Part shown: piece after piece, positions 1 to 64,000 of the stretch
Numbering within the stretch: position 1 is the first letter of the stretch
Layout: each line of letters opens with the position of its first letter
IMG/VR virus record: IMGVR_UViG_2795385619_000008
Span: 14,166-78,165 of that record
Length of the DNA stretch: 64,000 nucleotides
Direction: 5' to 3' (one strand)
Source of the DNA: a virus
Lineage: Duplodnaviria; Heunggongvirae; Uroviricota; Caudoviricetes
Program-made: the position numbers and the translations under genes
Notes under the pieces: generated by a model
Told to the model about the DNA's origin: nothing
The model's input: only the letters and a program-made list of their open reading frames with translations
Databases searched by the model: none

Positions 1-345
1 CGCGAATACAAGGCCTCGACTGAGCGAGTTAATCTCGCCCGCGACATCGCAGAAGAGATTGGGCTTCCTGCCCGCTTTGCCTCCCGCATCTCGGGAGATG
101 ACGAAGATGCGATGCGTGCCGATGCACAAGAACTACTCGACGTCCTGAGTGAGGGCGGGTCAAACACCAAGAAGACGCCAGCGCAGAAGGCTCCGAAAGA
201 TCCTGCGGCGCAGGGCGATGGACCCCGTAAGGGTCAGAGTGGTGGCGGCGGGTCCAGTGAGGACTCGGACGAGGCGGTGACCGCATCGATCCTCGAGCAG
301 ATTCAGCAGGACCGCGCACGCGGTGGGCTTAATACCCGTCGCTAA
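1..345 (+). CDS. C-terminal fragment of an upstream gene, possibly a scaffolding protein. The ORF is open from the window start, is acidic and Gly-rich at its tail, and ends at TAA 343-345.
   Basis: Frame 1 has no stop from base 1. It lies immediately upstream of the major capsid gene. Confidence 0.45.
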   Translation, partial: REYKASTERVNLARDIAEEIGLPARFASRISGDDEDAMRADAQELLDVLSEGGSNTKKTPAQKAPKDPAAQGDGPRKGQSGGGGSSEDSDEAVTASILEQIQQDRARGGLNTRR

Positions 346-382
346 TCCGGTTTCCCTTTAATCCAAGGACATTTCGTAGCTT

Positions 383-1525
383 ATGGCTAACGCATTCCTG
401 AAGCCGACCGTGATCATTAACACGATCCTCGGCATGCTGCAGTCGGAGCTTGTTCTCCCACACTTCGTGTGGAAGGACGGCCTGGGTGATTTCAGTGGCA
501 AGTACAACGACACGATCACCATCCGCATTCCGCAGCCAACCATCGCCCACACCCGCCAGCTTCGTGCGACTGGGCAGGACCGTCTTATGCAGGTCAGCGA
601 CCTGACTGAGACTTCGGTCGATGTCCGTCTGACGGATGTGGTGTATAACCTGATCGCCCTGACCGACGAGGAGCGCGAGCTTGACGTTCGCAGCTTCGGT
701 GTCGACGTTCTTCCGCGTCAGGTCCGCTCTGTCAGCGAGAAGCTCGAGGCTGGTGTCGCGACCACGATCGTTGATGCTCCATATCAGCAGGTCCACACCG
801 CTGCTGTGGATGCTATCTACAACGCGGTCATCCATGCCCGTCGTCAGCTGAATGACGCTCACGTTCCTCGTGAGGGACGTGTTCTGCTGGTCGGATCGGC
901 TGTCGAAGAGGCACTGCTTCTTGATGACCGCTTCGTACGCTACGACTCGGCTGGACAGGCTGGCGCCGACCGTCTGACCAACGCACGTATCGGTCGCCTG
1001 GCCGGATACGACGTGGTCGTGGTGGACACCATTCCTCACGGTGCGGCGTTCCTGTTCCACCCAACTGCCTTCGTGCTGGTAACCCGCGCGCCAGGTAAGC
1101 CTTTCTCCAACAACGTCGCAGTGTCGACTGTTGGCTCGGACAACGGAATCGGCCTGCGTTGGCTGGGTGACTACGACTCGCAGATCACCACCGACCGCTC
1201 ACTGGTTGACACCTGGGCCGGATACAAGGCTGTGGTAGATCCAGATCCCGGCTTTGTTCGCGCAACTCGCATCCAGCTCGCCGCCACCTCGGTTGCCATT
1301 GGCAACAAGGGGAACGTGGCTGTTGGCGCGACCCGCGCACTGTCGCTGATCGACTCCAACCTGGACAACCGTGCGGGTGACTCCCTGGTTACTTGGACTT
1401 CGGACACCCCAGCCAAGGCCACTGTCAACGCTGACGGTGTCGTGACTGGTGTTGCCGCAGGTGCCGCCAAGATCACCGCGACTATCGGTTCGGTTACGGA
1501 CAACTACACCATCACCGTCGCCTGA
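383..1525 (+). CDS. Major capsid protein with a C-terminal Big_2 (bacterial Ig-like) decoration domain.
   Basis: 380-aa ORF in capsid position. The C-terminal roughly 80 aa (ATSVAIGNKGNVAV...TITVA) is typical of Big_2. Confidence 0.8.
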   Translation: MANAFLKPTVIINTILGMLQSELVLPHFVWKDGLGDFSGKYNDTITIRIPQPTIAHTRQLRATGQDRLMQVSDLTETSVDVRLTDVVYNLIALTDEERELDVRSFGVDVLPRQVRSVSEKLEAGVATTIVDAPYQQVHTAAVDAIYNAVIHARRQLNDAHVPREGRVLLVGSAVEEALLLDDRFVRYDSAGQAGADRLTNARIGRLAGYDVVVVDTIPHGAAFLFHPTAFVLVTRAPGKPFSNNVAVSTVGSDNGIGLRWLGDYDSQITTDRSLVDTWAGYKAVVDPDPGFVRATRIQLAATSVAIGNKGNVAVGATRALSLIDSNLDNRAGDSLVTWTSDTPAKATVNADGVVTGVAAGAAKITATIGSVTDNYTITVA

Positions 1526-1537
1526 TCGGGAGGCAAG

Positions 1538-2020
1538 ATGGCTGACACCCCAGACCAGCTTGCCACCACTGCAGAGCTTGCTACCTGGATGGGCGTCATC
1601 TTTGACGATGACGACAAGGCTCGCGCGGAGTTCATCCTCCGCGTGGCCTCTGGGTGGGCCCGAAGCATTTCGGGGAAGCTCTGGGCTGACCGCGATGATC
1701 CCGCGATCCCGGTCACGGTTCGTGGCATTGTCCTAGCAGGATCGCGCAGGGAGTTTGAAAACCCAAGGCACATCACCTATGAGGTGAAAGGCCCTGAGTC
1801 CGCTTCGTACGACCGGCTGGCTTACCCCCTCGGCTTCTTCACTGATGCCGAGGAGCGATTCCTTAAGAAGTTCCGTCCGAGCGGATCCCTTTGGACCCAG
1901 TCAACATACCGCGAAGACATGGACTTCGTCCTCGGGTACGTGCGGATCTTGGGCTTTGACAAGCCACTTCCGTATTTCAACCCGTGGGATCCGGGGTGGT
2001 TGGAGAGCGAGCACCTGTGA
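1538..2020 (+). CDS. Head-to-tail adaptor or connector protein.
   Basis: Position between capsid and tail genes, and size. Confidence 0.45.
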   Translation: MADTPDQLATTAELATWMGVIFDDDDKARAEFILRVASGWARSISGKLWADRDDPAIPVTVRGIVLAGSRREFENPRHITYEVKGPESASYDRLAYPLGFFTDAEERFLKKFRPSGSLWTQSTYREDMDFVLGYVRILGFDKPLPYFNPWDPGWLESEHL

Positions 2021-2391
2021 TTAGGCGCGGCTCACTATCGGCGAAGGTCTACCGAGCAGTCCACAGTCGCGACAAGCATGGTGACCCGATTGACGCAGAT
2101 GGCAACGTCATCCGTCTCGAGGGCAATGACGGGTCTATCGGAACTGTTTACGGGCTGATCATGGGCGGGCAAGCGCCCTACTCACAGATCGATCGCCAAG
2201 AGTCCTCGAATACCACTGGCCAGATTGGTATCCCGAACAAGAACACCATCAAGGTGCAGTTCGGAGATCGACTGGTTATCAATGGGGTGAAGTACAAAGT
2301 CACCTCGAAGGGCATGTGGGACTACCCGCAACTGATGTCTGGTACCCCACCCGAATTTCATTGGGTGACTGTCGATGCCACCATCAACTGA
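1984..2391 (+). CDS. Head-tail connector or head closure protein. The start may be internal.
   Basis: Synteny. Overlaps the upstream ORF. Confidence 0.4.
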   Translation: MGSGVVGERAPVIRRGSLSAKVYRAVHSRDKHGDPIDADGNVIRLEGNDGSIGTVYGLIMGGQAPYSQIDRQESSNTTGQIGIPNKNTIKVQFGDRLVINGVKYKVTSKGMWDYPQLMSGTPPEFHWVTVDATIN

Positions 2392-2797
2392 ATCAGACGC
2401 AGGTTATCCGCTCCACCGCCACGCCGAGGGTGGATTGGCCTACTTCTACAAGGATCCAAACCCTGCACTAGCGGAAATCCTTGTAGGGACGCGACTTCAC
2501 GCGCTGACCGGTGAATACACCACCAAGGTCGCTGTGAATTACGTGACCAGCCTTGAGGCTCGGCCTAAGCAAACGAGCGACCGTCACCCCGGTGCCATGT
2601 CGAATGCTGTTTCTGCCGAAGTGTTTATCGGTGGATACAAGACTGATCGTTGGATCGGCCAGATCACTGTTGGAGTGCAGTACGCGCTCGCAGATGAGAT
2701 GGGCCGCAAGAACCCGACCGAGGGCCAGCACGGATCCGTTTACCAGGGTTCGGGAGCGCTTCGCTCAGCCCTCTACGCAGAATTGCCGCCTCTATGA
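2375..2797 (+). CDS. Head-tail joining protein, function hypothetical.
   Basis: Synteny in the structural operon. Confidence 0.4.
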   Translation: MPPSTESDAGYPLHRHAEGGLAYFYKDPNPALAEILVGTRLHALTGEYTTKVAVNYVTSLEARPKQTSDRHPGAMSNAVSAEVFIGGYKTDRWIGQITVGVQYALADEMGRKNPTEGQHGSVYQGSGALRSALYAELPPL

Positions 2798-3303
2798 CCA
2801 TGTTGGAACTTCCTGACTGGTATGAGGACGGAGATACCGACGCGGAAGAGCTTGTTATGAGCTATCTTTCGCGGCTCCTTGGAGACAAGGTTCATGTATG
2901 CACCTGGCTTCCACCAGGTTGGTACGAACTGACTCCAGGTGAGGAAGTTGGTGGTACGCAGCCCACTCTGCGGGTATGGCGACAGCCTGGACGGTTTGAT
3001 CCTTCGCTTCGAATGGATCAGGCAGTAATCCAGATTGCCGCGATTACACCGACTCGCAAAGAGTCTTGGAAACTAACCCGTTTCATCCGTCGAGTGATGG
3101 ATGACGAAGTGGTGACCGGCCTTCCGATCACCCTGCCAGATGGCGAGACATCCACTATCCGCAAGTCGGAGGAGTGGCTCGGCCCGCAGCTCGTACCCGA
3201 GCAGTACGTGGACGAGAAGTTCATCCCCATCTCCTTCAAGATCTCGCTCCGCGAGCCCGAAGGGCTGCCGAACTACCGGCAGATCATCAAATCGCTTCCC
3301 TAA
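2794..3303 (+). CDS. Tail terminator-like protein.
   Basis: ATGA overlap with the upstream gene. Lies immediately before the major tail gene. Confidence 0.4.
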   Translation: MTMLELPDWYEDGDTDAEELVMSYLSRLLGDKVHVCTWLPPGWYELTPGEEVGGTQPTLRVWRQPGRFDPSLRMDQAVIQIAAITPTRKESWKLTRFIRRVMDDEVVTGLPITLPDGETSTIRKSEEWLGPQLVPEQYVDEKFIPISFKISLREPEGLPNYRQIIKSLP

Positions 3304-3321
3304 TAAGGACATTCGTAGCCC

Positions 3322-4215
3322 ATGGCTGATTTTGAGACTATTCGCGACGCGAACAACGATCTCATTCGTGCAAACATGCACTTCGCGATCCTGTTCGACG
3401 ACATGGACAACCCTGCTGTCGCGACTCTCGAGGATCTAGTTACCGGCGATCTTGACGTGCCCGCGACCGCTGAGTCTGCAGGCATGATCGAGAAGAAGGC
3501 CGGTGTCTCGATCACCCACAACATCGACTCGACTGACATCGAGTCCTACGGTGACGCAGAGCCTGCGCGCACCATCATCTCCAAGCGCACCGTCCAGTTC
3601 GAGGCCGAGTTCCTGGAGACCAAGAAGGTTGTCCTGGAGAAGTTCTGGGGAACTGTCTTCGGTAGCGACAACCTGACCGTCTCGCCCGGTGGTGGCGTGA
3701 CGCTGAAGGCTCCTACGCTGCCTCGCAACATCTTCTACCGCGCGTATCTGGTCGCAAGCGACGACGTGAACGGCGAGGATCTCTTCGCCTACTACATCAT
3801 GCCGCGCACCAAGCTGGTCAAGGTTGACAACCAGGACAGCAAGGACGACGGAGCCGTCACCTACAAGATGACGTTCCAGGCCTTCCGCGATCGTGACATG
3901 GGCTTCTCGGTCCTTCAGGGTTGGTGCGGTCCTGGCTGGCTACGTCTGGTCGACAAGACCGGATTCGTGGCGCCGGTTGTATCGATCACCGCGACTCCTT
4001 CGACCGCGACCGTGGCCGTTGCCGCGTCCTCGCAGATCACCGTGACTGGTGACAACGGGATCAACTACACCCCAATCGCCAAGTACGTCAGCTCGGCGCC
4101 TACCAAGGCTTCTGTTGACAAGCACGGCAAGGTGACCGGTGTTGCCACTGGTAGCGCGACGATCACCGCTACTTACCAGGGCAAGACCTCGACGGTCTCG
4201 ATCACCGTCAGCTGA
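3322..4215 (+). CDS. Major tail protein with a C-terminal Big_2 Ig-like domain.
   Basis: 297 aa. The C-terminus (VSITATPSTATVAV...TSTVSITVS) is Ig-like. It precedes the chaperone pair. Confidence 0.75.
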   Translation: MADFETIRDANNDLIRANMHFAILFDDMDNPAVATLEDLVTGDLDVPATAESAGMIEKKAGVSITHNIDSTDIESYGDAEPARTIISKRTVQFEAEFLETKKVVLEKFWGTVFGSDNLTVSPGGGVTLKAPTLPRNIFYRAYLVASDDVNGEDLFAYYIMPRTKLVKVDNQDSKDDGAVTYKMTFQAFRDRDMGFSVLQGWCGPGWLRLVDKTGFVAPVVSITATPSTATVAVAASSQITVTGDNGINYTPIAKYVSSAPTKASVDKHGKVTGVATGSATITATYQGKTSTVSITVS

Positions 4216-4309
4216 CCCTGACCTTTTCCTGACTTTCCCCGGCCCTGCGGCGAACCCGTGGGGCTGGGGAATACATCTGTAACAACCACTTTCGATAGGA
4301 GCAGGTCAA

Positions 4310-4600
4310 GTGGCTACTGCAAAGAACGTTGACTCCGTCTGGGAGAAGCTCCAGACCGAGAACGCGATCCCTTCGCTGGAGTTCCAGGGACTGAAGTTCC
4401 TTGAGCCGACTCAGGCGCAGGTGAACGAGTGGCGTTCCGCCCCAACGATTGAGGCCGGTGAGCGCGCCTTGTTCGGTGATCAGTATGACGCCGTGCATGA
4501 GCTGTTCGACCCGCTGCCAAAGCACGTGTGGGAGAACTTCAACACTCTCTACCTGAAGCACTTCTTCGGGGCCCCCGGTGATGACGGCCTAAAAGGCTAA
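4310..4600 (+). CDS. Tail assembly chaperone (G-like).
   Basis: 96-aa ORF directly upstream of the tape measure, with a downstream overlapping ORF in the -1 frame. Confidence 0.65.
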   Translation: MATAKNVDSVWEKLQTENAIPSLEFQGLKFLEPTQAQVNEWRSAPTIEAGERALFGDQYDAVHELFDPLPKHVWENFNTLYLKHFFGAPGDDGLKG

Positions 4601-5049
4601 TCACGATCGTTGACCGTTACTGGTCTGCGATCTGCTGGGACTGCCAGCACATTCTTCATTTCTCTGCCTACGAGTACTTCCAGTGGGAGCCGGTTGGCGA
4701 TGGCCGATGGCGACGCAAGCGGCCCATTGAGGAGCTACTCGGATTCTTTGACACCCTGATGAATATCCAGGGCACTCTGACCAATGAGGCTGTTCTCAAC
4801 GACCCGGAAACTATCGAATGGATGGGGTCTCGGAAGGACAGCGATGACGGTCCATCAAAGGTACGCATCTTCGGGCACACCGAAGACATTGTGTGGTTGA
4901 AGCGCCTCGTTGAGGTGCAAATCGGCAAGTCGCTACCAAGTCCCGTCATTCCCGGCCTCGAATTGCGTCTCCAGCGGAAGTTGATCAAAACCCAGAACGC
5001 TGTCGAGCGCGCGCAACAGCGCAATCGCGAACGGACACAGCGTCAATAG
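4585..5049 (+). CDS. Tail assembly chaperone -1 frameshift extension (T part). The predicted fused GT product spans 4310..5049.
   Basis: The -1 frame is open from 4585 to 5049 and ends 14 nt before the tape measure start. The candidate slip site is CCTAAAAG at 4588-4595. Confidence 0.45.
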   Translation, partial: RPKRLITIVDRYWSAICWDCQHILHFSAYEYFQWEPVGDGRWRRKRPIEELLGFFDTLMNIQGTLTNEAVLNDPETIEWMGSRKDSDDGPSKVRIFGHTEDIVWLKRLVEVQIGKSLPSPVIPGLELRLQRKLIKTQNAVERAQQRNRERTQRQ

Positions 5050-5062
5050 TCCAGGAGACTAA

Positions 5063-8000
5063 ATGGCTGCCACCCTAGTGGGTGAGGCCGCAATCCGCAT
5101 TGTCCCTACTCTGCGTGGGTTCAAGACTGAGGCGGATCGCCGCCTCCAGGCGATGAAGTTCGATCACATTAAGATCGAATTCGACCCGCAGCTTGCCAAG
5201 GCTGAGGCGCAGGTTCAGGCCTGGCGTCAGCGTCAGGAGCATGATGCGGTCACTATCCCGGTTCGGGCAGATCTTCAGACGTTCCGTCGCGACCTATCTC
5301 AGGTCGAGCACATTTTCAAGCGGAACTCTCTTTCCAAGGCACTTCGCCTAAATGTCAAGGTAATTGGGCTCGACGCCCTACCAGCTCTCGCGTATGCGGC
5401 TGGTAGCGCTGCGTCGGGCCTAGACGCGTTGGCCAAGAGTGCCTTCGCTCTTCCTGGCCTTGTCGGAGGAGCTCTGGCGTCGGTCGGTGCCCTAGCTGTT
5501 GGCCTTAACGGTGTAGGTGCTGCTTTCAAGGCCTACTCCTCAGACTCAAAGGACGCCGCCTCGCGCGCCCGTGAGATCGCAACCGCCAACCGCAGTGTTG
5601 AGAGTTCCTACCGCTCATACGGTATGGCAATCCGTGACACGGTCCGTGAAATTCAGGATCTGAATGCGGAGAACCGACGCTCGTCTCTGAATGTCGCGGA
5701 TGCCGTTCTTTCCGTGCAGGAAGCGGCTGACCGTATCCGTGCGGGTGGTCAGCGCTCGCTCACTGAGTTGAAGCGTGATCAGCTTTCGTACCTTCAGGCA
5801 CTGGACCACCTCCAGGAGGTCCAGACCAAGGCGCAGCGGACCGCGCAGGATGCCGCTGACGCGAACGCTCAGGGCGTAGAAGGCGCTGATCGGGTACTAG
5901 ATGCCCTAGACCAGATCGCGAAGAACACAGAGGCTCTCAGCGCCTCGAAGATCAGTGAGGTCGACAAGGCCCTTGGGAAGCTATCGCCAAACATGCGCGC
6001 GACCGTACAGGCGATCCATGGATTGTCGGGTGCGTGGCAGGAACTTCAGCAGGGCGCACAGGACAGCCTCGCAGAGGGTCTTGATAAGCAGATTACTGAC
6101 CTCGGCACCAAGGCAATCCCAGGACTTTCGATCGGAATCCGTCGTACCGCAAGCGGAATCAATGCCGCGCTAAAGAGCGCACTGACCTCAGTCGCCGGCA
6201 ATTCCAACCAGGGCTTCCTGTCCTCCATCTTCGGTAACACCGACATCTTCTGGCGCAACATGGCCAGGGGCATGGATCCACTGATCAGTGGCATCATTCG
6301 CCTGACCAAGGAATCGTCGGACTTCCTGCCACGTATCGGCAACGCATTCACCGCTGTCTTCAACCGTTTCGACCAGTTCACCCAGCGCGTCTCAGCTGAC
6401 GGATCACTGGACCGATGGATCGACACGGGACTGAAGGCTGTTGGCGATCTGGGCAATTCGCTGCTCAACATCGGTGGGATCGTCTCCTCTGTTGCCACTG
6501 CCTTCGACAAGGCATCCGGGCACAAGGGTGGATTGATCTCCTCGCTGGCTGATGGAACTAAGAGGCTCGACGAGTTCCTGAAGTCCACCCGTGGACAGAA
6601 CCTGCTCGCCAAGTACTTCGACGAGGCCCGGGACTTCATCGACCGTCTATGGGATGCACTCAAGCGCATCAAGGGTGGCATTGGTGACGCAGTAGAGGCC
6701 GCACGCGAGTGGTCGGCTGCAATGCTTGGAACACTCGGCGTGTTCATCAGCTCGGCCAGGTGGATTGAGCAGCACACCCACGCGCTCTCCACTCTGCTGA
6801 AGGTCTACCTGACTTACCGCACCGTGAAGCCCATCATCGAGGGGCTTACTTCGACGTGGAAGAACTACAACAAGGTCGTTGAGGCGGCTGCACGCTTCGA
6901 GGGAACTCGCAACCTGCCTGGCGTCCAGTCGACTGCGCGCAACCTGCGGATCGCCAAGGGCGAGGAACTTCCCGGCCTATCGAGTCGCCAGGCCCGCGAG
7001 GAGGCCCTGCGCTTCGGTGAGGCAGTCGACCGTGCGGGCAATAGGTATGACGCCTTCGGTCGCAAGCTGAAGGACGTCGAGCCCAAGCTAACGACTACCG
7101 CGACTGCCGCAAGCAACGCCGGTAAGAGCATCACTAACGCTGGCGATGCAGCTGGCCGCGCTGGCGAGAAGATCGGTGGAGCCGGTAAGGCTTCCATGCT
7201 CACCCGCGTGGGGGCTCTTGCTGGAGCACTCTTTGGCCCACTAGCCCTGACCGCTGCCGTTGGTGGCGCGATCATGGCAATCGACAAGCTGGGGGAGTCG
7301 CACCGCAAGGCCGCTGAGGATGCCAACAGGCAGAGGAGCGCTCTTGAGGATCTTAAGGGAGCTATCGACGATGTCACCGGAAACCTCAACGCGCAGGGCG
7401 TATCCGATACCGCTCAGAAGGCTCAGAAGTACGCAATCCCCGGTCTAGGGGATAGGAACCTCTTTGAGGATGCTCGTCGCACCGGACAGGTGCAAAGCGA
7501 TGCCCAGCTTCTTGCGGCAATGCTCCCGGGTAACGATGCACAGCGCAGTCAGCTTCTCGGGGCAGGTCAGGAGCGACTGAAGTCGGTTATCGGCTCCAGT
7601 GAGGTGTGGCGTGGCGACGCCGACCTATGGAATGAGCGCGGCATCGACCTGGACACATTCGTCGCTGGCCTGCGTGGCGATCAGACGGCCAAGGCGAAGG
7701 TTGACAAGGCCTACAACGACATTCTCGAGAGCCACAACATCTTCTCCTGGATGCCTGCGGCCATCAACACTCCTCGCATTTCAGCTGGGCAGGCCACTGG
7801 ATCCATCCCACACGACTTCACGTCGGTCCTAAAGTCCACTGGGACTATTGACCTTGCGGCCCCTCTGATCGGTCTTAGCGACATTCCGAGCTCACTAGGG
7901 CAGCACAGCGCAGACAAGCGCCAGGTGAATGAGGCGTCCAATGGTCAGGGCCGATTCAAGCCCGGTGGCCGTGGTGGTGCGATCTTCGGGCCCTTTGGTG

Positions 8001-10813
8001 GACTAAACGATTCGTCGCACATCGCAATCGGTCAGGACGGAAATGGTGTCATCACCACCGACCGTGACCCGAACGTTGACGACACCATTGGCTCCACTAC
8101 CCGGGTTCGCGACGGCCAGTATGAGACTCGCCTGACCGCAGATGCCACCGCACAGCTCTTGGACGTTCAGAAGTTCAAGGACGGCGGACTGGTCAAGGGA
8201 ATTGGTGGTCCTCGCGACGATATGAACCTGGTTCGCGTCTCGCCATACGAGCACATCACCAATGCAGACGCGGTGAGTTACTACGGCGTCAAGCTGTTTG
8301 ATGATCTGAACAACAAGCGAATCCCTCGCCACTTCGGTGGAGGATTCCCGTTCGACATTCCACAGCAGCCACCAACTCCCGTTCCGCTGCCAGCACCCGA
8401 CATCACATCGGCAATGCTTGGTCCGTCAGCTCCAGCTCCCGCCCCAGGTCCAACTGGTAACCCAGCGATCGATATCGCAATGGGTAGGCCAGCTCCTGCG
8501 CCACTTCCTGCACCACCTCCTCCGCCTGCTCCCGACCTCGCGCCAATCGGGCCGAAGCAGACCCTAAACCCGGGTGGTCCTCCGTCTATCGGTAAGCCCA
8601 CCCCACACCTCGATGACACGCCTGTCACTCCTGGGCCCGGTGCTGATCTCAGCATCCCAGGTGCAGATGTAGCCCTCGGCGGTGGAATCCCTGCTGTACG
8701 TGAGCCTTACGGACTTGCGCTTGGTTCTAACAGTCAGGGTTATGGCGGTCAGGGTGTCAAGTTCCCTGACTGGGTGAACCAGGTTGGTGCCGCGTTCGGC
8801 GTTAAGCCGTCCACTTACCCTGGCCACCAGGAAAAGGCTGGCCTGAACAAGGGAATCGACTGGTCCGGTCCTCCTGAGAATCTGCGCGCCTTCGCTGAGT
8901 ATGTGAAGTCTGTTCCAGGCATGGAGCAGGTCATCTTCATGGACCCGCGTGATGGAACGAAGATCGGCGTCGATCCTGGTGATCGCGGAGTGAACCAGTC
9001 GATTGAGGATTACTACCGCGATGACTGGGGTGGCCACACCGACCACGTGCACACTCGCCAGAGTTGGTCAATTCCAATGCCGGGTGGACCATCTGGTCTG
9101 CCGGGTGTGTACGAGCAGCTTCCCGGTGGATCCGGTTCGCCAAACCTATTGGCGGCATTGAAGACTCTGCCTGAGAACATCCAGCCAGTTTCGATCGCCA
9201 AGCAGGTAGGTCAGGTTGGCCTACAGGCGTTGGCTGGATTCTTTGGCTTGGACCTGTCATACCTACAGGCCGCTCAGTCCATCGGGAACTTCTACCTGGG
9301 CGACGACTCCAAGCAGAAGAAGGGCAACCCGCTTGACGGCTTCATGGGTGCCCTCAACGGAACTGGCGGGTCAGCCGGAACTGACGTGGCCGACCAGGCG
9401 ATGTCGGACTACACGAACGGTATCGCGGGGCTAAGCCCACAGTTGCAGCAGAAGCTTACGGCCAACGGAATGTCCTTTGACCCGAGCTCCAACAGTTCGG
9501 GTAAGGGTGCAACCCCTACGAGCGGGCTTGGCCAGTCGGTCACTAAGGAGCAGATCCACGCGCGCTACGGAGCTCTCATCGCGCAGATCTGTACCGCGAT
9601 GGGTGTGGATCCTGCGCAGTGGCAGAAGCCCCTTGAGGAGCAGATCTGGACCGAGTCGAAGGGCGACCCGTTCTCGATCAACCCCAATGACACGGACGGC
9701 AAGGGCGGTAAGCAGACCGTCCAGGGCCTATTCAACTTCCTGCCCACCACTTTCGATGCCTACAAGGTCGAGAACATTGGCTCGGGGAGCATCAATGACC
9801 CTGTCTCGCAGATCGCTGCGGCCATCAACTACACCACCAAGCGTTGGGGTGTTAACAAGGATGGATCGCCGAATCAGATTGGTCGCGGGAGTGGATTCGC
9901 CGATGGTGGGTGGGCCAACAATCTTGCATGGCTATCCACTGGCGAGTACCGCACGGGTGGAGACGCGACCCAGTACTACGGGCCCGCTCTGTTTGATGCG
10001 CTGAACAGCAAGAAGATTCCGCGCAATGCTGCCAAGGGATTCGCCGATGGTGGATTCCCGCTCTTCATTCCACCCCCACCTGCCCCTGGTGCCGGTGGAC
10101 AGACTCCTGGACCGCTTGACCTCGGACAGCCTGATCAGCCTGATCAGCAGCCGGGTGGCGTCACCGTGCCATCTATTGGTGCGGCTGGTGCGGTCCCATC
10201 GACCGGAGGTGCGCCAGGGCCAGGTGCGACTGCTCCCGCTCCTGACCCTGGTGCCCTCCCCACCGTCAATGACGCACTAGCTGAGGTGGGTGGTGCTGGC
10301 GCCGCTATGGGTGCTGGGCCACAGGAGGGCGACCCGGGAGCTCAGCCGGGTGCATCGCCAACCGATCAGCCTGACGCGCGCGCAACTCTGGGTGCTGCCC
10401 CCGCTTCGCAGGAGCACAACAACCCGAGCGTCTCGGGTGCGATCAAGGGCGCCGCAGGTGCGATCGGAAGCCTTGCTGCTACCGCCGCATCCATGGCAAC
10501 CAACATGGGCGCCCCCGGCGCTGGTGGTGCTGCAGGGCAGGGGATTCAGGCCGGATTCCAGATCGGTGGCCAGGCGATCTCTGGTGCCGTGAACATCCTG
10601 TCGTCCTTGATGGTTGGTACCGCTACAGGTGGATCCACCCAGTCGGCATCGGGCATTCCACTGATGCCACAGCGTCAGCCGCAGCAGACCGGTGTGCCGA
10701 AGTTGGTGAACGACAACCGCCAGTACCACGTCACGAACCTCGACGAGTTCAAGCGAGTTCAGCAGACGTCGGACGCTCAGGCAGCCATGCCATACATCCA
10801 GAAGTACGGCTAA
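5063..10813 (+). CDS. Tape measure protein of 1916 aa. It has a lytic transglycosylase-like domain, a second cell-wall hydrolase-like domain and Pro-rich linkers.
   Basis: Size and position. It carries an SLT-like motif (WTESKGDPFSINP...QGLFNF). Internal repeated segments of the form YYG..LFD.LN.K.IPR...GGFP occur. Confidence 0.9.
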   Translation: MAATLVGEAAIRIVPTLRGFKTEADRRLQAMKFDHIKIEFDPQLAKAEAQVQAWRQRQEHDAVTIPVRADLQTFRRDLSQVEHIFKRNSLSKALRLNVKVIGLDALPALAYAAGSAASGLDALAKSAFALPGLVGGALASVGALAVGLNGVGAAFKAYSSDSKDAASRAREIATANRSVESSYRSYGMAIRDTVREIQDLNAENRRSSLNVADAVLSVQEAADRIRAGGQRSLTELKRDQLSYLQALDHLQEVQTKAQRTAQDAADANAQGVEGADRVLDALDQIAKNTEALSASKISEVDKALGKLSPNMRATVQAIHGLSGAWQELQQGAQDSLAEGLDKQITDLGTKAIPGLSIGIRRTASGINAALKSALTSVAGNSNQGFLSSIFGNTDIFWRNMARGMDPLISGIIRLTKESSDFLPRIGNAFTAVFNRFDQFTQRVSADGSLDRWIDTGLKAVGDLGNSLLNIGGIVSSVATAFDKASGHKGGLISSLADGTKRLDEFLKSTRGQNLLAKYFDEARDFIDRLWDALKRIKGGIGDAVEAAREWSAAMLGTLGVFISSARWIEQHTHALSTLLKVYLTYRTVKPIIEGLTSTWKNYNKVVEAAARFEGTRNLPGVQSTARNLRIAKGEELPGLSSRQAREEALRFGEAVDRAGNRYDAFGRKLKDVEPKLTTTATAASNAGKSITNAGDAAGRAGEKIGGAGKASMLTRVGALAGALFGPLALTAAVGGAIMAIDKLGESHRKAAEDANRQRSALEDLKGAIDDVTGNLNAQGVSDTAQKAQKYAIPGLGDRNLFEDARRTGQVQSDAQLLAAMLPGNDAQRSQLLGAGQERLKSVIGSSEVWRGDADLWNERGIDLDTFVAGLRGDQTAKAKVDKAYNDILESHNIFSWMPAAINTPRISAGQATGSIPHDFTSVLKSTGTIDLAAPLIGLSDIPSSLGQHSADKRQVNEASNGQGRFKPGGRGGAIFGPFGGLNDSSHIAIGQDGNGVITTDRDPNVDDTIGSTTRVRDGQYETRLTADATAQLLDVQKFKDGGLVKGIGGPRDDMNLVRVSPYEHITNADAVSYYGVKLFDDLNNKRIPRHFGGGFPFDIPQQPPTPVPLPAPDITSAMLGPSAPAPAPGPTGNPAIDIAMGRPAPAPLPAPPPPPAPDLAPIGPKQTLNPGGPPSIGKPTPHLDDTPVTPGPGADLSIPGADVALGGGIPAVREPYGLALGSNSQGYGGQGVKFPDWVNQVGAAFGVKPSTYPGHQEKAGLNKGIDWSGPPENLRAFAEYVKSVPGMEQVIFMDPRDGTKIGVDPGDRGVNQSIEDYYRDDWGGHTDHVHTRQSWSIPMPGGPSGLPGVYEQLPGGSGSPNLLAALKTLPENIQPVSIAKQVGQVGLQALAGFFGLDLSYLQAAQSIGNFYLGDDSKQKKGNPLDGFMGALNGTGGSAGTDVADQAMSDYTNGIAGLSPQLQQKLTANGMSFDPSSNSSGKGATPTSGLGQSVTKEQIHARYGALIAQICTAMGVDPAQWQKPLEEQIWTESKGDPFSINPNDTDGKGGKQTVQGLFNFLPTTFDAYKVENIGSGSINDPVSQIAAAINYTTKRWGVNKDGSPNQIGRGSGFADGGWANNLAWLSTGEYRTGGDATQYYGPALFDALNSKKIPRNAAKGFADGGFPLFIPPPPAPGAGGQTPGPLDLGQPDQPDQQPGGVTVPSIGAAGAVPSTGGAPGPGATAPAPDPGALPTVNDALAEVGGAGAAMGAGPQEGDPGAQPGASPTDQPDARATLGAAPASQEHNNPSVSGAIKGAAGAIGSLAATAASMATNMGAPGAGGAAGQGIQAGFQIGGQAISGAVNILSSLMVGTATGGSTQSASGIPLMPQRQPQQTGVPKLVNDNRQYHVTNLDEFKRVQQTSDAQAAMPYIQKYG

Positions 10814-10857
10814 AGCGCTCTGCCGCTTCTCTTTTCATTGCCCTTCTACGGGAATTT

Positions 10858-11772
10858 GTGATGGACACTATCGATTACACGGCGAAGATTGAGATCTTCG
10901 GCGTTCACGGAGAGTACTTCTGTATCTCCGGGCCCGGTAAGGGCGAGCAGGGCGTTGATCTCATGCCCAAGCTCAAGGGAATGATCGATGCCCCGGTCAA
11001 GTCTCTGTGGCTCCCGGGTGCGTATGGACAGACCTTCGTCGACTTCCGCTGGGAGAGGCGCGACGTCGTCTTCACCGTCAACATCTTTGACGATGGTGGA
11101 GACGCAGAGGTCTGGCGCACGATCGATTCAAAGTGGCGCTTCGCATTTGACTATGTGCAGGAAGCAACTATCCGCTTCACCACCTCTGACGGATACCGTG
11201 ACCTGAAGGTTCGCCTCCTCGAAGAGCCCAAGGCGTACGAGGACGGCGGCTGGGAGGGCAAGGATCCAGCTCTCTACGCCTGCAGCACCGTAGTTATGAC
11301 CCTCGCTGCTGAGCTCCCTTTCTATGTCGGGCCTTCCGACTTCTACGAGTGGTCTGACGATACCGCAAGTGGCCGACAGACATTCAAGCTCGATGTGGAC
11401 TGCGATGTACCGGTCTGGCCGAAGTGGACCTTGACCGACCAGGCGCGGTGGCGCCTGCCTGATTTCTCTTTCGGGAACAAGGAATACGGGCGCGGCATCC
11501 AGGACTCGGGACGCACTGTCGAACTTCCATATCTGCCGAAGGGTGCTGGCTGCGTGGCCGATTCGGATCCACGAGTTCAGACCCTCATGGCAGCCAACAG
11601 GATCCACCTCCAGGGTCTCTGGAAAGGCAAGGATCTGCTGTATCCAATCGCTGGCGGCACCTATAGCCGCATCCCCGTTCAGGTCAAGGACGCTGTCGGG
11701 GGATTCCGCATGCTGCTCGAGGTACCTAAGTGGTACTCGCGCCCATGGAGCCGTCCTGTGGGGGCTGTATGA
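10858..11772 (+). CDS. Minor tail protein (distal tail, Dit-like).
   Basis: First gene after the tape measure. Confidence 0.55.
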   Translation: MMDTIDYTAKIEIFGVHGEYFCISGPGKGEQGVDLMPKLKGMIDAPVKSLWLPGAYGQTFVDFRWERRDVVFTVNIFDDGGDAEVWRTIDSKWRFAFDYVQEATIRFTTSDGYRDLKVRLLEEPKAYEDGGWEGKDPALYACSTVVMTLAAELPFYVGPSDFYEWSDDTASGRQTFKLDVDCDVPVWPKWTLTDQARWRLPDFSFGNKEYGRGIQDSGRTVELPYLPKGAGCVADSDPRVQTLMAANRIHLQGLWKGKDLLYPIAGGTYSRIPVQVKDAVGGFRMLLEVPKWYSRPWSRPVGAV

Positions 11773-13499
11773 GCCTAAGGACTCTCGACGAAATCGCAGG
11801 CATTAACGAGTCTGTCGAGTCGTACCGCCAGGAGTTGATGTGGCTCCGCATGGCCAAGCCCGTTATCTCCTTCTGGCGCAATAAGGAGGATGGTTCCCCG
11901 GGGCTGGAGTACTACGGGCGAGTCGACTACCGCGACACTATCAAGGCGTCGTTTCCATTCAAGAAGAACGTCTCCACGCAGGGTGTTCTGGAACTCCGCT
12001 TCGATCACTACATCTCGGAGTGGATGCGTTCCATTCCCGATGATCCGCACGCGCGCAAGAACGTCGTCATCCGTATCGACTTCTTCGGTGGCAAGCTCCG
12101 CTGGACTGGGCTGCTTCACCACCATGCCAAGAAGATGCGAGATGGCATGGCGTATATGGAATTAACGTTTAACGACGATCTCCAGTTCCTTCAGTTCCTT
12201 CTCGGCCCCCCGAACCCAGCCCTACCCATCCCGGTATTCCAGTGGCCAAGGGTGCTTCCCATCCTGGGACCGGCGAAGTGGGCCTGCTCAATCATGATCC
12301 TGATCAACCTGATTCGAGTACAGGCACCTATCTACCACCTGCCAGACGACCCATTCGACCTCAGTCAGTGGCTAGGGCTACTGCCTACCGAGTGGGAGAA
12401 CTGGCAGTGCCATATCAAGGCCAACCCACTGCCGCTTGACGATTCGTCGCTGTGGACAGTTCTCGGCACCCGCATGAACCCAATCGATTCGGTGATCGCG
12501 GATGCGCTTGAAGATGCCCAGCTCACTGTCAGGTGGAGGCGCTGCTTCTCCGATGAGGGCGAGACTGAGAACGGCATTCTCTTCGTTGAGAATCCCGCTA
12601 ACGGCGCCTTGATCTTTGAGATCGTCGACGACAGTGGGTACTACAACCCGATCCTGGGTGGCACCTTCCTCGGCGGAACTATTGCTGATGGCATGGTCCG
12701 CTCGGTCGTTCAGTACGTCGGTGGATTCATTGAGGACACCGCAACTGTTATCTCCGATGACGAGACGTACCACCCTGACGAATACTACGGGAGCGGGTGG
12801 CTTGCCACCTTGGCGCAAATGCCGTGGTTGGTTATCAGAGATTCAAGCTGGTCTCCGATCGAGACCAGCGAGCTCACGTGGAGTCCAGCCACCGCAGTGT
12901 CTGTGGTGGTCGGTGGTGATAACCCTGCGGCTGATGCCATCGCGCGCCTGATTATCGAAACCACCGGAAATATCCTGGGGTACTTCCTACTTGGTGGTTT
13001 CTCGTCGGCAGGCACTATCGCCGCAGACGTGATCATGCCATTCCTGGTTGGAACCATCGCGGCGTGGCTTGAGTGGAAGAACACTGGCCGTGCGAAGAAC
13101 CTCGGATGGGTTCACCTCTGGGAGCTGTACCAGCAGGGTGCTGAGAACAACTCTTGGTCGCTGTCGGCTCTAGCCGCTCTACGTGGTGGTTTCCTGGCGT
13201 CGAAGTCGGAGACCTCGCATACACTGTCATTGAGGGGCAACTCCTGGATTATTCCGGGTGCGCACTTCGCAATTGGTTCCCGTGTCGGCTCCACGAGCCG
13301 TGGCTACGGTGACCGCATTTTCGTTTCCCAGGTCGAAGAGATCATTCCTTCGTGGGATAACGCGTCCAACACGCCTGTGAGCGTCCAGGTCAAGATCGGC
13401 CAGAACAAGGCAGCGATGTCTGTTGGCGAGCGTCTTGCCCGGCTAACTAAGAAGATCAAGGACATCCTTCAGAACATTGGTGTCCACCTCATTAGCTAG
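11769..13499 (+). CDS. Minor tail protein.
   Basis: ATGA start-stop overlap at 11769-11772. 576 aa. Confidence 0.55.
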   Translation: MSLRTLDEIAGINESVESYRQELMWLRMAKPVISFWRNKEDGSPGLEYYGRVDYRDTIKASFPFKKNVSTQGVLELRFDHYISEWMRSIPDDPHARKNVVIRIDFFGGKLRWTGLLHHHAKKMRDGMAYMELTFNDDLQFLQFLLGPPNPALPIPVFQWPRVLPILGPAKWACSIMILINLIRVQAPIYHLPDDPFDLSQWLGLLPTEWENWQCHIKANPLPLDDSSLWTVLGTRMNPIDSVIADALEDAQLTVRWRRCFSDEGETENGILFVENPANGALIFEIVDDSGYYNPILGGTFLGGTIADGMVRSVVQYVGGFIEDTATVISDDETYHPDEYYGSGWLATLAQMPWLVIRDSSWSPIETSELTWSPATAVSVVVGGDNPAADAIARLIIETTGNILGYFLLGGFSSAGTIAADVIMPFLVGTIAAWLEWKNTGRAKNLGWVHLWELYQQGAENNSWSLSALAALRGGFLASKSETSHTLSLRGNSWIIPGAHFAIGSRVGSTSRGYGDRIFVSQVEEIIPSWDNASNTPVSVQVKIGQNKAAMSVGERLARLTKKIKDILQNIGVHLIS

Positions 13500-13544
13500 T
13501 GCTGTCCCACAGGCGTATTCGTGAGACAATAGAGGTAGGAGCAG

Positions 13545-14000
13545 ATGCCTCCAGTTAATGTTCATCCGCCTGACCCGGAAAGCCCTAAAGGGATGGCCTG
13601 GGTGCTTGGCGTCGGGATGGTTGATCCCCGCCCGGGTGCGAATCCAAACCAGGTAATGGCGATCGTCCAGTCTTGGGAACCCACATCTGAATTGTGGTGG
13701 GAACTCGGATTGCGTTGGCACCCAGAGCTTGCCACTAAGTGGGCAGTCGGTGGTGGCCAGTTCGCTGTAGCAGACATCGTCAAAGAGAAGCCTGAAGATT
13801 TCGGCGAAGAAACCAGCCTTAAGGCGAAAGCCGAAGAGGTTCTTGGGTATATCGCTGAAGAGCATCCCGAGTATGCGGAGCTTCTCAAGAAGATCAAGTC
13901 CGCTGGCTCTGACGAAGAGCGCGCCAAGATCTCCAAGCAGTTCGAGTCCGAGATCAAGAAGTTGATCCTGCTCACTGAATACATCAAGTCCAAGGAGTAA
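13545..14000 (+). CDS. Hypothetical protein.
   Basis: ORF with an AGGAGC ribosome-binding site. Confidence 0.45.
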   Translation: MPPVNVHPPDPESPKGMAWVLGVGMVDPRPGANPNQVMAIVQSWEPTSELWWELGLRWHPELATKWAVGGGQFAVADIVKEKPEDFGEETSLKAKAEEVLGYIAEEHPEYAELLKKIKSAGSDEERAKISKQFESEIKKLILLTEYIKSKE

Positions 14001-14003
14001 CCC

Positions 14004-15662
14004 ATGACGATGCCGACCGGCAGCGATCCGAGTGGGTATGACCTATCTGGACATGATGGCGGTGTTGTTGGTGCGGGACTTGGCAATCTAGCTGGTCGTC
14101 AGCGGGGGCCTATTGAGGACATGCTGAAGGCGCGTGTTCAGAACACCACGTCTCTGAACAACGCATCTGATGCGATCTTCCATGGGCTCAACGCTGCGCT
14201 CGGGTTGCCACTCGCGATTCTTGAGGCCTTGATCAACAGGCTATTTCCGGGGTTGAATATTGACCTCGACGGGGGAATGGAAGCATTCCTCAACAGCCTG
14301 AAGGAAGTTCCGCTCCTCGGAGACATCGTCAAGTGGATCACTGGCGTAGCCGATGGTGGAATCGCGGAGCTCAAGCTCTGGTTCGACAACCTGAAGCAGT
14401 TCCTCGCACATATCGATTTCAACTCGCCATCGTTCAATCCGCTTGCGGCAGCGGGGATCTTCATCGATATGATTCTGGCGCCGGTTGGGAAGCTTGCGAC
14501 CCTTATTGGTGGCTTGATCTCGGGCAGTGTTATTCCCGGCCTTGATGCTTCGAAGATCGTCTCTGGTCAGTTCGCGCAGAGCATGATCAACGGTCTGGGT
14601 AGTGCACTCAGTGGCATCAACTCGATGATCAATCAGGTCATTGACATCTTCCGTGGTGTCCTTGTCACTCCGATCAACCAGGCCCTCCAGGACGTCAAAG
14701 ACTGGTGGAATGCCATCACTGGCAAGACATCGCACCTGAATGGCGAAGGTGGCTTCGATGCCTCAAAGCTGGTTGGTGAGGTGGCGAAGAGTGCCGTTGA
14801 GGGTCTGGTAGACCTGGGGAACGCTGTTGTCGGGGGCTTTCAGGCGATCACCAATGGCTGGTTCGGAGGATCGTCCGCAACGGGCTCTCCCACCGAAGTC
14901 CGAACGACCGTCGAAGCTATTAAGCAAGCCGTCATCAACGGGTACACCGTGGACACCATCACGTCATCACGCTCCTACGACAGGCCTGCCGAGAACATCA
15001 CAGAACTGTTGGTGTGTGGGATTAACGCCGGTAGCTCAGGTTTCGGTGGACAGAGTGGGAACACTTCAGCGGGTGGCGTAGGAGGCTCCGGTGGACTGAA
15101 CGGTGGGTTTCTAGCCCTCAAGTTCAACCCGGACTCGATTACTTGGCCAGTCAATGTGACGATCGGAGTCAACGGGAACGATACGTCCTTCGGTCCTTAC
15201 TTGACGCCCACTTCGGGGGCGGGTGGTGTCCAAGGCGAAATCGCTTACGAGGCAACAGCGTCAACTCCCGGCAGCGGCGGTGCGGGTGGCACCGGAGGCT
15301 ACAAGGCCGGTACGTCAGCCAACTACGGCACAGCAGGTAGAACCGGAACCGCGACGGTAGCTGCTGGCGGGGGGACCGGTGGATCTGCTTCGGCCATGCC
15401 TGCTGGTAATGGAACCGCTGGAGATTCAGTCTCCGCAGGCGCCGAAACTAAGTGTGGTGGTGCCGGTGGTGGAGGTGGTGGAGGTGGAAACCCCACCGGC
15501 ACGCTGGCACAGGCCAAGGGCGGCAATGGTGGAGCCGGAGGTTACCCCGGTGGGGGTGGCGCTGGTGGAGGCGGTGGAGCCGGATTCAGCTCCGGTAGTC
15601 AGGGCTCAGGCGGCACCGGTGGTGCCGGTGCTAGCGGCGTTCTATGGGTGTTCTGGAAGTAG
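14004..15662 (+). CDS. Glycine-rich minor tail protein.
   Basis: The C-terminal half is poly-Gly (GGAGGGGGGGGNPTG...). Confidence 0.6.
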   Translation: MTMPTGSDPSGYDLSGHDGGVVGAGLGNLAGRQRGPIEDMLKARVQNTTSLNNASDAIFHGLNAALGLPLAILEALINRLFPGLNIDLDGGMEAFLNSLKEVPLLGDIVKWITGVADGGIAELKLWFDNLKQFLAHIDFNSPSFNPLAAAGIFIDMILAPVGKLATLIGGLISGSVIPGLDASKIVSGQFAQSMINGLGSALSGINSMINQVIDIFRGVLVTPINQALQDVKDWWNAITGKTSHLNGEGGFDASKLVGEVAKSAVEGLVDLGNAVVGGFQAITNGWFGGSSATGSPTEVRTTVEAIKQAVINGYTVDTITSSRSYDRPAENITELLVCGINAGSSGFGGQSGNTSAGGVGGSGGLNGGFLALKFNPDSITWPVNVTIGVNGNDTSFGPYLTPTSGAGGVQGEIAYEATASTPGSGGAGGTGGYKAGTSANYGTAGRTGTATVAAGGGTGGSASAMPAGNGTAGDSVSAGAETKCGGAGGGGGGGGNPTGTLAQAKGGNGGAGGYPGGGGAGGGGGAGFSSGSQGSGGTGGAGASGVLWVFWK

Positions 15663-15667
15663 GGAAA

Positions 15668-15988
15668 ATGCATACAGCTGAACTTATTTCAGAGTTCCTG
15701 CCGCAGTTCTGCCCGAAAACCAACCACTACCGATGCACTGATGGCGAAACGACTTGGTACCTACTGATCACGGTCGTGTCCCCGAATTCACTGGGCAACC
15801 TAATCGGTATCCCGGTGAGCATGCTTCGCATACCGAAGACGGTAGATGTCTTCCTCTCGGATGAGTACGCGGTAGTCCTAGACGCCGACTTCGACGCTGC
15901 CAATGGTCTAACCCCGCTGTGCCGTATCGATGCCTGCGCATCACATGAACAAGCCCTCGCTCTCATGGGATATGAATTGCAGGCCTAG
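15668..15988 (+). CDS. Hypothetical protein.
   Basis: ORF starting MHTAELIS after GGGAAA. Confidence 0.35.
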   Translation: MHTAELISEFLPQFCPKTNHYRCTDGETTWYLLITVVSPNSLGNLIGIPVSMLRIPKTVDVFLSDEYAVVLDADFDAANGLTPLCRIDACASHEQALALMGYELQA

Positions 15989-16003
15989 TTACTAGGAGTT
16001 TCT

Positions 16004-16285
16004 TTGTCGCTCAGGACATTCAAACAAGATCCTGACGCGGTTCTCGACTACACACTCAACTGGAGTGCCTGGCTCGCCCCTGGCGACACGATTACGTCTG
16101 CAACGGCGACGGTGTCCCCAGCTGGTGGGCTCACAGTCGGAACTGTCTCAAACACGGTTGACGCAGTGACTGTTTGGGTCTCTGGCGGTTCAGCCGCAAC
16201 TAAGTACGACGTCACCGTCCATGTCATTACGAACGGTGCTCGTGAGGATGACCGAACTTTCACGGTCGAAATCAAGGAGATGTAG
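16004..16285 (+). CDS. Hypothetical protein.
   Basis: ORF within the tail gene block. Confidence 0.4.
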   Translation: MSLRTFKQDPDAVLDYTLNWSAWLAPGDTITSATATVSPAGGLTVGTVSNTVDAVTVWVSGGSAATKYDVTVHVITNGAREDDRTFTVEIKEM

Positions 16286-16371
16286 GTGGACGAGCCTACT
16301 CAGATCGTTCTCGCTCTTTCGGTGTGGGCAGACGCCGAAGTTGAGCGCCCCAGTGATTCAAAGGATTCCGC

Positions 16372-16761
16372 ATGACCGTAGGACTTCACACTGCCAATCT
16401 TGCTAACAAGATTCTTGACCACCTATGTGGTGGAACTGCATGGGCCCAGCCCGGTGGATTGTGGGTTCGCCTGCACACCGCTGACCCAGGTGCTGCGGGT
16501 ACTGCTGCGGGATCTGCTGTAACTGCCAGGAGTCAGGCCACTTTCGCGGTCGCCGCCTCCGGGGCTATCGCCCTGACTGGCACCAACCCCTCCTGGTCGA
16601 TGACCGCAACCGAGACCATCACCCACATCTCAGTTTGGGATGCGAGCACTGGCGGCAACTTCCAGTGGTCGGCGGCGTTGTCGGTATCGAAGAACGTTCA
16701 GTCGGGCGACACCCTGACCCTTACGTCCTGCGGGTTGTCTCTAGGCCCACTGGCGGCGTAA
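16372..16761 (+). CDS. Hypothetical protein, possibly a minor tail component.
   Basis: The ORF abuts the next gene (stop 16759-16761, start 16762). Confidence 0.45.
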   Translation: MTVGLHTANLANKILDHLCGGTAWAQPGGLWVRLHTADPGAAGTAAGSAVTARSQATFAVAASGAIALTGTNPSWSMTATETITHISVWDASTGGNFQWSAALSVSKNVQSGDTLTLTSCGLSLGPLAA

Positions 16762-18348
16762 ATGGCGCTGGGGCTGTCGACATTCTCCACTGTCGGCTCG
16801 TACAGCTACACCTTGCCTCCTGAGGCCAACCGCGTTGACGTCATCCTAATCGGTGGTGGTGGCGGTGGTGGTGGAGGCGACGGTGGCCTCGGTTCAACCG
16901 GTGAGGGTGGCAAGAAGGCCACTTGGCAGGCCTATCAGCTTGTGCGGGTGGATGGCGGCTCCTGGGCAGCAGCCGCTGTCACGGGCGTAGTCGGTTCAGC
17001 TGGTACTGCAGGCCCCAAGGAGAACAACGGAGGGGCTGGGGGCAACTCCACAGCCACGTTCAACGGTTCCACAACCACCGCAGTTGGCGGTGCAGGGGGC
17101 GCTGGCGCGTACTCCGGTAACGGCAAGAACAAGCCCGGGGGGAGTCCTGGAGACACCACATACAACGGGCGCACCTATAGCGGGGGCGTAGGCGGCTCCA
17201 CCAACAACGCTGGTACTGATCCAGGCGCTGGTGGTGGACCCGGCTCGGGTGGCGCGTTCGGCATGGCCAATGCTGGCAAGGCTGGTGGCGCAGGCCGCGT
17301 GTGGTTCTATGCCTGGTACGAGCCTGTTGCCTACACAGCTGCTGCGAGCTTGGGTGTAGCCGCAGCTCCTTCGGCTGGGCTCTCTGGTGTATTCACGGCT
17401 GCTGGAGTTCTTCCAGTCGTTGCGACGCCGACTGTGGCTCTATCGCGCGGGCAGTCAATGGGGGCAAATCTTTCTGCGACAGCCACGCCTTCCGGCGCTG
17501 ATCGATATGACGCCAAGGCTCAGGCGAACCTGTTCCTTGGCGTCACACCAATTGGTGCGATCGTCAAAGTTCTGAACGCGGCGTCGACGCTCGCTTTGAC
17601 GGCATCTACCTCAGCGGCTGCCACTGAATTCGGGGTGGGCGATGTCAGTCTCACCCTCGCGGCCTCGATGCTAGCTGGGGCGAACGTAGATCTCGGCGTG
17701 GCAGGCACTCTGGATCTGGCAGCCGAACTTACTGCGGCACTGTCACGTGGTCAGGCCATCGGGGGAGTGCTTGGCGTTACGACCCAGACTCAGGGTGGAC
17801 TCAAGTACGAAGGAAGCCTGGCCGCGAACCTCGTGGCAATGGCATTCCTTACCGCAGAGGCACAGAGGACTGTTAGGGCAGACGCCGTGCTGGCAGTCGC
17901 CGCAGATGGTCCATCAGATGCCACTGGTGGAAATGTCGCTGATACCAGTCTTGACGCAGTAGCCGCGATGACTGCCGCAGCTCAAGTCAACTACGCGGCA
18001 GCGGCGAGCCTGGCTGTTGAGGTACTGAGCGCCGGAATGGTGGGGGCCGAGTTCTCCGCTGACACCGAGCTTGTGGTCAACGCATCTATGTGGGCCTGGT
18101 TCGGATCCGTCCGCGAGATTATCTACGTCGATCCCGTGGACCGTTCGGCGAGTGTCATTGAAAATGAACGCGATATCGCGGTGATTGAAAGCGAACGCAG
18201 CGCAACTGTGGATGTAACTGAGCGGGAGATGGACATCGCCTCAGTTGAGCGAATGGGTGCCGTTTCCGGCGAGAGTCGCGCTCTCTCCATTGATGAGACG
18301 ACACGTGGTGTGGATGTCCCCGGGCTCGATACCACCACATCTGTATAG
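16762..18348 (+). CDS. Glycine-rich minor tail protein.
   Basis: Gly-rich N-terminal region (GGGGGGGGDGGLG...), 528 aa. Confidence 0.6.
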   Translation: MALGLSTFSTVGSYSYTLPPEANRVDVILIGGGGGGGGGDGGLGSTGEGGKKATWQAYQLVRVDGGSWAAAAVTGVVGSAGTAGPKENNGGAGGNSTATFNGSTTTAVGGAGGAGAYSGNGKNKPGGSPGDTTYNGRTYSGGVGGSTNNAGTDPGAGGGPGSGGAFGMANAGKAGGAGRVWFYAWYEPVAYTAAASLGVAAAPSAGLSGVFTAAGVLPVVATPTVALSRGQSMGANLSATATPSGADRYDAKAQANLFLGVTPIGAIVKVLNAASTLALTASTSAAATEFGVGDVSLTLAASMLAGANVDLGVAGTLDLAAELTAALSRGQAIGGVLGVTTQTQGGLKYEGSLAANLVAMAFLTAEAQRTVRADAVLAVAADGPSDATGGNVADTSLDAVAAMTAAAQVNYAAAASLAVEVLSAGMVGAEFSADTELVVNASMWAWFGSVREIIYVDPVDRSASVIENERDIAVIESERSATVDVTEREMDIASVERMGAVSGESRALSIDETTRGVDVPGLDTTTSV

Positions 18349-18493
18349 GAAAACCTTTGACTGACAATAGGACTCCGGAGATTCGCGTCTCAGCGGACCG
18401 GCTTTCCGTTGCGATTCAGCGCGCGGACGGAAGGTGGGCAGTGATGCACTCAGCAGAGGGTGGTCACTATGCCGCCGATGCTGAGGTCGCTGA

Positions 18494-18850
18494 TTGGGCC
18501 GTGTTGTGAGCCTTGTGGACGAACTCATTGATCTTGACGCTGAAACTGTTGTTTCTCTCTTTGGGGCGTTGGCAGCCGGTGGCGTACTAAGCAAGGCTAT
18601 TGAGTTCGTAACTGGTCGGCGCAAGCGCAAGGTCGATGAGGCGCAGGTGCTTTCGGCTATCTCAACGGCGATCCGTGAGGAAGTCCGAAAGGAAAACGCA
18701 GAACTACGGGATCGCCTAGATCAACTATTGGGCGCTGTGACCGGGCTGACGGACATCCTTGATGACCTCTTCCCGAAGATCACGGGCCTTGATGAGGCAG
18801 AGCGTATCGCCTTGCGGCGCAAGCTGAATCTCGCGAAGCGCGTCTCCTGA
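18494..18850 (+). CDS. Hypothetical protein.
   Basis: ORF. Confidence 0.4.
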   Translation: MGRVVSLVDELIDLDAETVVSLFGALAAGGVLSKAIEFVTGRRKRKVDEAQVLSAISTAIREEVRKENAELRDRLDQLLGAVTGLTDILDDLFPKITGLDEAERIALRRKLNLAKRVS

Positions 18851-18872
18851 TACACTGAAAGAGAGAGTTCTG

Positions 18873-19874
18873 ATGGCGATTTGGACGCCTTCGACTCGGG
18901 TTCTCAGCAACCAGCCTCTTGAGCTGAATCGCGACAATCCGCTCCACTACTCGTACACACTGAGTGGCGGTAAGAAGTTCCCCTCGGGTACCACTGCGTT
19001 CCTGACGATCAAGAACACGTATAGCCAGACCCTGGGAACGTATGAGGGCGTCGTCGCGGGCGGAACTGTGACATTCCTTGAAACCAAGTCGATTGCGAAC
19101 GCTTTGCCCCGTGGCGCCTCGTGGACACTGCATGTTCAGACACCAGACTTGGATGAGGCAAGGCTCGAGCTCCAGGGCACCGTGATCCGCAGCGAAGCAC
19201 CTTTCCCTGACGCGCCTCCGCATTCGGGCGAGTTCGATGGCGTGCAGTACCGATACAGCTTCGGCACTCCTGGATTCGTGGTGGATCCTGCGTGGGCCAT
19301 CATGAATGGCAAGCCTCGCGTCTACGACAACTCTAGCCGCAGCCTTCCTAATGCGGTTGCTGCCGCGTCTATCACTGATGGTGCTGGCGGTGGACCAACC
19401 CTGTTCGATGACGTTGCAATGCTGTATTTCGCGCCGTTGAAGACTGACGCAATTCGACTCACGTACAACACTATTCGATTTGGTTCCGGGTCAGCTTGGA
19501 TTGCGATCTGCTCGAACTACGACATGACCAACTTTGCCGCTATCCGGCACAGGGGTGTGTTCCTCTCCGGTCTTTGGGACCACGACACCGTTGAGGTCGT
19601 GACCGGCTCAGGTCCGGTGACCCTCCAGTCACGGACCACTCCAGTGAATCACTCGACGGCGACTAACCAGAACTACACCGCCGAGTACAACCCGCTCACC
19701 AACACTTACTCGCTGTACTTGGGGACCTCCCTGACGCCAATCGTCAGCTGGACGGACACTACGCAGCTCGTGAATCACGGTGAAGGAGAGCGCTATTTCG
19801 GCCTCGGCTTCAAGTCAGACCTGCTGACTCCAGGGGTTGAGATCTCCGACATCATCATCGCCGACACTCCCTAA
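18873..19874 (+). CDS. Minor tail protein.
   Basis: 333-aa ORF before the lysis cassette. Confidence 0.5.
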   Translation: MAIWTPSTRVLSNQPLELNRDNPLHYSYTLSGGKKFPSGTTAFLTIKNTYSQTLGTYEGVVAGGTVTFLETKSIANALPRGASWTLHVQTPDLDEARLELQGTVIRSEAPFPDAPPHSGEFDGVQYRYSFGTPGFVVDPAWAIMNGKPRVYDNSSRSLPNAVAAASITDGAGGGPTLFDDVAMLYFAPLKTDAIRLTYNTIRFGSGSAWIAICSNYDMTNFAAIRHRGVFLSGLWDHDTVEVVTGSGPVTLQSRTTPVNHSTATNQNYTAEYNPLTNTYSLYLGTSLTPIVSWTDTTQLVNHGEGERYFGLGFKSDLLTPGVEISDIIIADTP

Positions 19875-19881
19875 GGGATTC

Positions 19882-21225
19882 ATGTACTACACCCAGGACG
19901 ACATCGGGCGGATCATCATCCGCTGCGGTCAGGATCTCGGCATCACTTCGCGTGGTATCCACATTGCATTGGCAACCGCGTGGGTGGAGTCGAAGTTCGT
20001 GATGTATGCGAACTCGAATTACCCAGAGTCCCTTGACAAGAAGTACAAGTATGACACGGTGGGATCGGACGGTATGTCCGTTAATGAATTTCAGCAGCAG
20101 AATTTTCCTGAGTGGGGTTCGCTCGATGATCGTATGGACCCTTACAAGGCTGCTGCCATGTTTTACGACCATCTGGCGCACCCTACGAAGTTTGGGCTTA
20201 AGGCGTTCGATTACAACGATTCTCGGCTTACCCCAGGCCAGTGCGCCCAAAAGGTACAGCGCTCCGCGTTCCCCGATCGTTATGACCAGGCAATGGGAGT
20301 GGCTGTTGAATACTTCAACAGGCTGACCACGGGGATTGTTCTGCCTCCCAGGTTCTTCGAAGAGACCAACATTATTGGGCAGTGGGCTCCAAATTGGCAG
20401 TCGCGCAACGGTCGCAAGCCGCGTCTCATCGTCCTCCACACCGAGGAAGGTAATGCACTCGGTATGGATCTGGTCAACTACATGGCTGGAGCGGGCGTCT
20501 CCTACCACTATGTGATCGATCCAGACGGAAAGACGTTGGATCTCGTTGATACCGATGATGCTTCATGGTCGGTGTTGGACGCCAATGGATACACGATCAA
20601 TCAGGTGTTCGCCGGTTCGTACGCCTCGATGAGCCGCATTGAGTGGCTTGATAAGTACGACAAGGCAATCCGGGTGTCCGCTTACCTAGCGGTACAGGAC
20701 TGCGTGAAGTACGGAATTCCCGTTCAGTTGTTGGTGGGGAACAAGTATTCCCAGCTGCCGACCACTGACGGAATCACTGACCACAACGGCATCACGGTCG
20801 GCCTGGGGATCGGAAACCACACCGACGTCGGGCCCAACTTTCCTTGGGACGTCTTTAACAACTACCTACTCGAATTCTCAGCCCAGGCTGGAGAGGATGA
20901 CATGTTCACTGACGACGATCGGCTGAAGCTGAACCGCGTCTACTACGAGCTGACCAACCGCTGGGAGTCACGCTCGATCTATCGCACCCCGGGTGAGGGG
21001 CCTGTCGACACTCTTGCCGGAATGCTTCTGAATGACGACGGCATGGAGCACGCCGAGCTCATTGAGCGTCTCGCCGTTCTGGGTGATGAGGACTCATTGC
21101 AGCGCGTAATCCGCACTGCTGCAGGCGAAGGTGCTGTCACCGACAAGGGAAATGTTGCGCGGGCGAAGAGGGTGCTTGCGACTGTTCCTAAGGAAATTCT
21201 CGAGGCCTACAAGGAGACCCAGTGA
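19882..21225 (+). CDS. lysA: Lysin A, with an N-acetylmuramoyl-L-alanine amidase (PGRP/Amidase_2) domain.
   Basis: Amidase_2-like segment (HTEEGNALGMDLVNYMAGAGVSYHYVID). Ribosome-binding site AAGGGA before the ATG at 19882. Confidence 0.75.
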   Translation: MYYTQDDIGRIIIRCGQDLGITSRGIHIALATAWVESKFVMYANSNYPESLDKKYKYDTVGSDGMSVNEFQQQNFPEWGSLDDRMDPYKAAAMFYDHLAHPTKFGLKAFDYNDSRLTPGQCAQKVQRSAFPDRYDQAMGVAVEYFNRLTTGIVLPPRFFEETNIIGQWAPNWQSRNGRKPRLIVLHTEEGNALGMDLVNYMAGAGVSYHYVIDPDGKTLDLVDTDDASWSVLDANGYTINQVFAGSYASMSRIEWLDKYDKAIRVSAYLAVQDCVKYGIPVQLLVGNKYSQLPTTDGITDHNGITVGLGIGNHTDVGPNFPWDVFNNYLLEFSAQAGEDDMFTDDDRLKLNRVYYELTNRWESRSIYRTPGEGPVDTLAGMLLNDDGMEHAELIERLAVLGDEDSLQRVIRTAAGEGAVTDKGNVARAKRVLATVPKEILEAYKETQ

Positions 21226-21431
21226 GCGCACTAGCGAAGTTCGTTGGCGAAGCGGTCGTTACCCCGATCGTTCGTGAGCTGAAACCGGTGATCGAGAAGA
21301 TCATCCGTGAGGAGATCGAGAAGGCGAAGACCGAGGCCTGGGAGATGTTGCCTGACTGCATCGAGAAGACCGTGGAGAACGCGGTAGAGCAGATCCTCGG
21401 TCCGATCGGGAAGCTGTTCGGAGGCAAGTGA
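21222..21431 (+). CDS. Hypothetical small protein.
   Basis: ORF between LysA and the holin-like gene. Confidence 0.4.
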   Translation: MSALAKFVGEAVVTPIVRELKPVIEKIIREEIEKAKTEAWEMLPDCIEKTVENAVEQILGPIGKLFGGK

Positions 21432-21742
21432 TGGACTACCTACGTCGCCTTCCTGAGATCTACAAGGCTCTCGTTGCCTTCCTTGGTGCACTCGCAGCCC
21501 AGGAGGGAACTGTTCTCGCCATCGCTGATGGCCTGCCACCGAATTGGGTTCATGGCCTGATGGTCGGATTCGCCAGTGTCACTGCGGTTTTGACCTTCCT
21601 GAAGAAGAACCGTGCAGCTGTTGAGTTGGTGGAGAAGATCCTTCGCGATGGCTCGACCGACCCCGTCCATGTTGAGGCAGTCGTGAAGGCCAACCCGGAG
21701 TTGGTCCAGGAACTGATCGACCAGTACCGCAGCTCTCACTAA
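21428..21742 (+). CDS. Holin-like membrane protein.
   Basis: Two predicted transmembrane segments. Position in the lysis cassette. Confidence 0.5.
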   Translation: MMDYLRRLPEIYKALVAFLGALAAQEGTVLAIADGLPPNWVHGLMVGFASVTAVLTFLKKNRAAVELVEKILRDGSTDPVHVEAVVKANPELVQELIDQYRSSH

Positions 21743-21807
21743 ACACCAACCACACAACGGGCTCGCCCATATCGGCGGGTCCGTTTGTTTCTCTGAAAGA
21801 AGTACCT

Positions 21808-22773
21808 ATGGCCTGGATTGGCTGGCAAGAGGGCATGGAAGGCCTCCCTGTCCTCGCAGCGATTGGCGAGCTACGTGCGAAGTTCTCGTACGGCAAGTCG
21901 CTCGAGCTGACGCAGAAGTTCACCCCCGAGTTGACGGCAGCGCTGAAGACCTTCCAGCAGAAGAAGGGTGGACTTCGTACGGATGGCGTGATGGATCACG
22001 CCACCCAGAAGGCGCTTGGCGTTCCTGAGGCATTGAAGCCGTGGTTGTTCACGGTGGCCGGTACAGGTGCTGGTTGGGATGCTGGCTTTCCGGCAGACCT
22101 GGCTCGAGCTGTTCTCGACCTGTTCCGCTGGCAGGGAGTTAACTACCCGGCTGCTCCGTTCCCCATGGGCCCATCGGTGGATGCTGGTATCGCTGAGCTC
22201 CTATATCTGATGAAGCTGCGCCTGGACCGCTTCCCGGCTGCGAAGTTCGTCCTTGTCGGATACTCGCAGGGCGCCATTGTGACTTCGATGGTGTGGAAGC
22301 GATACATCAAGGGCACCGACCTCGAGGATCGCATCATCGGTGCTGTCACCTACGGCAACCCATGTCGCGAGGTGGGTGTGGCCAACGGCAACCTTGCTGC
22401 AGGCTGGCCGATTCCGGCTGGTCGCGGCATCGGTGATGACCGACTGGTCAACACCCCGGCTTGGTGGTACGACTACGCCCACGGTGCCAACACCCAGTGG
22501 GGCCGTGACATCTACACCGACACCCCGGACGACAAGACCGGCGAGATGATGACCGCCGTCTACCGCGTGGTGCAGGAACTAAAGAACGCCTTCATCGGCG
22601 CTGACTCGCTCCTTGAGCAAGTGGGTCAGATCATCCGTAATCCTCCAGTGGAGATCTTCGCAGCGTTCCGGGCGATTATCTATGGCGGACAGTTCATCGC
22701 GCAGTCGCCACCAACACTGCCTCATATCAACTACGACATCGGACCTGCGGTCGCGTACCTGCGGTCTCTGTAA
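21808..22773 (+). CDS. lysB: Lysin B (mycolylarabinogalactan esterase, cutinase-like).
   Basis: GYSQGA serine esterase motif, 321 aa. Confidence 0.8.
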   Translation: MAWIGWQEGMEGLPVLAAIGELRAKFSYGKSLELTQKFTPELTAALKTFQQKKGGLRTDGVMDHATQKALGVPEALKPWLFTVAGTGAGWDAGFPADLARAVLDLFRWQGVNYPAAPFPMGPSVDAGIAELLYLMKLRLDRFPAAKFVLVGYSQGAIVTSMVWKRYIKGTDLEDRIIGAVTYGNPCREVGVANGNLAAGWPIPAGRGIGDDRLVNTPAWWYDYAHGANTQWGRDIYTDTPDDKTGEMMTAVYRVVQELKNAFIGADSLLEQVGQIIRNPPVEIFAAFRAIIYGGQFIAQSPPTLPHINYDIGPAVAYLRSL

Positions 22774-22781
22774 GGAATCTC

Positions 22782-23033
22782 TTGACCATCACTGTCTTTT
22801 CTACCGGCCCGTCGTGCCACCGCTGCACCCTAGTGAAGAACCAACTGAAGAAGAACGAAATCCCGTTCGAGGAGATCCGTTTGGATGAGGATGCCACCTG
22901 GCATGAGCGCATCACATCTCACGGGTTCATGAACGCACCTGTGGTGTTGATCGATGATGACAATGTCTGGGAAGGGTTCGCATCCGATGAGCTGAAGGAG
23001 TTGATCGCGGACTACCGCGCAATTGCCGCATAG
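22782..23033 (+). CDS. nrdH: NrdH-like glutaredoxin.
   Basis: CHRC redox motif, 83 aa. Confidence 0.65.
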   Translation: MTITVFSTGPSCHRCTLVKNQLKKNEIPFEEIRLDEDATWHERITSHGFMNAPVVLIDDDNVWEGFASDELKELIADYRAIAA

Positions 23034-23063
23034 TCGCCCTCAGATCGCCGCAGACAAGAGAAA

Positions 23064-23100
23064 ACCCCGACTCCATAGTGGAGCCGGGGTTCTTTCGTTG
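23064..23100. terminator. Bidirectional rho-independent terminator between convergent genes.
   Basis: Hairpin CCCCGACTCC/GGAGCCGGGG followed by TTCTTTCGTT. Confidence 0.5.
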
Positions 23101-23109
23101 TGGAGGATC

Positions 23110-23778
23110 TCAGGGCTTTGCCAGCTCCTGCAGTTGCTTGATCCTCTTTACGACCTGGTCGGCGTTGAACTTGTTGTACAGACCTGAAAGGTCGGGTGGT
23201 TCAACCGATTGCGTGAACGTCAGTGTTGGCTGATCGACTGGAACCACATCCTCGTGCTGAACCAAGAACAGGACAGTGTCAGGTTTCAGGATCTGAATGG
23301 TATGGAGGTCGTCTGCTGACATGTCATATCCCTCACCGCGCGCACACTGCATCGCTCGGTAGTTCTGCAGCGTGATCTCACCACTGAGGGTGAAGCCACC
23401 GCCACCGTTGAGCGGGGTACGCCACTCAAACATGTTGTAACGCTGCGGCCTTGTGTTTCCATTGAATTCAAACGGATACGACCGATACCAGCGATTCTCC
23501 ACTCCACCGGATAAGCATGTGGTGTGGAAGTCGTAGCGGTGGTTGTGTGGGTTCACCACCTCGCTGGCGTTCTGAACGTCGCCTTCGAAGAAGTAGGCCT
23601 TCAGAGTGAGACCCTCTGAGCGATGAAGGCAGAGGTAGTCGAATCCCTTGACGTGGTAGTCCTTGTAGGAGTGTTCGAGCACGGATTCCATGTCGAGATC
23701 CCTGAGATCAGGGAGTGCGGTGGTCATAGCGGATACACCGTGACGAATTCCTGATTGGTGAGGAACTTGTGATTGCAT
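23110..23778 (-). CDS. Hypothetical protein.
   Basis: 222-aa ORF in the reverse island. Confidence 0.45.
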   Translation of the reverse strand: MQSQVPHQSGIRHGVSAMTTALPDLRDLDMESVLEHSYKDYHVKGFDYLCLHRSEGLTLKAYFFEGDVQNASEVVNPHNHRYDFHTTCLSGGVENRWYRSYPFEFNGNTRPQRYNMFEWRTPLNGGGGFTLSGEITLQNYRAMQCARGEGYDMSADDLHTIQILKPDTVLFLVQHEDVVPVDQPTLTFTQSVEPPDLSGLYNKFNADQVVKRIKQLQELAKP

Positions 23779-24008
23779 TCAGCGCAGATGATGTGTCCGA
23801 ACTTCTCTACCTTGCGCTTGTGTCGAGGGATATGCACCTCGATTGCCCGCTTCAAGTGCGCCTCGCACAGGAGGTAATTCGCGCAGGTGTGGCCTACCCA
23901 AAGTCCAGCGATCTTGCCTTGATGCTGGACCTCCTTGGCTGTGGATCCACATTCATCGAATGCTGACTCAACCAGCTGCGATACATCCGCCTCAGTCGTT
24001 GTTGTCAT
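23724..24008 (-). CDS. Hypothetical Cys-rich (zinc-finger-like) protein. The start is uncertain.
   Basis: Several Cys and His pairs. Internal Met start preferred. Confidence 0.4.
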   Translation of the reverse strand: MTTTTEADVSQLVESAFDECGSTAKEVQHQGKIAGLWVGHTCANYLLCEAHLKRAIEVHIPRHKRKVEKFGHIICAECNHKFLTNQEFVTVYPL

Positions 24009-24264
24009 CGCTGTCTCCGTAGTCACGCTGGAACTCGTCGTCAGTGAGTTTCTCGTAGTACCCGTTGGGGTGCTTGATGATCCAGTCACCCTCGTAGGCG
24101 CGAGCTACGTCCAACGTCCCCGGCATGGAGAGTTTGAAGAACGCGAAGGCTCCGCTAGCCTCCTTGACGTGGTGAGCGAATGGGATTGCATCCTGAACTC
24201 GCTTCCATGGCCGCGCCACCTGAATGGCCTCAACCTCGGTGGGGTTGTGGGTGTACGTCTTCAT
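23992..24264 (-). CDS. Hypothetical protein.
   Basis: ORF. Confidence 0.4.
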   Translation of the reverse strand: MKTYTHNPTEVEAIQVARPWKRVQDAIPFAHHVKEASGAFAFFKLSMPGTLDVARAYEGDWIIKHPNGYYEKLTDDEFQRDYGDSDDNND

Positions 24265-24623
24265 CAGGGAACCTCGACGACAGGGTCACCGCTACTGGGG
24301 TCATAGAAGTTGTCTTCGTCGAAGACGACAACATCGCCCGTATCGCCGATGACTAGATGGACGCCTGGCTTAAACTCCGCGAGTGCACCCTCAGCTGAGT
24401 GGATGCTCACTGCGTTCAGGCTGCCATCCTCGTTGAAAGTAATTCCCACGCCGCGCTTCTCGCCTACGCGCTCAGCCTCAATGGAGACGATGTGGGTTAC
24501 CGCGCCGAGGTTGTGTCCAGTGACCCGTGTGCCAACGGCGATGGGTGGGCCTGGCTTCGCGAGCTTCACCATTCCCTGAGTCTTGGAGAGAACTCCGATG
24601 CTGTCCTTGCGCTTGTTACTCAT
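24264..24623 (-). CDS. Hypothetical protein.
   Basis: ORF, overlap-coupled to its neighbour. Confidence 0.45.
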   Translation of the reverse strand: MSNKRKDSIGVLSKTQGMVKLAKPGPPIAVGTRVTGHNLGAVTHIVSIEAERVGEKRGVGITFNEDGSLNAVSIHSAEGALAEFKPGVHLVIGDTGDVVVFDEDNFYDPSSGDPVVEVP

Positions 24624-24641
24624 ATGCGTATCCCTTCGTGT

Positions 24642-25445
24642 TTAGAGTTGGCCGGTGCGTTTCCAGAAGCTGTAGTGCAGGCCAGTCAGAAAGTCATTCA
24701 GTTCGTCATGGTCGACGTGATCGGGGAGAATGGATCGCTCGATATTGACTTCGAGATTTTGGGTGTAAAGATCCAGCCAGTCCGTAACCCTCTTCAGGGG
24801 GTACCGGCCCCTTCGCACATCCCGTAGCCACTCCACCTCAAGTGGGCGCATAGGGATGACGATGTCATGGTCCCGCATTAGTTCCGTGCCCTGAATCGCC
24901 AGGCGTAGAGCGTGGTAGGCCATCTTCGTGTCGAAACCGAACTGCTCCACAAGCTCCCGGCGATTCTTGTGTGTCGAGACACCCTTTTCGCCGAGCATCC
25001 TGGCGCGCTGGGCTTTCAGATACCCGTGGAACCGCCATCCAGCGTCCTTCGAGAGGAACAGACTCCGGGCCCTCAAGAGTTGGGTACCCTCCAACGTCTG
25101 CTGGTAAATCTTTCCCTTCGGCGCGAACAGTGGGAGCAACACGGTTGGATTTCCCTGCGCTGCAAGGCGGGCCCACTTACTTAAGGCGTAGGTGGTGTGG
25201 TCCGTATCGCCGTGCTGACTGCGCACACCGTCAGGTATGCGTGTTCCGTCGACGTGCCAACGATCAGCGTACTGCTCGAATTTCTCAAGCCCCAGAACAC
25301 ATTCCGGTGGGGGAATGCATATACCCATCTCGTCATGGTCGTCGGTGCCCTCCATGGTCACACCGTGCAGACCGGATCCAACCTCGGTGAGGAGGATGAG
25401 GCCCTTTGACGCGATCTCCTTGTGGCGGGGGGAGTGGTGGCTCAC
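24642..25445 (-). CDS. Pol-beta superfamily nucleotidyltransferase.
   Basis: GS-x10-DxD motif (GSGLHGVTMEGTDDHDE). GTG start overlapping the TGA of the upstream gene. Confidence 0.55.
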   Translation of the reverse strand: MSHHSPRHKEIASKGLILLTEVGSGLHGVTMEGTDDHDEMGICIPPPECVLGLEKFEQYADRWHVDGTRIPDGVRSQHGDTDHTTYALSKWARLAAQGNPTVLLPLFAPKGKIYQQTLEGTQLLRARSLFLSKDAGWRFHGYLKAQRARMLGEKGVSTHKNRRELVEQFGFDTKMAYHALRLAIQGTELMRDHDIVIPMRPLEVEWLRDVRRGRYPLKRVTDWLDLYTQNLEVNIERSILPDHVDHDELNDFLTGLHYSFWKRTGQL

Positions 25446-25882
25446 TCGACCACCTCGGTGTAGGGGCCGATGTTGTTCATGTAGAACTCCGAAATGTAGT
25501 CGCCATCCAGTACAAGCGCGACGAAGGGAACGTCGGGATTGTACTGGACACACCAAGCGCCATTGACATAGCGGTATCTCCAGGCATAAGCCGTGTCCTC
25601 TTGCCAGGTGCTGCCATCCCGTGCTTCTTCGCAATCCAATGTCTGGAGCTCACGTGGTTTGACGGGAGCAGGAAACGCGCAGTCGTAGAGCTCGCCGTAC
25701 GCCTGCACTAGCTCCTCGGCCTTGCTTCGATTCCCGGAAAGGATGAAGCGGTGAACGTCGCCAATCGATATGGTCCACTCGTTCTGCCGTGCTGACGTGG
25801 CTACGGCAGAACACGGAATCGTGCCCGACTTGGCTTTGTACTCGATGGATGCTGAACGAGCGGGTGTGTAAGCAATTCCCAT
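25442..25882 (-). CDS. Hypothetical protein, the first gene of the reverse island.
   Basis: 146-aa ORF. Confidence 0.45.
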   Translation of the reverse strand: MGIAYTPARSASIEYKAKSGTIPCSAVATSARQNEWTISIGDVHRFILSGNRSKAEELVQAYGELYDCAFPAPVKPRELQTLDCEEARDGSTWQEDTAYAWRYRYVNGAWCVQYNPDVPFVALVLDGDYISEFYMNNIGPYTEVVE

Positions 25883-25908
25883 AGCTAAAGTGTTGCACCG
25901 CGTTTCGT

Positions 25909-25920
25909 GTTCATGTGGGT
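25909..25920 (+). promoter_or_regulatory. Copy of the conserved motif GTTCATGTGGGT.
   Basis: Exact 12-mer shared with eight other sites. Confidence 0.5.
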
Positions 25921-26170
25921 GGCTATCTCGCGCGCACGCGCTCTAGTACCGTTCCCGACTTACGTAACGACTTCCTCTATGTCAACTTGAGATGCGTTGA
26001 TTGCAAGGGTTATTCATTGCACCGAGAACCTTGCCCAAGTGGGGACGCTGCGGTCTGGAGGTTGATGCCCTTCGGGCAGCCACGCCTACCCGGCGTGGGC
26101 CTCCCTAGCGGGAGGTGCGTGCTCACTGCGTTCGCACTCTCCTTTTAGGGAGGCTACGACACGGTGGAGG

Positions 26171-26182
26171 GTTCATGTGGGT
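26171..26182 (+). promoter_or_regulatory. Copy of the conserved motif GGTTCATGTGGGTAG.
   Basis: Exact match. Confidence 0.5.
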
Positions 26183-26628
26183 AGACCGCCTTGACCTGCT
26201 GAAACACGTAGGAATTCTCAATCGGTAAGTCCAAGAATGGGGGATCAGTAGAATGGGATTCGAGGCTCAGGGAGGCCGAGCAAAGTAGTATCCCTTCCTG
26301 TCGACCTGAGTGCGCAGTCGCGCCGCCGAGGGAGTCGTGACCCTCGGCGCTCAAACCCACACGAACACAGTCGGGGAGTAGCTCCACGCTGGTTGCGTGA
26401 GTGAATCCGCAGCCAAGTTCCTGGAGAGTCGGAACGAAAACATCCTTGAGCTCTTTTTGCTTGATGAGGCAATTCGCGAGCGGCACAAGGAATCTGATAC
26501 TGACGCGGTGTTAACGCTGAAGATCCAGCGCACGCGCATATGCAAAGAGCTCCGAGGAATGGACGTTGAGCCATGGCCTCTTGATGTGGTGCGAGACAAC
26601 AGTTGGCTTGTTGGCCAGCAAACTGCAT

Positions 26629-26640
26629 CATGTGGGTAGT
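26629..26640 (+). promoter_or_regulatory. Variant motif TCATGTGGGTAG, 17 bp upstream of the ATG at 26657.
   Basis: 11 of 12 core match. Confidence 0.4.
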
Positions 26641-26656
26641 TGATAGAATTGCAGCT

Positions 26657-27061
26657 ATGTCTACTGCTAACTGGCTACGTCGCATGGCGCGTAAGAACAA
26701 CGTTGTCGTGCTTGATGATCCAGAGGCAGTATCCGCAACTCTGCAGATCGCAGCCCGTCTACTGGCAAACGGATGGACCCAAGGAATCCGTTTTGAGCGG
26801 GTAGGCGAACGTATGCGCTACGACATCCTTGGGGCTCTTGACGCCGCAGTAGGTAAGTCGGCAGCGAAGGACGATGTGCGCGCCTGGTGGGGAGCCCACC
26901 GGTTGATTTCGCGAGCGATTCCAGCCGGATTCGGTGGGGATGTTTCGGCCTACAACGACGACCCTGCCCGTACGCAGGGGCAGGTCGTGGAACTCATCCG
27001 TGGAGTCGCCCGGAGTCACGGCGCGGTCCTGCAGGCTCAGAAGAAAGTGACACCAGCGTGA
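26657..27061 (+). CDS. Hypothetical protein, the first early-arm gene.
   Basis: ORF starting MSTANW. Confidence 0.45.
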   Translation: MSTANWLRRMARKNNVVVLDDPEAVSATLQIAARLLANGWTQGIRFERVGERMRYDILGALDAAVGKSAAKDDVRAWWGAHRLISRAIPAGFGGDVSAYNDDPARTQGQVVELIRGVARSHGAVLQAQKKVTPA

Positions 27062-27337
27062 GTGATTCCAGCACAGGCGGCACGATTGGCTGCACCCTGC
27101 TCTTCGGCATCCTTGCCCTCCTGAAGATCTGCCCCTGGGATAACCCAGTCCAGGACTGGTCTTGGTGGTGGGTAACCGCTCCCATGTGGGCCGGAACTGC
27201 CTTCCTACTCGTTATGGCCATGCTTGCCGGGATCCTGGTGCTCATCACCAAGGTGCTCGACAAGACCCTCCCCTGATGTTTCAAATCCCATGGTGGCCAT
27301 GGGTATTCATTCTTTTCGTTTTTCTCTACATAGGAGC

Positions 27338-27976
27338 ATGGTGAGCGAAGCCGTCAAGCATTCAACCCTCGCAGAGGCCCTCGTTGCCTTCCAGGCCGAA
27401 GTTGGCTTCGTCGCCAAGGACACTCAGAACCCATTCTTCAAGTCGAAGTATGCAGACCTTCCCGCAGTGATGCGTGAGGCTCAGCCGGTACTGGCCAAGC
27501 ATGGACTCGCCGTGTCGCAGTTGCCGTCCTTCTTCAACGCCGATGGCAAGGTCTACGACACGCTCAAGACTGTTGTCATCCACGAGAGTGGGCAAGAGGT
27601 CGCATCGACGATGGTCCTCCACCCGGTGAAGAACGACCCCCAGGCTCACGGGTCTGCTATCACCTACGCACGTCGCTACGCCTACATGGCCGCGCTTGGT
27701 CTCGTGGCAGATGTGGACGATGACGGTAACGCGGCATCAACTCCAGTCAGGGCCGCTCCGCGTAAGGCCACGCCGAAGAAGGTCACTACCAACCCCGAAG
27801 CCGCTGAGGCACTCGAGCGCGTAAAGGCCGCAGCCAAGGCTGCCGGTGTCGTGTCGAAGGACGTTCAGGCATGGTTCGCCGAGACGTACCCAGATGGAGG
27901 TGCGGTAGTCAGCTCCACTGATGTGGATGCACTGACCGCGACAGCTGCCCACTTCGAGCTGCTTGCGAGCGCCTAA
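27338..27976 (+). CDS. erf: Erf-family single-strand annealing protein.
   Basis: Erf-like N-terminal region (NPFFKSKYADLPAV...TYARRYAYMAALGL). AGGAGC ribosome-binding site. Confidence 0.65.
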   Translation: MVSEAVKHSTLAEALVAFQAEVGFVAKDTQNPFFKSKYADLPAVMREAQPVLAKHGLAVSQLPSFFNADGKVYDTLKTVVIHESGQEVASTMVLHPVKNDPQAHGSAITYARRYAYMAALGLVADVDDDGNAASTPVRAAPRKATPKKVTTNPEAAEALERVKAAAKAAGVVSKDVQAWFAETYPDGGAVVSSTDVDALTATAAHFELLASA

Positions 27977-28017
27977 TTACTGACTGGGCCATCCCTCGGG
28001 ACCGATACCAGCGACCC

Positions 28018-28875
28018 ATGCTGTTCACCCCTGACGGTGGACGTCGGGTCGCCTACTCGCGATGCTCGACGCTGGCTAAGGATCTCGACAAGCCCGGAGA
28101 TGGGTTGTTCGCCTGGCACCAGGCCAATGCCATGTTCGGTCTCGCGCAGAATCCCCAGCTTCTGAACCGCGTCAAGGCGATTATCGCCAAGGGCGGCTCC
28201 TGGGATTCGAGCAAGGGCGAGATCAAAGAGGTCATCTCACAGGCCGAGACTATCGGCGGGGCGATGAACAAGTCCTCCCGGGGAACTTCCATCCACGATT
28301 TCACGGGTGTTCTGGAAGAGGGGAACCTCGACTGGTCACTGGTCGATGAGGATATGAAGCCCATCCTGGATGGGTACCACGAATTCATCGCATCCCTTCC
28401 CGGGATGAACTTCCTGGCGCGTGAGGTCTTCCTGCAGGCGAATGACCGCATCGAGCTGCCGGATGGCCGGATCGCCACGTTGCGCGCTGCCGGATCCGCC
28501 GATCGCATTGTTGAGTGGAATGGCACTCGCTACATGGTCGACATCAAGACTGGTAAGGACGACCAGTACCGGATGGGTGTCTGCGCTCAGCTAGCGCTCT
28601 ACGTACTTGGCAAGCTCTACCAGGATTCCGCTGTCCATCAGGACATTCCGTGGGCCGACTTCTGGCCGAACGCCGATGGCACCGCTGAGTTCGCTGACCA
28701 TGAGTGTGATACCGAGACCGCTCTGATGTTCCATTGCCCGCAGACACCCGACTCGCGTGGCCGCTGGAAGTGGGGGATCTACGAGGTTCCCCTTGCGCGT
28801 GGCCGAGACATTGTTCTTGGTGGCCAGTGGGCCCGCAAGCTTCGTGTCGTTCCCGAGCTGAAGAGGGTTGCCTGA
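28018..28875 (+). CDS. PD-(D/E)XK exonuclease (Cas4/RecB-like), the partner of Erf.
   Basis: D...D-I-K motif (YMVDIKTGK). Confidence 0.55.
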   Translation: MLFTPDGGRRVAYSRCSTLAKDLDKPGDGLFAWHQANAMFGLAQNPQLLNRVKAIIAKGGSWDSSKGEIKEVISQAETIGGAMNKSSRGTSIHDFTGVLEEGNLDWSLVDEDMKPILDGYHEFIASLPGMNFLAREVFLQANDRIELPDGRIATLRAAGSADRIVEWNGTRYMVDIKTGKDDQYRMGVCAQLALYVLGKLYQDSAVHQDIPWADFWPNADGTAEFADHECDTETALMFHCPQTPDSRGRWKWGIYEVPLARGRDIVLGGQWARKLRVVPELKRVA

Positions 28876-29405
28876 TGTCTGCAGAACCATCCGATCCAGC
28901 AGAGCTCAGTCTCCATGGCGAGATCGATGACAAGGTCGCCCGTAAGACCCTGGGCCATCTTCGTGACATCGATATCAATACACCTGGGCGTCCGATCGAT
29001 CTGATCATCAACTCACCTGGTGGGTCTATGGAGCACGGGGACGCCATCTACGACGAGCTCGTGCGGATGTCTATTGCGGGTGGTGGAGGACACCACGTCA
29101 CCACGCGTGTACGCGGTCGTGCTGCATCTGCCGCTTCCTTGATCCTCCAGGCTGGTGATAAGCGCCTTGGTGGACGAATGAGCTACATCTACATGCACGA
29201 GCCGTTGTCTACGTTCCATGACCAGACGATGGCCCAGGTGCGCAATGAGCTCGAGTTCTGCGAGAAGTGGGTGGAGCGATACATCGACGCCCATGACCGC
29301 TGCAATATCTCATACGCCGAATTCCGTGAACGGATTCGGGACAAAGAGTGGTACCTGGCGATGGATGAGGCTGTGGCGCTGGGGATTGTGGACGGTATCG
29401 GATGA
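28875..29405 (+). CDS. clpP: ClpP-like serine protease.
   Basis: INSPGGS, GRAASAAS and MHEP motifs match the ClpP Ser-His region. Confidence 0.65.
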   Translation: MSAEPSDPAELSLHGEIDDKVARKTLGHLRDIDINTPGRPIDLIINSPGGSMEHGDAIYDELVRMSIAGGGGHHVTTRVRGRAASAASLILQAGDKRLGGRMSYIYMHEPLSTFHDQTMAQVRNELEFCEKWVERYIDAHDRCNISYAEFRERIRDKEWYLAMDEAVALGIVDGIG

Positions 29406-29611
29406 GCAGCGTCAGTGAGCAGCTCGAGATCCAGTCTAAGTCGTTGCCAAAGTGCCACCTGGAGTGGAACTTCGCATATCCGTGCGGAGAGCTGGCGCAC
29501 CGCGATGAGGTTGGCGAACTTACAGAGGCGCAGGCGCGAGACTACGCATCCCAGGATCCTGAGCGGAAGCTGATGCAGCGCACTGTCACTGAATGGTATG
29601 AGGCCGAATGA
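29402..29611 (+). CDS. Hypothetical protein.
   Basis: ORF. Confidence 0.35.
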   Translation: MSSVSEQLEIQSKSLPKCHLEWNFAYPCGELAHRDEVGELTEAQARDYASQDPERKLMQRTVTEWYEAE

Positions 29612-29802
29612 TTGCGAATCTCACCGTCAGTCCCGAATCGGCGAACGTCGAAGAGTTTGGCGGCAGGGTTGTGCGCTCCTTCACGTCGTGGCGGATCGAC
29701 TGGCTCGAGTGCAAGAACGATCAGGCCCGTTGCCTGGAGCGTCGCGCACTGCACTACTCAGACATCCCCGGTGTGCTGCAGGAGATCTACCGCAATGAGT
29801 GA
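29608..29802 (+). CDS. Hypothetical protein.
   Basis: ORF. Confidence 0.35.
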   Translation: MIANLTVSPESANVEEFGGRVVRSFTSWRIDWLECKNDQARCLERRALHYSDIPGVLQEIYRNE

Positions 29803-30172
29803 CGAGCTAGAGGGTTACGACTATACGGATCTCACGCCGGATCACATCGATCGTGAGTTGGACCGGGTGAACTACCTGATCACGAAATGGAACAAGATAC
29901 TCGCTTGGCACCGTGCGCAGAAGGACTGGCGCGCGACTCGATTCGCAGTAGCCGAAGCACGTCAAATGATGTCTTTCGGGGGTGCGGTTGGCAAGGCAAA
30001 GGCTCACGCAGCCAAGGAGACTGAGCAAGAGCGAATCGACCTCGACATCGCCAATGCGCAGCTTGGTCTTTGCGAGCGCCGGTTGTCAGCGCTTGAGAAA
30101 GAACTGATCGCGATCGGAATGCGCTCCAAGCTGCTGGCGCAAGTATTCGGAACCGGTGGAGGAAACTTCTAA
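29795..30172 (+). CDS. Hypothetical protein.
   Basis: ORF. Confidence 0.45.
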   Translation: MSDELEGYDYTDLTPDHIDRELDRVNYLITKWNKILAWHRAQKDWRATRFAVAEARQMMSFGGAVGKAKAHAAKETEQERIDLDIANAQLGLCERRLSALEKELIAIGMRSKLLAQVFGTGGGNF

Positions 30173-30531
30173 TGGCCCGCAAGCCAATCCCAGACCCTAT
30201 CCATCTGCCCCCACAGCCCCCGCAGTTCGATCCATTCGCGATCTCACTGCCATTCGCCATCGCCGAAGCGCCGCGAACGTTCATCAACTTCCTTGCGCTA
30301 CACACAAACATCCCCAAGAGCTACCGCGACAAGATTGCGGACTGGCTTCTCGGATACAACGAGATTCTCGCTGAGTACCTTCATGCAGCTTATGGACCCA
30401 TGGGCGTGGCCGCAGGCGAGGCCATCGCGCAGCAGGTTGGCAAGAACTTCCTGGAGACCGTCGAAGGGTTGTACAAAGAGGCCGAGGGAGACTTCTTCAA
30501 TCGCCTTGAGGATGAGATGCGAGATGAGTAG
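30172..30531 (+). CDS. Hypothetical protein.
   Basis: TAATG overlap. Confidence 0.45.
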   Translation: MARKPIPDPIHLPPQPPQFDPFAISLPFAIAEAPRTFINFLALHTNIPKSYRDKIADWLLGYNEILAEYLHAAYGPMGVAAGEAIAQQVGKNFLETVEGLYKEAEGDFFNRLEDEMRDE

Positions 30532-30838
30532 CTCAGCCCAGATCCCCATCTCGTACGGCGAAGTCTTGTATGTAGCTCTCTCGCATGTCCTCGACTACCT
30601 GGAAGAGCACGGTGAGTACCCAGCAGGAATGGCCACGAACATGCGCGTGGTACTCGCCTCCTACAACCACGACCGGACAAAGGCGCTGCAGGCCAGAGGA
30701 ATCTCCGAAGAAGCTGTGAGGCGATATACCGCCCAGTCAGCTGAGGGCCTCGCAAAGTGGTTGGACAGCAAGGCATTACGCGACGAGAACTCGTCGGTGC
30801 ATTTCGAGGAATGGTCGAAGGAGCTGGGCCTTGAGTGA
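30524..30838 (+). CDS. Hypothetical protein.
   Basis: ORF. Confidence 0.45.
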   Translation: MSSSAQIPISYGEVLYVALSHVLDYLEEHGEYPAGMATNMRVVLASYNHDRTKALQARGISEEAVRRYTAQSAEGLAKWLDSKALRDENSSVHFEEWSKELGLE

Positions 30839-31283
30839 AATTGTGCTTCGACTCGTAGGTAAGTGGCCCGATGAGGGGTGGCAAGACCCGGAGACCGGCG
30901 AAGAGTTCTTCAACGACACTGTACTGGCCGAGGGGTATGGCCAGGTTGGACGCTTCTGTGTCGGCCATAGCGACGACGAACCAGTCATTCTGGCTGCTGA
31001 TGAGTACATGCTCGCCGGGAAGGGCCTCGACCCTGTTCTCATGGATAGGGATCGCATTACGGCGATCAACTCTCCCTTCGGGTTCACGATCCTGCGGTGT
31101 GACGCGGCGAACGGCTACGTCGAGTACCGCGTCCTTGATGACGACGTTGTGTGGTGGGACAAGCCTGAGGAGGAGACGAACCTTCGCTTCTGTGTGAGGA
31201 ACTTCCACGACTGGACTCCCACCATGGACGCGCCAAGTCAGTCCCAAAGCTACATCGAGACAAAGTATCTGGGGGAGATGTGA
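30831..31283 (+). CDS. Hypothetical protein.
   Basis: TTG start. Confidence 0.45.
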   Translation: MSEIVLRLVGKWPDEGWQDPETGEEFFNDTVLAEGYGQVGRFCVGHSDDEPVILAADEYMLAGKGLDPVLMDRDRITAINSPFGFTILRCDAANGYVEYRVLDDDVVWWDKPEEETNLRFCVRNFHDWTPTMDAPSQSQSYIETKYLGEM

Positions 31284-31483
31284 ACTCCGTCCGCGTGCGC
31301 CCCGATAGCCGTATCGGGCAAGCGATCCTGACCCATCCTCGTGAGGATTACCAGGTCGCTGTGTCCCTGACCCATGGTGCCGCTCTTCTGACTATCCCGG
31401 GTGGGAATGCGCTGACCTTGCGCGTAACGAATGAGTTGGATGGTACTTGGCTCACGTTGGAATTCGAGGAGAATGCCCTGTGA
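31280..31483 (+). CDS. Hypothetical protein.
   Basis: GTG start overlapping a stop. Confidence 0.35.
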   Translation: MNSVRVRPDSRIGQAILTHPREDYQVAVSLTHGAALLTIPGGNALTLRVTNELDGTWLTLEFEENAL

Positions 31484-31785
31484 ACCCCCTAGCTTGGCTG
31501 CTGCGGAAGCGCGCCATCATCTTCGGCCAGCTCCAGGAGCCGGACCTCACTCCAGGTTCGTGGCTCTGCTACTACCTGGGTGACTATCTCGTTGCACACC
31601 CCGGCGAGAAGACCGTTAAGTCATCGGTAGTCGAACTCTCTACCGGTGAATTCATCTGGGCCACAGAGACGCCCGAATGGGACCGCGACTGGTTCGAGGC
31701 GCGCGGATTCAACTTCCCTCAGCGCTGGACCCTGTACAGCTCGCTCTCTGGGCTCAATGTCGAAATGAAGGGACTTGGATCCTGA
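31480..31785 (+). CDS. Hypothetical protein.
   Basis: GTGA overlap. Confidence 0.35.
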   Translation: MNPLAWLLRKRAIIFGQLQEPDLTPGSWLCYYLGDYLVAHPGEKTVKSSVVELSTGEFIWATETPEWDRDWFEARGFNFPQRWTLYSSLSGLNVEMKGLGS

Positions 31786-31964
31786 TGCGCCCATCCCATT
31801 TTCACGCACCTGGCATGCCGAACAAGCTGCCGGATCAGCGCCCGTACAAAGACATCAACGGCGAGCTGCAGAGCGGAAAGACAATGTCATTCCCGAAGGT
31901 ACTACGCGGTATGCTGGAACGGCGCAAGGCCGAAGAGTTCAAGAGGGGCAAGCGCAATGGCTGA
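31785..31964 (+). CDS. Hypothetical small protein.
   Basis: ORF. Confidence 0.3.
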   Translation: MRPSHFHAPGMPNKLPDQRPYKDINGELQSGKTMSFPKVLRGMLERRKAEEFKRGKRNG

Positions 31965-32090
31965 CTTCGACGCACTACACGCTGAGCTGCGGGACTGGTG
32001 TGGGGTTTATCAATTCCCGCTGTTCGTCTCCCTGGAGAACTTTCGACGCAAGCTAGTGGAAGCCATGCTTGCGTTCAACTCGTCTTTGTT

Positions 32091-32444
32091 GTGACGGAGA
32101 GGCTCTGCCGGATTGAGATCCCTCGGCGCTCAGGTGGGCTGTGTGAGCGCTGCGGCATCGGAGGTGGGTTGTCCATGCACCACCGCAAGAAGAGGTCTCA
32201 GGGAGGCCCCTGGAGCCTCGACAACATCGTCCACGTCTGCGGCCACGGAACTGTCGGGTGCCACGGTTGGATCGAACACAACCCCAACGCAGCACACTCT
32301 GAGGGATATCACGTAAGGCCTTGGGAAGAACCAAGTTCCATCCCGATCTACCAGCACCACCTGGGAAAGTTCACCCACATGAACCTACTAGGGGGCGAAT
32401 ATCATAGAGACGTTGATCTACGAGACCCATGGTCCGACAACTGA
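32091..32444 (+). CDS. HNH endonuclease.
   Basis: CERCG...HHRKKRSQGG...DNIVHVCGHGTVGCHGWIEH. Confidence 0.6.
   Translation: MTERLCRIEIPRRSGGLCERCGIGGGLSMHHRKKRSQGGPWSLDNIVHVCGHGTVGCHGWIEHNPNAAHSEGYHVRPWEEPSSIPIYQHHLGKFTHMNLLGGEYHRDVDLRDPWSDN
32373..32384 (-). repeat. Motif copy ACCCACATGAAC inside the HNH coding sequence.
   Basis: Exact 12-mer. Confidence 0.4.
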
Positions 32445-32465
32445 TCCCGAACGAATCGAGAGCTT

Positions 32466-32900
32466 ATGAGTATCACCCTTCCTGACGTGACCGTTGTCGG
32501 AACCCTCACCCGGGATCCTGAACTGCGCTTCACCGGCAGCGGTAAGGCTGTCGTGAGTGTGTCGGTCGCAACGAACACCCGCAAGAAGGATCCGGCTGGC
32601 AACTGGGTCGACGGCGACACCACCTTCCTGAACGGCAACGTGTGGGACAAGTTCGCGGAGAACATCGCTGAGAGTCTCTCTCGCGGAGACCGAGTCATCG
32701 GCCACGGCCAGATCAAGCAGCGCGAGTTCGAGACGAATGCAGGTGAGAAGCGTCGCGTCCTGGAGGTGGAGTTCGACTCCTTCGGCCCTGATCTGCGATT
32801 CGCAACCGCTGCACCACAGAAGGCCGGTGGCGGTGCACGTCAGAAGCCCGCTGAAGATGCATGGGGTGGCGACGCCAACAACGATGAACCGGATTGGTGA
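32466..32900 (+). CDS. ssb: Single-stranded DNA-binding protein.
   Basis: OB-fold SSB N-terminus, acidic tail DEPDW. Confidence 0.8.
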   Translation: MSITLPDVTVVGTLTRDPELRFTGSGKAVVSVSVATNTRKKDPAGNWVDGDTTFLNGNVWDKFAENIAESLSRGDRVIGHGQIKQREFETNAGEKRRVLEVEFDSFGPDLRFATAAPQKAGGGARQKPAEDAWGGDANNDEPDW

Positions 32901-33415
32901 GCGAGAAGCTCACCCCCGGCGAGGCGCGTAAGAAACACGCTCGGTCCTTCAGGCAGTTCTGGGATGCGTATCCCAAACACATTGCCATCAGTGAGGCCGA
33001 GCGTGTTTTCGCTGACCTCGTTGAGAATAAGGGGCAAGATCCGGCCAGGCTGATTACGTCAGCGCAGAACTTCGCAATGACATGCGATCCAAACGATCTG
33101 ACGTATGTCCCCTCGGCGCATTCCTGGCTCAAGCAGGGCCGGTACGACGATGTCGACCTGTTCGCCGATGAGCGAGCGGCACAGCGAAATTGGCTGAAGC
33201 AGCAATGGAAAAGCGCAAACGTCAAGGCAGTTGAGGACCGATTCGGTATCAAGATGCCCAAGCTGTATCCGCCTGATGAGATGACCAACCCTGAGGCTAT
33301 TCGCTTCTGGCACAGGGAGGAATCGCGGGCATGGATCACCAAAGTTTATAGAGAGAAGGTCGAGTGTCAGGAGACCGAGAGCCAGCCCACGACCTCCGAG
33401 CCGAGCAAGGCGTAA
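32894..33415 (+). CDS. Hypothetical protein.
   Basis: ORF. Confidence 0.45.
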   Translation: MVSEKLTPGEARKKHARSFRQFWDAYPKHIAISEAERVFADLVENKGQDPARLITSAQNFAMTCDPNDLTYVPSAHSWLKQGRYDDVDLFADERAAQRNWLKQQWKSANVKAVEDRFGIKMPKLYPPDEMTNPEAIRFWHREESRAWITKVYREKVECQETESQPTTSEPSKA

Positions 33416-34659
33416 TTGGTGCCCTTCTCCTGAACCCTGATGTGTTCTCCAAACTGGAGGGCCTGAGGGCAGACTACTTCTACCACCCCACAAACGAGCT
33501 CCTCTTCACATGCATCCAGGGGATGTATGCGGAGGCCGTGCCAATCGACGCCATGACGGTGTTTGACCGACTGCGCCGCAATAAGGAACTCCGTCAGTCT
33601 GGCGGTGCCCCCTACCTGCAAACCTGCATGGAGCACTGCAATGTTCCTGGGAACGTGGGGTACTACGCGCGGATCGTCACCGAGCAGTGGAAGATCCGCA
33701 CCGTCAACAGCCTCGGTCAGAGGTTTCAGCAGCTTCACGACGACCCGGGAGAGATCCCTGAGGCGCTTGAGGCCGCGCGCTCATTCCTGGACCAGCTCGA
33801 TGACATGCAGGAGGTCTATTCTCTCGGCTTCCGAGACCTCTACGACCAGTGGTCGACGGCGCAGGAAGACGATCGGCCCTTCCTACCCACTCCGTGGCGC
33901 AACGTCAATGAGCAGCTTGGCGGGGGATATCAGAGCCAGCGCCTGTACGTGACCGGCGCACGCCCTGGATGTGGCAAGACGATCTTTGGAACGCAGGTGT
34001 CGTGGCACATTGCCAAGCAGGGCTTTGAGACGCTCGTGTTCTCACTGGAGCTCTCGAAGGACGACCTGATGGGTCGACTCGCTGCGTGCGGCACTGAAAC
34101 CGCATACACCCCAATCTTCCGGCGCAAGATGGACCCATCTCAGCAGGAGAAGATCAGCCGCTGGGCAGCGGACAACGCGGAGATCCGGTTCACGATTGAT
34201 GATGAGCCAGACCTCACTATTGAGGAGATCGCCCAGCGCTGCCGCGTACACAAGCAGCGCAATGGCCTGGACTTCGTGTTCATTGACTACTTGCAGCTTG
34301 TCAAGTCAGCCAAGCGGTTTGACTCGCGTGTGCTTGAGGTCGACTACATCGCAACCATGGCGCGTAGTATCGCTCGCCGCCTGGATTGCGCGGTTCTTGT
34401 TGCAGCACAGCTCAATCGGAGCCTTGAACAGACGAACGGAAAGCCGCGCATGCCGAACAAGTCAGACTTCCGTGAATCTGGGGGTATTGAACAGACCGCT
34501 GACGTCGCGGTGATCCTCGCGCGGCCACCTGCCTCTAACGGTGATGGTGAGGACCAGAGCGTCCCACTGATGAATGCGTGCTTCGTGAAGAACCGACAGG
34601 GCCCTGAGGATGTCGTGATCCTCGCCGAGCGTTTCGACCAGATGCGGTTTGCGGCATGA
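33364..34659 (+). CDS. dnaB: DnaB-like replicative helicase.
   Basis: Walker A GARPGCGKT, VFIDYLQLV. Confidence 0.8.
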   Translation: MSGDREPAHDLRAEQGVIGALLLNPDVFSKLEGLRADYFYHPTNELLFTCIQGMYAEAVPIDAMTVFDRLRRNKELRQSGGAPYLQTCMEHCNVPGNVGYYARIVTEQWKIRTVNSLGQRFQQLHDDPGEIPEALEAARSFLDQLDDMQEVYSLGFRDLYDQWSTAQEDDRPFLPTPWRNVNEQLGGGYQSQRLYVTGARPGCGKTIFGTQVSWHIAKQGFETLVFSLELSKDDLMGRLAACGTETAYTPIFRRKMDPSQQEKISRWAADNAEIRFTIDDEPDLTIEEIAQRCRVHKQRNGLDFVFIDYLQLVKSAKRFDSRVLEVDYIATMARSIARRLDCAVLVAAQLNRSLEQTNGKPRMPNKSDFRESGGIEQTADVAVILARPPASNGDGEDQSVPLMNACFVKNRQGPEDVVILAERFDQMRFAA

Positions 34660-34979
34660 AGCTCTGGAACTCAAGCCAGGAGTGGTACCAGTACGTACAG
34701 TGCGGTGGGGATATCCGATTCATTATGGATCCCAACGAACTTGGACCGAAAGACACTGCTGAGGTCAAAGCAATTTGCGCGCAGTGCCCGGTGCGGCCCG
34801 AGTGCCTGAAGGCCAATTGCGTTGACCGACAGGAGGCTACGGTCTGGGTGGCTGGGGAATGGATCCCTGAGATGCCTGGCAAGACGAAGAACGCGAAGGC
34901 TCGCCGCGCATCGTTCTATTCAGGCATGGCCAGCCGCATCCCCGCTGAAGAGGCCGTCCGGCCCGATTTCATCCGGTAG
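34656..34979 (+). CDS. whiB: WhiB-family Fe-S transcription factor.
   Basis: CAQCPVRPEC plus an upstream Cys. Confidence 0.7.
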   Translation: MKLWNSSQEWYQYVQCGGDIRFIMDPNELGPKDTAEVKAICAQCPVRPECLKANCVDRQEATVWVAGEWIPEMPGKTKNAKARRASFYSGMASRIPAEEAVRPDFIR

Positions 34980-35108
34980 ACGGCAAACCTCACCCAGTAG
35001 TTGTTTGGTAATCAACAATCCCCAGATTTTTACCCCATGTGACCGGGGTTACAGTCTCCTGACAGGGAGCTGGGAGGAAGCTAATGGGGAGGTGGGGGAT
35101 CGTTTGCA

Positions 35109-35120
35109 GTTCATGTGGGT
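35109..35120 (+). promoter_or_regulatory. Motif copy GTTCATGTGGGT.
   Basis: Exact. Confidence 0.5.
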
Positions 35121-35125
35121 GCCGC

Positions 35126-35602
35126 ATGTCATACCCTCTCGGTATGGTGATTCCAACGACGGACAGCCAACCGGGGAGGTTGACGGTCTGTCGCGTGAGA
35201 AGGTTCGGACGTAAAGGTAGCGGGTCGTTGAGTAGGAACCGAAGTTCGGCGAAAGCCGCAGGGGCGAAGTTCAATCGCCTTATTGTTGATGGGCTGCGAG
35301 AGGCATTGCAGGATCCCAACATTCAAGTTGCACCAAGCTGGGGGAGTGTCGACAAGGGTGACGTTGTCAACTTCCGAATCGGTGGCCAAGACATCGTTAT
35401 CGAAACTAAGGACGTAACTACATTAAGCCTTCCCGAAGGGGTCGGGGAGGCTAAAGTGGAGGCCAAGAACGCGGGCGCTCTTGCCGGGTTCTTCGTTCAC
35501 AAGCGCAAGGGCACAACCGATCCCATGAAGCAGTGGGTTAGCTGTACTCTCGCCGAACTTGTCGCACTTGCAACAAAAATTCCGGTACACGACCGGGATT
35601 GA
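35126..35602 (+). CDS. PD-(D/E)XK fold nuclease, Holliday-junction-resolvase-like. The start is uncertain.
   Basis: GDVVNF...DIVIETKD motif. Confidence 0.45.
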   Translation: MSYPLGMVIPTTDSQPGRLTVCRVRRFGRKGSGSLSRNRSSAKAAGAKFNRLIVDGLREALQDPNIQVAPSWGSVDKGDVVNFRIGGQDIVIETKDVTTLSLPEGVGEAKVEAKNAGALAGFFVHKRKGTTDPMKQWVSCTLAELVALATKIPVHDRD

Positions 35603-36247
35603 TTGAAGGGATACAACCGAATGACCGCTATCATCGACCACCCATCACCGGCTAGCGACCTGGATCTTGATTGGCGCAGCAAAGCTGTGTGCGATCCATC
35701 TGATACTGAGTCCCACTTCCAGACCGTGGAAGACCTCGTAGAGGATGGAGTTCCACAGGAGCTGGCTACAGAAATGGTGGCCTATGCCGAACAACGCGCA
35801 AAGGCCACATGCTCGCGCTGCCCCGTGAGGGATATGTGCCGTACCTGGGCCCTGGAGAACGGGGAGGAGTTCGGCATCTGGGGTGGAACCACCCCCGCTG
35901 AGCGCGCTGCGTTGCGCCCCGAGTGGCCCGCGATCAAGAAGATCACCTATCTGCCGGTAGAGCCACTACCGGGCGAGGCTCTCCATGAGCACAACGGGGT
36001 GGATACCCGCTACCGCAATCGCCTGGTGAAGGCGCGGTTGGCTCACGAGATGCTGTCCTCTCAGCCTGAGTTCGCTGTGTTCCACCGTCGCGTGGGTCAC
36101 CAGGGCCGTCAGGCATGCTTGGACGTGGTGGATGCAATCATTGCCAATCCCTCCACTCCTACTACGGATCTGGCTGCACGCATTGGGAAGTCATCGAACT
36201 TCTTTAGCCAGTTGTTCAGTTTGGTGTGCCGCGAGCTGGGTATCTAG
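35603..36247 (+). CDS. WhiB-like domain protein with a C-terminal extension.
   Basis: CSRCPVRDMC..GIWGG core. Confidence 0.55.
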   Translation: MKGYNRMTAIIDHPSPASDLDLDWRSKAVCDPSDTESHFQTVEDLVEDGVPQELATEMVAYAEQRAKATCSRCPVRDMCRTWALENGEEFGIWGGTTPAERAALRPEWPAIKKITYLPVEPLPGEALHEHNGVDTRYRNRLVKARLAHEMLSSQPEFAVFHRRVGHQGRQACLDVVDAIIANPSTPTTDLAARIGKSSNFFSQLFSLVCRELGI

Positions 36248-36377
36248 CAAACCCGGTCTCGCTCACCATCGCTATATAATATAAGTAGCTGCTGTAGAGC
36301 TACGCTCCAGTAGTCGCCCCGGTCGATGTATCTAGACGCCCTCTCATGCGCCGCCGACCGGGGCTCTACTTTTTCTC

Positions 36378-36389
36378 ACCCACATGAAC
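36378..36389 (-). promoter_or_regulatory. Motif copy ACCCACATGAAC whose ATG is the start of the gene at 36384.
   Basis: Exact. Confidence 0.5.
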
Positions 36390-36632
36390 CCCGACCACGT
36401 CGATACCATTCTATTTATGGATGGAAATGACTGGGGCGCAACAGCATCACTGAATGGCAGCATTCAGGCGCTCTCGGAAACCATTGCGACACAGAAGCTT
36501 CAGGTCGCAGAGCTGAACAAGCAGGTTGGCGACGCGTACTTCGCACTTGGTGAGGTCTACGGCATCGCCGTCCGATCTGGATACGCATCGATTGAACGTG
36601 CGATCGAGCGGTGGGCAGGACTCAACCGATGA
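36384..36632 (+). CDS. Hypothetical protein beginning MNP.
   Basis: ORF. Confidence 0.45.
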   Translation: MNPDHVDTILFMDGNDWGATASLNGSIQALSETIATQKLQVAELNKQVGDAYFALGEVYGIAVRSGYASIERAIERWAGLNR

Positions 36633-37081
36633 GCCGACCACCCGATGTCACGTTGAATCGACAGGATGGAACTCCATACCTGTTGCGGTGGCACGTGATC
36701 CCGCGCAACAAGCGATTCAACATCTACCTTCACAAGTTCCTTGGTTCGGATGATGACCGCGCACTTCACGACCATCCCTGGTGGTTCGTCTCGATCCTGC
36801 TGGACGGCCAGTATTGGGAGCACCGCGAGGACGGGTCTCGGAATCTGCGCAAGGCCCCGAGTGTTGCCTTCCGGCGAGCCACCACGGCTCATCGCGTGGA
36901 GTTGGAAACAGGGGCTCTGGTCGACCCGTGGGATCCAAACGAGGTGTGGGCGCGTTACGAGATCCCCGCTACGACCCTGATCATCACCGGACCGAAGGTG
37001 CGGTCCTGGGGATTTCACTGCCCCAATGGTTGGAAGCACTGGCGAAAGTTCATTAATCACAACGGATGTGGAGAGAAATGA
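36628..37081 (+). CDS. Hypothetical protein.
   Basis: ATGA overlap. Confidence 0.45.
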
Positions 37082-37248
37082 GTTTCCGAACCTTCCTGTT
37101 CATCACCGCGCTTGTGGCCTCGGTGGCGATTGCAACGAGCCTTGGGCCCCCGGGAGTATTTGTGGCGTGGGCGGTTGAGTTCTTGGTTGGCATCGGCGTT
37201 GCTTGGTCCATCCGGAGGGATGTGGATGATGCGAGGCGCGGACGATGA
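37078..37248 (+). CDS. Small membrane protein.
   Basis: Hydrophobic, 56 aa. Confidence 0.35.
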   Translation: MSFRTFLFITALVASVAIATSLGPPGVFVAWAVEFLVGIGVAWSIRRDVDDARRGR

Positions 37249-37445
37249 CCGAGGACCAGGTAGACGTGAGCGACAAGAACCCGATGGTTCCCGCTGACTC
37301 GGCAGGGGCTCGCGAGCGTTGGTCCCGTATCCCGGGCCGCGCGCTGAAGCGCAGCCTTGCCATGGGGCGTGGCGACTACAACCCGAAGCGGTCGCGAGTT
37401 CGCCGTCGCATTCACCGTATCCGTCGACAGAAGGCGTGGCTTTGA
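37245..37445 (+). CDS. Small basic protein.
   Basis: ORF. Confidence 0.3.
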   Translation: MTEDQVDVSDKNPMVPADSAGARERWSRIPGRALKRSLAMGRGDYNPKRSRVRRRIHRIRRQKAWL

Positions 37446-38239
37446 CCACGCTGATCATCGGTTCGACGGCAGCAAGGCACTGGTTTCCTGATTGGCGTGA
37501 GCCCAAGGACGTGGATGCGTTCACCGACAAAGACCAGATCGACGTCTCCATGATCACCGACTGCGGTCTGAAGGGTGACTTCTTCTGGGACGAGCGCCTC
37601 CGCGACCTCATCCATGCAGGCGGGGTCGCTACCCCGGACGAGCTGTACACGATCAAGCATTCGCACGCCTACTGGGAGCTGAAGAACAGCTCCTGGGGTA
37701 AGCACATGACTGACCTGCTGGATCTCAAGCGCAGGGGAGCCAAGCTCATCCCCGCATGGCATGACGTGCTCTACAAGGTTTGGGAAGACCTCCACGGCAA
37801 GAAGCAGGTGGATCTCACCCAGGAGTCGGACGAGTTCTTCACTGACGCGGTGAAGCGCATCTACGACCATGACTCCATCCACCACTCAGTGGCCTACACG
37901 CCCGGGAAGCCCATCTACGACGAGTGCCTGAAGGATGGCAAGTCGGTCCAGATGGACATGGCGAAGGTCTGGGCTATGCCACACGAGCGGATCGTGCAGA
38001 TGTTCCGCGAGGAGATCTGCGTGACCGCGCTGGAGCGGTTGGTGATCCCCAACGACTACAAGTACTCACCCGGGGCGGCATACCAGTGGGCCCTGCGCCG
38101 CACCGTCACTTCCCTGACGAAGGGGAAGAGCGCCCAGTTCATCGTGAGCCACTTCGACGAGTTCCGCGCGCCGGACCTCAACTACGTGCAGTGGCACAAG
38201 GACAACAGCCATTTTCTGAAGCGATTGGAAACCGTATGA
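37436..38239 (+). CDS. Nucleotidyltransferase-like protein.
   Basis: GSTAA...DVDAF motif. Confidence 0.45.
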   Translation: MALTTLIIGSTAARHWFPDWREPKDVDAFTDKDQIDVSMITDCGLKGDFFWDERLRDLIHAGGVATPDELYTIKHSHAYWELKNSSWGKHMTDLLDLKRRGAKLIPAWHDVLYKVWEDLHGKKQVDLTQESDEFFTDAVKRIYDHDSIHHSVAYTPGKPIYDECLKDGKSVQMDMAKVWAMPHERIVQMFREEICVTALERLVIPNDYKYSPGAAYQWALRRTVTSLTKGKSAQFIVSHFDEFRAPDLNYVQWHKDNSHFLKRLETV

Positions 38240-38571
38240 GTTACAACGCAGCTGATATCGACAAGATTGTTGACGGATTCAAGATCGACAAGCCTTGGGT
38301 GTTCTTCTATAACTGCCTCAAAGTTGCGCCTTGGACGCAGCTTGATGGCATCGGCAAGGCCGAGTTCGTCCAGGAGCAAGAGGAGGAGCGCGACTACTGG
38401 AACGAAGGAAGCATCTACTTCGTCTTCAAGGTCACCGACTCCGCTGGGGTGGAGCGCTACTTCCGCAAGTCGGGCGAGTACTCGTCGTATGAGAAGGCCG
38501 AGTACTACGGAAAGCTTGAAGAGGTTAAGGCCGCGAAAGTCCAGCGTCTCGTTTGGGAGAGCGTCCGGTGA
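38236..38571 (+). CDS. Paralog family member 1.
   Basis: Shared FVFKVT..G.ERYFR..GEY motif. Confidence 0.5.
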   Translation: MSYNAADIDKIVDGFKIDKPWVFFYNCLKVAPWTQLDGIGKAEFVQEQEEERDYWNEGSIYFVFKVTDSAGVERYFRKSGEYSSYEKAEYYGKLEEVKAAKVQRLVWESVR

Positions 38572-38903
38572 GCGCCGAACTGATCGACGCCGTGATCCCT
38601 GCAACGTATCCCAGGCCACGTAATTGGTACGGGAGCTGGAACCCGTGGGGCGAATTCTACGAAGCCTTGTCAGAGGGGCCCGTGACGTTGGGTCAACTTG
38701 GCAGCGCCCAGCTTCTATCGCACCACACTCCGCAATACGAGTGGAGCGAGGATAACGACGTGGCGTACTTCGTCTTCTCATTGGGGGAGAGAAGCTTCCG
38801 GCGCGGTGGGTTAGTCGATTCCTACGATGGAGTCGGGTGGCATGGGCCAACTGAAGAGGTTGAGCCAGTGCAGGTTACACGCACTGAGTGGAGGGCGATA
38901 TGA
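38568..38903 (+). CDS. Paralog family member 2, divergent.
   Basis: GTGA overlap. FVFSLGERSFRR. Confidence 0.45.
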   Translation: MSAELIDAVIPATYPRPRNWYGSWNPWGEFYEALSEGPVTLGQLGSAQLLSHHTPQYEWSEDNDVAYFVFSLGERSFRRGGLVDSYDGVGWHGPTEEVEPVQVTRTEWRAI

Positions 38904-39235
38904 GCTACACCATCAAGGATCTCAACAAGGCGATTGAGGACGAGGAGAACTCGTGGGAGGGTTCTTGGTTCGAGTTCGAAGATCGCATTGAGTACGACAG
39001 CGCTGGTGTGGTCGTTCCCAGTATCGGTCGAGCGACCTTTGTCGATCAGTATGGCGGCGAGGGTAAGGGCGAAGACCTCTGGATGATCTTCAAGGTCACG
39101 TCCCTGGACGGCACCGAGCGCTACTTCCGCCGCACTGGCTATTGGGCGTCCTTCAGTGGTGGCGAATACGACGGCCCCACAAGAGAAGTGAAGGCAACAC
39201 AGAAGCTCGTGACCGTTTATGAGGAGATCAAGTGA
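38900..39235 (+). CDS. Paralog family member 3.
   Basis: MSYTIKDL.. IFKVTSLDGTERYFRRTGYWASFSGGEYDGPT. Confidence 0.5.
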   Translation: MSYTIKDLNKAIEDEENSWEGSWFEFEDRIEYDSAGVVVPSIGRATFVDQYGGEGKGEDLWMIFKVTSLDGTERYFRRTGYWASFSGGEYDGPTREVKATQKLVTVYEEIK

Positions 39236-39636
39236 GTTACACCATCGGAGAGCTCGACGAAGCGATCGAGAACGAAGCGGACGAGTGGGGCGGATCCTGG
39301 CATGAGTTCCGCGAGGCAGTCGACCAAACGCATGAATACCGCCGTGATGCGGATGGCAACTTCGTGCGTGACGCGGAAGGTCTGATCATCCGAGACCTGC
39401 TTGAGGTTCCCGGTGCGGAGATCCCTGGCATTGGACAGGCGGTCCTGGTGGATGACTTCGGCGGTGAAGGCCAGGGTGATCAGTACTGGTTCGTCTTCAA
39501 GGTCACCAACGCCGATGGTGAGCGCTTCTTCCGTCGCAATGGCTACTATGCCTCGTTCCATGGCGGGGACTACGACGGCCCGACTGATGAGGTTGTGGCG
39601 CGTGAGAAGACGATCAAGGTCTGGGTGAAGAAGTGA
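39232..39636 (+). CDS. Paralog family member 4.
   Basis: MSYTIGEL.. FVFKVTNADGERFFRRNGYYASFHGGDYDGPT. Confidence 0.5.
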   Translation: MSYTIGELDEAIENEADEWGGSWHEFREAVDQTHEYRRDADGNFVRDAEGLIIRDLLEVPGAEIPGIGQAVLVDDFGGEGQGDQYWFVFKVTNADGERFFRRNGYYASFHGGDYDGPTDEVVAREKTIKVWVKK

Positions 39637-39818
39637 CCCCAGAAGCGATCACCGAAGTCGCGCGCCAGATCGCAATCGAGCACCTGGAAGACGGAATCGA
39701 GTTCAGCTCCGTCTATGAGCGCGACGAGCTCCTTGAGGTAGACGAGGACGTGATGCGCGAGATTCACGACAAAGTAAACGAATTCTTGGACGAAGCAGCA
39801 AGGGATATTGGCGCGTGA
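39633..39818 (+). CDS. Small acidic protein.
   Basis: ORF. Confidence 0.3.
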   Translation: MTPEAITEVARQIAIEHLEDGIEFSSVYERDELLEVDEDVMREIHDKVNEFLDEAARDIGA

Positions 39819-40033
39819 TCGTTGAATCTGACATGGTCCGCGAAGTCATCCGATACCACCTCCTGGAATCTCTAGGAACGTTCGAAGTCAGTGACCTCAT
39901 AGGCAATCTCGCGGACCCCGAGGAATCTGATGAGTACGACGACAGCGAGTGGGAAGAGCTGGCAGAGAGGGTTGCGGACGAGGTCCACTGCCAACTGCGT
40001 AGCGCATGGGACAATTTGAAGGAATCACTATGA
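39815..40033 (+). CDS. Small acidic protein.
   Basis: ORF. Confidence 0.3.
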   Translation: MIVESDMVREVIRYHLLESLGTFEVSDLIGNLADPEESDEYDDSEWEELAERVADEVHCQLRSAWDNLKESL

Positions 40034-40623
40034 GTGTCGGCGAAGTGATCACCACCTCCTCCACTGGAGGACAGAAGGCTGGCAACGACATTCGCATGTC
40101 GCTGGTCCCGATCGAGATCCTTGATGTCGCTGAGCTGTACGGCAAGGGTGCGAAGAAGTACGCGGATCACAACTGGCGTAAGGGCTATGAGTGGTCTAAG
40201 TCGTATGACGCGATGATGCGCCACGCCATGGCTTGGTGGGATGGCGAAGAGTTCGACAACGGCGAGGGTGGAACCGGACTGGAGCACCTCACTGCGGTCA
40301 TCTTCCATGCCCTGGCATTGATGTACTTCCGCAAGAATTTCCCTGAGTTTGACGACCGCTTCAAGGGGCCGGATAAGACGGCGTTGAAGGTGGGGAAGGC
40401 CGTCTTCCCGAAGCTTCCCCACCCTAAGCAGGTTGACGCGCTGAACGAAGAGTGGATGCGCCAGTACGTCTGGAATGCCAAAGCGGGTCAGTACAGTTGG
40501 CGCCAGGTGGGGGACTCCTTTGCCTGGTACTACCGGGGAACGGATGGCAGCTTGCGTTACTCTGGTGAGAACTGTTTTGGCCTCGGGGAGCATTCTTCGA
40601 ACGGCCCATTCACCCGCGACTAA
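40030..40623 (+). CDS. Hypothetical protein, possibly nucleotide-pyrophosphohydrolase-like.
   Basis: ORF. Confidence 0.4.
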   Translation: MSVGEVITTSSTGGQKAGNDIRMSLVPIEILDVAELYGKGAKKYADHNWRKGYEWSKSYDAMMRHAMAWWDGEEFDNGEGGTGLEHLTAVIFHALALMYFRKNFPEFDDRFKGPDKTALKVGKAVFPKLPHPKQVDALNEEWMRQYVWNAKAGQYSWRQVGDSFAWYYRGTDGSLRYSGENCFGLGEHSSNGPFTRD

Positions 40624-40844
40624 TGCGCTATTCCGAAAAGGGCTGGATCGGCCTGGTGGCGTACATCGCTGCCGTTGAATACTTTGCGCCCGAAGATGAG
40701 AAGCTCAGTCACCAGTTCGATAGGTGGCTGAGCTCTCGTCTTGGTTGGGCCATTTGTCATGCTGCAGTGGCTATTACAGGGTTGCATCTTCTGAATTACT
40801 TGAGCGAGAAGGTCGACCCATACGCGGGTTTTGGCCGAAAATAG
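40623..40844 (+). CDS. Small membrane protein.
   Basis: Predicted transmembrane segments. Confidence 0.35.
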   Translation: MRYSEKGWIGLVAYIAAVEYFAPEDEKLSHQFDRWLSSRLGWAICHAAVAITGLHLLNYLSEKVDPYAGFGRK

Positions 40845-40855
40845 CTACCCACATG

Positions 40856-40867
40856 AACCCAGCATGC
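40856..40867 (-). promoter_or_regulatory. Motif copy ACCCACATGAAC whose ATG is the start of the gene at 40862.
   Basis: Exact. Confidence 0.5.
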
Positions 40868-41122
40868 CGAAATACACTGGGACACATGGAAACTTTTAAA
40901 ACACCAGGGACACAGCTCCCATTCCATTACTCCAATGGACACGTCACCGTCGCACTGGAGGATGGACGTTACCTCCTGATCGTCGCAGGCCCCGACACGC
41001 TCGTAGCGTCTCCAAAGAGCGCCTGGGTGCAGACCGTGGAAGAGCGCAACGAAATGGCTGACAGGCTGCTCGAGGCCCTTCTCACTGGTACGACCCTCGA
41101 CTGCTTCGCGGCCTCCGAGTGA
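40862..41122 (+). CDS. Hypothetical protein beginning MNP.
   Basis: ORF. Confidence 0.4.
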   Translation, partial: ACRNTLGHMETFKTPGTQLPFHYSNGHVTVALEDGRYLLIVAGPDTLVASPKSAWVQTVEERNEMADRLLEALLTGTTLDCFAASE

Positions 41123-41352
41123 GCGCTACGGGCGAGTTCGAGCATTTCGGTCAGCTCGAAGCCATCAAGACGGATATGGGCGTGACTATCCGCGTCACCG
41201 AGAACATCTTCGTTCAGGTACTTGCTCACGAGAGCGGTGACGTACATGCCTTCCTCATGTCTGGTGAGCAATTGCGCTCCATGACAGGAGAATTCGTCGC
41301 CCATTGGGATGGGCTCGACATCGCGAAGCTCGAAAAGCAGTTCCAGAACTGA
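41119..41352 (+). CDS. Hypothetical protein.
   Basis: GTGA overlap. Confidence 0.35.
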   Translation: MSATGEFEHFGQLEAIKTDMGVTIRVTENIFVQVLAHESGDVHAFLMSGEQLRSMTGEFVAHWDGLDIAKLEKQFQN

Positions 41353-41366
41353 GATAGGCGAATACA

Positions 41367-42172
41367 TGACGGATGCGAAGATCCTGGCCATCGATATCGA
41401 GCGCCAGTCGGCTTTGGTCGACGGTGTGTGGGAAGGGAAGCAGTACGGCAGTTGGATTGCCCCTGAACGTGTTATCGAGCCACCTCGCACCATCTGCTTT
41501 GCCTACCGGTGGATTGACGATCCTGACCACAAGACACAGTTCGTCGCCGAATGGGATGGAAACCTCCCGCAGGATAACGAGTCCCACACCCCGGGCGGTG
41601 GCCATCAGTCAATGGTGGAGGAAGCCTGGGATCTCCTTTCGGCAGCGGACTACGTCGTCGGTTACAACAGCAAGAACTTCGACGTCAAGCACCTCAACAC
41701 AGCGTTCTGGTACTACGACCTCACCCCACCTGCACCCCATGTGGATATCGACCTCATGAAGGAGATCGCTCGGAACTTTAACCCGTACGCCAAGTCGATG
41801 CGATACGTCGCGAAGGCAAAGGCTATGGACGGCAAGGAAGAAACCGAGAAGGGCCTGTGGCGCACACTGCGCTTCGGTCAAGGTGACGTGCTTCGTCGTG
41901 CGCGAAGGTCGATGAAGAAGTACAACATCCGCGATGTAGACCAGACTGTCGAGCTCTTCTACGACTCGCGACCATGGTTGCGAGGCATGAACCTCGGCAT
42001 GTGGGAGACGGACGGTGAGATGCACTGTCCAAATTGCAGTTCCACGCACATTACCCGCCAGGGGACACGGAAGTCCGCTACTCGTGAATACGCCAGGTTC
42101 CAATGCCAGGAGTGCGGCAAGTGGTTGCGCGATGTCAAGTCCATGAAATCTATTGAAGTAGTGGGAGTTTAG
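41367..42172 (+). CDS. DnaQ-like (DEDD) 3-5 exonuclease with a C-terminal Zn ribbon.
   Basis: Exo motifs LAIDIE, YNSKNFD, YNIRDV. CPNC...CQEC. Confidence 0.6.
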
Positions 42173-42173
42173 T

Positions 42174-42383
42174 ATGAGTTCACAGATTGTTACCACGTTC
42201 AAGATCGTGGGCAAAACCGTGGATATCGGTTTCACGGGTATCCCCATCGAGTCATCCGGCCAGTTCTTCTCGTGGCTTGGCACGGACGCGGGAATCAACG
42301 CACTCGCTGACGCCTTCGTCGCAGCCGCGAAAGACTCGGGCGCCTTCCCTGAGGAGTTCATCGCCGAATTGGAGCAGATCTAG
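42174..42383 (+). CDS. Hypothetical protein.
   Basis: ORF. Confidence 0.35.
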   Translation: MSSQIVTTFKIVGKTVDIGFTGIPIESSGQFFSWLGTDAGINALADAFVAAAKDSGAFPEEFIAELEQI

Positions 42384-42599
42384 GTGAGTTTGCGCCCTGA
42401 CGACACGGTGCTCATCCGCCAGCTCGAAGAGGTATTCGTCAGTGAGCTTGACCGGCAGTACTTGGACGGCGAGATCGAGGAAACCACCACGGGTGAAGTG
42501 TATTTCGACGCCGTGGATGGAGAGCTGAGCGGTCGCCCGGACTGGTACAAGGCAGTCACCAAGGTGATGGAGGCCTACTGGGCTGAGGAAGGACGTTGA
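42384..42599 (+). CDS. Hypothetical protein.
   Basis: ORF. Confidence 0.35.
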   Translation: MSLRPDDTVLIRQLEEVFVSELDRQYLDGEIEETTTGEVYFDAVDGELSGRPDWYKAVTKVMEAYWAEEGR

Positions 42600-43120
42600 T
42601 GGGGAAGCTGAATGTGGATCATCTAGATCCCACTGCGATTGACATCTCCACTAACCCTCTCGAGCGCCGTATGCGCGGCACCACCGCTCACGGCTGGATC
42701 CCGTTCGACGTTCCGTACATGACGGAGATCGGTGAGAACCTCTGGCAGGGTGGATGCGAGACAGGTCTGAAGCTTCCCGGGAACATCAAGCACCTTGTGT
42801 CCCTGTATCCGTGGGAGCGCTACAAGACTCACGAGCATCTCGCCTCGGAGCTTTACGTCACCATGTATGACTCAACAGGGCAGGACACCTCGCAGGTTGA
42901 GGAGATCGCCCTCTGGGTTGCCGCTAAGAGACGTACCGGCCCCGTGCTCGTTCATTGCCAAGCCGGACTAAACCGGTCAGCTCTGATTGCGGCCCGCGCA
43001 CTTTGGCTTGACGGGGAAATCGGTACCGGCAAGGAGATCGTTGAGCACCTTCGTGCCACTCGATCGCCAGCGGTTCTATGCAACCCTGCGTTCGAAGCTG
43101 AGGTGCTGTCGTGGGTGTGA
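42599..43120 (+). CDS. Cys-based protein phosphatase (dual-specificity or tyrosine).
   Basis: CX5R motif HCQAGLNRS. Confidence 0.65.
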   Translation: MGKLNVDHLDPTAIDISTNPLERRMRGTTAHGWIPFDVPYMTEIGENLWQGGCETGLKLPGNIKHLVSLYPWERYKTHEHLASELYVTMYDSTGQDTSQVEEIALWVAAKRRTGPVLVHCQAGLNRSALIAARALWLDGEIGTGKEIVEHLRATRSPAVLCNPAFEAEVLSWV

Positions 43121-43683
43121 CCGGATACAGGAAGCCCTGGAAGACCCCGATGGACACCTGGCCGGAAGTGGAGACGCCTGCGCTGGTGTGGAAGCAGGTC
43201 CCATTTTTGGAGGAACGCTTCCAAGTATCCAACACGGGGCAGGTTCGCACGCGCCCCTACCACAAGGAGTACGTGCGGAAGGATGGCACTACATTCGCCC
43301 GTCACTACCGAGGTCGCCTGCTGATCCAGCGGGTTGGCGGCGGGGGAGGTGGCCGACACCTTCTGAACGACCACCTGTATGTGTCGATCTACCGAGGTTC
43401 GGGCCGCGAAAGCAGCTGGACCCAAGACCACCGAGTCGACACCCTCGTTGCGTCAGCATTCCACGGACTGCCATACGACCGCAATGACCGCAGCGCATGC
43501 CAGCTCTGGCGAGTCCAGCATCTTGACGGCGACCCCGACAACTGCAGCGCGGAGAACCTGAAATGGGTGCACAGCTTCGGTAGTGGGGATATCCAGTCCC
43601 GCTACAACGAGCAGCTGACGAAGTGGGAAGCCCATGACGTGTCTGTCGAGTCCTTTATGGACCGCTTCTACTCGGTCGCATGA
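43111..43683 (+). CDS. HNH endonuclease.
   Basis: HLDGDPDNCSAENL motif. Confidence 0.55.
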   Translation: MGVTGYRKPWKTPMDTWPEVETPALVWKQVPFLEERFQVSNTGQVRTRPYHKEYVRKDGTTFARHYRGRLLIQRVGGGGGGRHLLNDHLYVSIYRGSGRESSWTQDHRVDTLVASAFHGLPYDRNDRSACQLWRVQHLDGDPDNCSAENLKWVHSFGSGDIQSRYNEQLTKWEAHDVSVESFMDRFYSVA

Positions 43684-43788
43684 AGCGACTAATTGAGTTC
43701 TACCGCAGGTTGTTTCACTTCCGGCGCGGGGCTCAACGTCCCGTGACCGTAGCCGAACTACTCACCAACAAACTCTAGGAGAACGCTT

Positions 43789-44649
43789 ATGCCGCCCACA
43801 ATGTGGATCACCCTGATCCTGCTCATCATTGGTGCTGTTGCTTTGGTTGCGACACCGATGCTGCGTAAAGAAGATCGCCCAGCCTCCCTCCTAGTAACTG
43901 GAGTCGCGGGAGTGCTTGCGCTTGTTTTCGGCATCTTCGCCTCGATTACCACCGTTGGTACTCGCCAGATCGGTATCGAGACCACCTTTGGCCGACCCAA
44001 CGGATCGACACTGTCGAACGGCCTGCATTTCAAGGCTCCATGGGCGCAGGTCACTGAGATGGATGGTGCTATCCAGATTGACCAGCACAAGGGCGACAAC
44101 CGCGTGAAGGTTCGTCTTGGCAACTCGTCGACTGCTGACGCCGACGTTTCAGTCCGTTGGCAGATCAAGCAGGACGCCACCCCAGAACTGTTCGTGCAGT
44201 ACAAGACATTCGACAACGTACGAACCAACCTGGTTACCCGTAACCTGCAGGTTGCGCTGAACGAGGTGTTCGCGACGTTCGACCCTTTGGCACCAAAGAA
44301 TCTCGACAAGTCTCCACTGCCGGAACTATCGGAGCAGGCCCGCAAGATCCTTGCCGAAAAGGTGGGCACCCAAGTCGAAATCTTGGACGTAGCTGTCCCG
44401 ACGATCGACTACGACGAGGGCACGGAAGCCAAGATCAACCAGATCAACCAGGCTCGCGCCGCAACCTCGGTAGCCCTCCAGGATCAGCAGACCGCGCTGG
44501 CCCAAGCGGACGCTAACAAGAAGCTTGCCGACTCGGTGTCTCATGATCCCAACGTCCTTGTCTCCAAGTGCTTGGACATTGCTAAGGAGAGAGGCCTCGC
44601 GCTCCTCTGCTGGCCGACACCAGTCCTGCCAACCGTCCCCACCAAGTAG
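43789..44649 (+). CDS. SPFH/band-7 (prohibitin-like) membrane protein.
   Basis: N-terminal transmembrane segment and band-7 core. Confidence 0.65.
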   Translation: MPPTMWITLILLIIGAVALVATPMLRKEDRPASLLVTGVAGVLALVFGIFASITTVGTRQIGIETTFGRPNGSTLSNGLHFKAPWAQVTEMDGAIQIDQHKGDNRVKVRLGNSSTADADVSVRWQIKQDATPELFVQYKTFDNVRTNLVTRNLQVALNEVFATFDPLAPKNLDKSPLPELSEQARKILAEKVGTQVEILDVAVPTIDYDEGTEAKINQINQARAATSVALQDQQTALAQADANKKLADSVSHDPNVLVSKCLDIAKERGLALLCWPTPVLPTVPTK

Positions 44650-44657
44650 GTGGGGAC

Positions 44658-44903
44658 GTGTCCGACGTTGATGTGATGGCCGCGCTGGTCCTCCAGCATT
44701 CAACCGCCAGGGTGCAAGACCGATGGGGTGACTGGAAGAGCCATTACGTGACAGAGTCGTCGGCGAAGAAGTCCGCAGAAGCACTCTACGCGGCTGGATT
44801 CCGTCTGACTGTAGATGACACTGACAGGACCCAGAACTCGCGTCTAGATGAGCTTGAGCGCCGTCTAGTGCGCCTTGAAGGTTGGGCTGGGTTGCCGCTG
44901 TGA
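44658..44903 (+). CDS. Hypothetical protein.
   Basis: ORF. Confidence 0.3.
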   Translation: MSDVDVMAALVLQHSTARVQDRWGDWKSHYVTESSAKKSAEALYAAGFRLTVDDTDRTQNSRLDELERRLVRLEGWAGLPL

Positions 44904-45298
44904 GCAGGCTACTGGTGGTGGCAGACGACACCCGAAAGAAGCCGACTGTCGTCTGCTGGTGGCGTCATGAGCTGCAGGAGCAGGCGGGCACCGGCTACAT
45001 CAGCATCACTCGGCTAGCGGTTGATGGTGGAACGGATTGGAAGGACCCGTGGGCAGGGAGCATCGAATATTTCGATGGCCGCGATGACTGGATCTTTCCC
45101 TACGCCCACCGGGTCACACCCAAGAAGTCTGTAATAGATAGGTATCCCGTCAAGCTCGACATTGTCGAAATCGTCAAAGAGCGCTACTTCCTAGATATCC
45201 TTGATGTGGCTTGGCCGGGGCACGGATGGTTTCGGCTGGGCAAGAACGGAATTCACCACCCGGACGACTACAAAGAGTCAACCTATGACTGGCGCTGA
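44900..45298 (+). CDS. Hypothetical protein.
   Basis: GTGA overlap. Confidence 0.35.
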   Translation: MSRLLVVADDTRKKPTVVCWWRHELQEQAGTGYISITRLAVDGGTDWKDPWAGSIEYFDGRDDWIFPYAHRVTPKKSVIDRYPVKLDIVEIVKERYFLDILDVAWPGHGWFRLGKNGIHHPDDYKESTYDWR

Positions 45299-45497
45299 GA
45301 TTTATGACCTCTGGCGTCCTTGTGGCTCGAAGTACTGGTACGAGCTGGAGCACGAAGAGCAGCTTCGTTGGGAAGACCTGTCACACAGCCTCAGTAGCAC
45401 TAGGGGGCCTGATTACCGGCGCGGTTATGACACCGGGTACAGCGAGGGATACGACATGGGCTACAGCGATGCGGAGAGTGAAGCTGACAGATCGTGA
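45286..45497 (+). CDS. Hypothetical protein.
   Basis: ORF. Confidence 0.3.
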
Positions 45498-45518
45498 GAT
45501 AATGGGTAGAGGAACCCA

Positions 45519-45836
45519 TTGCCGACTTCATCGAAGAACGGCCCGCGCTCTCTCGGTCGCACTGGAGTCAAGTTCGACAAGGCGAAAGCCCGAGTACTAC
45601 GGGCGAACCAGATCTGCGACGAGTGCCATGAAATCATCGACCTAACCCTTCCATGGCCCGATCCTAAGAGCGCGACCGTTGACCATGTTATCCCCGTGAA
45701 AGATCTCGCGTGGGACGACCCGTTGTGCTACGACGTTTCGAATCTCGTTCCCTGCCATCTGGTTTGCAACCAGCGCCGAGGCGGGAAGGCCAAGAAGAAG
45801 GTCAAGCACCCCACCTCGCGTAACTGGCGAGAATAG
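45519..45836 (+). CDS. HNH endonuclease.
   Basis: CDECH...DHVIPV...CHLVCNQRRG. Confidence 0.6.
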   Translation: MPTSSKNGPRSLGRTGVKFDKAKARVLRANQICDECHEIIDLTLPWPDPKSATVDHVIPVKDLAWDDPLCYDVSNLVPCHLVCNQRRGGKAKKKVKHPTSRNWRE

Positions 45837-45913
45837 AGCCAGCAAACACGTGCTATCATTAATGTGTAAGCACAGTGTCTGTGCATCAAAGACTTTCACG
45901 CAAGGACTCTCAA

Positions 45914-46093
45914 ATGGCTAACCAGACCAACAAGCCAGTGGCCGGTACCCCGCAGGCGGATCTCTTCCGCTCGCAGGTGGTCGAGGCCATTTATGGGTCG
46001 GCTGACCGCGACAAGTGGTCACAGGCGAAGGCTCATGGATGGTGGAACGGCACCACTCCCGCGAACGACGGAACCTTCCCAACCCCGCAGTAA
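45914..46093 (+). CDS. Small hypothetical protein.
   Basis: ORF. Confidence 0.3.
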   Translation: MANQTNKPVAGTPQADLFRSQVVEAIYGSADRDKWSQAKAHGWWNGTTPANDGTFPTPQ

Positions 46094-46160
46094 GCACTGA
46101 CTTCTCGGCGTTTGGGCCCCGGTTCCTCAGTGGATCGGGGCCCATTTTTATTCGCCAGAG

Positions 46161-46172
46161 GTTCATGTGGGT
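46161..46172 (+). promoter_or_regulatory. Motif copy GGTTCATGTGGGTAG at the entrance to the RNA island.
   Basis: Exact. Confidence 0.5.
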
Positions 46173-46227
46173 AGGTCGTAAACTGAGTTCAGCAAGAGGG
46201 GCTACCAGGGCCTGAAAATCTGGAAAT

Positions 46228-46298
46228 TCGGATGTGGTCCAGTGGCAGGACAGCGGCTTCCAAACCCGCCAACGGGAGTTCGATTCTCTCCATCCGGG
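46228..46298 (+). tRNA. tRNA-Trp (CCA).
   Basis: Hand-folded cloverleaf. Acceptor TCGGATG/CATCCGG, T-loop TTCGATT, anticodon loop TTCCAAA. Confidence 0.6.
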
Positions 46299-46353
46299 CA
46301 ATGCCTTTGTGTGGCATGACATTTGAAAACTCCATAGAGATAGTAGTTTCAAT

Positions 46354-46699
46354 GGGGCTGACAGGCATTCGATTGCGTGTCAACTTACTGAGAAGCGTGC
46401 CGGGAAGCAACGCCCGCAACAGTGCAACCTTGATAAGCGCAAACGCTCATCAGTCCGACTACGTCCTAGCGGCGTAGTCCGTTGGGGTACAACGGTTCAC
46501 CCGTTCCTTGTACCAATCCACCGTCGCCAATACGGGGAACCCTCTGGCTCACGCCGTCGCACAGAGGCTAAACGTGCTGCGGCAGAACCCTCGTATCAGG
46601 CTGCCCAGCCAAACCGGAGGTAAACGGTATAACAGGGATACGCACGTAGAAGGCAGTGAAGAGAAGCGCAAGACTGCGGTTCAATTCCGCACAGCTCCA
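46354..46699 (+). ncRNA. ssrA: tmRNA (SsrA) encoding the tag ANAHQSDYVLAA.
   Basis: 5-prime GGGGCTG pairs with 3-prime CAGCTCC-A. T-arm TGCGG-TTCAATT-CCGCA. Tag ORF GCA AAC GCT CAT CAG TCC GAC TAC GTC CTA GCG GCG TAG at 46439-46477. Confidence 0.8.
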
Positions 46700-46985
46700 C
46701 GAGAGGGAGGCCACCGGTTCGATCCTGGTCAGCTGGGGAGCGCCCTGGCTGTAGCTCAGTGGCAGAGCGCCCTCGTTAAACGACGCGTGGCCCCGGCTCG
46801 CATAACCAGAACCAAGTACGAGTAGCGCTCGGAACGGAGCGGTTCTTACGGGGAATGTGGAGAGACATCTCCGCGCGGCCATCGGGATGCCGATGGTCAT
46901 ATGGATGACAGGGTAATCCCGCAGTAGGTTCCGATAAAAAGGATCCGACCTGAGGTGCCGTACCTGGGCCGTGTCGTCCATTAAT

Positions 46986-47056
46986 CAGGCTGTAGTGAAA
47001 CGGGATCATGCCGGTTTTGGGTACCGGTGGTGGAGGTTCAATTCCTCCCAGCTTGA
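46986..47056 (+). tRNA. tRNA-Pro (TGG).
   Basis: Hand fold. Anticodon loop TTTGGGT. Confidence 0.6.
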
Positions 47057-47168
47057 CGAGAAGAGTTGTCGGTATATCTCCACGCGCAGGGAACCGTCCG
47101 TCTGATCGCGAACGATAGACGAAAATTCGCGCGCTACGCCCCCCTAGCGTCAACATGGTGGGCACCAT

Positions 47169-47241
47169 TGGCCTGTAGCTCAATTGGTAGAGCAGCGAGC
47201 TGTTAACTCGCGAGGTGTAGGTTCGACTCCTGCCAAGCCAG
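47169..47241 (+). tRNA. tRNA-Asn (GTT).
   Basis: TAGCTCAATTGGTAGAGC D-arm. Loop CTGTTAA. Confidence 0.65.
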
Positions 47242-47351
47242 CGTTGGAACGTGGTGCAAGCGTAGAGCAGCCAAGCGCGACGGCGAGTGGTGAGCACATC
47301 GGCAGTCGACGGTCGAAGATGCCAGGGAAAAGCTGTTCGTTCCTAACCAAT

Positions 47352-47428
47352 CTCGTCGCGAATAGGCGATCAACGCAGACTGTAAATCTGTTCCTTCGGG
47401 TGTGCAGGTTCGACTCCTGACGGCGAGA
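47352..47428 (+). tRNA. tRNA-Tyr (GTA).
   Basis: Loop CTGTAAA, long variable arm. Confidence 0.55.
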
Positions 47429-47507
47429 CAATGAGACTGGTGTGGAACGAACTGAAGGCTTGCGGCAAGCAGAAACGTTCCCCCGCCCGCAAGGCCAGTC
47501 TCAGCCT

Positions 47508-47580
47508 TGATGATTGGTGTAACCGGCAGCACACGTGGCTCTGAACCACGTAGGTCTTGGTTCGAATCCAGGGTCATCAG
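47508..47580 (+). tRNA. tRNA-Gln (CTG).
   Basis: Loop CTCTGAA. Confidence 0.55.
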
Positions 47581-47662
47581 CTTTTGGGTCAACCGGTAGG
47601 TACCTGCCATGAGTTGACTGTCCGGTGGCTCGCATGCCCTCCGTCACAGAAGCATGCCGCAT

Positions 47663-47747
47663 GGAAGGCTCCGCTGAATGGTCGGCAACCGGCGTCGAAT
47701 ACCGGGGCAGGCAGTGCGTCCTGGGGGTTCGAGTCCTCAGCTTTCCG
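47663..47747 (+). tRNA. tRNA-Ser (CGA).
   Basis: Long variable arm. Loop GTCGAAT. Confidence 0.45.
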
Positions 47748-47829
47748 CTCCTAAAGTCTTCCACCTGCCTGAATGGTGGCTAATCAGGTGTGCTCCAAGA
47801 TCGCGTGGACACGGCAACAGGTGGACCAA

Positions 47830-47913
47830 GGAGAGCGCAACTAGTTAGGTGACTAGGCCCGGTTGCTAACCGGATCGCTGCTCTGCAGTAGGTTTCGAAT
47901 ACCTGCCTCTCCA
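47830..47913 (+). tRNA. tRNA-Ser (GCT).
   Basis: Loop TTGCTAA, long variable arm. Confidence 0.55.
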
Positions 47914-48363
47914 CGCACCCACACGAACTCTGTTGTGGGAGATATAGTTAAGACATTCGGGGCATGGCCCATAAGCCACCGCAAGGTGGTGAAAGGTGGG
48001 GTGACAACCCACCACCCGCAAGGGCAATCCATGCAATCCAATCCTTGAGCAGTCAGTGATGGCTGCCAGGTCGTGAGTCTGCCCGTGACCGACGCCGAAT
48101 GTGGTGAGGTCAGCAGCCCGTATCGTGCGGGTGCTCCGTGGGAGTAATGCAGGGGACAGGACAAGCGGCCTGTGGAACGGAAGGAACTGAGTCCGAGCCT
48201 CGCAAGCAAGGGCGTGTTCCATGATCGATCTCGCGTCGGGCGACGGCTCGCAATGCGGTTGAGAGAGAGTGTAATTAGCCCCGCCAGGCGAAAGCACGAG
48301 AGGCGTGAAGCATTCTGTGCCACAAAAGGGTTCGGAACTTCATGGGGAAGCACGTCTTTGGTC

Positions 48364-48436
48364 AAACATCTAGCTCATTTGGTAGAGCATCTGTCGCATA
48401 AACAGTTGGTAGCCGGTTCAATTCCGGCGATGTATA
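48364..48436 (+). tRNA. tRNA-Met (CAT).
   Basis: TAGCTCATTTGGTAGAGC. Loop CGCATAA. Confidence 0.55.
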
Positions 48437-48729
48437 CAAGCAAAAGTCCTTCCCCTGCCGAGGAGCAAAAGCGCCTTAATCCCAGACCTTCGGGAATCTG
48501 GGCCGCACAATAGTCCCGCAAGGTGAGTGCGGTTTGTAGGCAAGTACTGCAGCAGTGAGACGGCCATCTCATCGCGAAGGGAAAGCCGCAGAGTAGCTTT
48601 CGGCATGACGAGTGGTTCACGGTAACGGACCAGGCGTGAGAACTAGGTCAGGGATGGCCTGGAGAAGCAGCGAATCAATAATGCTGCGAAAGGTTCTCGA
48701 TAGCGGGTGTACTCTCAGCCTCTAACAAT

Positions 48730-48803
48730 CGACTCTTAGCTCAGTTAGGTAAGAGCGACCGGTTGAAGCCCGGTGCGCCCCCGTTCGATTCGGGGAGAGT
48801 CGG
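48730..48803 (+). tRNA. tRNA-Phe (GAA).
   Basis: Perfect acceptor CGACTCT/AGAGTCG. Loop TTGAAGC. Confidence 0.65.
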
Positions 48804-48925
48804 CGTGTAAGGGAAACCAGGTTCCACAGCTACTGGTGAAAAGCTGGGCACTCCACGTAAAAGGTCGCGTTGACTCGCGCGGATACGGTAGGCGATGAAC
48901 TGTCCTACCGGAATGAGTCACTCAT

Positions 48926-49000
48926 AGCGGGTTAGAGAAGTTCGGCCATCTCGCGAGCCTCATAAGCTTGAGACCACCGGTTCAAATCCGGTACCCGCCA
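48926..49000 (+). tRNA. tRNA with anticodon CAT (Met, or Ile-lysidine). The 1:72 pair is mismatched.
   Basis: Loop CTCATAA. D-stem GAGA/TCTC. Confidence 0.55.
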
Positions 49001-49064
49001 CAGGGTCCGCTCGCCAGCAAGTCTGGTCCTGAAACCCACGGAGACGGTTAAAGAGTCGGGCAAT

Positions 49065-49139
49065 CCCGTTGTTGGGCAATGGAGCGCCCACCGCCCTACG
49101 AAGGCGCAACGCATGCAGGTTCGAATCCTGTCAACGGGT
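49065..49139 (+). tRNA. tRNA-Arg (ACG).
   Basis: Acceptor CCCGTTG/CAACGGG. Loop CTACGAA. Confidence 0.6.
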
Positions 49140-49203
49140 CTGAGCGCTGTCGGTACAAAGCCCGAACGAACAGAGATGCCATGCTGCTCTGGCCAGCGCC
49201 ATA

Positions 49204-49274
49204 CCTTGTGTAGCTCAATGGCAGAGCTCCTCGCTGTGACCGAGGTTATCGCGGTTCAACTCCGCGCATAGGGA
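49204..49274 (+). tRNA. tRNA-His (GTG).
   Basis: Loop CTGTGAC. Confidence 0.55.
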
Positions 49275-49297
49275 CGTACAGACACTGAAAGGCCAAG

Positions 49298-49462
49298 ATG
49301 ACTGACAAGCTGCGCACGGGTATCGCCCATATCGACATCGTCAAGGCGGTGAACGATCTGATCGATCGCATGGATGCTCTTGAGGGCTTCCATTACGCGG
49401 TGGATGAGAAGCCGGTGGCCAAGAAGGCTCCCGCAAAGAAGGTAGCCCCACCTGCAGAGTAG
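49298..49462 (+). CDS. Small basic protein (54 aa) embedded in the tRNA array.
   Basis: ATG preceded by GAAAGG. MTDKLRTGIAHIDIVKAV...KKAPAKKVAPPAE. Confidence 0.35.
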   Translation: MTDKLRTGIAHIDIVKAVNDLIDRMDALEGFHYAVDEKPVAKKAPAKKVAPPAE

Positions 49463-49471
49463 GTGGCATAA

Positions 49472-49543
49472 GGCGAAGTGAGTGAGTGGCTAGCTGGCAG
49501 GCTGCAACCCTGACCCACACCGGTTCGAATCCGGTCTTCGTCT
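49472..49543 (+). tRNA. tRNA-Cys (GCA).
   Basis: Loop CTGCAAC. Confidence 0.55.
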
Positions 49544-49613
49544 CCGACGCGCTCGATGGGGCTGGTGAGCCATCGTAAAGCCGACGCGTTAGACCATGAA
49601 ATATCGGCACCAT

Positions 49614-49688
49614 GCTCCGGTAGCCCAATTTGGCAGAGGCGACAGGCTTAGACCCTGGAGGTTGTGGGTTCGAATCCCTCTCGGAGTA
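49614..49688 (+). tRNA. tRNA with anticodon TAG (a Leu anticodon) but a short class-I variable arm.
   Basis: Loop CTTAGAC. Variable AGGTT. Discriminator A. Confidence 0.45.
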
Positions 49689-49757
49689 CTCGACGGGTGG
49701 CCCCCGTGAAAGGGCCTGCAGTACTTCGGTAAAGCTGCGTCATCAAACACCGAGCCT

Positions 49758-49832
49758 GGTCGGCTAGGCAAACCTGGCAAAGCCGCCGAGCTCAAACCTC
49801 GGTGTCTGCGAGTTCGATCCTCGCGCCGACTA
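49758..49832 (+). tRNA. tRNA with anticodon CAA (a Leu anticodon) but a short class-I variable arm.
   Basis: Loop CTCAAAC. Variable TGTCT. Discriminator A. Confidence 0.45.
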
Positions 49833-49833
49833 C

Positions 49834-50046
49834 GTGAACAAGTATCGCCTGACAGCTGCGGGGGTCTCATATCTTGCCTGGGGCAAGGAGCTCACCCCGG
49901 AAGGTGCTAGGGCCCTGGTTGAAGCAGAGTGCGGCGTTAGGGCCAGTGACTGTCAGCGATACCACCCAGAGCGCTCACGTGGGCGCGATGGATACAGGAA
50001 GGCGTACCCGCATGTGTGGGCAGCGTTTCCCGCGATCACAAGTTAA
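49834..50046 (+). CDS. Possible small protein gene within the tRNA array.
   Basis: GTG-start ORF of 70 aa between tRNAs. Confidence 0.25.
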   Translation: MNKYRLTAAGVSYLAWGKELTPEGARALVEAECGVRASDCQRYHPERSRGRDGYRKAYPHVWAAFPAITS

Positions 50047-50047
50047 T

Positions 50048-50118
50048 GGGCGTTGGTGAAACGGAATCACCCTAGACTTTTAATCTATGAGTTGAGGGTT
50101 CAAATCCCTTGCGCCCTA
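50048..50118 (+). tRNA. tRNA-Lys (TTT), imperfect acceptor.
   Basis: Loop CTTTTAA. Confidence 0.45.
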
Positions 50119-50119
50119 C

Positions 50120-50191
50120 GGGAGTATAGTTAAGCGGTTATAACTCTTGGCTCTTACCCATGAATCCCAGGTTCGATCCCTGGTGCTCCCA
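50120..50191 (+). tRNA. tRNA-Lys (CTT).
   Basis: Loop CTCTTAC. D-stem GTTA/TAAC. Confidence 0.55.
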
Positions 50192-50192
50192 C

Positions 50193-50264
50193 TAGCTCGT
50201 CGTCCAATGGTTAGGACACCGCTCTGATAAGGCGGAAACCAGTGTTCAACTCACTGCGGGCTTA
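50193..50264 (+). tRNA. tRNA-Ile (GAT).
   Basis: Loop CTGATAA. Confidence 0.5.
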
Positions 50265-50271
50265 CCAACTT

Positions 50272-50342
50272 ACGACTGTAACTCGGACAGACCAACGGCC
50301 TCCTAAGCCGCGTGGAAGCAGGTTCAACTCCTGTCGGTCGTG
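50272..50342 (+). tRNA. tRNA-Arg (CCT).
   Basis: Loop CTCCTAA. Confidence 0.5.
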
Positions 50343-50390
50343 CGCCAGTATGCATTTCGTACCCCTCGGGCCTACGTTCTGCATACTCAT

Positions 50391-50464
50391 GCGAGTGTGA
50401 TGTTTAACGGTTAGCATCTCTGTCTTCCAAACAGATCGTGCCAGTTCGAATCTGGTCACTCGTT
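50391..50464 (+). tRNA. tRNA-Gly (TCC).
   Basis: Loop CTTCCAA. Confidence 0.55.
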
Positions 50465-50590
50465 CGACGTCCTGGGATGGACGACCCTACGGTGGAGACT
50501 TCGGTTGTCGCCGGAAGCTTGTGCGCGGATAGAGCATCCGCCAGGGACCTCTCGCTGCAGCATTGGCACCCTCAACCAAAAGCTCGATAT

Positions 50591-50658
50591 GCCTGGTTAG
50601 TCTGGGACGAAAGCTGGCTTACATCCAGCCAAGCGGTGTTCGATTCACCGACTGGGTA
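50591..50658 (+). tRNA. tRNA-Val (TAC), short D-arm.
   Basis: Loop CTTACAT. Confidence 0.45.
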
Positions 50659-50663
50659 CGCAG

Positions 50664-50737
50664 GCCTCATTAGCTCATCCGGCTAGAGCACTTCCTTAGT
50701 AACGAAGAGGCGCGGGGTTCGAGACCTCGATGAGGCC
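50664..50737 (+). tRNA. tRNA-Thr (AGT).
   Basis: Perfect acceptor GCCTCAT/ATGAGGC. Loop TTAGTAA. Confidence 0.55.
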
Positions 50738-50976
50738 CGACGTTCAGTCTTTCTGCATGTTCAGCTTTGTTGAACAGCAGGGGGATTGAACACTTGGGGG
50801 CGCATGTTCCAAGGTGGCGACCGATCCTTGCAAGATTGGTGTGGTCGCGTTCAATTCGCACCGTCTCCACGGGAGTTTTGGCCAAGCAGCTCCAGGGTTT
50901 GATTCCCAGAAAGTTGGCTCAGGTTGTTCGTACCTGCCCCAGTGGCCTCGAAAACCGCTGGGGGTAAACGTCCTAA

Positions 50977-51049
50977 GCACGTGTAGCTCAATCGGGAGAG
51001 CGCCACCCTGTCAAGGTGGAGGCAGCGGGATCAAAACCCGCCACGGGCG
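50977..51049 (+). tRNA. tRNA-Asp (GTC) with a non-canonical T-loop ATCAAAA.
   Basis: Loop CTGTCAA. Confidence 0.55.
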
Positions 51050-51050
51050 C

Positions 51051-51389
51051 GTGAGTAGAGAACTAGTGCTGTCAGTGACCCTGAAGGATTGTCGTGTAGA
51101 CACATTCCGATCAGGTGGCAAGGGTGGCCAGAACCAGAACAAGCGCGAGACGGGTGTGCGGATTACGCACGAGCCATCTGGTGCGATTGGTGAGTCGCGC
51201 GAGGAGCGTAGTCAGCTTCAGAACAAGCAGGCTGCGTTTCGTCGAATGGCGGGCTCACCGAAGTTCCAGCTCTGGGTGAAGCGTCAAGTCGGTCGTGATG
51301 ACCTGCAGAAGGCCCAGGTGGAGCGCGATATGTGGCCGGTGAACCTCAAGACCGAGGTTCGCGAGTCCGGCAAATGGGTTGAGCAGTAA
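51051..51389 (+). CDS. GGQ-motif peptidyl-tRNA hydrolase domain protein (stand-alone class-I release-factor catalytic domain, ArfB/PrfH-like).
   Basis: DCRVDTFRSGGKGGQNQNKRETGVRITHEPSGAIGESREERSQLQNKQ matches release-factor domain 3. GTG start 2 nt after tRNA-Asp. Confidence 0.65.
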   Translation: MSRELVLSVTLKDCRVDTFRSGGKGGQNQNKRETGVRITHEPSGAIGESREERSQLQNKQAAFRRMAGSPKFQLWVKRQVGRDDLQKAQVERDMWPVNLKTEVRESGKWVEQ

Positions 51390-51430
51390 CCCGTTCGATG
51401 TTCGGTATTGACCGCACAGCGAACACTCAA

Positions 51431-51501
51431 GGTCCATTGGTGTAGTGAGAGCACACCACCCTCTCAAGGTGTTGGTGCGGGTTTGATTCCCGCATGGACT
51501 A
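51431..51501 (+). tRNA. tRNA-Glu (CTC).
   Basis: Loop CTCTCAA. T-loop TTTGATT. Confidence 0.55.
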
Positions 51502-51505
51502 CTCG

Positions 51506-51548
51506 GAAGGCCCTCAGCGCAAGCTGGGGGCCTTTTTCGTACCCACAT
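51506..51548 (+). terminator. Rho-independent terminator closing the RNA island.
   Basis: Hairpin CCCTCAGC-GCAA-GCTGGGGG followed by CCTTTTTCGT. Confidence 0.55.
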
Positions 51549-51552
51549 GAAC
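51541..51552 (-). promoter_or_regulatory. Motif copy ACCCACATGAAC. Its ATG opens an 11-codon leader (MNPKALNTIGT) whose TGA overlaps the ATG at 51579.
   Basis: Exact 12-mer. Confidence 0.45.
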
Positions 51553-51578
51553 CCCAAAGCTCTCAATACCATTGGTAC

Positions 51579-51692
51579 ATGAAGGAATTCAGGAAGCACC
51601 TCTGCATCGCGATCTTCGCTCTCACTGTCATTGACGCCGTGCTGTCGGTGCTCGAGCTGATTGATGCCATCAAGCAGGGACGTGACGCATGA
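51579..51692 (+). CDS. Small membrane protein of 37 aa.
   Basis: Hydrophobic ORF. Confidence 0.3.
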   Translation: MKEFRKHLCIAIFALTVIDAVLSVLELIDAIKQGRDA

Positions 51693-51988
51693 GCGCCAAT
51701 CCCTATGACTTCGAGAAGATTCCGACCGTCACGTCAGAGATGATCCGATTCGCACGGGACATCATGTGGCGTGGTGTTTCGTCTGGCCCATCTAGTCCCG
51801 GTACGAGCCTGATCAATGAGGTCGTGCTCTGGCTCGAAGAGCGTGCTGCGAGTTACCAGGCAGTTGAAGAGCAGGAAGCTGTCGAGAGGGCCTTCATCGA
51901 CGCCGTGGAAGAAGAGGTCGGACAGGGCTGGACGTATCCAGGCGCGATCCGGAAGGTTCTTTCTACCCACAAACTGGAGAAGTTGTGA
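51689..51988 (+). CDS. Hypothetical protein.
   Basis: ATGA overlap. Confidence 0.4.
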   Translation: MSANPYDFEKIPTVTSEMIRFARDIMWRGVSSGPSSPGTSLINEVVLWLEERAASYQAVEEQEAVERAFIDAVEEEVGQGWTYPGAIRKVLSTHKLEKL

Positions 51989-52082
51989 AGCGCCTGGACG
52001 ATTGGGCCTGGTACGTGTCACTCGCCATGGGTGGGTTCGTGATCATCCTGGTCCTGCTCTTCCCGGTTCTGATGGAGCTGAG

Positions 52083-52619
52083 GTGGGGGCATTGAGCGAG
52101 GCTGACCGCGTGAGTCGCCGTGTGCTTGTCACTGGTAGCCGCGACTGGCCGGACCCGAAGCCGGTTATCTACGCCCTCAACAGCCAGTGGCTCAAGGCGC
52201 ACAAGAAGGGCGAGAAGCTCGTTGTTGTGCAAGGGGAGTGTCCCAAGGGTGCTGATCTCTTCGCTGCCGAGTGGGCCCAGTTCCGCGAGGATCGCGGTTG
52301 CCGCGTCAAGAATGAGTCGCATCCCGCAGATTGGGATCGCGACTGTGACTACCACTGCACCCATCCACCTCGGTGGAAGTGGGGTAAGCCGTACTGTCCG
52401 CTCGCTGGACATCTACGCAACCAGGCGATGGTGGACCTTGGCGCTGACATCTGCATTGCATTCCCACTGAAGGACTCTCGGGGTACTTGGGACTGCATGA
52501 AGCGCGCTAAGAAGGCTGGAATCTCCGTCATCAACTTCGGGTACGACGGGCCCCTGTGCGCTCCCTGGATCGACTATCACATTGATCCACATACAGGTCC
52601 GTGTGCACGTGCCCGCTGA
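52083..52619 (+). CDS. Rossmann-fold SLOG/DUF2493-like (DprA/Smf-related) protein with a C-terminal Cys/His cluster.
   Basis: RVLVTGSRDW...VVVQGECPKGADLFAAEWA. GTG start. Confidence 0.45.
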   Translation: MGALSEADRVSRRVLVTGSRDWPDPKPVIYALNSQWLKAHKKGEKLVVVQGECPKGADLFAAEWAQFREDRGCRVKNESHPADWDRDCDYHCTHPPRWKWGKPYCPLAGHLRNQAMVDLGADICIAFPLKDSRGTWDCMKRAKKAGISVINFGYDGPLCAPWIDYHIDPHTGPCARAR

Positions 52620-52738
52620 TCCGTTCTGGTTTGAGAAGTACCCCGCAATTCCCGGCAAGGGTTACCGCGACTCGGCATGCGACTACGACCCAGTGACTGT
52701 CTATGACGGAGCTCAGATCATGGGAGAGGTGAACAGCG

Positions 52739-53092
52739 ATGAGTGAACTGAAGCAAATGATTGTCATGCGTAAGGATCTCGGCATGCGTGCCGGGAAGAT
52801 GGTTTCACAAGGTGCTCACGCCTCTCTGGGTGCCGTTCTCGAGTACCGCGATGACCCACGGGTGGTTGAGTGGCTCGCCGGTTCGTTCACGAAGGTCTGT
52901 GTGCGGGTGGAGAGCGAAGACGCACTGATTGACCTCTGGGGCAAGGCAATTAAAGCCAACCTCCCAAACGCGCTGATTACGGATAACGGTAAGACCGAAT
53001 TCCATGGCATCTTGACCACTACGTGCTGCGCTATCGGCCCCGCAACGGCTGAAGAGCTTGCACCGATCACGGGGGCGTTGAAGCTTCTATGA
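52739..53092 (+). CDS. pth2: Peptidyl-tRNA hydrolase, Pth2 family.
   Basis: MIVMRKDLGMRAGKMVSQGAHAS signature, 117 aa. Confidence 0.7.
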   Translation: MSELKQMIVMRKDLGMRAGKMVSQGAHASLGAVLEYRDDPRVVEWLAGSFTKVCVRVESEDALIDLWGKAIKANLPNALITDNGKTEFHGILTTTCCAIGPATAEELAPITGALKLL

Positions 53093-53403
53093 CCAACAAG
53101 CCTGCACTACCTGAATTGACTTGCGATGTATGCCATGACGAGCCAGCACGCGGTGTTTGTTCCGTTCCAGGTGTTCCCATCTCTATGGCATATGGAGATG
53201 AGTGCCTGAGGGCGAACGCACATCCGTGGTTCATTCTTGTCGGCGAGACCGCCACGATGGGTGGTCTTGATGGCGTGGCCGAGTGGTGGATTCACATGGT
53301 AGAGGACACCATTGCCCACCTTGGCGCCGAGTACACGCGTGAGCGTTTCGATCGTGAGGTGGCTGAGGCTCATGCGGAGATGAAGGCAGCGGGGTGGGTA
53401 TGA
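53089..53403 (+). CDS. Hypothetical Cys-containing protein.
   Basis: ATGA overlap. Confidence 0.4.
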   Translation: MTNKPALPELTCDVCHDEPARGVCSVPGVPISMAYGDECLRANAHPWFILVGETATMGGLDGVAEWWIHMVEDTIAHLGAEYTRERFDREVAEAHAEMKAAGWV

Positions 53404-54089
53404 CCACCTACTGGTTCAATCGTAACCCCGTGGTGATCGGGCCCCGGGCATATTCAGACCCCCCTGGCTTGATCGAGGCGACACCTAACCTGCGGCGGGC
53501 GAGTCTCTCTAGCGCTGTGCTGTTCGGTGGTCCACTTTTGCGTCAGCTGCTGCAGTCGGCCCCAATTGTGGGGGACCACAAGCACATCACGGTGGACACG
53601 AAGGTGTCGATGCTGATGCCCGGGTGGTGGCCTGCGATTCCCGGGTGGCATACGGATGGGGTTCCGCGCTACAGCGTGACAGACAAGACTGTAACCCCGG
53701 CGAATTGGGGCATGCCGTCCCTTCCGCTGCAGAATGACCGGTCCCTTGAGGGCTATTGCCCGCGCTACCACACGCTGCACGTTGGAAATGACTGCCCAAC
53801 TGTGTTCATTGATGGCTTACTGCACTTGCCAATTGAGCACGACGAAGACGAGCAGATGTACTCAGAGCTGACTCGCCGGATTGATGGGTGCACCACTCTA
53901 CGGAAGCTGGTTGCGCAAGAAGCTGTTTGGTACTCGTGGGATTGGTGGAACATTCACCAGGCATCGCAAGCCACTGAGCGTGGTTGGCGTCTACTGATCC
54001 GTATCACAGAGTCGGATATGCCACCCGCTGATTCGGACTTCATTCGTCCACAGAACCAAGTCTATGTACCGAGGGAGTTCGGCTGGTGA
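53400..54089 (+). CDS. Possible Fe(II)/2-oxoglutarate-dependent oxygenase.
   Basis: WHTDG motif. 229 aa. Confidence 0.35.
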   Translation: MTTYWFNRNPVVIGPRAYSDPPGLIEATPNLRRASLSSAVLFGGPLLRQLLQSAPIVGDHKHITVDTKVSMLMPGWWPAIPGWHTDGVPRYSVTDKTVTPANWGMPSLPLQNDRSLEGYCPRYHTLHVGNDCPTVFIDGLLHLPIEHDEDEQMYSELTRRIDGCTTLRKLVAQEAVWYSWDWWNIHQASQATERGWRLLIRITESDMPPADSDFIRPQNQVYVPREFGW

Positions 54090-55087
54090 GCACGAAGCTG
54101 GAACTAACGGAACCAATTCGAAAAGCCATGGCGCGTAGGCTGTGTGAGTCTCTCGGCCTAGACGAAGAAGTTGGCTTGTACGAGGTAGATCACATGATCG
54201 CTGCTGCTATCAGCATCCCTGAACTGCCTGTTGGCACGATTACACTCCGACCAGATGGGAAATGGGTTGGGGTTCGGGACAATAAGCGTCGCGGAGTGCC
54301 TTGGCTCTACTGCCCCCTGAGTGATTCGGCGGCTGACTGGCCAGCCCTTCGCGCCGCTGACTCCTGGCGTGTCATCCACAACCCGACAAATCCTGGGTGC
54401 CCGGAATGTTCCAACTATGCCGCAGTGGGATTGGAATTGGTGGAGAAGCTCGCGGCTGCCGAGGGCGCACGTCTCGCGCTCGAGGAGATCGTCTCGAAGT
54501 GTAAGTGTGGGGCTGACTCAAGAGCGCAACAGGAACCGAGTATTGACGACGCCATCCGCGTGGACGATATTCCGGTTGGCACCATCGCACGACGACCAGA
54601 CGGGGCGTGGGTTGCGCATAGGTACGCCAATCTCAAAGGGGAGGGGCATTGGAACTACTTCCGCGTGGACTACAACGCACCGTTTCGCTCACCCGGCGAC
54701 GCCGATTCTTGGCCTGTCATCTACGACCCGACAAAGCCGGACCCGCTGGAGACGTTCAATCAGCAGGCGTATTTTGATGACAGCGACGAGTTGCCCGGCT
54801 CGACAGCACAACAGGAACCGGAAGTGGGACCACCGTGTGACACGAGAGGATGGCCGCGAGAAGAGGTTGCCAAGCCCCGCACCCCACGTGTTGTTGACCG
54901 TCTAGGGGTAGACGAGCGAGACGCCGAGTGGACACGAATCGAAGTTTGCCGCGACACCTATGTCTGGGAGTACCGCTTCCGCCATGGAGTTTGGAAGTAC
55001 CGGCAACTTGGCCACAAGAACTGGATTGCAATGAAGCCTGGCGACGAACCACTTGCTAGTGGCCCATTCACGGAGGTAGTCGAATGA
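54086..55087 (+). CDS. Hypothetical protein.
   Basis: ORF. Confidence 0.4.
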   Translation: MSTKLELTEPIRKAMARRLCESLGLDEEVGLYEVDHMIAAAISIPELPVGTITLRPDGKWVGVRDNKRRGVPWLYCPLSDSAADWPALRAADSWRVIHNPTNPGCPECSNYAAVGLELVEKLAAAEGARLALEEIVSKCKCGADSRAQQEPSIDDAIRVDDIPVGTIARRPDGAWVAHRYANLKGEGHWNYFRVDYNAPFRSPGDADSWPVIYDPTKPDPLETFNQQAYFDDSDELPGSTAQQEPEVGPPCDTRGWPREEVAKPRTPRVVDRLGVDERDAEWTRIEVCRDTYVWEYRFRHGVWKYRQLGHKNWIAMKPGDEPLASGPFTEVVE

Positions 55088-55773
55088 GCAAGGTCTGGTT
55101 TACCTCTGACCTGCATGTTGGCCATCCGAAGGTGGCCCAGTTGCGAGCGGACGACGTTGGCCTAGTGCTGGATGCGTCCTATCGCACTGAGGAAGAGACA
55201 CGTGCTCGCATCGTGGATTGGCATGACAACATGCTGGCCGACCGGTGGGATGCCCTGGTAGGCAAGGGCGATGTCGTTTGGGTGTGTGGTGACATCTCAT
55301 CCGGCACCAGTGAGGGACAGCTGAGGGCTCTGGATTGGTTTAGGGAGCGACCGGGGGACAAGCACCTAATCCCTGGCAATCACTGCAGCCCTCACCCACT
55401 TCACCGCGACTCGCACAAGTGGCTGCCTATCTATCTAGATGGGGTGTTCAAGACGGTCCAGTTGGCCGCTAAGCGACGAATCCCACTGCGCGAGGGTCAT
55501 GTAACCGCGATGCTGTCCCACTTCCCGTACAAGGGCGACCACACCGAGATAGACCGCTACCCGGAGTGGCGTCTGCCGGACTATGGGCACTACATCCTGC
55601 ATGGACACACGCACAGCGGTGAGAAGCTCAGCTATGGCACTCCTCGTTGGGATGGCGCTACCTCGATAACCAGGACGCCCCAAATTCATGTTGGTGTGGA
55701 TGCGTGGGACTACACGCCTGTGGCGCTCGAGCAGATCGTGGAGATCATCCAGGGATTGGAAGACCTCAAGTGA
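55084..55773 (+). CDS. Calcineurin-like metallophosphoesterase.
   Basis: GDISSG and GNHC motifs. Confidence 0.65.
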   Translation: MSKVWFTSDLHVGHPKVAQLRADDVGLVLDASYRTEEETRARIVDWHDNMLADRWDALVGKGDVVWVCGDISSGTSEGQLRALDWFRERPGDKHLIPGNHCSPHPLHRDSHKWLPIYLDGVFKTVQLAAKRRIPLREGHVTAMLSHFPYKGDHTEIDRYPEWRLPDYGHYILHGHTHSGEKLSYGTPRWDGATSITRTPQIHVGVDAWDYTPVALEQIVEIIQGLEDLK

Positions 55774-56354
55774 GCGAGCAAGACCTTGCTGGGATAATCA
55801 CGCTAATCGTGTTGTTAGTGCTCTTTGTTATTGTGCCTGTGGTTGAGGATTGGCTTGACAGCAGACCGCGTAAGAGTGTCATCGCTGACCGTCTCGCTAT
55901 GCGCGCGCTCGCACAGCATTCCAAGCTGATGAATGGGGAACCAGGCGCAGAGTACGGTAACTACCAGCCTGTCGATCTTGACTCAGATGAAGTGCTGCGT
56001 CATTCAACAATCACGCTTCCTGATGAGGTTGACATCGAATCGCACTGGGCTGCAAAGAGTTTGCGAAACGCTGCTGTAGCGGTCGAGTTGCGCAAACGCT
56101 CCAAGACCATGAAGGAGAGCTCCAAGAAGTTCGACTGGGGCGACAATGACCAGGTGCGCAAGCTCCACTATTTAAGTCAGTCGGCGCACTACGCGCGACT
56201 TGCTTCCGAGGTTGAAGAGCTTGGCCTCGACACGGTGCTAGCGCGGCTAAGGCGTGAGCTGGATGGCATTGGTGGATGGGATGGACGTATGTACACCTCA
56301 CGTGCCGCGCTCGCCGAGCAGGTAAGCGTATTGAGTGGGGAGCCGATCGCCTGA
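55770..56354 (+). CDS. Hypothetical membrane-anchored protein.
   Basis: GTGA overlap, N-terminal transmembrane segment. Confidence 0.4.
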   Translation: MSEQDLAGIITLIVLLVLFVIVPVVEDWLDSRPRKSVIADRLAMRALAQHSKLMNGEPGAEYGNYQPVDLDSDEVLRHSTITLPDEVDIESHWAAKSLRNAAVAVELRKRSKTMKESSKKFDWGDNDQVRKLHYLSQSAHYARLASEVEELGLDTVLARLRRELDGIGGWDGRMYTSRAALAEQVSVLSGEPIA

Positions 56355-56608
56355 TGCTCTCGATACCAATCATGCTCAACGACAGAGTCATTGGTTCAGT
56401 GACAATCCGCAGGCTAGAGAGCTTCAGTCAGTCCCACTGGAATCACCAATACGAGTGGCATGCGACCCAGAATGAAGGGAAGCTGCTTGACGGTACGAAG
56501 ATCCCGTATGGGGTTGCCACCGGGAAGATCTTCCACACCTATCGCGATGGTTCCTGGGCACTCACCGCGCGCGTGTTGGAAGCTGCGGGGAAGGCATTGG
56601 GGCGGTGA
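56354..56608 (+). CDS. Hypothetical protein.
   Basis: ORF. Confidence 0.35.
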   Translation: MLSIPIMLNDRVIGSVTIRRLESFSQSHWNHQYEWHATQNEGKLLDGTKIPYGVATGKIFHTYRDGSWALTARVLEAAGKALGR

Positions 56609-56697
56609 CTTGGTCAGTGGGGGATGAGGAGTTGTTCGCAGCCTCGCTGGCGAATGCGCCACAGTGCGGACCGGCCCAGATGGGACGTATCGCTGGC

Positions 56698-58080
56698 CTA
56701 GTTGGACTGACGCCAGTGGACGGTGACGTTGTGTCCAGCGGAGAGCTTGTGCACGCCCTTACCCTTAGTGCCTAGCGAGTTGACTTCGAGCTTCTCGATA
56801 ACCTGCTGTATCACACTGCGCTGCCGGTCAATTGGGAGGCTAGACCATGTCTCCCTGAGATTTGATGCGCCAACGAGACCATCTAATACGTTGGCCTCCA
56901 ACGCCTTCTGGATATTATCGTTAGCCATCTCCAGCTTCTGCTGAAGACTATCAGTTGCGATCTTGACCTGCGCAGCGGTGAGATTACCCTCTGCGTAGTC
57001 GACGGCCAGCTGGTCGATGCGGGCCCTGAGCGCGTTGGCTTCCTCATTGAGTGCGGGTGTGTTCGATGTGGTGACCTGAGTCCACGTGGCCTGGCTCTCG
57101 AGATGACGTAGGACAAGCTCCTCTATCCATCCGTCCAGTGCTTCCTGGCGACGCTGAACTCCTGAGCAGCCGAACGCACCACCCTTGCAGCGATACACGC
57201 CGTGCCCACCATCCGTGGCCGCAGTGAGTGGGCCCCCGCATTTCCCGCAGCGGGCGATCACTGACAGCAGGTGCTTAGGGTCGCGGCGACCCGTGTAGCT
57301 GGATCTTGACGGGTTGGTAATGATCGCATGGACAGACCGCCAGGTGTTCTCGTCGACAATGGCAGGCCAATTCCCAAACCCCACGATCTCGCCATGTAGT
57401 GCCCGCAGACCCGCATTGCGCGGGTTCTTAATGAGCCTGGAGAGGTTGGAGGTATCCCACCTACTTCCGCGCTTAGTGGTGACACCCTGCTTGTTCCACT
57501 GCTGGGCAATGCCGTAGAGGGTGCGCCCGGAGAGAATGTCGCGGTATGCATCACGGATGAGGTCAGCCTCTTCCGGCACGAGTGCAGGGTTCTCATGGTC
57601 GCCCGAGTAGCCAAACTGTGGTGGCCCCCAGCCCTTACCGGACTGCGCCAGCTGGAGGTGGGCTCGCTTCTGTCTTACTGACTTGCGTTCGATCTCAGCT
57701 CGTGCCACAGCGCCCTTGATTCGGGCGACCAACCGGCCTTGGTCGGTTCCCAAATCGGTATCGCCACCAACGGTCGCTAGCGCTATGCCCATCTTGTCGG
57801 CCAGTGTGATGAAGTCTTCGAGCTCACGCGGCTGCCGGTGGAGTCTGTCGAGATCCCACGTCACCACGGCGTCGATCTGGCCGTCACGAATGTCTTGCAG
57901 CATCGCCTGGTACTGGGGGCGCACGCCTTTGGTGGCCGACGTGTCGTTGTCGACGTACTTGACGATGTCATTCCAGCCCTTGCGTTCACACAGGGCCGCA
58001 CAGTCCTCTTCCTGGCGTGCAACGGCTAGTCCTTCGCCAGTCCGGTCGAGCGATTGGCGCAGATACATCCCCGTCCTCAT
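56698..58080 (-). CDS. int: Large serine recombinase (integrase). The preferred start is the Met at 58080.
   Basis: N-terminal catalytic domain MYLRQSLDRTGEG. Zn-ribbon and coiled-coil C-terminus. 461 aa. Confidence 0.8.
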   Translation of the reverse strand: MRTGMYLRQSLDRTGEGLAVARQEEDCAALCERKGWNDIVKYVDNDTSATKGVRPQYQAMLQDIRDGQIDAVVTWDLDRLHRQPRELEDFITLADKMGIALATVGGDTDLGTDQGRLVARIKGAVARAEIERKSVRQKRAHLQLAQSGKGWGPPQFGYSGDHENPALVPEEADLIRDAYRDILSGRTLYGIAQQWNKQGVTTKRGSRWDTSNLSRLIKNPRNAGLRALHGEIVGFGNWPAIVDENTWRSVHAIITNPSRSSYTGRRDPKHLLSVIARCGKCGGPLTAATDGGHGVYRCKGGAFGCSGVQRRQEALDGWIEELVLRHLESQATWTQVTTSNTPALNEEANALRARIDQLAVDYAEGNLTAAQVKIATDSLQQKLEMANDNIQKALEANVLDGLVGASNLRETWSSLPIDRQRSVIQQVIEKLEVNSLGTKGKGVHKLSAGHNVTVHWRQSN

Positions 58081-58110
58081 GCCGCCTATTGTAGCCGATT
58101 GCGTTGGACG

Positions 58111-58152
58111 TAAAACGATTAGGTTGGCTAACGATCCGGGTAAAAGAAAAGG
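58111..58152 (-). terminator. Rho-independent terminator on the minus strand upstream of int.
   Basis: Minus-strand GGTCAGCCC-TTCG-GGGTTGGCC followed by TTTTCTTTT. Confidence 0.45.
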
Positions 58153-58180
58153 GCCAACCCCGAAGGGCTGACCCGTTTCT

Positions 58181-58375
58181 CTATCGCCTCCTGAACTTCG
58201 CCTTGTCAATGGTGCACAGGTGGTACTCACCGCACCGGCATGGGTAGGGCTCCACCGGTATGTACCGCCTATTGGAGTGTGGCGCCTTGCATCGCTTGCG
58301 GATGTCCTTAACGGCTTTCAGTGCCACACCCTTGTTGGCGTACACCTCCTTGTAAGGGGTAGGGCAGCAGTTCAC
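58181..58375 (-). CDS. Small Cys-rich protein.
   Basis: ORF. Confidence 0.35.
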   Translation of the reverse strand: MNCCPTPYKEVYANKGVALKAVKDIRKRCKAPHSNRRYIPVEPYPCRCGEYHLCTIDKAKFRRR

Positions 58376-58644
58376 TGCCGCTTCTCCCTCTGGATATTGG
58401 TCAGCGTCTTGTTGATCCGATGTACGCGTGTGACACGTTCTGGATAGACAGAGACGAACCGCTCACCCTGGCCATGAAGTGGGCCACCAACAAACGTCAG
58501 CTCGTCGAGGCCACCAGATGTTCTGCGCCAGTACTGGAACCGGAACCGGCCAGTCTTGCTCTTGATGGATACTTCAACCCCCGGAGTGAGGGTGCGTTTC
58601 CCGAGCGGGGTACTCGTAATGGATATCCCGCTTAACCAGGGTGT

Positions 58645-58842
58645 TCATCGCAGGCCAGCCAGCCGCTGATTGATGTACTCATCAGAGACCTTGAAACCCT
58701 TGGCATCTAGGCGATTTGCCAGCTTGTAGCGATTGCGCCGATCGCCTCGGGTGTCCTTCGGTCGGTATGTCTGGCCATAGTGGTGACTGCACATCTCTTT
58801 TGAGACGGCATCCTCCCAGCAGTAGCTGATCGAGCACTTCAC
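58645..58842 (-). CDS. Small Cys/His-rich protein.
   Basis: ORF. Confidence 0.35.
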   Translation of the reverse strand: MKCSISYCWEDAVSKEMCSHHYGQTYRPKDTRGDRRNRYKLANRLDAKGFKVSDEYINQRLAGLR

Positions 58843-58988
58843 TGAGTCAACCTCCCCGACTCCTGCAGGTAGTCACCCCACCACTCGGGGCCGTAGTCGA
58901 TCTCTTCCTCTTCGAACATTTTGGGTATCCCTTCCGTCGTGTATTTAGAACGTAAACCCGACCCACTTAATGCAGGTCAGACCATGTT

Positions 58989-59453
58989 TCAGGCCATAAG
59001 TAGGTAGGCCTTGAATGACCGATATGTGCGGTCACTGGAGATGTCACCGGTGTGGCTATCGCCGCAGTGACGGCACAGCTTGTATCGGTCCGCGATGAAC
59101 TTCCTTGACCGACCGGCGAATTGGGGGAGTGGATGTAACACGGTCTCCCCATTGATGCATCGGCACGTGAGTGTGGTGTGGACGGCCCCACCACGCACCT
59201 GGTAGTACCGGCTCCAGCGCCCGTGGCGCTCCCAACGTCCGTGGGCGTACAGCATGGACGGGGCCATGTCCCTCAGTGCCTCAGCGAGGCTCTCAGCCCG
59301 TTTCGCATCCTTCATCCACACTGCACGGTCGTACTTGCGCCGCAGGTTGCGCGCCTTCAAAACCATCTTGGCCCAGTAGCGCTCGTGTTCCACAACCTCA
59401 GCGCGAGTGAGTCGTTCGTATTCAATCGGTGTTGATGTCCAGCCTTCCAATAA
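58989..59453 (-). CDS. Hypothetical protein.
   Basis: Ribosome-binding site AGGAAGGGA before the ATG. Confidence 0.45.
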   Translation of the reverse strand, partial: LLEGWTSTPIEYERLTRAEVVEHERYWAKMVLKARNLRRKYDRAVWMKDAKRAESLAEALRDMAPSMLYAHGRWERHGRWSRYYQVRGGAVHTTLTCRCINGETVLHPLPQFAGRSRKFIADRYKLCRHCGDSHTGDISSDRTYRSFKAYLLMA

Positions 59454-59584
59454 CATGCGGTCCCTTCCTATGGGCATAGAAAAAGGGCACGGGTTCGTGA
59501 GTCCCATGCCCTGTAGAGTGCTGAAAACAGCAGAGCCGCAACGGGAATGGCTCCCGCTGCGGCTCCTCCGTATTCAGATGTGTG

Positions 59585-59806
59585 TTAGATGACTGGCGTT
59601 ACGTCAGCCCATCCTGTTGCGTAGTCGCCATCGTCTCCCGAGTAGATGACGGATCCAATCTTGTCGACGCTGTCAAGAACGACGTTACCGTTGTGTTCCT
59701 TGGCTAATGCGTTCGCGTTGGCAATGAGCTGCGGAAGATCTTCTCCCACCTCTTCATTCACGAACCCATCTGCCATCTTCAGCGTGACGCGGTATTGCTG
59801 TGTCAA
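59585..59806 (-). CDS. Hypothetical protein.
   Basis: ORF. Confidence 0.4.
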   Translation of the reverse strand: MTQQYRVTLKMADGFVNEEVGEDLPQLIANANALAKEHNGNVVLDSVDKIGSVIYSGDDGDYATGWADVTPVI

Positions 59807-59952
59807 CTGGCCTCCTCAACTCCGAGCTCGGCCAGCACATTGCGTGCGGTACGAGCGTCATTACTCCCCTCGGGGGCCTCCGCGAGCACCTTGCGCGCCC
59901 ACCGAGCCATCCCAGCAGTGTCTGGGGTGATATCAATTGTGTTGCTACTCAT
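59803..59952 (-). CDS. Small hypothetical protein of 49 aa.
   Basis: Coupled ORF. Confidence 0.3.
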   Translation of the reverse strand: MSSNTIDITPDTAGMARWARKVLAEAPEGSNDARTARNVLAELGVEEAS

Positions 59953-60185
59953 CACTTCTCCTTGTGTTGCTGTAGGTAGGCGATAACCTGGTCTGCGATG
60001 CCTTTACCACTTATAGGTATGCCCTCAGCCGGGCAGTATCCGCTCATGGCCCTGTCAGCCTTGTTGTACTTGACCCGAATCTCATGGCTGGCCGTGCGGT
60101 AGTTCCACTGACCCATGAGAATTGACTTATAGGTGACGAAACCCGCGTCTTTGGCTGCTTGTTCTATACGTTCACGCCCGGTCAT
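59952..60185 (-). CDS. Hypothetical protein.
   Basis: ORF. Confidence 0.4.
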   Translation of the reverse strand: MTGRERIEQAAKDAGFVTYKSILMGQWNYRTASHEIRVKYNKADRAMSGYCPAEGIPISGKGIADQVIAYLQQHKEK

Positions 60186-60379
60186 ACGTGTCCCCGGTAC
60201 TTGAGTGCGTACCGCTTGATGGCTTTCACGGTTGGTGAAAGCATGTCCGAGCCCAGGTCGACATCAATCGTTGATTCCATTCGATCCAAGAAGTCATGCC
60301 AGTCGACTGGCCCACTGGGGTACCAGCCGTCAACGATTGACTCGATCGCTTCTTCCATTTCTGCTGTCAGTTCGGTCAT
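60182..60379 (-). CDS. Hypothetical protein.
   Basis: ORF. Confidence 0.35.
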   Translation of the reverse strand: MTELTAEMEEAIESIVDGWYPSGPVDWHDFLDRMESTIDVDLGSDMLSPTVKAIKRYALKYRGHV

Positions 60380-60382
60380 GTC

Positions 60383-60613
60383 CTAGCTCCCTGACACAAC
60401 TTGCCGACACTGGTATGTGACCGGGTCGCACAAGACTGGATTAGTCGTCCAACCCCCATACGTGCCTGGTGTGTTCCAGGTGGGCATGAGGGGACCGTTG
60501 TATCCCGGCTGATACTTGCACACGTCAAAACGCGCACAGTCGGGAACCGTTGGGGGAGTGAGAGATACACCCCCGGCAATGAGGATGGCCGCGAGTATCA
60601 TGTTCTCCTCCAT
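60383..60613 (-). CDS. Small secreted or lipoprotein-like Cys-containing protein.
   Basis: N-terminal hydrophobic segment. Confidence 0.35.
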   Translation of the reverse strand: MEENMILAAILIAGGVSLTPPTVPDCARFDVCKYQPGYNGPLMPTWNTPGTYGGWTTNPVLCDPVTYQCRQVVSGS

Positions 60614-61242
60614 AACTCTTGCTCGATGAGTGACCGACTACGCCACCCTTGCTCTGTCCTCACCATCTGGTGGTGGTAGATACCACCGCTCTGGTAGTGC
60701 CCTTCAGTGCCTTCAACCTCGTATGTCATCGGGTTGATGTAGTAGGCCATAACCTTGGCGACGTCACCATCTAGTTCAATGGAGATCTGGCCGATGAGGT
60801 GCTGCCTGTGAGTGAACAGTGAGAGTGCCTGTGGCAGCCACTCTTTCACCTCAGAGAACGAGCCGACAATGCCGCCAGCGGTGGAGTAATCGATCTGAGC
60901 ATCGGCAGTGAACACCGAGTCGAGTTCAGTCCAGTTGCCCAGATCGATTGCCAACGTGTAGCGCGTGATGACATCCGTGATGTCCTGCCGATCCTGCAGG
61001 CTTAGTGCCACTGTGCAGTACCTATGCCTCATAGAGCTGGCCACGATGTCCGCGACATCGTCCGGGGTGAGACCCTGCTCCTTGTTCAGACCCTCAGCGA
61101 TGGTGACCGCATCACTGAGCTGCCGGTGGTGTCCGGGTAGTGGCTCATAACCTGCCGCATTCTCGGTGATCTTGGCGATTGAATAGCCCTGGTGGTCGCG
61201 ACTGAAGTAAGACTCGTTGGCGTGGTAACAGATTCGTGCCAT
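60598..61242 (-). CDS. Hypothetical protein with an NTF2/SnoaL-like C-terminal domain.
   Basis: Ribosome-binding site GAGAAGGGA. Confidence 0.45.
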   Translation of the reverse strand: MARICYHANESYFSRDHQGYSIAKITENAAGYEPLPGHHRQLSDAVTIAEGLNKEQGLTPDDVADIVASSMRHRYCTVALSLQDRQDITDVITRYTLAIDLGNWTELDSVFTADAQIDYSTAGGIVGSFSEVKEWLPQALSLFTHRQHLIGQISIELDGDVAKVMAYYINPMTYEVEGTEGHYQSGGIYHHQMVRTEQGWRSRSLIEQELWRRT

Positions 61243-61326
61243 GTTGTATCCCTTCTCGTGTTGGTGCTGAGCACACCAGACGGGCCGCGAGAAACACTCG
61301 CGACCCATCCTGCCTACTCAGGCTCA

Positions 61327-61689
61327 TTAGCTATAGACAACCTCACCGAACAGACCTGCTTGAATGATGCAGTCGTAGTCGATTGCGTCCGCGTCAGCCT
61401 CATCACCGTTAGTTCGGTTGTACGCCGTGATGCGGCTGCGGGTGGCGCCGTCATATCCGGCGTTGAAGTACTCAACCTTGCCATCGCAGACAAGACGCAA
61501 CCCTCGCGCAACCACATCAATGTCAACTGTGACTGCGGGCGACTCGCCCTCGGGTAAGAACTCAACGACATTGGTACCGTCATCGCGCACGTGCCACGAC
61601 TGTCCGAGTGCCCAGTACCTAGCCGCTGCCATGCCCTGATCCAGGATGTCTCCAAGGAATGTGACCCGCTCTTCGGTGCGATTTGCCAT
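61327..61689 (-). CDS. Hypothetical protein.
   Basis: ORF. Confidence 0.4.
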   Translation of the reverse strand: MANRTEERVTFLGDILDQGMAAARYWALGQSWHVRDDGTNVVEFLPEGESPAVTVDIDVVARGLRLVCDGKVEYFNAGYDGATRSRITAYNRTNGDEADADAIDYDCIIQAGLFGEVVYS

Positions 61690-61692
61690 GGT

Positions 61693-61899
61693 CTAAACCC
61701 TCTCTACCAGGATGTCTGCGACGTGCTCCCCATTGCGGATTATCTTAGTTTTGTTAACCGACACGTCGCCGCTCTTCCGACCAAACCAGTAAAGTGCGTG
61801 GTCAGTGGCCTCCTTGAGAGCCTCGGCGCGCTTGACCCGGCCTGGGCCCTGCCACATGAGCCCTTCTCCCTTGAGTCCGAGAATGCTGGACGTATGCAT
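61693..61899 (-). CDS. Hypothetical protein.
   Basis: ORF. Confidence 0.4.
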   Translation of the reverse strand: MHTSSILGLKGEGLMWQGPGRVKRAEALKEATDHALYWFGRKSGDVSVNKTKIIRNGEHVADILVERV

Positions 61900-62119
61900 T
61901 GCTTACCCCTTCCGTGTATTGCTGTCTGAATACAGCAGGCGTACGACAGCTCGGCTGCCGTACACCTTCCCTATTCAGTGATGAGCCGGTCACCAACGCC
62001 GCCCACCGGCATACCGCCGAGAGTCCAGCGGTTGCCGCACCCGTCGCAGTGCCAGTACTTCCAGAAGACCTCGTTGAAATCTGCGGTCACATCGTTGCCG
62101 TCATATGGGCATGTAGCGC

Positions 62120-62362
62120 TCATCCGAGGATCTCCGTCAGCTCCCTCTTAATCCGGCGCGCTACTTGCCCGCGCCAGGTTCCAGAGTTGGCCAGGAAGTG
62201 CAGGACGATGGACTCAGCAGAGTCACACCCGTAGCGTTCATCGATGTCTCCGAGTGCTGCCATTGCATCGAGGTAGGGGACAGCGCCGAAATATGGCTTG
62301 AGCCAGTCCCTTTTGATCTCGTCCGCGATTACGTTCAACGGACGTGCCGTGATTGTTGCCAT
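62120..62362 (-). CDS. Hypothetical protein.
   Basis: ORF. Confidence 0.4.
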   Translation of the reverse strand: MATITARPLNVIADEIKRDWLKPYFGAVPYLDAMAALGDIDERYGCDSAESIVLHFLANSGTWRGQVARRIKRELTEILG

Positions 62363-62520
62363 TGGTACCCCTTCCGTGTGTGCCGCCTAAATACAGCAGG
62401 CGGGCCGCGAAAAGGATTGCACCCCTTCGTGTCCCACCTTCCCTACTTAGACTGTTTCCATTGGGCCATGAAGATTGCCGCGCAGATGATCCATGCGACA
62501 ATCCATCCGACATCCATGAG

Positions 62521-63285
62521 TCACCCAATCGCTCGCGCGAACTGAGCCTGACTTCCATCGCGCTGACCATGGCTGTAGCCGTCACGGTCAAATCGGGTGC
62601 GTGTCTTGGCCTGTCGTGCACGTGGGTGTGCGTCTCTCATTGCCAACTCGGCACGTTGTTCGTCACCCCGATAGAGCACGAGGGCAACCCCGCCGACTGA
62701 CTCAATGGCAATCGTTTCCTGCTCACGAATACGTGACTCGATAGTCTGTGCGTACCCAGCAAGCCATGAACGTCGGTACGTCTTGAGTCGGCCAGCGTCT
62801 CTCACCACCTTTGTAGTGAAAGTGTCAGTGGCCCAGTCGTACCGTTCCTGAATCCGTTGATAATCCGATGGTGGCCGCACGGTATCCACGAGTCGGATCA
62901 TCTGCGGTCGCAGCATGTCCCAGAGGAACTGGAGACGCTCGATGTGGTGAGGAACTCCATACACCCATACAACGTAGGTACCCCCGCTGCTCGCATACAC
63001 GGTGTGGCAGTGGAGGGCTCGAGCCATGCCGTGTAGCAGCAAGGCCTGAGCTGACTGGTACTTCCCATGCACGTACACTTCCCACTGGATAGCATTCGGT
63101 AGGTCTGAGATATCCAAACCTTCTTTACGCGCATGGATTTGGGCCATATCAAGCCCATACTTGGCCACTATCTCGAACGCCCGTGCTTGGAACACCCCCT
63201 CCTCGGGGGTACCTGCAACGTCCTCGGCCTGTCGGAGCAGCTTGGCCACTTTCTCAGTGACCTTGGCACGCTTGTCATTGTCCAT
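62521..63285 (-). CDS. Hypothetical protein.
   Basis: Ribosome-binding site GGAAGGGA before the ATG at 63285. Confidence 0.45.
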
Positions 63286-63415
63286 TTCAGCATCCCTTCC
63301 GTGTGGTGAAACCATCCGACCACGCACCCAATTGATGCTGGTCACAGGATGTTTTGGTGCTAGATACACCAAGCGGGCCGCGAGAAGACTCGCGACCCAC
63401 TCTGCCTATCTAGAA

Positions 63416-64000
63416 CTATTCGGCTTTGCCTCTAATGGCCACCCAGACTGTTGCCTGCATAACTGAGGCAGGAACACCGGCGTGAGCAGCTGCCTTGCGA
63501 TATGCGTCAGCCACCTTGTCATAGGCGCCAGCCCACGCAATCGTTTGTGCCGCAATGGCTTTGTCCATCGTGCCGAACGCTGCACGTGCTGCCCAAACAT
63601 CGACAGTCACGGCGTCGGTATCCCCAAGGATGTTGCGCGCGAACGCTTTAACCTTCGGTCCGTTGCCCAATCCATCTAAGCCCTGCTCAATGACAGCAGC
63701 CGCGCGACGAACGTTCGCCCCCATCACTCCAGAGCGCAGGGGGGAACCTGCTAGGTGATACTCAGCGTCCCGAAGGTTGTCTACCCATCGAGTCTGAGGG
63801 GAGTAGGCCGCGATAACACCGGCCACCACCTCATTGCTTACGTTGTGACGCTCAGCAGCCTCAATAACCCACTGCCGTGCGCTGTCGTACCACTTAGTTC
63901 CCGCATCGTGCTGCCACGGTGCCGCGCTCTGCCAGATTGAAAAGAGCCGGTCGGCCATCTCATCGACTGAGAGGCTGTCAGACTTCCGATTCTTCGACAT
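63416..64000 (-). CDS. Hypothetical protein. The ATG coincides with the window end.
   Basis: ORF of 194 aa. Confidence 0.45.
   Translation of the reverse strand: MSKNRKSDSLSVDEMADRLFSIWQSAAPWQHDAGTKWYDSARQWVIEAAERHNVSNEVVAGVIAAYSPQTRWVDNLRDAEYHLAGSPLRSGVMGANVRRAAAVIEQGLDGLGNGPKVKAFARNILGDTDAVTVDVWAARAAFGTMDKAIAAQTIAWAGAYDKVADAYRKAAAHAGVPASVMQATVWVAIRGKAE

Follow-up and report, generated by a model that had tools for sequence, protein, structure and literature searches.

The window analysed here is a 64-kb stretch of a Cluster M-like (MabI) Mycobacterium abscessus prophage, with structural genes at 1-23 kb, a non-structural early region at 25.9-51.6 kb, and leftward integrase-side genes at 56.7-64 kb. 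All accepted sites of a repeated 12-mer (hereafter the box) lie within the early region, and none was found among the structural or integrase-side genes. The box, which reads GTTCATGTGGGT on one strand and ACCCACATGAAC on the other, is the sole k-mer of its kind in the window. There are eight exact copies, with GTTCATGTGGGT on the plus strand at 25909, 26171, 35109, and 46161 and on the minus strand at 32373, 36378, 40847, and 51541, compared with 0.02 expected from shuffled sequences, and 0 of 100 shuffles attained eight. The original prediction had rightly recognised the recurrence and put the chance expectation far below one, but it counted nine exact copies, the ninth of which is a variant, CATCATGTGGGT, that it placed near 26629 and that spans 26626-26637; likewise, the copy it placed at 40856 occupies 40847-40858. 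One-mismatch copies, ACCCACACGAAC, absent from the original list, are present at 26355 and 47917 and are kept in relatives, while another one-mismatch match at 12468 lies within a tail gene, has no -10 element, and looks like a chance occurrence. The information profile of the box has sharp edges (y-ACCCACATGAAC-cc), with flanks that carry approximately zero information.

Two of the boxes belong to leftward (minus-strand) promoters in the divergent early region. The box at 25909-25920 is followed by a -10 element AACACT (25889-25894) and a leaderless ATG at 25882, which opens the first gene of the leftward operon (ORF 25442-25882); the box, the -10 (CAA[CG]ACT), and the ATG of this site are kept in 9 genomes, and the spacer is variable. 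A second leftward promoter, with its box at 26171-26182, a -10 TAGCCT at 26151-26156, and a predicted start at approximately 26143, would transcribe a conserved non-coding leader from 26144 to 25921. The remaining sites belong to the plus strand. The variant ACCCACACGAAC at 26355-26366 lies 30 nt 5' of a GTG at 26397, has no clear -10, and is of uncertain status; prophiGD54-2 has an exact box at this place. At 26626-26637, the variant CATCATGTGGGT is inverted and is followed, after 6 nt, by the extended -10 TGaTAGAAT (hexamer 26644-26649) and, after a further 7 nt, by the ATG (26657) of a DUF6197 gene, the first of the main rightward early operon; in relatives this -10 is TAGAAT or TAAAAT, and the ATG is kept. 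The box at 32373-32384 lies within the 3' end of an ORF that had been read as an HNH endonuclease, an assignment confirmed by a Pfam HNH match, and after 15 nt it is followed by the -10 TATCAT (32400-32405) and then by the genes for SSB (32466), RepA, a helicase, and a short WhiB protein. An inverted box at 35109-35120 is separated by 11 nt from the -10 TACCCT (35132-35137), which lies 6 nt before the ATG (35144) of a Holliday-junction resolvase ORF, and this ORF is followed by the gene of a longer WhiB protein. The boxes at 36378-36389 and 40847-40858 share one arrangement, in which 14 nt separate the box from the -10 (TACCAT at 36404-36409 and TACACT at 40873-40878, respectively) and 7 nt separate the -10 from a leaderless ATG (36417 and 40886). 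Relatives have TACCAT or TACGAT at the first of these sites, where the 7-nt stretch is wholly variable, and TACACT, TAAACT, or TAGACT at the second. Boxes also stand at the entrance and exit of the tRNA/tmRNA island, as had been proposed. The entrance box (46161-46172) is inverted, lies just 3' of a strong terminator (46113-46152), and is followed after 6 nt by the -10 TAAACT (46179-46184) and then by tRNA-Trp (46228), the tmRNA, and the tRNA array. Within the island, the variant ACCCACACGAAC at 47917-47928 lies 14 nt before the -10 TATAGT (47943-47948). The exit box (51541-51552) directly abuts a strong terminator (51505-51540) and precedes the -10 TACCAT (51567-51572) by 14 nt, with an ATG (51579) after a further 6 nt.

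These sites fall into a small number of geometries. In class A (seven sites), the box reads ACCCACATGAAC along the direction of transcription and is followed by 14 or 15 nt, a -10 of the form TAnnnT, and 6 or 7 nt to the start, so that it occupies approximately -38 to -27, the usual place of a -35 hexamer. At four class A promoters, the transcript is predicted to begin with the ATG of a leaderless gene itself. In class B (n = 3) the box is inverted, with a gap to the -10 of 6 nt at two sites and of 11 nt at the third. Boxes thus overlap the core promoter at -38 to -27, -35 to -24, or -30 to -19. Among the sites in class A orientation, counting the exact copies and the two one-mismatch copies, TAnnnT is found at exactly 14 nt in five and at 15 nt in one, and AACACT is found at 14 nt in one; given a background rate of 0.0025 per position for TAnnnT, the probability of five of eight sharing one offset is approximately 5e-12. 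At six sites an ATG lies 6-7 nt past the -10 and is not preceded by a Shine-Dalgarno sequence (25882, 26657, 35144, 36417, 40886, and 51579), and the predicted leaderless ATGs coincide with the gene starts of homologues. In the nine related prophages compared, the box shows one change at most; the ATG and the T, A, and T of the -10 never vary, while the spacers, the discriminators, and the inner bases of the -10 do. Because the box and these three -10 bases stay fixed against a variable background, we regard the pattern as the footprint of a promoter. About eleven predicted promoters have the 12-mer as their upstream element, and nearly every non-structural transcription unit begins with one of them. 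The earlier suggestion of a phage-specific promoter or protein-binding site is supported by the coupling to a -10 and by its conservation in related phages.

A scan with the sigma-70 consensus (-35 TTGACA, 16-18 nt 5' of the -10) gave no -35/-10 promoter at any box site and fewer such promoters in the box region than in shuffles; the usual -35 position is taken by the box. Recognition of the box as a -35 by an alternative sigma factor of the host is very improbable: the string ATGAAC-CC loosely recalls ECF-type -35 motifs, but the -10 that follows is TAnnnT, of sigma-A type, inverted use in class B is incompatible with a -35 role, and the 12 invariant bp are replaced by wholly different ones in related lineages of identical geometry. 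The original prediction also named stoperators; at those of the Cluster A type, a bound repressor blocks elongating polymerase inside operons. As an asymmetric sequence of 12-14 bp with many copies, the box resembles L5-type sites (PMC9934374). This role is nonetheless contradicted by the sites themselves and seems to us scarcely credible, as none lies within an operon, they are tied to -10 elements and often stand just past terminators, and their orientation relative to transcription is mixed, with seven one way and three the other.

We compared the window with other phages. Bongo, Rey, and Aziz of Cluster M belong to the same virus family (Vilmaviridae/Mclasvirinae) and have the same genome plan as the MabI prophage. 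They carry a different repeated 12-mer, TCCTGTAATCAC, and different 12-mers again are found in two uncultured relatives, (tt)CCCGTCTTACC in L017 and TCCCGGTAGAC in L018, all in the same geometries. In these three Cluster M phages, both box-N14-TAnnnT-N7-ATG and the inverted box-N6-(-10) were verified on the sequences, and their 12-mers are found at syntenic loci, namely in the divergent early region, downstream of the long WhiB gene, and ahead of DnaQ, tRNA-Trp, and RtcB. The 12-mer itself differs, as TCCTGTAATCAC is unrelated to ACCCACATGAAC except for CC at positions 2-3. There are 0 copies of TCCTGTAATCAC in the 64-kb window, near-copies of ACCCACATGAAC (two mismatches or fewer) are not above chance in Bongo, and in IMG/VR the arrangement box-N14-TAnnnT occurs in multiple copies only in 8 MabI-type contigs. 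Lineage-specific 12-mers in a shared geometry point to a phage-encoded reader rather than host sigma-A. The class at a given locus can also differ: the site before tRNA-Trp is class B in the MabI prophage and class A in Bongo, and the site before RtcB is class A in the MabI prophage and class B in Bongo. Repeats in the Cluster M phages Bongo, PegLeg, and Rey are reportedly conserved and hint at novel regulatory systems, and the M1, M2, and M3 phages are said to be homoimmune.

The most likely reader is the long WhiB protein of 208 aa (35621-36247, plus strand), which is predicted to consist of a WhiB domain, a disordered linker, and a WhiA-like long helix with a helix-turn-helix (HTH). Its WhiB domain has a Pfam match (Whib, E 3e-19), and its fold matches include the complexes that WhiB1, WhiB3, WhiB, and WhiB7 form with sigma-A region 4. 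The C-terminal part matches the WhiA-type long helix and sigma-4-like HTH in structure; no sequence-level match to WhiA was found, so the likeness is structural, and the homing-endonuclease-like N-terminal domain of WhiA is absent from the phage protein. The C-terminal domain of WhiA reads an asymmetric GACAC beside WhiB-bound sigma-A region 4 at the leaderless sepX promoter, where GACAC can face either way and its spacing may differ (PMC10243135). GACAC is absent from the box. Both WhiB-like proteins had been suggested as binders, and of these only the long one gains support. The short one (34656-34979) has no DNA-reading module, and apart from the long one no protein here is predicted to combine a polymerase-docking domain with a DNA-reading one. 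Between the M1 and M2/M3 phages, which have a common box, the recognition helix is 80% identical and the WhiB domains 54-56%, while between groups with different boxes the helix is only 20-33% identical and the WhiB domains 42-49%. This covariation is confounded by phylogeny, since any lineage-specific protein would differ among lineages. Kumao, which encodes a long WhiB protein, has no comparable promoter box, and this counts against the assignment. Our main reading, to which we give roughly even odds (about 0.5), is that the box is a promoter element, distinct from a host sigma-A -35, that is recognised by a phage protein, most likely long WhiB. It is unlikely that the reader is instead another phage protein, for instance a small activator, or a factor that resembles or appropriates sigma, working at a box in place of the -35, with long WhiB uninvolved. 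Most early genes lack an assigned function and the layout is reminiscent of T4 middle promoters, where a MotA box near -30 accompanies a -10, but no such protein was detected, and only long WhiB combines the two predicted activities.

The operator role that had also been proposed remains a live rival. Here the box would be the operator of the immunity repressor, with one copy per early promoter silencing all terminator-bounded units in the lysogen and conferring superinfection immunity, which we consider possible, if rather doubtful. Such a system would suit a temperate prophage whose early promoters are numerous and separate, each box overlaps a core promoter region, and the M1, M2, and M3 phages, reportedly homoimmune, share one box. 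The exchange of classes A and B at orthologous loci suggests that both have the same regulatory outcome, in keeping with a repressor that simply occludes the promoter. A classic operator layout is seen at the class B sites of Bongo, Rey, and Aziz, where CTGACC, resembling a -35, stands just 5' and the box fills the spacer, and the extended -10 at 26626 (TGnTAGAAT) should suffice with sigma-A alone. On the other hand, steric occlusion does not demand that spacings of exactly 14 and 6 nt be kept in four lineages, and class A promoters without any -35 suggest a need for help rather than blocking. No cluster of sites adjoins any candidate repressor gene, and a Pfam search of 20 candidate small proteins gave no HTH or repressor-like match, though many small ORFs are unclassified. 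The repressor of MabI prophages has been reported as not located (PMC8092301). The accessible literature yielded neither RNA-seq for any MabI or Cluster M phage nor binding or transcription data for this phage group.

If long WhiB reads the box, its WhiB domain may dock on sigma-A region 4 in the manner of the solved WhiB proteins, and the flexible linker would join it to the C-terminal long helix and sigma-4-like HTH that contact the box. RNA polymerase could in this way be brought to the class A promoters, which have no -35 element. Inverted boxes in the spacer might be reached through the flexible linker or be used for shut-off and autoregulation. For an immunity repressor, silencing the promoter or promoters that make the long WhiB factor would then be enough. 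An activator of this kind would need some basal expression, as the long WhiB gene itself lies behind a box-bearing promoter (35109). A point against this mechanism is that the GACAC read by WhiA lies upstream of the -35, whereas the box coincides in part with the -35 or falls within the spacer, on DNA occupied by sigma region 4 or the polymerase itself. More speculatively, and with rather less confidence than we would need to assert it, a predicted single-chain fusion of WhiB to the C-terminal domain of WhiA, encoded by a family of temperate actinophages (Cluster M, MabI, and the uncultured relatives), may be a portable promoter-specificity module that docks on host sigma-A region 4. A lineage-specific 12-bp box would replace -35 recognition and define the whole early regulon, mostly leaderless, with the box and helix co-evolving into mutually orthogonal programmes.

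The box provides an immediate map of transcription units for the MabI prophages of M. abscessus, which carry at least 20 tRNAs, a tmRNA, and toxin cassettes. Should long WhiB prove to be its reader, the protein would be a compact natural device for retargeting sigma in mycobacteria, with at least four orthogonal box/reader pairs (MabI, Cluster M, L017, and L018) as possible orthogonal expression switches, and WhiA/WhiB activation would be extended from development to phage gene control. Should the box be an immunity operator, it would serve as bait for the missing repressor and predict immunity groups among prophages relevant to therapeutic phages.

Several known systems bear comparison with these promoters. 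At T4 middle promoters, a MotA box is combined with sigma appropriation by AsiA, and a phage factor sits on sigma region 4. There too the -35 gives way to a box peculiar to the phage, set at constant spacing from a sigma-70-type -10, but the proteins are unrelated, T4 uses two of them, and its box has a single orientation. The L5-type sites of Cluster A, 13-14 bp in length, are likewise asymmetric and present in many copies, one of which overlaps the -35 of the early promoter Pleft (PMC9934374); the stoperators differ in lying within operons in one orientation and acting on elongation, whereas the MabI boxes are linked to promoters. WhiB7 offers another parallel, as a WhiB-like protein on sigma-A region 4 with its own C-terminal DNA-reading appendage, but this is an AT-hook that reads a minor-groove AT tract, in an AT-rich site beside the -35, while the phage protein has a predicted HTH and a specific 12-mer. 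In the WhiA/WhiB promoters of Streptomyces (Lilic et al. 2023, PMC10243135), WhiB is also placed on sigma-A region 4, a sigma-4-like HTH that follows a long helix reads an asymmetric motif near the -35, this motif occurs in both orientations, and sepX, the model promoter, is leaderless. A difference is that in the phage both modules are predicted to reside in one chain of 208 aa, and that its box is 12 bp long, lineage-specific, and located at or downstream of the -35, while GACAC is upstream.

The window is 81-83% identical to the Mycobacterium abscessus prophages prophiGD86-1, prophiGD54-2, and prophiT49-2, which belong to cluster MabI and are organised like Cluster M mycobacteriophages (PMC8092301); taxonomically, these MabI prophages are placed in Vilmaviridae/Mclasvirinae. 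It carries 20 tRNAs and a tmRNA. By far its most repeated k-mer is a 12-mer, GTTCATGTGGGT (reverse complement ACCCACATGAAC), which we refer to as the box and which occurs in eight exact copies against 0.02 expected from shuffles. Four are on the plus strand (25909, 26171, 35109, and 46161) and four match ACCCACATGAAC, on the minus strand (32373, 36378, 40847, and 51541). The original prediction had counted nine exact copies, but the ninth site, at 26626, is a variant (CATCATGTGGGT), and the site it had placed at 40856 begins slightly earlier, at 40847. Relatives conserve two further variants with one mismatch (ACCCACACGAAC), at 26355 and 47917. Another one-mismatch copy (ACCCGCATGAAC, 12468-12479, plus strand) falls within a tail gene, has no -10 element close by, and is probably a chance occurrence; with it set aside, all copies are confined to 25.9-51.6 kb of the window, and none was seen in its structural genes or integrase-side leftward genes. 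Gene transfer from prophiGD54-2 maps the sites to the predicted early lytic region (genes 57-133 of that prophage). Beyond the window's range, prophiGD54-2 has one more exact box, at the divergent junction adjoining the terminase genes, which faces leftward genes 19 to 9.

The edges of the box are sharp (y-ACCCACATGAAC-cc), and its surroundings are stereotyped. Read toward the downstream genes, seven sites follow the arrangement ACCCACATGAAC-N14-TAnnnT (class A), the exceptions being one N15 spacer and one AACACT replacing TAnnnT. The background rate of TAnnnT in the window DNA is 0.0025 per position, so that its presence at a single offset in five of the eight exact sites has a P of about 5e-12. 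At four class A sites an ATG 6-7 nt past the hexamer is the gene start (25882, which opens the leftward operon, 36417, 40886, and 51579), and the units starting there are, judged by sequence, leaderless. The class A spacing and the leaderless ATGs therefore put the box at roughly -38 to -27, the -35 position. The box is inverted, and nearer the -10 element, at three sites: 26626 (box-N6-TGaTAGAAT-N7-ATG 26657), ahead of the DUF6197 gene, the first of the main rightward operon; 46161 (box-N6-TAAACT), ahead of tRNA-Trp; and 35109 (box-N11-TACCCT-N6-ATG 35144), ahead of a resolvase and the gene for the longer of two WhiB-like proteins (long WhiB). Strong intrinsic terminators directly adjoin boxes 46161 and 51541. 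Small ORFs occupy 51579-51988, between the latter's promoter and DprA, and at 52002-52100 the RtcB-like RNA ligase gene of relatives is reduced to 33 N-terminal codons.

A sigma-70 consensus scan found no -35/-10 promoter at any box site, and the region has fewer such promoters than shuffles do. Nor does the box conceal a -35 hexamer: CCACAT, CACATG, and ACATGA are unlike TTGACA, and the consensus scan finds nothing there. We rejected the ATG/GTG within the box as a conserved start codon because frames are inconsistent between sites and the ORFs are short, and a palindrome or dimer site because only the central CATG (4 of 12 positions) is symmetric. The anatomy identifies the box as an upstream element of the predicted early promoters of the phage, and it contradicts both a stoperator, one of the options raised originally, and a role for a host alternative sigma factor.

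Conservation in related phages had been proposed as a check, and the motif is indeed kept. Across the window, prophiGD54-2, and seven IMG/VR contigs, nine genomes of MabI type in all, the boxes stay at syntenic places, invariant or with one change, while spacers vary, the discriminator is free to vary, and the ATG is fixed. The T, A, and T of the -10 element are kept as the inner bases change (TACCAT/TACGAT; TACACT/TAAACT/TAGACT; TAGAAT/TAAAAT; TAAACT/TAGACT). As a sequence footprint, this pattern is the signature of functional promoters. A search across IMG/VR for box-N14-TAnnnT gave multiple copies in eight MabI-type contigs only, and the remaining 45 matches were singletons.

Scanning the genomes of the Cluster M phages Bongo (M1), Rey, and Aziz showed that the MabI motif is absent from them. 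They carry TCCTGTAATCAC at analogous loci (the divergent region, after the long WhiB gene, before DnaQ, and before tRNA-Trp) in the layout box-N14-TAnnnT-N7-ATG, and an inverted form, CTGACCTGCGATTACAGGA-N6-(-10), ahead of the gene-52 operon, RtcB, and others. Two uncultured relatives have boxes of their own, (tt)CCCGTCTTACC (L017) and TCCCGGTAGAC (L018), 14-15 nt from TAnnnT, and the four boxes have nothing in common but CC at positions 2-3. A 12-bp invariant box that is replaced wholesale between lineages, with its geometry kept, argues for a phage-encoded reader and not host sigma-A, and we put at about 85% the probability that the box is a promoter element whose reader is a protein encoded by the phage.

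In the main rival reading, the box may instead serve the immunity repressor as its operator. Every copy overlaps a core promoter, and either geometry can stand in for the other between lineages: at tRNA-Trp the box is inverted in the window and direct in Bongo, and at RtcB it is direct in the window and inverted in Bongo. The Bongo-type inverted sites have a -35-like CTGACC, with the spacer filled by the box, and one box is common to the M1, M2, and M3 phages, which are reportedly homoimmune. Against this reading stand the exact and conserved spacing and the class A promoters, which are wholly without a -35 element. Pfam also detected no HTH protein or repressor in 20 small proteins drawn from the leftward operon, the first rightward genes, and the integrase-side genes; the sole transcription factors found among the proteins examined by Pfam were the two WhiB-like proteins.

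Returning to a phage-encoded promoter reader, the short WhiB (34656-34979) is a bare WhiB domain, while the long WhiB (35621-36247) has about 110 residues extra. With a 15-sequence alignment, AF2 models the WhiB domain with confidence, leaves residues 102-117 as a disordered linker, and gives the C-terminal part (pLDDT 90-95) a long helix, a beta-hairpin, and a three-helix HTH; a single-sequence model was discarded (pLDDT 46). Foldseek matched the N-terminal domain to WhiB1, WhiB3, WhiB, and WhiB7 in sigma-A region 4 complexes. Searched by sequence against Pfam and PDB, the C-terminal part had no matches other than weak or spurious ones (HTH_24, E 0.07; F420 ligase), and a contig scan with the long WhiB gave a single match, an irrelevant AT-rich MAG. 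WhiB binds sigma-A region 4, and the long helix and sigma-4-like C-terminal domain of WhiA read an asymmetric GACAC motif, which a flexible linker allows to lie in either orientation and at variable distances; sepX, the model promoter of that study, is leaderless (Lilic et al. 2023, PMC10243135). Given these roles and the predicted architecture, the long WhiB thus looks like a WhiB joined to the end of WhiA that reads DNA. The metagenomic WhiB proteins P0026, P0036, and P0124 bear Pfam HTH_23, HTH_28, or HTH_29 domains, which suggests more than one origin for WhiB-HTH fusions.

For the putative recognition helix (residues about 189-203), the sequences are SSNFFSQLFSL in MabI, RGEY[IV]NSMLRE in M1, M2, and M3, SRPWFNDLLRS in L017, and KRAWFSDVLRF in L018. 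Between M1 and M2/M3, which have one box in common, the helix is 80% identical and the WhiB domain 54-56%, whereas between groups with different boxes the values are 20-33% and 42-49%. This covariation is suggestive support for the long WhiB as reader, confounded by phylogeny. Phage Kumao (L016) weighs mildly against it, as a long WhiB is present there and no class A promoter or inverted-box (class B) equivalent was found. A different repeat in Kumao, CAGTAATAACCCACTGCCGG (33937-39250), shares ACCCAC with the MabI box and has seven copies, three of them in tandem 34 bp apart in an operator-array-like arrangement; as an additional lineage we considered Kumao uninformative. Three short contigs (L019-L021) have one candidate site apiece, and the CCACTAGTT shared by the P0018 and P0020 lineages at the expected place is too thin to count as a box. 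On balance, we regard the long WhiB as a tentative candidate for the reader, somewhat short of even odds. Held on sigma-A region 4, it would read the box in place of the -35 element and activate class A promoters, and inverted spacer boxes would be reached via the linker or used for shut-off and autoregulation, as perhaps at the extended -10 promoter 26626 and the WhiB operon's own promoter, 35109.

Two RNA elements neighbour the boxes, neither with an Rfam match. One, at 36275-36377 (plus strand), follows the long WhiB gene, precedes box 36378, and looks like a box-independent small RNA unit. A perfect -10 TATAAT within TATATAATATAA leads into some 90 nt that carry a hairpin at the 5' end and a terminator (CCCCGGUCG...CGACCGGGG and a U-tract). 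The unit's core (CUCCAGUAG.CGCCCCGG..AUCUAGACGCC.UCUC..GCGCCG..GACCGGGGCU) is found again at the corresponding position in L017, L018, L020, and L021. In three further long-WhiB lineages, two tandem copies of TGGCACAAC lie 22 nt upstream of the unit's TAnnnT (L019 1997-2014; L020 about 720-740 and 1912-1950; L021 about 1070-1090) and could mark a distinct upstream site, of activator or operator type. A non-coding leader of roughly 220 nt (25921-26144, minus strand) is predicted to run leftward from the 26171 promoter; it has no conserved coding frame and shows compensatory changes in several hairpins. Over roughly its first 26 nt (AAAAGGAGAGUGCGAACGCAGUGAGC) the MabI genomes do not vary, and Bongo, Rey, and Aziz depart from them at a single position, despite otherwise no shared DNA similarity.

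The box is a real feature, and its reader is testable and potentially novel. We found no description of the MabI box or of a fusion of WhiB to the WhiA C-terminal domain in the accessible literature, and a literature search with the box sequence returned unrelated primer matches only. In its working, the box resembles WhiA/WhiB activation or the MotA/AsiA appropriation of T4, by likeness and not by established membership in either. Its nearest known counterparts are the conserved repeats of Cluster M phages, which we confirmed directly on the genomes; the MabI box belongs with them as a member of distinct sequence.

Follow-up and report, generated by a model that had tools for sequence, protein, structure and literature searches.

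Setting and boundaries of the island

RF-1, Pth and tmRNA were described within Mycobacterium tRNA arrays in a 2018 publication, and M. abscessus prophages carry an island with a gene order and annotations identical to those reported below. In Dedrick 2021 the region is grouped with genes for which early lytic expression is expected, and is interpreted as 'translational reprogramming'. Here we analysed a stretch of 64,000 nucleotides of viral DNA (IMGVR_UViG_2795385619_000008:14166-78165; the window), which represents a MabI/cluster-M-like Mycobacterium (pro)phage with an identity to M. abscessus prophages of ~83-86%. The virus is a temperate mycobacteriophage and the block is best read as its translation-support island. 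A sequence-only reading had proposed a translation-rescue toolkit in which tRNAs, a tmRNA, an ArfB/PrfH-type GGQ protein and Pth2 unite three rescue activities. All of the elements that it named were found at or near the proposed positions with scores far above chance, and its label is reasonable because strong scores identify the tmRNA, the GGQ release-factor domain and Pth2 alike; the ArfB type and the conserved three-activity module did not stand. The block is real, but is already present, equally annotated, in close relatives and has been discussed in print.

The array forms a 5.4-kb unit bracketed by two strong terminator-like hairpins. Within it lie 20 firm and 4-5 weak tRNAs, a tmRNA, a GOLLD RNA that encloses one tRNA gene, two small ORFs, and a truncated release factor of 112 aa (mini-RF). 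The upstream operon is closed by the first hairpin, and the array thus begins after it; the unit ends at the second, for which none of 200 shuffles was equally stable. Pth2 sits in the next unit downstream, alongside a SLOG protein.

45519-45836, +, HNH endonuclease just 5' of the array (Pfam HNH 25.2 bits; 94% identical to prophi86-1 gene 109)
46113-46144, +, terminator-like hairpin (13-bp stem, then TTTTT; -26.4 kcal/mol, z = -4.4)
51505-51537, +, terminator-like hairpin (14-bp stem, GCAA loop, T-run; -27.4 kcal/mol, z = -5.0)

tRNA genes, tmRNA and GOLLD RNA

ARAGORN at default settings called 20 tRNAs between 46228 and 51502, and Rfam tRNA matches at the gathering score numbered 17 when the whole window was scanned and 19 in a local scan, with one more (50272-50342) just short of the threshold (28.9 versus 29 bits). 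Four extra tRNAs emerged in gaps of the array once the ARAGORN thresholds were set to 90%. The resulting 24 tRNAs cover all 20 amino acids, Trp and Met included, and the earlier estimate of about 24 is therefore fair, four or five of the set being non-canonical, low-scoring, sub-threshold predictions. Default settings call the tRNA-Tyr in relatives L005-L007 and L013 and the tRNA-Ala in L006 and L008, and the tRNA-Ser (CGA) stretch has a 91% identical counterpart in many cluster M phages and a tRNA-Ser annotation in phage Bricole. The set can decode 69% of the window codons under standard wobble and 91% under four-way U34 wobble. The genes are as follows (ARAGORN and Rfam unless given otherwise).

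46228-46299, +, tRNA-Trp (CCA) (Rfam 52.7 bits)
46986-47057, +, tRNA-Pro (TGG)
47169-47242, +, tRNA-Asn (GTT)
47352-47429, +, low-scoring tRNA-Tyr (GTA) (ARAGORN at 90% threshold only)
47508-47581, +, tRNA-Gln (CTG)
47663-47748, +, low-scoring long-arm tRNA-Ser (CGA) (ARAGORN at 90% threshold; Rfam tRNA-Sec model 23.8 bits)
47830-47914, +, low-scoring long-arm tRNA-Ser (GCT) (ARAGORN at 90% threshold; cloverleaf-like MFE, z = -3.1)
48730-48804, +, tRNA-Phe
48926-49001, +, tRNA-Met
49065-49140, +, tRNA-Arg (ACG)
49204-49275, +, tRNA-His
49472-49545, +, tRNA-Cys
49614-49689, +, tRNA-Leu (TAG)
49758-49833, +, tRNA-Leu (CAA)
50047-50267, +, tRNA-Lys (TTT), tRNA-Lys (CTT) and tRNA-Ile (GAT), head to tail
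50272-50342, +, borderline tRNA-like element, anticodon loop CCU (Arg) (Rfam 28.9 bits; cloverleaf-like fold, z = -0.4)
50391-50465, +, tRNA-Gly (TCC)
50591-50659, +, tRNA-Val (TAC) (ARAGORN only)
50664-50738, +, tRNA-Thr (AGT)
50796-50870, +, low-scoring tRNA-Ala (TGC) (ARAGORN at 90% threshold)
50977-51050, +, tRNA-Asp (GTC)
51431-51502, +, tRNA-Glu (CTC), the last tRNA

The proposed tmRNA was recovered by its covariance model, and its tag ends in YVLAA; the tags in sister prophages are AASAQSDYALAA and ANAHQSDYALAA. The closest phages have no annotated SmpB, and the tmRNA must therefore depend on host SmpB. The GOLLD RNA and its nested tRNA, found by an Rfam scan of the window, had been overlooked in the sequence-only reading.

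46354-46702, +, tmRNA, tag ANAHQSDYVLAA* (ARAGORN; Rfam RF00023 101.7 bits against 47, full model)
48298-48721, +, GOLLD RNA (Rfam RF02032 191.6 bits against 150, model positions 1-416)
48364-48437, +, tRNA (anticodon CAT) nested in the GOLLD linker (ARAGORN; Rfam 47.6 bits)

A truncated class I release factor

51051-51389, +, mini-RF, 112 aa (Pfam RF-1 66.2 bits against 35; PHROG 3122 206.6 bits, full length)

The RF-1 match expected for this gene was found, with the GGQ motif at residues 25-27. The gene had been placed directly after the last tRNAs, but lies inside the array between tRNA-Asp and tRNA-Glu, the latter still 3' of it. The protein matches the NCBIfam prfB, prfA and prfH models over domain 3, and by profile scores its GGQ domain fits domain 3 of RF2, RF1 and PrfH far better than ArfB. 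An ArfB type is ruled out by the NCBIfam ArfB model, which scores 24.3 bits where 100 are required and covers the GGQ loop alone, by the absence of a basic C-terminal tail, and by the RF1/RF2-like fold; the PrfH model TIGR03072 failed too (52.6 bits, cut-off 166.65). RF1/RF2 are closest in sequence and fold, via domain 3, followed by PrfH, whose codon-recognition-like domain is missing from the mini-RF (112 aa versus about 200).

In RF2 the family profile covers residues 237-329, and in mtRF1 residues 298-388, a span running from domain 3 into the beginning of domain 4. The AF2 model is confident (pLDDT 86) and comprises strand β15-21, the GGQ loop, strands β32-40 and β45-49, helices 55-68 and 70-93, and a hairpin at 102-111. 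Foldseek matched it best to ribosome-bound RF2/RF1, then to PrfH, mtRF-R and ICT1; the PrfH structures PDB 9mor and 7sa4 were among the profile or fold matches. No recognisable ribosome anchor was found in the protein, domains 2/4 and a basic tail both being absent. The mini-RF is a truncated class I release factor that consists of domain 3, helix α7 and a short hairpin and has no codon-reading domains. As judged from an alignment with 36 homologues (59-92% identical to it), it is under strong constraint: 22 columns are invariant and 22 near-invariant, among them GGQ and the C-terminal W75, P96 and W109. PHROG 3122, to which it belongs, is a large phage family whose carriers include about 210 mycobacteriophages.

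ORFs starting flush with tRNA ends

ORFs within these arrays, the mini-RF gene among them, begin flush with a tRNA 3' end. The GTG start of the mini-RF directly abuts the 3' end of tRNA-Asp and no Shine-Dalgarno sequence precedes it; its mRNA is therefore most likely leaderless and freed by tRNA 3' processing. The same flush start occurs in four lineages, after four different tRNAs, and flush starts are in excess generally (25 ORFs at offset 0 versus a background mean of 3.0), which suggests that leaderless mRNAs are released by tRNA processing. This side result may be new. One of the two small ORFs shares the arrangement, which is also seen in L005 and L008; the other, of 54 aa, has no Pfam match.

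49298-49462, +, conserved small ORF of 54 aa (prophi86-1 gene 122, 97% identity across 33 aa; in 7 loci)
49834-50046, +, small ORF, 70 aa, GTG start flush with the tRNA-Leu end (34% identical to prophi86-1 gene 126)

The downstream unit and related genes elsewhere

51579-51692, +, hydrophobic ORF, 37 aa (partial match to prophi86-1 gene 138; 'membrane protein' in relatives)
51689-51988, +, orphan ORF, 99 aa (insertion relative to L001; absent from prophi86-1)
51985-52095, +, 'membrane protein' ORF, 36 aa (86% identical to prophi86-1 gene 139)
52110-52619, +, SLOG-fold protein, YAcAr family (PF10686 43.5 bits against 28.2; PHROG 289; 87% identical to gene 141)
52582-52746, +, small ORF (97.5% identical over 40 aa to prophi86-1 gene 142)
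52739-53092, +, Pth2-type peptidyl-tRNA hydrolase, 117 aa (PF01981 104.7 bits against 23, profile 1-115/115)
28875-29405, +, ClpP-like protease (Pfam CLP_protease PF00574 76.2 bits; 85% identical to prophi86-1 gene 72)
24645-25445, -, RlaP-family nucleotidyltransferase (PF10127 106.2 bits; 85% identical to prophi86-1 gene 65)

The predicted Pth2 was borne out by a full-length profile match; it also matches TIGR00283 (91.6 bits against 82) and is 85% identical to prophi86-1 gene 143, annotated 'peptidyl tRNA hydrolase'. The SLOG-fold protein is annotated 'DprA-like' in relatives, and the ORF that follows it has an uncertain start, probably near 52603-52612. The 99-aa orphan matched nothing in Pfam, NCBIfam or PHROG, and a tblastn search of 50,697 phage records likewise found no counterpart. 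Sister prophages encode an RtcB ligase between mini-RF and Pth2: in relatives its gene comes right after the counterpart of the 36-aa ORF, three genes downstream of the mini-RF in prophi86-1 and prophiGD54-2. No counterpart of this RtcB (prophi86-1 gene 140) was found anywhere in the window. The ClpP homolog that had been noted is present, far from the island in the early region, and the RlaP-family protein, of a family associated with RNA repair, is possibly related in function although it lies outside the island.

Co-occurrence of the parts

We surveyed 80 viral loci encoding the mini-RF, with a distance limit of 10 kb for tRNA and Pth2. A tRNA lay within this distance in 44 loci (at least five tRNAs in 27, an abutting tRNA in 17) and none in the other 36. 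Pth2 was within 10 kb in 6/80 loci, all close MabI relatives, a tmRNA was present in 9/80, and RtcB was near in 4-5/80. In cluster C phages the mini-RF gene is found among replication genes, between DnaE and RecA, and no conserved protein partner emerged among the neighbours in the surveyed loci. The GGQ gene thus lies close to tRNAs often but not always, and Pth2, tmRNA and RtcB are its neighbours in only a few lineages; given the 36 loci lacking a nearby tRNA and the cluster C placement, the parts are not an obligate functional unit.

Possible roles of the island

The island could be dedicated counter-defence against host systems that cleave or modify tRNAs (VapC or MazF tRNases, PrrC-like anticodon nucleases, retron effectors, GNAT acetyltransferases), with nuclease-resistant phage tRNAs replacing the host pool while mini-RF and Pth2 clear ribosomes jammed with damaged peptidyl-tRNA. 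Such a role is plausible but tentative: the tRNA set extends even to Trp and Met, which offer no codon choice, RlaP is encoded in the window, RtcB separates mini-RF and Pth2 in sister prophages, and Pth, which cleaves N-acetyl-aminoacyl-tRNA, can work against toxins of the TacT type, but the phage studied here lacks RtcB and the mini-RF is frequently found without tRNAs, Pth2 or RtcB. The idea is not new for phage tRNAs, PTH2 and RtcB, having been published in 2021-2023 for the tRNAs of cluster C1 mycobacteriophages (PMC10264068) and for tRNAs, RtcB and PTH2 in jumbo phages (PMC7824862). Adaptation to codon usage only is an unlikely explanation. The tRNAs would serve codons that a lower-GC phage favours more than its high-GC host; the window has 58% G+C and a GC3 of 0.66, mycobacterial hosts have a higher GC, and many anticodons, of the U34 or A34 type, read codons ending in A/U. 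The rescue genes would be accessory passengers coping with the extra tRNA load, after Morgado and Vicente, in line with the proposal that additional tRNAs demand additional rescue factors (Morgado 2018). However, the set also serves the commonest G/C-ending codons of the phage (Gln-CTG, Glu-CTC, Lys-CTT) and amino acids with a single codon, and strong mini-RF conservation in phages without nearby tRNAs would be left unexplained.

It is improbable that the mini-RF is a phage PrfH that frees peptides on ribotoxin-cut 16S rRNA, which RtcB then reseals, a mechanism already established (PMC9304027). PrfH does appear among both sequence and fold matches and RtcB lies nearby in the two prophages named above, but the score is far under the PrfH cut-off, the PrfH domain for recognition of the damaged decoding centre has no counterpart, RtcB is absent here and rare near the mini-RF, and in relatives it sits past the terminator, within the Pth2 operon. 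We consider it very improbable indeed that the protein is harmful, through unregulated codon-independent release and host shut-off, or a captured prfA or prfB that has decayed into an inactive relic. A cellular-type release factor has been cut short here, and the protein has no domain restricting its action to stop codons or empty mRNA channels; yet the phage needs the same ribosomes, the position inside a tRNA operon argues for a translation-supporting role, and a remnant would not retain 22 invariant columns across homologues down to 59% identity, nor a dedicated full-length PHROG family with so many mycobacteriophage copies.

We favour, with a probability of roughly 0.55, translation support that keeps ribosomes and tRNAs cycling, with the mini-RF as a codon-independent rescue factor. 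The unit would be transcribed as a single precursor in lytic growth and cut by host tRNA-processing enzymes, most likely freeing the mini-RF message, leaderless, through tRNA 3' processing. With its catalytic GGQ loop, a switch-loop-like hairpin and helix α7 retained but the stop-codon-reading domains lost, the mini-RF would most likely enter the A site when a 70S ribosome has stalled and hydrolyse peptidyl-tRNA independently of the codon. The tmRNA with host SmpB would resolve non-stop complexes and tag their products with the YVLAA-ending degron, and Pth2 would recover tRNAs trapped as dropped-off peptidyl-tRNA or as N-acyl-aminoacyl-tRNA. Alongside the phage tRNA pool, these rescue activities would sustain the cycling of ribosomes and tRNAs during a disturbance of the host pool, be it by host tRNases, phage-induced RNA turnover or codon mismatch.

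Gene content and boundaries of the island

We identified an island composed of a tRNA array, a tmRNA, a GOLLD RNA and a 112-aa truncated release factor with a GGQ motif (mini-RF), followed downstream by a Pth2 gene. ARAGORN at default settings called 20 tRNA genes at 46228-51502, all on the + strand; Rfam confirmed 17 tRNAs in a scan of the whole window and 19 in a local scan, and one more candidate (50272-50342) scored 28.9 bits against the Rfam tRNA threshold of 29. With ARAGORN thresholds at 90%, four extra tRNAs were found in seemingly empty gaps of the array. As these are exactly the isotypes absent from the firm set, the 24 genes together span all 20 amino acids. The tRNA-Tyr and tRNA-Ala genes were detected in relatives at default ARAGORN settings, and the Ser-CGA element corresponds to a 91% identical stretch in many cluster M phages, annotated as tRNA-Ser in one of them. 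The "about 24 tRNAs" of the sequence-only reading is thus a fair count (20 firm plus four low-threshold), in which four to five must be regarded as low-scoring. With standard wobble the phage tRNAs can decode 69% of the window codons, a share that rises to 91% if four-way U34 wobble is allowed.

Features of the island, in window coordinates
46354-46702, +, tmRNA (ARAGORN, 46354-46700; Rfam RF00023, 101.7 bits against 47, model positions 1-374, full model)
47352-47429, +, tRNA Tyr-GTA (ARAGORN, 90% threshold)
47663-47748, +, tRNA Ser-CGA (ARAGORN, 90% threshold)
47830-47914, +, tRNA Ser-GCT (ARAGORN, 90% threshold)
48298-48721, +, GOLLD RNA (Rfam RF02032, 191.6 bits against 150, positions 1-416)
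48364-48437, +, tRNA with anticodon CAT, nested in the GOLLD linker
50796-50870, +, tRNA Ala-TGC (ARAGORN, 90% threshold)
51051-51389, +, mini-RF, 112 aa, GGQ motif (Pfam RF-1 PF00472, 66.2 bits against 35)
52739-53092, +, Pth2 (PF01981, 104.7 bits against 23, profile positions 1-115 of 115; TIGR00283, 91.6 bits against 82)

The tmRNA and Pth2 gene proposed from the sequence alone both held up, the tmRNA fold being recovered by the covariance model above its threshold and Pth2 matching the whole PF01981 profile; against NF003314 the Pth2 ORF scored 103.2 bits, below the cut-off of 126. The ClpP-like gene claimed at 28875-29405 is also real. The tmRNA tag was predicted by ARAGORN as ANAHQSDYVLAA*, with the reading frame closed by a stop codon. 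Tag peptides differ elsewhere: at three loci on unrelated viral contigs (L022-L024), a mini-RF lies beside 28-33 tRNAs and the tmRNAs are the contigs' own (EAFVPARSYALVA, plus a 26-residue tag ending DSVLV), from which it follows that tRNA-rich phages acquired tmRNA in several lineages. Cluster C phage tmRNAs have been catalogued since at least 2014. The GOLLD RNA inside the array had been overlooked by the sequence-only reading. Its flanks are near-identical to those in prophi86-1, a cluster MabI prophage of Mycobacterium abscessus, and its linker tRNA varies, with anticodon CAT here, an annotated Gln-TTG in prophi86-1 and "???" or His in other relatives. On the basis of its cryo-EM nanocage structure, GOLLD has been suggested to display or enclose the tRNAs of its linker.

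The array is bracketed by two terminator-like hairpins, one at 46113-46144 (z = -4.4, folding) and one at 51505-51537 directly 3' of tRNA-Glu (14-bp stem, GCAA loop, T-run; z = -5.0). The latter was missed by a simple terminator scan, spotted by reading the sequence and confirmed by folding. Given these brackets, the tRNAs, tmRNA, GOLLD, two small ORFs and mini-RF gene look like one transcription unit, and the Pth2 gene looks to be part of the next, which also includes two tiny hydrophobic ORFs, an orphan ORF and a SLOG-fold protein. The mini-RF gene does not follow the last tRNAs, as had been stated, and sits between tRNA-Asp and tRNA-Glu inside the array. A weak promoter-like site (9/12 matches) is located at 46316-46344, just 5' of the tmRNA.

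The orphan ORF (99 aa, 51689-51988) is inserted between two small membrane ORFs and had no match in Pfam, NCBIfam or PHROGs, nor by tblastn in 50,697 phage records. The SLOG-fold protein (52110-52619), named "DprA-like" in relatives, belongs to the YAcAr family (PF10686, 43.5 bits; PHROG 289, "GTP-binding domain"); five unrelated viral contigs (L018, L031, L041, L049, L080) likewise have divergent SLOG proteins close to the mini-RF. An RtcB-like RNA ligase is carried by prophi86-1 and the MabI prophage prophiGD54-2, in both of them three genes downstream of the mini-RF, and by several IMG/VR relatives. It is cleanly absent here: the gene at 10112-11344 of the prophi86-1 locus (L001) has no counterpart anywhere in the window, the corresponding site being 52095-52110. 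RtcB is a variable part of the island. A gene at 24645-25445 (- strand), annotated as "nucleotidyltransferase" in relatives, belongs to the RlaP family (PF10127, 106 bits), which is linked to RNA-repair systems, so that the phage retains one RNA-repair-associated gene even without RtcB.

Domain structure and classification of the mini-RF

The proposed release-factor domain was confirmed by Pfam, in a match that covers profile positions 6-66 of 116 only, and the full-length protein matched PHROG 3122 ("RF-1 domain peptide chain release factor") with 206.6 bits (E = 2.7e-61; residues 1-112 against profile positions 19-130 of 136). When 36 homologues sharing 59-92% identity with the window protein were aligned, 22 columns proved invariant. 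G25, G26 and Q27 are among them, but others lie outside the GGQ loop: the C-terminal third has W75 and W109, as well as the nearly invariant P96. In the confident AlphaFold (AF2) model (pLDDT 86), three β-strands surround the GGQ loop, together with two helices (55-68, 70-93) and a β-hairpin (102-111). Foldseek ranked ribosome-bound RF2 and RF1 at the top (probability 1.00, TM(query) ~0.5), followed by PrfH, mtRF-R and ICT1. In E. coli RF2 the family profile covers residues 237-329 and in mtRF1 residues 298-388, a stretch that we take to run from domain 3 over helix α7 and the switch-loop region into the first strand of domain 4.

RF1 and RF2 give the best sequence and fold matches and have in common with the mini-RF the GGQ loop with its flanking β-strands, helix α7 and the beginning of the domain-4 strand; among NCBIfam models, domain 3 of RF2 (68 bits) and RF1 (63 and 61 bits) was matched ahead of PrfH (52.6 bits). 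These scores are far below the whole-protein cut-offs, 370 bits for prfB and 400 for prfA, and the match of the 112-aa protein is confined to RF positions ~209-282. Unlike RF1 and RF2, the mini-RF has neither domain 1 nor the domain 2/4 superdomain, and because the latter is absent it has no PxT or SPF tripeptide. PrfH, which acts with RtcB2, is likewise a shortened release factor without domain 1, serves damaged or stalled ribosomes and is genomically linked to RtcB, which the sister prophages have nearby. However, PrfH (~200 aa) retains a codon-recognition-like domain ahead of GGQ that the mini-RF lacks, TIGR03072 was matched with 52.6 bits against 166.65 over profile positions 104-162 of 200 only, and no RtcB ligase was found anywhere in the window; the PrfH assignment of the sequence-only reading was thus not upheld.

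That reading also suggested the ArfB type. ArfB, ICT1 and mtRF-R (C12orf65) are, like the mini-RF, small GGQ proteins standing alone, and they release peptides with no need to read a codon. The ArfB (YaeJ) model NF006718 was matched with 24.3 bits against 100 and over residues 7-40 only. In ArfB and ICT1 the C-terminus is a basic tail that occupies the mRNA channel when this is empty, whereas the last 45 residues of the mini-RF carry a net charge of about +2 as read from the sequence, and its C-terminus is modelled as an RF-type α7 helix and β-hairpin that align to RF2 up to residue 329. mtRF-R requires MTRES1 and split large subunits, whereas the mini-RF has no conserved partner. The match to RF2 and RF1 from domain 3 through the start of domain 4 identifies the mini-RF as a class-I release factor reduced to its catalytic arm, which by its domain content cannot read stop codons; it also lacks the basic tail of ArfB, and the ArfB type was rejected. 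In reviewing release-factor evolution, Burroughs and Aravind make no mention of phage versions, and our literature search found no paper on mini-RF biochemistry.

Start codons flush with tRNA ends

The GTG start of the mini-RF abuts the last base of the tRNA-Asp call (51050/51051), in the order acceptor stem, N73, C, GTG, which leaves no room for a Shine-Dalgarno sequence. An ORF at 49834 likewise starts flush with the end of tRNA-Leu(CAA) (49833/49834). In four separate lineages the mini-RF start lies flush behind four different tRNAs (Asp, Leu-CAA, Ser-GCT and Thr-TGT). Across 427 distinct tRNA contexts from mini-RF loci (L004-L083), 25 ORFs (at least 50 codons, ATG or GTG) begin at offset 0 from the tRNA end, whereas the other offsets between -6 and +30 average 3.0 such ORFs and reach 8 at most. 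A simple Poisson calculation gives P ~4e-15 for this excess, in which the cases are not all independent (an estimated ~18 are lineage-independent). The most economical reading of this arrangement suggests that host tRNA 3' processing would free the flush ORFs as leaderless mRNAs. Leaderless mRNAs are efficiently translated in mycobacteria. A literature search for flush or leaderless starts after tRNAs returned nothing relevant, which, its coverage being incomplete, is weak evidence of novelty.

Distribution and neighbourhood of the mini-RF

A translated search found the mini-RF in 265 phage records, 210 of which cover at least 80% of the protein and 208 of which are mycobacteriophages, mostly of cluster C; Bxz1 gp200 is an early example from that cluster. 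In a large protein database, 1,411 relatives were retrieved at E <= 0.001, a number that may include cellular release factors; the best 120 of them are all 97-142 aa long. No entry of the protein collection is identical to the mini-RF of the window. A scan of genome contigs with the mini-RF alignment gave at least 80 loci, and the matches listed were all ordinary release factor genes (Chlorobi, cyanobacteria, others). Degenerate mini-RF patterns also hit cellular prfA and prfB, and the contig search is uninformative on host range. In phage Reindeer (MT658803, cluster M2) only the C-terminal end of the mini-RF has a counterpart, 21 residues at 95% identity, located at 69072-69134 within a "hypothetical protein"; a mini-RF gene may have been lost there and left this remnant.

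Neighbours of the mini-RF on 80 viral contigs encoding it, within ±10 kb unless stated
At least 1 tRNA: 44/80 loci
At least 5 tRNAs: 27/80 loci
At least 10 tRNAs: 21/80 loci
tRNA within 300 nt: 17/80 loci
tmRNA: 9/80 loci
Pth2: 6/80 loci, all close MabI relatives
RtcB: 4-5/80 loci
SLOG protein: 9/80 loci

The link of the mini-RF to tRNA-rich phages is real and not obligate. It does not always travel with a tRNA and tmRNA island, as tRNAs were present at 44 and a tmRNA at nine of the 80 loci. Clustering of the ORFs within ±4 kb at 81 loci revealed no conserved protein partner: clusters in more than 15 loci were only overlapping-frame artefacts of the GGQ gene, and the next were RecA-like (10 loci), SLOG (9) and HNH (9). 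"Rescue toolkit" is a reasonable label for the three co-localised activities in this phage, but they form a lineage-specific assembly and no conserved module.

Comparison with related phages and tRNA arrays

By synteny the window is cluster MabI or cluster-M-like, with 82-88% identity and 27-85% coverage depending on segment and prophage. The MabI prophages prophi86-1, prophiGD54-2 and prophiT49-2 are organised like cluster M mycobacteriophages, and the window is colinear with them from capsid through tape measure, lysis, replication and array to integrase. Within the island (prophi86-1, MW584160, genes 111-143) the order is shared from the HNH gene to Pth2, comprising HNH, tRNAs, tmRNA, GOLLD position, RF-1, tRNA-Glu, small membrane ORFs, SLOG ("DprA-like") and Pth2, with 86-88% nucleotide identity over the 61-73% that aligns. 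Protein identities to prophi86-1 are 93% for the RF-1 protein, 85% for Pth2 and 87% for SLOG. Unlike these prophages, the window has no RtcB-like ligase, carries the orphan 99-aa ORF and has another GOLLD-nested tRNA. The serine integrase (56707-58080, - strand) also differs, being only 47% identical to that of prophi86-1 between flanking genes of ~85% identity, which suggests that the integration module was exchanged and that the attachment site is probably different. Identical annotations of the MabI prophages already exist in GenBank and were commented on by Dedrick et al. (2021), who reported 21 tRNAs, a tmRNA and a release factor for prophiGD54-2. The window is simply one more member of the MabI-like group, without RtcB.

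Rescue genes and GOLLD co-occur in the same way, flanked by HNH endonucleases, in the tRNA array units of mycobacterial chromosomes, plasmids and phages. Morgado and Vicente (2018) described RF-1, Pth and tmRNA genes and a structured RNA of ~430 nt in Mycobacterium tRNA arrays, and suggested that extra tRNAs are accompanied by extra rescue factors; the RNA was later recognised as GOLLD with a nested (pseudo-)tRNA (Behra 2019, Morgado 2020). These papers are gene catalogues, without analysis of RF-1 architecture or expression. Cluster C1 (Bxz1 gp200, McGee gp209) and cluster M (e.g. Nanosmite) genomes carry 21-36 tRNAs, and cluster C phages also carry tmRNA and Pth2. In cluster C, unlike in the window, the mini-RF lies between DnaE and RecA with the nearest tRNA 8-9 kb away, and cluster C1 phages are lytic myoviruses as opposed to the temperate siphoviruses considered here.

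Proposed function and significance

The finding itself is already known, since annotation and two or three papers cover the near-complete tRNA set, the tmRNA, the small RF-like protein and the Pth2 of some mycobacteriophages. Protection of translation against attack by the host has likewise been proposed in print for genes of this kind: counter-defence has been published for cluster C1 tRNAs against VapC-type tRNases (PMC10264068), and also for phage tRNAs, RtcB and PTH2, as "RNA repair/ribosome rescue" (PMC7824862). A counter-defence role of the island, as the sequence-only reading also proposed, is a plausible prediction that is not new.

Starting from the observed identity, order and conservation of the parts and the observed unit boundaries, the island could work as follows. 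The array would be transcribed during lytic growth; its region is among the genes expected to be early lytic (Dedrick et al., 2021). The precursor would be processed into tRNAs, tmRNA, GOLLD and leaderless mRNAs, and the phage tRNAs would supply a largely self-sufficient decoding set. What disturbs the host tRNA pool might be tRNases of the host, RNA turnover induced by the phage, or a codon mismatch. Non-stop complexes would be handled by the tmRNA together with SmpB, presumably that of the host, as none is annotated in the closest phage. The mini-RF would cleave peptidyl-tRNA on stalled ribosomes without reading a codon, and Pth2 would recycle free peptidyl-tRNA or N-acyl-aminoacyl-tRNA.

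Our joint reading goes further, and we consider it unlikely to hold in full, at roughly one chance in five. It states that the mini-RF would represent a distinct rescue class, independent of codon and mRNA length, that is made from a leaderless mRNA cut out of the array precursor by tRNA 3' processing and frees "hungry" sense-codon stalls on intact mRNA, and that flush starts would be a general, undescribed mode of expression in actinophage tRNA arrays. If true, the mini-RF would resolve a type of stall that is beyond tmRNA, ArfA and ArfB and that defences acting by tRNA depletion would be expected to cause.

What keeps the island of interest is the mechanism of a widespread truncated release factor, along with the flush tRNA-to-start-codon arrangement. 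The mini-RF family is large, with about 210 sequenced mycobacteriophages, and M. abscessus, against which phage therapy is directed, is among its hosts. If the release activity is true, it would bear on why phages carry tRNAs and on the rescue of ribosomes stalled on intact mRNA.

What the first reader, a model, noticed from the sequence alone, without database searches (positions are those of the whole stretch)
46354..46699. Phage-encoded tmRNA with the tag ANAHQSDYVLAA
The tRNA-like ends are present, GGGGCTG at the 5-prime end and a T-arm plus CAGCTCC-A at the 3-prime end. An internal ORF starts at a GCA resume codon and ends ...VLAA-stop. The tag resembles the mycobacterial SsrA tag (ADSHQRDYALAA). 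This implies the phage tags stalled-ribosome products for proteolysis. That is notable given the phage-encoded ClpP-like gene.
Basis: seen in the sequence. Interest (0 to 1): 0.65.

Follow-up and report, generated by a model that had tools for sequence, protein, structure and literature searches.

The report
Known-type tmRNA in mycobacterial prophage
A genuine, structurally intact ribosome-rescue RNA (tmRNA) gene sits at the head of the tRNA array of a Mycobacterium abscessus-type prophage, but the same gene is already annotated and published in its sibling phages, so the finding is correct and ordinary.

Summary
ARAGORN and Rfam RF00023 (101.7 bits against a gathering score of 47, E 1.3e-38, full-length) both call a one-piece tmRNA at 46354-46699/46702(+), with the tag ANAHQSDYVLAA. 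In a 16-member phage lineage, 92.7% of cells pair (33-47% in slid controls). Fifteen pairs carry compensatory changes, and the G3·U alanine identity pair is invariant.

The window is a serine-integrase prophage of the MabI/cluster M group (Mclasvirinae). It is 100% identical to NCBI assembly GCA_900140955.1 over the 16.4 kb compared. Sibling prophages carry the syntenic gene already annotated as tmRNA (prophiGD54-2, tag ANAHQSDYALAA; published by Dedrick 2021). An IMG/VR contig has exactly this tag.

The tag matches the M. abscessus host tag (ADSHQRDYALAA) at 8 of 12 positions, including the C-terminal LAA. The RNA is only about 52% identical to host ssrA, so it is not a recent capture. No SmpB is encoded, so host factors are needed.

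The ClpP-like gene exists (28872-29405). It is a non-canonical S14 protease found in 467 phage records, including lineages where no tmRNA has been catalogued, so the proposed link is unsupported.

A GGQ release-factor-like ORF, Pth2, 20 tRNAs and a GOLLD RNA form a translation-maintenance island around the tmRNA. Verdict: a new member of a known kind, of low interest.

The parts
46354..46699 (+). tmRNA gene, mature 5' end to discriminator A (346 nt). Rfam's match runs to 46702 because CGA aligns to the model's CCA; CCA is not encoded.
   Evidence: ARAGORN; Rfam RF00023 101.7 bits, E 1.3e-38; 3' end ...CAGCTCC-A-CGA. Host ssrA likewise lacks an encoded CCA.
46354..46360 (+). Acceptor stem 5' strand GGGGCUG. 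It pairs with 46692-46698 (CAGCUCC) and includes the G3·U pair, the alanyl-tRNA synthetase identity element.
   Evidence: All 7 pairs are invariant in 16 of 16 sequences, G·U 16 of 16.
46373..46400 (+). Helix 2, 5' strand (H2a 46373-46377, H2b 46385-46390, H2d 46395-46400). It pairs with 46642-46671 (H2d 46642-46647, H2b 46654-46659, H2a 46667-46671).
   Evidence: H2a is 100% paired with 2 compensatory pairs. H2d is invariant. H2b is only 61% paired in the MAFFT alignment (register differs between subgroups).
46401..46425 (+). Pseudoknot 1: stem 1 46401-46404/46413-46416 (CGGG/CCCG); stem 2 46407-46409/46423-46425 (GCA/UGC). About 10 nt shorter than host PK1.
   Evidence: stem 1 is invariant; stem 2 has one pair switching C-G to A-U in 8 of 16 sequences. 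Host comparison.
46439..46477 (+). mRNA-like domain: resume codon GCA, tag ANAHQSDYVLAA, stop UAG.
   Evidence: The frame is conserved in all lineage members. 8 of 12 identical to the host tag ADSHQRDYALAA.
46457..46479 (+). Helix 5 (GACUACG/CGUAGUC, 7 bp), enclosing the end of the tag ORF and the stop codon.
   Evidence: 95.5% paired, 2 pairs with compensatory change (for example C-G to U-A, accompanying the UAG to UGA stop change in cluster M).
46486..46536 (+). Pseudoknot 2: stem A 46486-46492/46508-46514 (GGUACAA/UUGUACC); stem B 46500-46504/46532-46536 (CCCGU/ACGGG).
   Evidence: stem A has 5 of 7 pairs with compensatory change; stem B is 100% paired.
46539..46638 (+). PK3-PK4 region, 100 nt, hypervariable. 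Rfam aligns nested stems CCUCUG/CAGAGG and CCUC..GGCUG/CAGCC..GAGG. The pseudoknot second stems are not verified.
   Evidence: alignment. Single-sequence folding is not better than shuffles (z -0.96). 36% identity to L016 here against 97-98% in the flanks. Mosaic pattern across the lineage. This exact segment is absent from IMG/VR and JGI metagenomes.
46675..46691 (+). T-arm UGCGG-UUCAAUU-CCGCA.
   Evidence: 100% paired, 3 of 5 pairs with compensatory change. The T-loop GGUUCAAUUCC is identical to that of host ssrA.
46316..46344 (+). Upstream control region: sigma-70-like ATGACA-17-GATAGT ending 10 nt before the mature 5' end. It overlaps a lineage-conserved motif TTGAnAACTnnATAGnG (46323-46339).
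   Evidence: Promoter scan, (1 found against 0.5 expected, so weak alone). The motif is conserved in 14 of the 15 aligned lineage members and degenerate in Kumao. One exact copy in the window, with a 2-mismatch chance-level site at 18597. The function as a promoter is inferred.
46228..46299 (+). tRNA-Trp(cca), the conserved left neighbour of the tmRNA and first gene of the 20-tRNA array (46228-51502). It is preceded by a strong terminator-like hairpin at 46113-46144.
   Evidence: The order tRNA-Trp then tmRNA holds in all relatives except Kumao.
51051..51389 (+). Context: 112-aa stand-alone GGQ (RF-1 domain) protein between tRNA-Asp and tRNA-Glu, a candidate stop-codon-independent peptidyl-tRNA hydrolase / rescue factor.
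   Evidence: Pfam RF-1 64.5 bits. GGQ motif in the translation. 91% identical to the prophiGD54-2 'RF-1 peptide chain release factor'. Below all NCBIfam cut-offs for RF1, RF2, PrfH and ArfB.
52739..53092 (+). Context: Pth2-type peptidyl-tRNA hydrolase.
   Evidence: Pfam PTH2 104.7 bits. NCBIfam TIGR00283 91.6 bits against a cut-off of 82.
28872..29405 (+). It is not demonstrably connected to the tmRNA.
   Evidence: Pfam CLP_protease 75.2 bits. Below NCBIfam ClpP and head-maturation cut-offs. Ser/His/Asp align with ClpP but the N-terminal ~17 residues are missing. 467 phage records carry homologues.

Best explanation
Window 46354-46699(+) is a bona fide one-piece tmRNA (ssrA) gene carried by a temperate, serine-integrase mycobacteriophage of the MabI/cluster M lineage (Vilmaviridae, Mclasvirinae). 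The phage is integrated in the genome of assembly GCA_900140955.1.

Shown: the RNA has every sequence and structure element needed for trans-translation. These are an alanine-identity acceptor stem (G3·U), a T-arm, helix 2, PK1, a GCA resume codon, a 12-codon tag whose stop lies in helix 5, and PK2. These elements are maintained by compensatory substitutions across 16 phage and prophage copies.

Inferred mechanism:
- The gene is transcribed from its own conserved upstream element at the head of the tRNA array, probably during lytic growth. [quoted passage not shown]
- The transcript is processed, given its CCA, charged by host alanyl-tRNA synthetase, and bound by host SmpB and EF-Tu. None of these factors is phage-encoded.
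- It enters ribosomes stalled on truncated or damaged mRNAs, releases them, and appends ANAHQSDYVLAA. Its C-terminal LAA should deliver the product to host ClpX/ClpC1-ClpP1P2.

Together with 20 tRNAs, a GGQ release-factor-like protein, Pth2 and an RlaP nucleotidyltransferase (plus RtcB in siblings), it forms a translation-maintenance island. The island would keep ribosomes available for phage protein synthesis when the host supply is limiting or under attack.
For: Identity: ARAGORN; RF00023 at 101.7 bits against a gathering score of 47, E 1.3e-38, full-length.

Structure under selection: 55 pairs, 92.7% of cells paired against 33-47% when partners are slid. Fifteen pairs have changes on both sides (0 of 500 shuffles reach this). 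G3·U is invariant.

Tag: the frame and 12-codon length are kept in 14 of 16 copies; the other two have longer in-frame tags. 8 of 12 identical to the M. abscessus host tag, including LAA. The Mtb ssrA tag, identical to the M. abscessus tag, is degraded by ClpXP1P2 and ClpC1P1P2 (PMC4416901).

Lineage and synteny: a tmRNA lies at the same place in all 12 GenBank relatives examined. It is annotated as tmRNA in prophiGD54-2, prophi86-1, prophiT49-2, Bongo, Rey, Aziz and Kumao. [quoted passage not shown]

Not a host copy: about 52% overall identity to M. abscessus ssrA.

Host dependence: no SmpB in the window (best tblastn E 2.8; the probe was validated as SmpB at 194 bits).

Context genes.

Expression precedent: Wildcat tmRNA (PMC7474061).

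Conserved upstream motif.
Against: There are no expression, aminoacylation, SmpB-binding or tagging data for this RNA or any MabI/cluster M tmRNA.

PK3 and PK4 could not be verified in the window copy. The region is hypervariable, and its nested fold is no better than shuffles (z -0.96).

The promoter-like match is weak on its own (1 found against 0.5 expected).

PK1 is about 10 nt shorter than in the host, and the core is only about 65-68% identical to host ssrA. Compatibility with host SmpB is therefore assumed, not shown.

Sister lineages carry tags ending VGA, VGV or VAA, or long acidic tags. Delivery to ClpX is therefore not a universal property of the phage lineage.

The counts use a structure derived from the window sequence, which favours it over the slid controls.
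Confidence: 0.78

Rival explanations
1. The same RNA and the same chemistry, but its selective value is counter-defence rather than general capacity. It would rescue ribosomes stalled on mRNAs and tRNAs cut by host or rival-prophage toxins (mRNA interferases, anticodon nucleases). It would work with the tRNA array, the GGQ protein, Pth2, the RlaP nucleotidyltransferase and (in siblings) the RtcB ligase.
For: The tmRNA is co-located with RNA-repair and rescue genes: RF-1/GGQ and PTH2, RlaP 'RNA repair pathway' nucleotidyltransferase at 105.4 bits, and RtcB-like ligase in prophiGD54-2. Morgado & Vicente 2018 note rescue genes (RF-1, Pth, tmRNA) inside mycobacterial tRNA arrays (PMC5966550). M. 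abscessus prophages carry many toxin cassettes (PMC8092301).
Against: No defence system is identified as the target. RtcB has been lost from this particular phage; only a 33-aa remnant is left. That argues the repair module is dispensable here. This account is not exclusive of the main explanation.
Confidence: 0.25
2. The RNA acts mainly as a decoy that titrates host SmpB (or AlaRS/EF-Tu) and so inhibits host trans-translation. This was proposed for the TLD-only ssrA fragment of mycobacteriophage DS6A.
For: No phage SmpB is encoded, so the phage RNA must compete with host tmRNA for SmpB. Hudson et al. 2014 note that a TLD-only molecule strongly inhibits tmRNA, perhaps by titrating SmpB (PMC4131195).
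Against: A decoy needs only the tRNA-like domain. Here the resume context, the 12-codon frame, the stop codon and helix 5 are conserved, with compensatory changes in H5, PK1 and PK2. That indicates selection on the messenger function.
Confidence: 0.06
3. One reading: the phage tmRNA feeds tagged proteins to the phage's own ClpP-like protease, forming a phage-autonomous tagging and degradation pair.
For: Both genes are present in this phage and in MabI/cluster M relatives. The catalytic Ser/His/Asp align with ClpP.
Against: The protein is below all NCBIfam ClpP cut-offs and lacks the N-terminal region of ClpP in the alignment. It lies 17 kb away in the recombination module. Homologues occur in 467 phage records, including mycobacteriophage lineages with no catalogued tmRNA (PMC4131195; those genomes were not scanned here). 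In several records the homologue is annotated as a head maturation protease. No phage ClpX/ClpC-like unfoldase was seen in the relative's annotation. From general knowledge, tag recognition is by the unfoldase, not by ClpP.
Confidence: 0.05
4. The gene is a non-functional passenger: a decaying captured host ssrA, or a remnant of an attP site (many mycobacteriophages integrate into the host tmRNA gene).
For: Phages that integrate at ssrA carry part of it in attP (PMC8092301; PMC10865867). The PK3-PK4 region is highly divergent.
Against: The gene is full-length, with both ends present. It is about 52% identical to host ssrA, so it is not a recent capture. It is conserved at the same locus across MabI, cluster M, Kumao and an M. 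palauense prophage, with compensatory substitutions. MabI phages use a serine integrase and attB sites inside protein-coding genes, not ssrA. The integrase lies 10 kb away.
Confidence: 0.03

Closest known systems
tmRNA genes of M. abscessus cluster MabI prophages (prophiGD54-2 gene 104, prophi86-1 gene 112, prophiT49-2 gene 110; IMG/VR contig UViG_2795385681)
   Same: Same locus (tRNA-Trp, then tmRNA, then tRNA-Pro, then the rest of the array) and the same phage backbone at about 85% nucleotide identity. The core of the RNA is 84-97% identical. Tags are ANAHQSDYALAA (1 difference), AASAQSDYALAA, and in the IMG/VR contig exactly ANAHQSDYVLAA.
   Different: The 100-nt PK3-PK4 segment of the window copy matches none of them: 36% identity to the otherwise 97-98% identical IMG/VR copy. 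It has no exact match in IMG/VR or the JGI metagenomes. The window phage has lost RtcB and tRNA-Ala relative to prophiGD54-2.
tmRNAs of cluster M mycobacteriophages (Bongo gp92, Rey 105, Aziz 103; also present but unannotated in MrMagoo, Estes, Nanosmite, Reindeer, SlimJimmy) and of Kumao
   Same: Homologous gene at the syntenic position after tRNA-Trp. Core identity is 76-81%. The conserved upstream motif, G3·U, PK1, H5 and PK2 architecture are shared, as is the 12-codon tag with a ..DYA.. core.
   Different: Their tags are AAFVAADYAVGA, AAFVAADYAVGV and AAFVDADYAVAA (4-6 of 12 identical to the host tag), with the stop codon UGA instead of UAG. Kumao and the M. palauense prophage have long acidic tags of about 30 residues. 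The window tag is much closer to the host degron.
Chromosomal ssrA of Mycobacterium abscessus (367 nt, tag ADSHQRDYALAA) and M. smegmatis (369 nt, ADSNQRDYALAA)
   Same: One-piece actinobacterial architecture and 12-residue tag. Shared elements are GGGGCUGA, GAAGCGUGCCGG (H2d), the AUAAGCGC/UUAAGCGC resume context, CAUCAG…GACUACG in the tag, the T-loop GGUUCAAUUCC, the acceptor CAGCUCCA, and no encoded CCA (PMC6133939).
   Different: Only about 52% identical overall (65-68% in the TLD, H2 and tag; 39% in PK2-4). PK1 is about 10 nt shorter and the RNA is about 20 nt shorter. Four tag substitutions: D2N, S3A, R6S, A9V. It is phage-borne and lies within a tRNA array.
[quoted passage not shown]
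   Same: Phage genomes that carry their own tmRNA together with many tRNAs. These have been known since at least the 2014 tmRNA Website survey. [quoted passage not shown]
   Different: These are different phage lineages. No nucleotide similarity to them was detected with the window tmRNA as query: all 34 blastn hits were MabI, cluster M or Kumao. DS6A has only the tRNA-like domain, whereas the window gene is complete.

Membership tests
tmRNA, standard one-piece (Rfam RF00023) | Covariance-model score at or above the curated gathering score, full-length match | tested here: met
   101.7 bits against 47, E 1.3e-38, model 1-374 of 374, not truncated. Independent ARAGORN call.
tmRNA, standard one-piece (Rfam RF00023) | tRNA-like domain: 7-bp acceptor stem formed by the 5' and 3' ends, G3·U70-type pair for AlaRS, T-arm with a GUUCNANNC-type loop, discriminator A | tested here: met
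   GGGGCUG/CAGCUCC with G3·U, invariant in 16 of 16. T-arm 5 bp, 100% paired, with 3 covarying pairs. Discriminator A at 46699.
tmRNA, standard one-piece (Rfam RF00023) | 3'-terminal CCA (encoded or added after transcription) | tested here: inconclusive
   The gene reads A-CGA, so CCA is not encoded. It is variably encoded in relatives (ACCA in Rey, Bongo, Nanosmite and SlimJimmy). Host ssrA also lacks it. Addition by the host CCA-adding enzyme is assumed.
tmRNA, standard one-piece (Rfam RF00023) | mRNA-like domain: alanine resume codon (GCN), a short ORF ending in a hydrophobic/Ala-rich degron, and a stop codon in or next to helix 5 | tested here: met
   GCA at 46439, ANAHQSDYVLAA, UAG within the 3' strand of helix 5. 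The frame is conserved in all 16 copies.
tmRNA, standard one-piece (Rfam RF00023) | Long-range helix 2 connecting the TLD to the pseudoknot ring | tested here: met
   H2a is 100% paired with 2 compensatory pairs. H2d is 6 bp and invariant. H2b is paired in the window, but its register differs in cluster M (61% paired in the alignment).
tmRNA, standard one-piece (Rfam RF00023) | PK1 immediately upstream of the resume codon | tested here: met
   Stem 1 CGGG/CCCG is invariant. Stem 2 has a C-G to A-U switch in 8 of 16 sequences. It is shorter than host PK1.
tmRNA, standard one-piece (Rfam RF00023) | PK2-PK4 downstream of helix 5 | tested here: inconclusive
   PK2 is met (stem A has 5 of 7 covarying pairs; stem B is 100% paired). 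For PK3 and PK4 only nested stems are aligned by Rfam. The region cannot be aligned across the lineage, and its fold is not better than shuffles.
tmRNA, standard one-piece (Rfam RF00023) | Works with SmpB; is aminoacylated and tags proteins | not testable with these tools
   No SmpB gene in the window, so host SmpB is required. No biochemical data exist.
Mclasvirinae (cluster M / MabI) phage tmRNA lineage | Syntenic position at the head of the tRNA array directly after tRNA-Trp, in a phage of this backbone | tested here: met
   The window is colinear with prophiGD54-2.
Mclasvirinae (cluster M / MabI) phage tmRNA lineage | Shared core sequence (H2d+PK1 signature GAAGCGTGCCGGG-N5-7-ACGCCCGNAAYAGT) and the upstream motif TTGAnAACTnnATAGnG | tested here: met
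   The signature is present in all members. It is found in only 1 of 185,579 GTDB species representatives (M. palauense) and in 13 IMG/VR contigs.
   Best NCBIfam ClpP model 72.9 bits against a cut-off of 228; TIGR00493 48.7 against 308.6. It is also below the ClpP-related head maturation protease cut-off (63.4 against 120). The Pfam superfamily domain is met (75.2 against 20.2).
   Ser (AAS), His (MHEP) and Asp (RDKEW) align with ClpP 6hwm. The alignment starts at query residue 16 against chain residue 33, so the N-terminal region is missing. No structure was modelled.
ArfB / PrfH-type rescue factors (for the RF-1 ORF 51051-51389) | GGQ catalytic motif plus family-level score | tested here: not met
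   GGQ is present and the Pfam RF-1 domain is met (64.5 against 35). PrfH scores 52.6 against 166.65 and ArfB 24.3 against 100. It is a stand-alone GGQ domain of unassigned subfamily.

The most novel reading that the evidence does not exclude
The PK3-PK4 part of this phage tmRNA lineage may be an exchangeable cassette rather than a slowly drifting structural spacer. Copies whose cores are 97-99% identical have unrelated middles, while divergent cores share middle segments. The window carries a 100-nt variant seen nowhere else.

If this reflects diversifying selection, phage tmRNAs would be a new arena of host-phage conflict. Possible drivers are escape from a host nuclease or defence that recognises phage tmRNA, or a second function embedded in the cassette. 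The tmRNA, GGQ protein, Pth2, GOLLD RNA and the unannotated structured spacer RNA would then be one coordinated counter-defence island.
Probability: 0.12. Interest if true: 0.5.

Novelty: new member of a known kind. Interest (0 to 1): 0.15.

Why it matters
It matters little as a discovery. Phage-borne tmRNAs have been catalogued since at least 2014, and this phage group's tmRNA has been annotated and discussed in print.

It still has some practical value:
- It confirms that the first-stage reader can recognise a tmRNA from raw sequence, to the exact base.
- It shows that ARAGORN-based phage annotation misses this gene in at least five GenBank cluster M records where Rfam finds it.
- It documents that the prophage-borne tags in M. 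abscessus track the host degron far more closely than those of the M. smegmatis-isolated cluster M phages do.

Nobody has yet tested what a phage gains from its own tmRNA. This lineage is a tractable place to ask, because it is temperate, inducible and has a mass-distinguishable tag. M. abscessus prophages also influence phage-therapy outcomes.

Tried and rejected
- **ARAGORN on relatives.** It missed the tmRNA in 6 of 12 loci, so Rfam was used instead.
- **Single-sequence folding.** The whole RNA gives z -2.39, and the MFE does not reproduce the pseudoknotted structure. The PK3-PK4 segment gives z -0.96. This was uninformative, so covariation was used.
- **Phage SmpB.** tblastn with a Pfam-validated SmpB probe found nothing (best E 2.8).
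- **RtcB in the window.** Only a 33-aa remnant remains.
- **Dispersed cluster M repeat?** The upstream motif has one exact copy in the window, so it is not one of the dispersed repeats.
- **Sub-threshold Rfam hits around the gene.** tmRNA_permuted (32.7 and 20.2 bits, gathering score 47) and YrlA (21.6 bits, gathering score 69) were judged echoes of tRNA-like features.
- **Source of the window.** One species hit in the GTDB representatives (M. palauense, not the source). Thirteen IMG/VR contigs, none identical. No exact match to the PK3 segment in IMG/VR or the JGI metagenomes. An exact-protein look-up finally located the source.
- **Cluster M paper.** Pope et al. 2014 (PMC3958112) is not held in the library. 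What it says about the tmRNA is known only through citing papers.
- **Literature search for 'GOLLD' plus 'mycobacteriophage'.** It returned only an irrelevant paper.
- **attP-remnant and host-capture ideas.** Both were considered and rejected (see rival explanations).
Full report
**Observation.**
- ARAGORN reports a tmRNA at 46354-46700(+) with tag ANAHQSDYVLAA*.
- Rfam's RF00023 model matches 46354-46702 over its full length at 101.7 bits (gathering score 47, E 1.3e-38).
- The 5' GGGGCUG (46354-46360) pairs with CAGCUCC (46692-46698), with G·U as the third pair.
- The next bases are CGA, so CCA is not encoded.
- The tag ORF runs from the GCA resume codon at 46439 to the UAG ending at 46477. 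The stop lies in the 3' strand of a perfect 7-bp helix 5.

**What the window is.**
- The region 40-55 kb is about 85% identical, over two-thirds of its length, to M. abscessus prophages prophi86-1, prophiGD54-2 and prophiT49-2. It is more distantly related to cluster M mycobacteriophages. All are classified in Vilmaviridae, Mclasvirinae.
- Gene order follows prophiGD54-2: capsid, tail, lysis, ERF/Cas4/ClpP-like, replication, tRNA array, serine integrase.
- The last 5.7 kb of the window is still prophage.
- An exact-protein look-up placed the window in NCBI assembly GCA_900140955.1 (contig FSPP01000011.1, 178 kb) and in a Logan assembly of run ERR373998. Both are identical to the window over 16,354 bases, including the tmRNA. 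The tool does not name the organism. M. abscessus is likely from the relatives, but this was not verified.

**Homologues.**
- In prophiGD54-2, prophi86-1 and prophiT49-2 the syntenic gene (tRNA-Trp, tmRNA, tRNA-Pro) is annotated as tmRNA. The tags are ANAHQSDYALAA, AASAQSDYALAA and AASAQSDYALAA.
- Bongo, Rey, Aziz and Kumao also carry annotated tmRNAs.
- Rfam finds a full-length tmRNA (82.7-118 bits) at the same place in every relative examined. That includes MrMagoo, Estes, Nanosmite, Reindeer and SlimJimmy, where GenBank has no tmRNA feature, and six loci where ARAGORN fails.
- A signature built from invariant H2d/PK1 columns hits only one of 185,579 GTDB species representatives, a prophage-like tRNA array in Mycolicibacterium palauense. 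It also hits 13 IMG/VR contigs.
- One IMG/VR contig (UViG_2795385681, 80 kb) has exactly the window's tag.

**Structure.**
I wrote the canonical tmRNA helices in window coordinates (H1, H2a/b/d, PK1, H5, PK2, T-arm; all perfectly paired in the window). I then counted them on a 16-sequence MAFFT alignment (A2).
- 92.7% of cells pair, against 33-47% when the 3' partners are slid by 1-3 columns.
- Fifteen of 55 pairs have changes on both sides, and 0 of 500 shuffles reach that number.
- Compensatory changes occur in H2a, PK1 stem 2, H5, PK2 stem A and the T-arm.
- The acceptor stem and its G3·U pair are invariant.
- Caveat: the structure was derived from the window sequence, which favours it over the slid controls. 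The number of independently covarying helices makes the conclusion robust all the same.
- PK3 and PK4 could not be validated. Rfam aligns nested stems there, but the region cannot be aligned across the lineage, and its fold is no better than shuffles (z -0.96).

**Tag.**
- All 16 copies keep a GCN resume codon after an AUAA(G/C)(C/U)GC context and an open frame.
- Fourteen have 12 codons. Kumao and the M. palauense copy have tags of about 30 codons, acidic and ending in VAA.
- Host tags are ADSHQRDYALAA for M. tuberculosis (PMC4416901) and ADSNQRDYALAA for M. smegmatis (PMC6133939).
- I recovered real host ssrA genes next to prophages that integrate at ssrA. The prophage side of one locus is 100% identical to M. 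abscessus MabG prophages. Its ssrA is therefore the M. abscessus gene: 367 nt, tag ADSHQRDYALAA.
- The window tag is 8 of 12 identical to it, including DY.LAA. Cluster M tags are only 4-6 of 12 identical.
- At the RNA level the window gene is about 52% identical to host ssrA (65-68% in the TLD, H2 and tag; 39% in PK2-4), and PK1 is about 10 nt shorter. It is actinobacterial in type but an old phage lineage, not a recent capture.

**Mechanism.**
Shown: every element needed for alanylation, ribosome entry, frame setting and termination is present and under purifying or compensatory selection.

Inferred: the RNA depends on host factors.
- No SmpB is encoded (best tblastn E 2.8; the probe was verified as SmpB at 194 bits).
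- No AlaRS or CCA-adding enzyme appears in the sibling's annotation.
- The RlaP nucleotidyltransferase at 24642-25634(-) belongs to an RNA-repair family, not a CCA-adding one.
- The C-terminal LAA should direct tagged products to host ClpX/ClpC1-ClpP1P2, which degrade substrates carrying the Mtb ssrA tag (identical to the M. abscessus tag). From general knowledge of the E. coli system, ClpX reads the last three residues, so the A9V change is probably tolerated. This was not tested.

**Neighbourhood.**
- A terminator-like hairpin at 46113-46144 closes the upstream operon.
- tRNA-Trp and the tmRNA open a 5.3-kb array of 20 tRNAs.
- The array contains a GOLLD RNA and a 112-aa GGQ protein.
- It is followed by Pth2.
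- Dedrick et al. [quoted passage not shown]
- Morgado & Vicente 2018 list tmRNA, RF-1 and Pth inside mycobacterial tRNA arrays.

**Rivals.**
- A counter-defence role is compatible with the main account and cannot be separated from it here.
- An SmpB-decoy role (as for the TLD-only DS6A fragment) is disfavoured by conservation of the messenger part.
- An attP remnant or decaying capture is excluded. The gene is full-length, divergent from the host copy and covarying, and MabI phages use a serine integrase with attB sites inside protein-coding genes.

**The ClpP remark.**
The gene is real (28872-29405; Pfam CLP_protease 75.2 bits) and keeps Ser/His/Asp. The link to the tmRNA is not supported, for these reasons.
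- It scores 72.9 against a 228-bit cut-off for ClpP, and 63.4 against 120 for the ClpP-related head maturation protease.
- It lacks the N-terminal segment of ClpP in the alignment.
- It sits among ERF/Cas4 early genes, 17 kb from the tmRNA.
- It has homologues in 467 phage records, including Cjw1-like, Omega-like and Gordonia phages. Those genomes were not scanned for tmRNA here; the 2014 RefSeq survey found none outside eight Bxz1-like/Wildcat phages.

**Novelty.**
- Phage ssrA genes were listed in 2014: Bxz1-like phages, Wildcat, Bacillus phage G.
- The cluster M tmRNA is annotated in Bongo and Rey.
- The MabI tmRNA is described in two papers.
- The exact tag exists in IMG/VR.
- The one new thing about the window copy is its 100-nt PK3-PK4 segment. 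It is 36% identical to the otherwise 97-98% identical IMG/VR copy and absent from IMG/VR and the JGI metagenomes.
- Across the lineage this segment is mosaic. MrMagoo and Aziz have 98% identical cores and middles at 50%, which is baseline. Aziz and Bongo have 92% identical cores and 97% identical middles. GD54-2 and Reindeer share a 23-nt exact stretch despite 84% identical cores.
- This is the only feature with some potential for novelty.

**Verdict.**
Observation confirmed. Interpretation supported, except for the ClpP link. A new member of a known kind. Interest 0.15.

Noticed in passing
window 48298-48721 (+): A GOLLD RNA (RF02032, 191.6 bits against a gathering score of 150, E 1.9e-52) lies inside the tRNA array, 1.6 kb downstream of the tmRNA. 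An apparently intact tRNA-Met(cat) (48364-48437) is embedded in it. Siblings have a GOLLD at the same place, where ARAGORN and GenBank call an odd 'tRNA-???(tg)'. GOLLD accompanies the tmRNA in MabI prophages, MrMagoo and the M. palauense array. It is probably the '~430 nt structured RNA' of Morgado & Vicente 2018.
   Followed up: partly
window 46855-46985 (+): The spacer between the tmRNA and tRNA-Pro holds an invariant block (TACGGGGAATGTGGAGAGACATCTCCGCG) and several hairpins. RNAalifold on 5 MabI copies predicts 41 pairs, 8 of them with compensatory changes. The exact 22-mer is present in 8 of the 38 loci held at the time, all MabI-type, and in no cluster M locus. There is no Rfam hit. It is a candidate unannotated structured RNA.
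   Followed up: partly
window 46539-46638 (+), and alignment A2: The PK3-PK4 region of the phage tmRNA lineage is mosaic. Near-identical cores carry unrelated middles (window vs L016 97%/59%, MrMagoo vs Aziz 98%/50%, where about 45-60% is baseline). Divergent cores share middles (Aziz vs Bongo 92%/97%; GD54-2 and Reindeer share a 23-nt exact stretch). The window's variant is unique among all sequences examined.
   Followed up: partly
window 46323-46339 (+): The motif TTGAnAACTnnATAGnG lies 16-31 nt upstream of the tmRNA 5' end in 14 of the 15 aligned lineage members (MabI, cluster M, M. palauense) and is degenerate in Kumao. There is one exact copy in the window. It overlaps a weak sigma-70-like match, ATGACA-17-GATAGT. 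It may be a dedicated promoter or regulatory site.
   Followed up: partly
window 46703-46795 (+): tRNA-like fragments directly follow the tmRNA: a T-arm-like CCGGTTCGATCCTGG and a D-arm-like GTAGCTCAGTGGCAGAGC. Neither ARAGORN nor Rfam calls them as a tRNA. There is a weak YrlA (Y RNA-like) match of 21.6 bits, E 0.07, well below the gathering score of 69. They are probably debris of tRNA-array rearrangement.
   Followed up: no
window 51051-51389 (+): A 112-aa stand-alone GGQ (RF-1 domain) protein sits between tRNA-Asp and tRNA-Glu. It is 91% identical to the 'RF-1 peptide chain release factor' of prophiGD54-2. It falls below the family cut-offs for RF1, RF2, PrfH and ArfB. In siblings an RtcB ligase follows tRNA-Glu immediately after it. 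From memory, that arrangement recalls PrfH-RtcB ribosome rescue and repair pairs.
   Followed up: partly
window 52002-52100 (+), within ORF 51816-52619: RtcB-like RNA ligase, 441 aa in prophiGD54-2, is reduced here to a 33-aa N-terminal remnant (79% identity). The remnant lies in the same ORF as a DprA/SLOG (YAcAr) domain. This phage has lost the ligase while keeping the tmRNA, the GGQ protein and Pth2.
   Followed up: partly
window 52739-53092 (+) and 24642-25634 (-): A Pth2-type (archaeal/eukaryotic-type) peptidyl-tRNA hydrolase (Pfam 104.7 bits; TIGR00283 91.6 against a cut-off of 82) and an RlaP 'RNA repair pathway' nucleotidyltransferase (105.4 bits). Both are further translation and RNA-maintenance genes in the same phage.
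   Followed up: no
loci L004, L008, L009, L011, L012 (MrMagoo, Nanosmite, Reindeer, Estes, SlimJimmy): These GenBank cluster M records have no tmRNA feature, and ARAGORN finds none. Rfam nonetheless finds full-length tmRNAs (95.8-111.5 bits) with intact tags (AAFVAADYAVGV, AAFVAADYAVGA, AAFVDADYAVAA). The published statement that Aziz but not Estes has a tmRNA therefore looks like an annotation artefact.
   Followed up: yes
locus L015 2505-2945 (-), Mycolicibacterium palauense CECT 8779 NZ_NVQF01000007.1: This is the only GTDB species representative carrying the phage tmRNA signature. It is a 441-nt tmRNA (104.7 bits) in a tRNA array with a GOLLD RNA. ARAGORN does not call it. The tag read from the alignment is long and acidic (AVDTDADFAAWEAELDFSVEDIEAEFLVAA) and unlike the host-type tag.
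   Followed up: partly
window 60598-61308 (-): A 236-aa ORF with a SnoaL_4 domain lies inside the prophage right arm; the region still matches prophiGD54-2. Dedrick 2021 report that MabI phages integrate into host gene MAB_3230, which also has a SnoaL_4 domain. The phage may carry a homologue of its own integration target.
   Followed up: no
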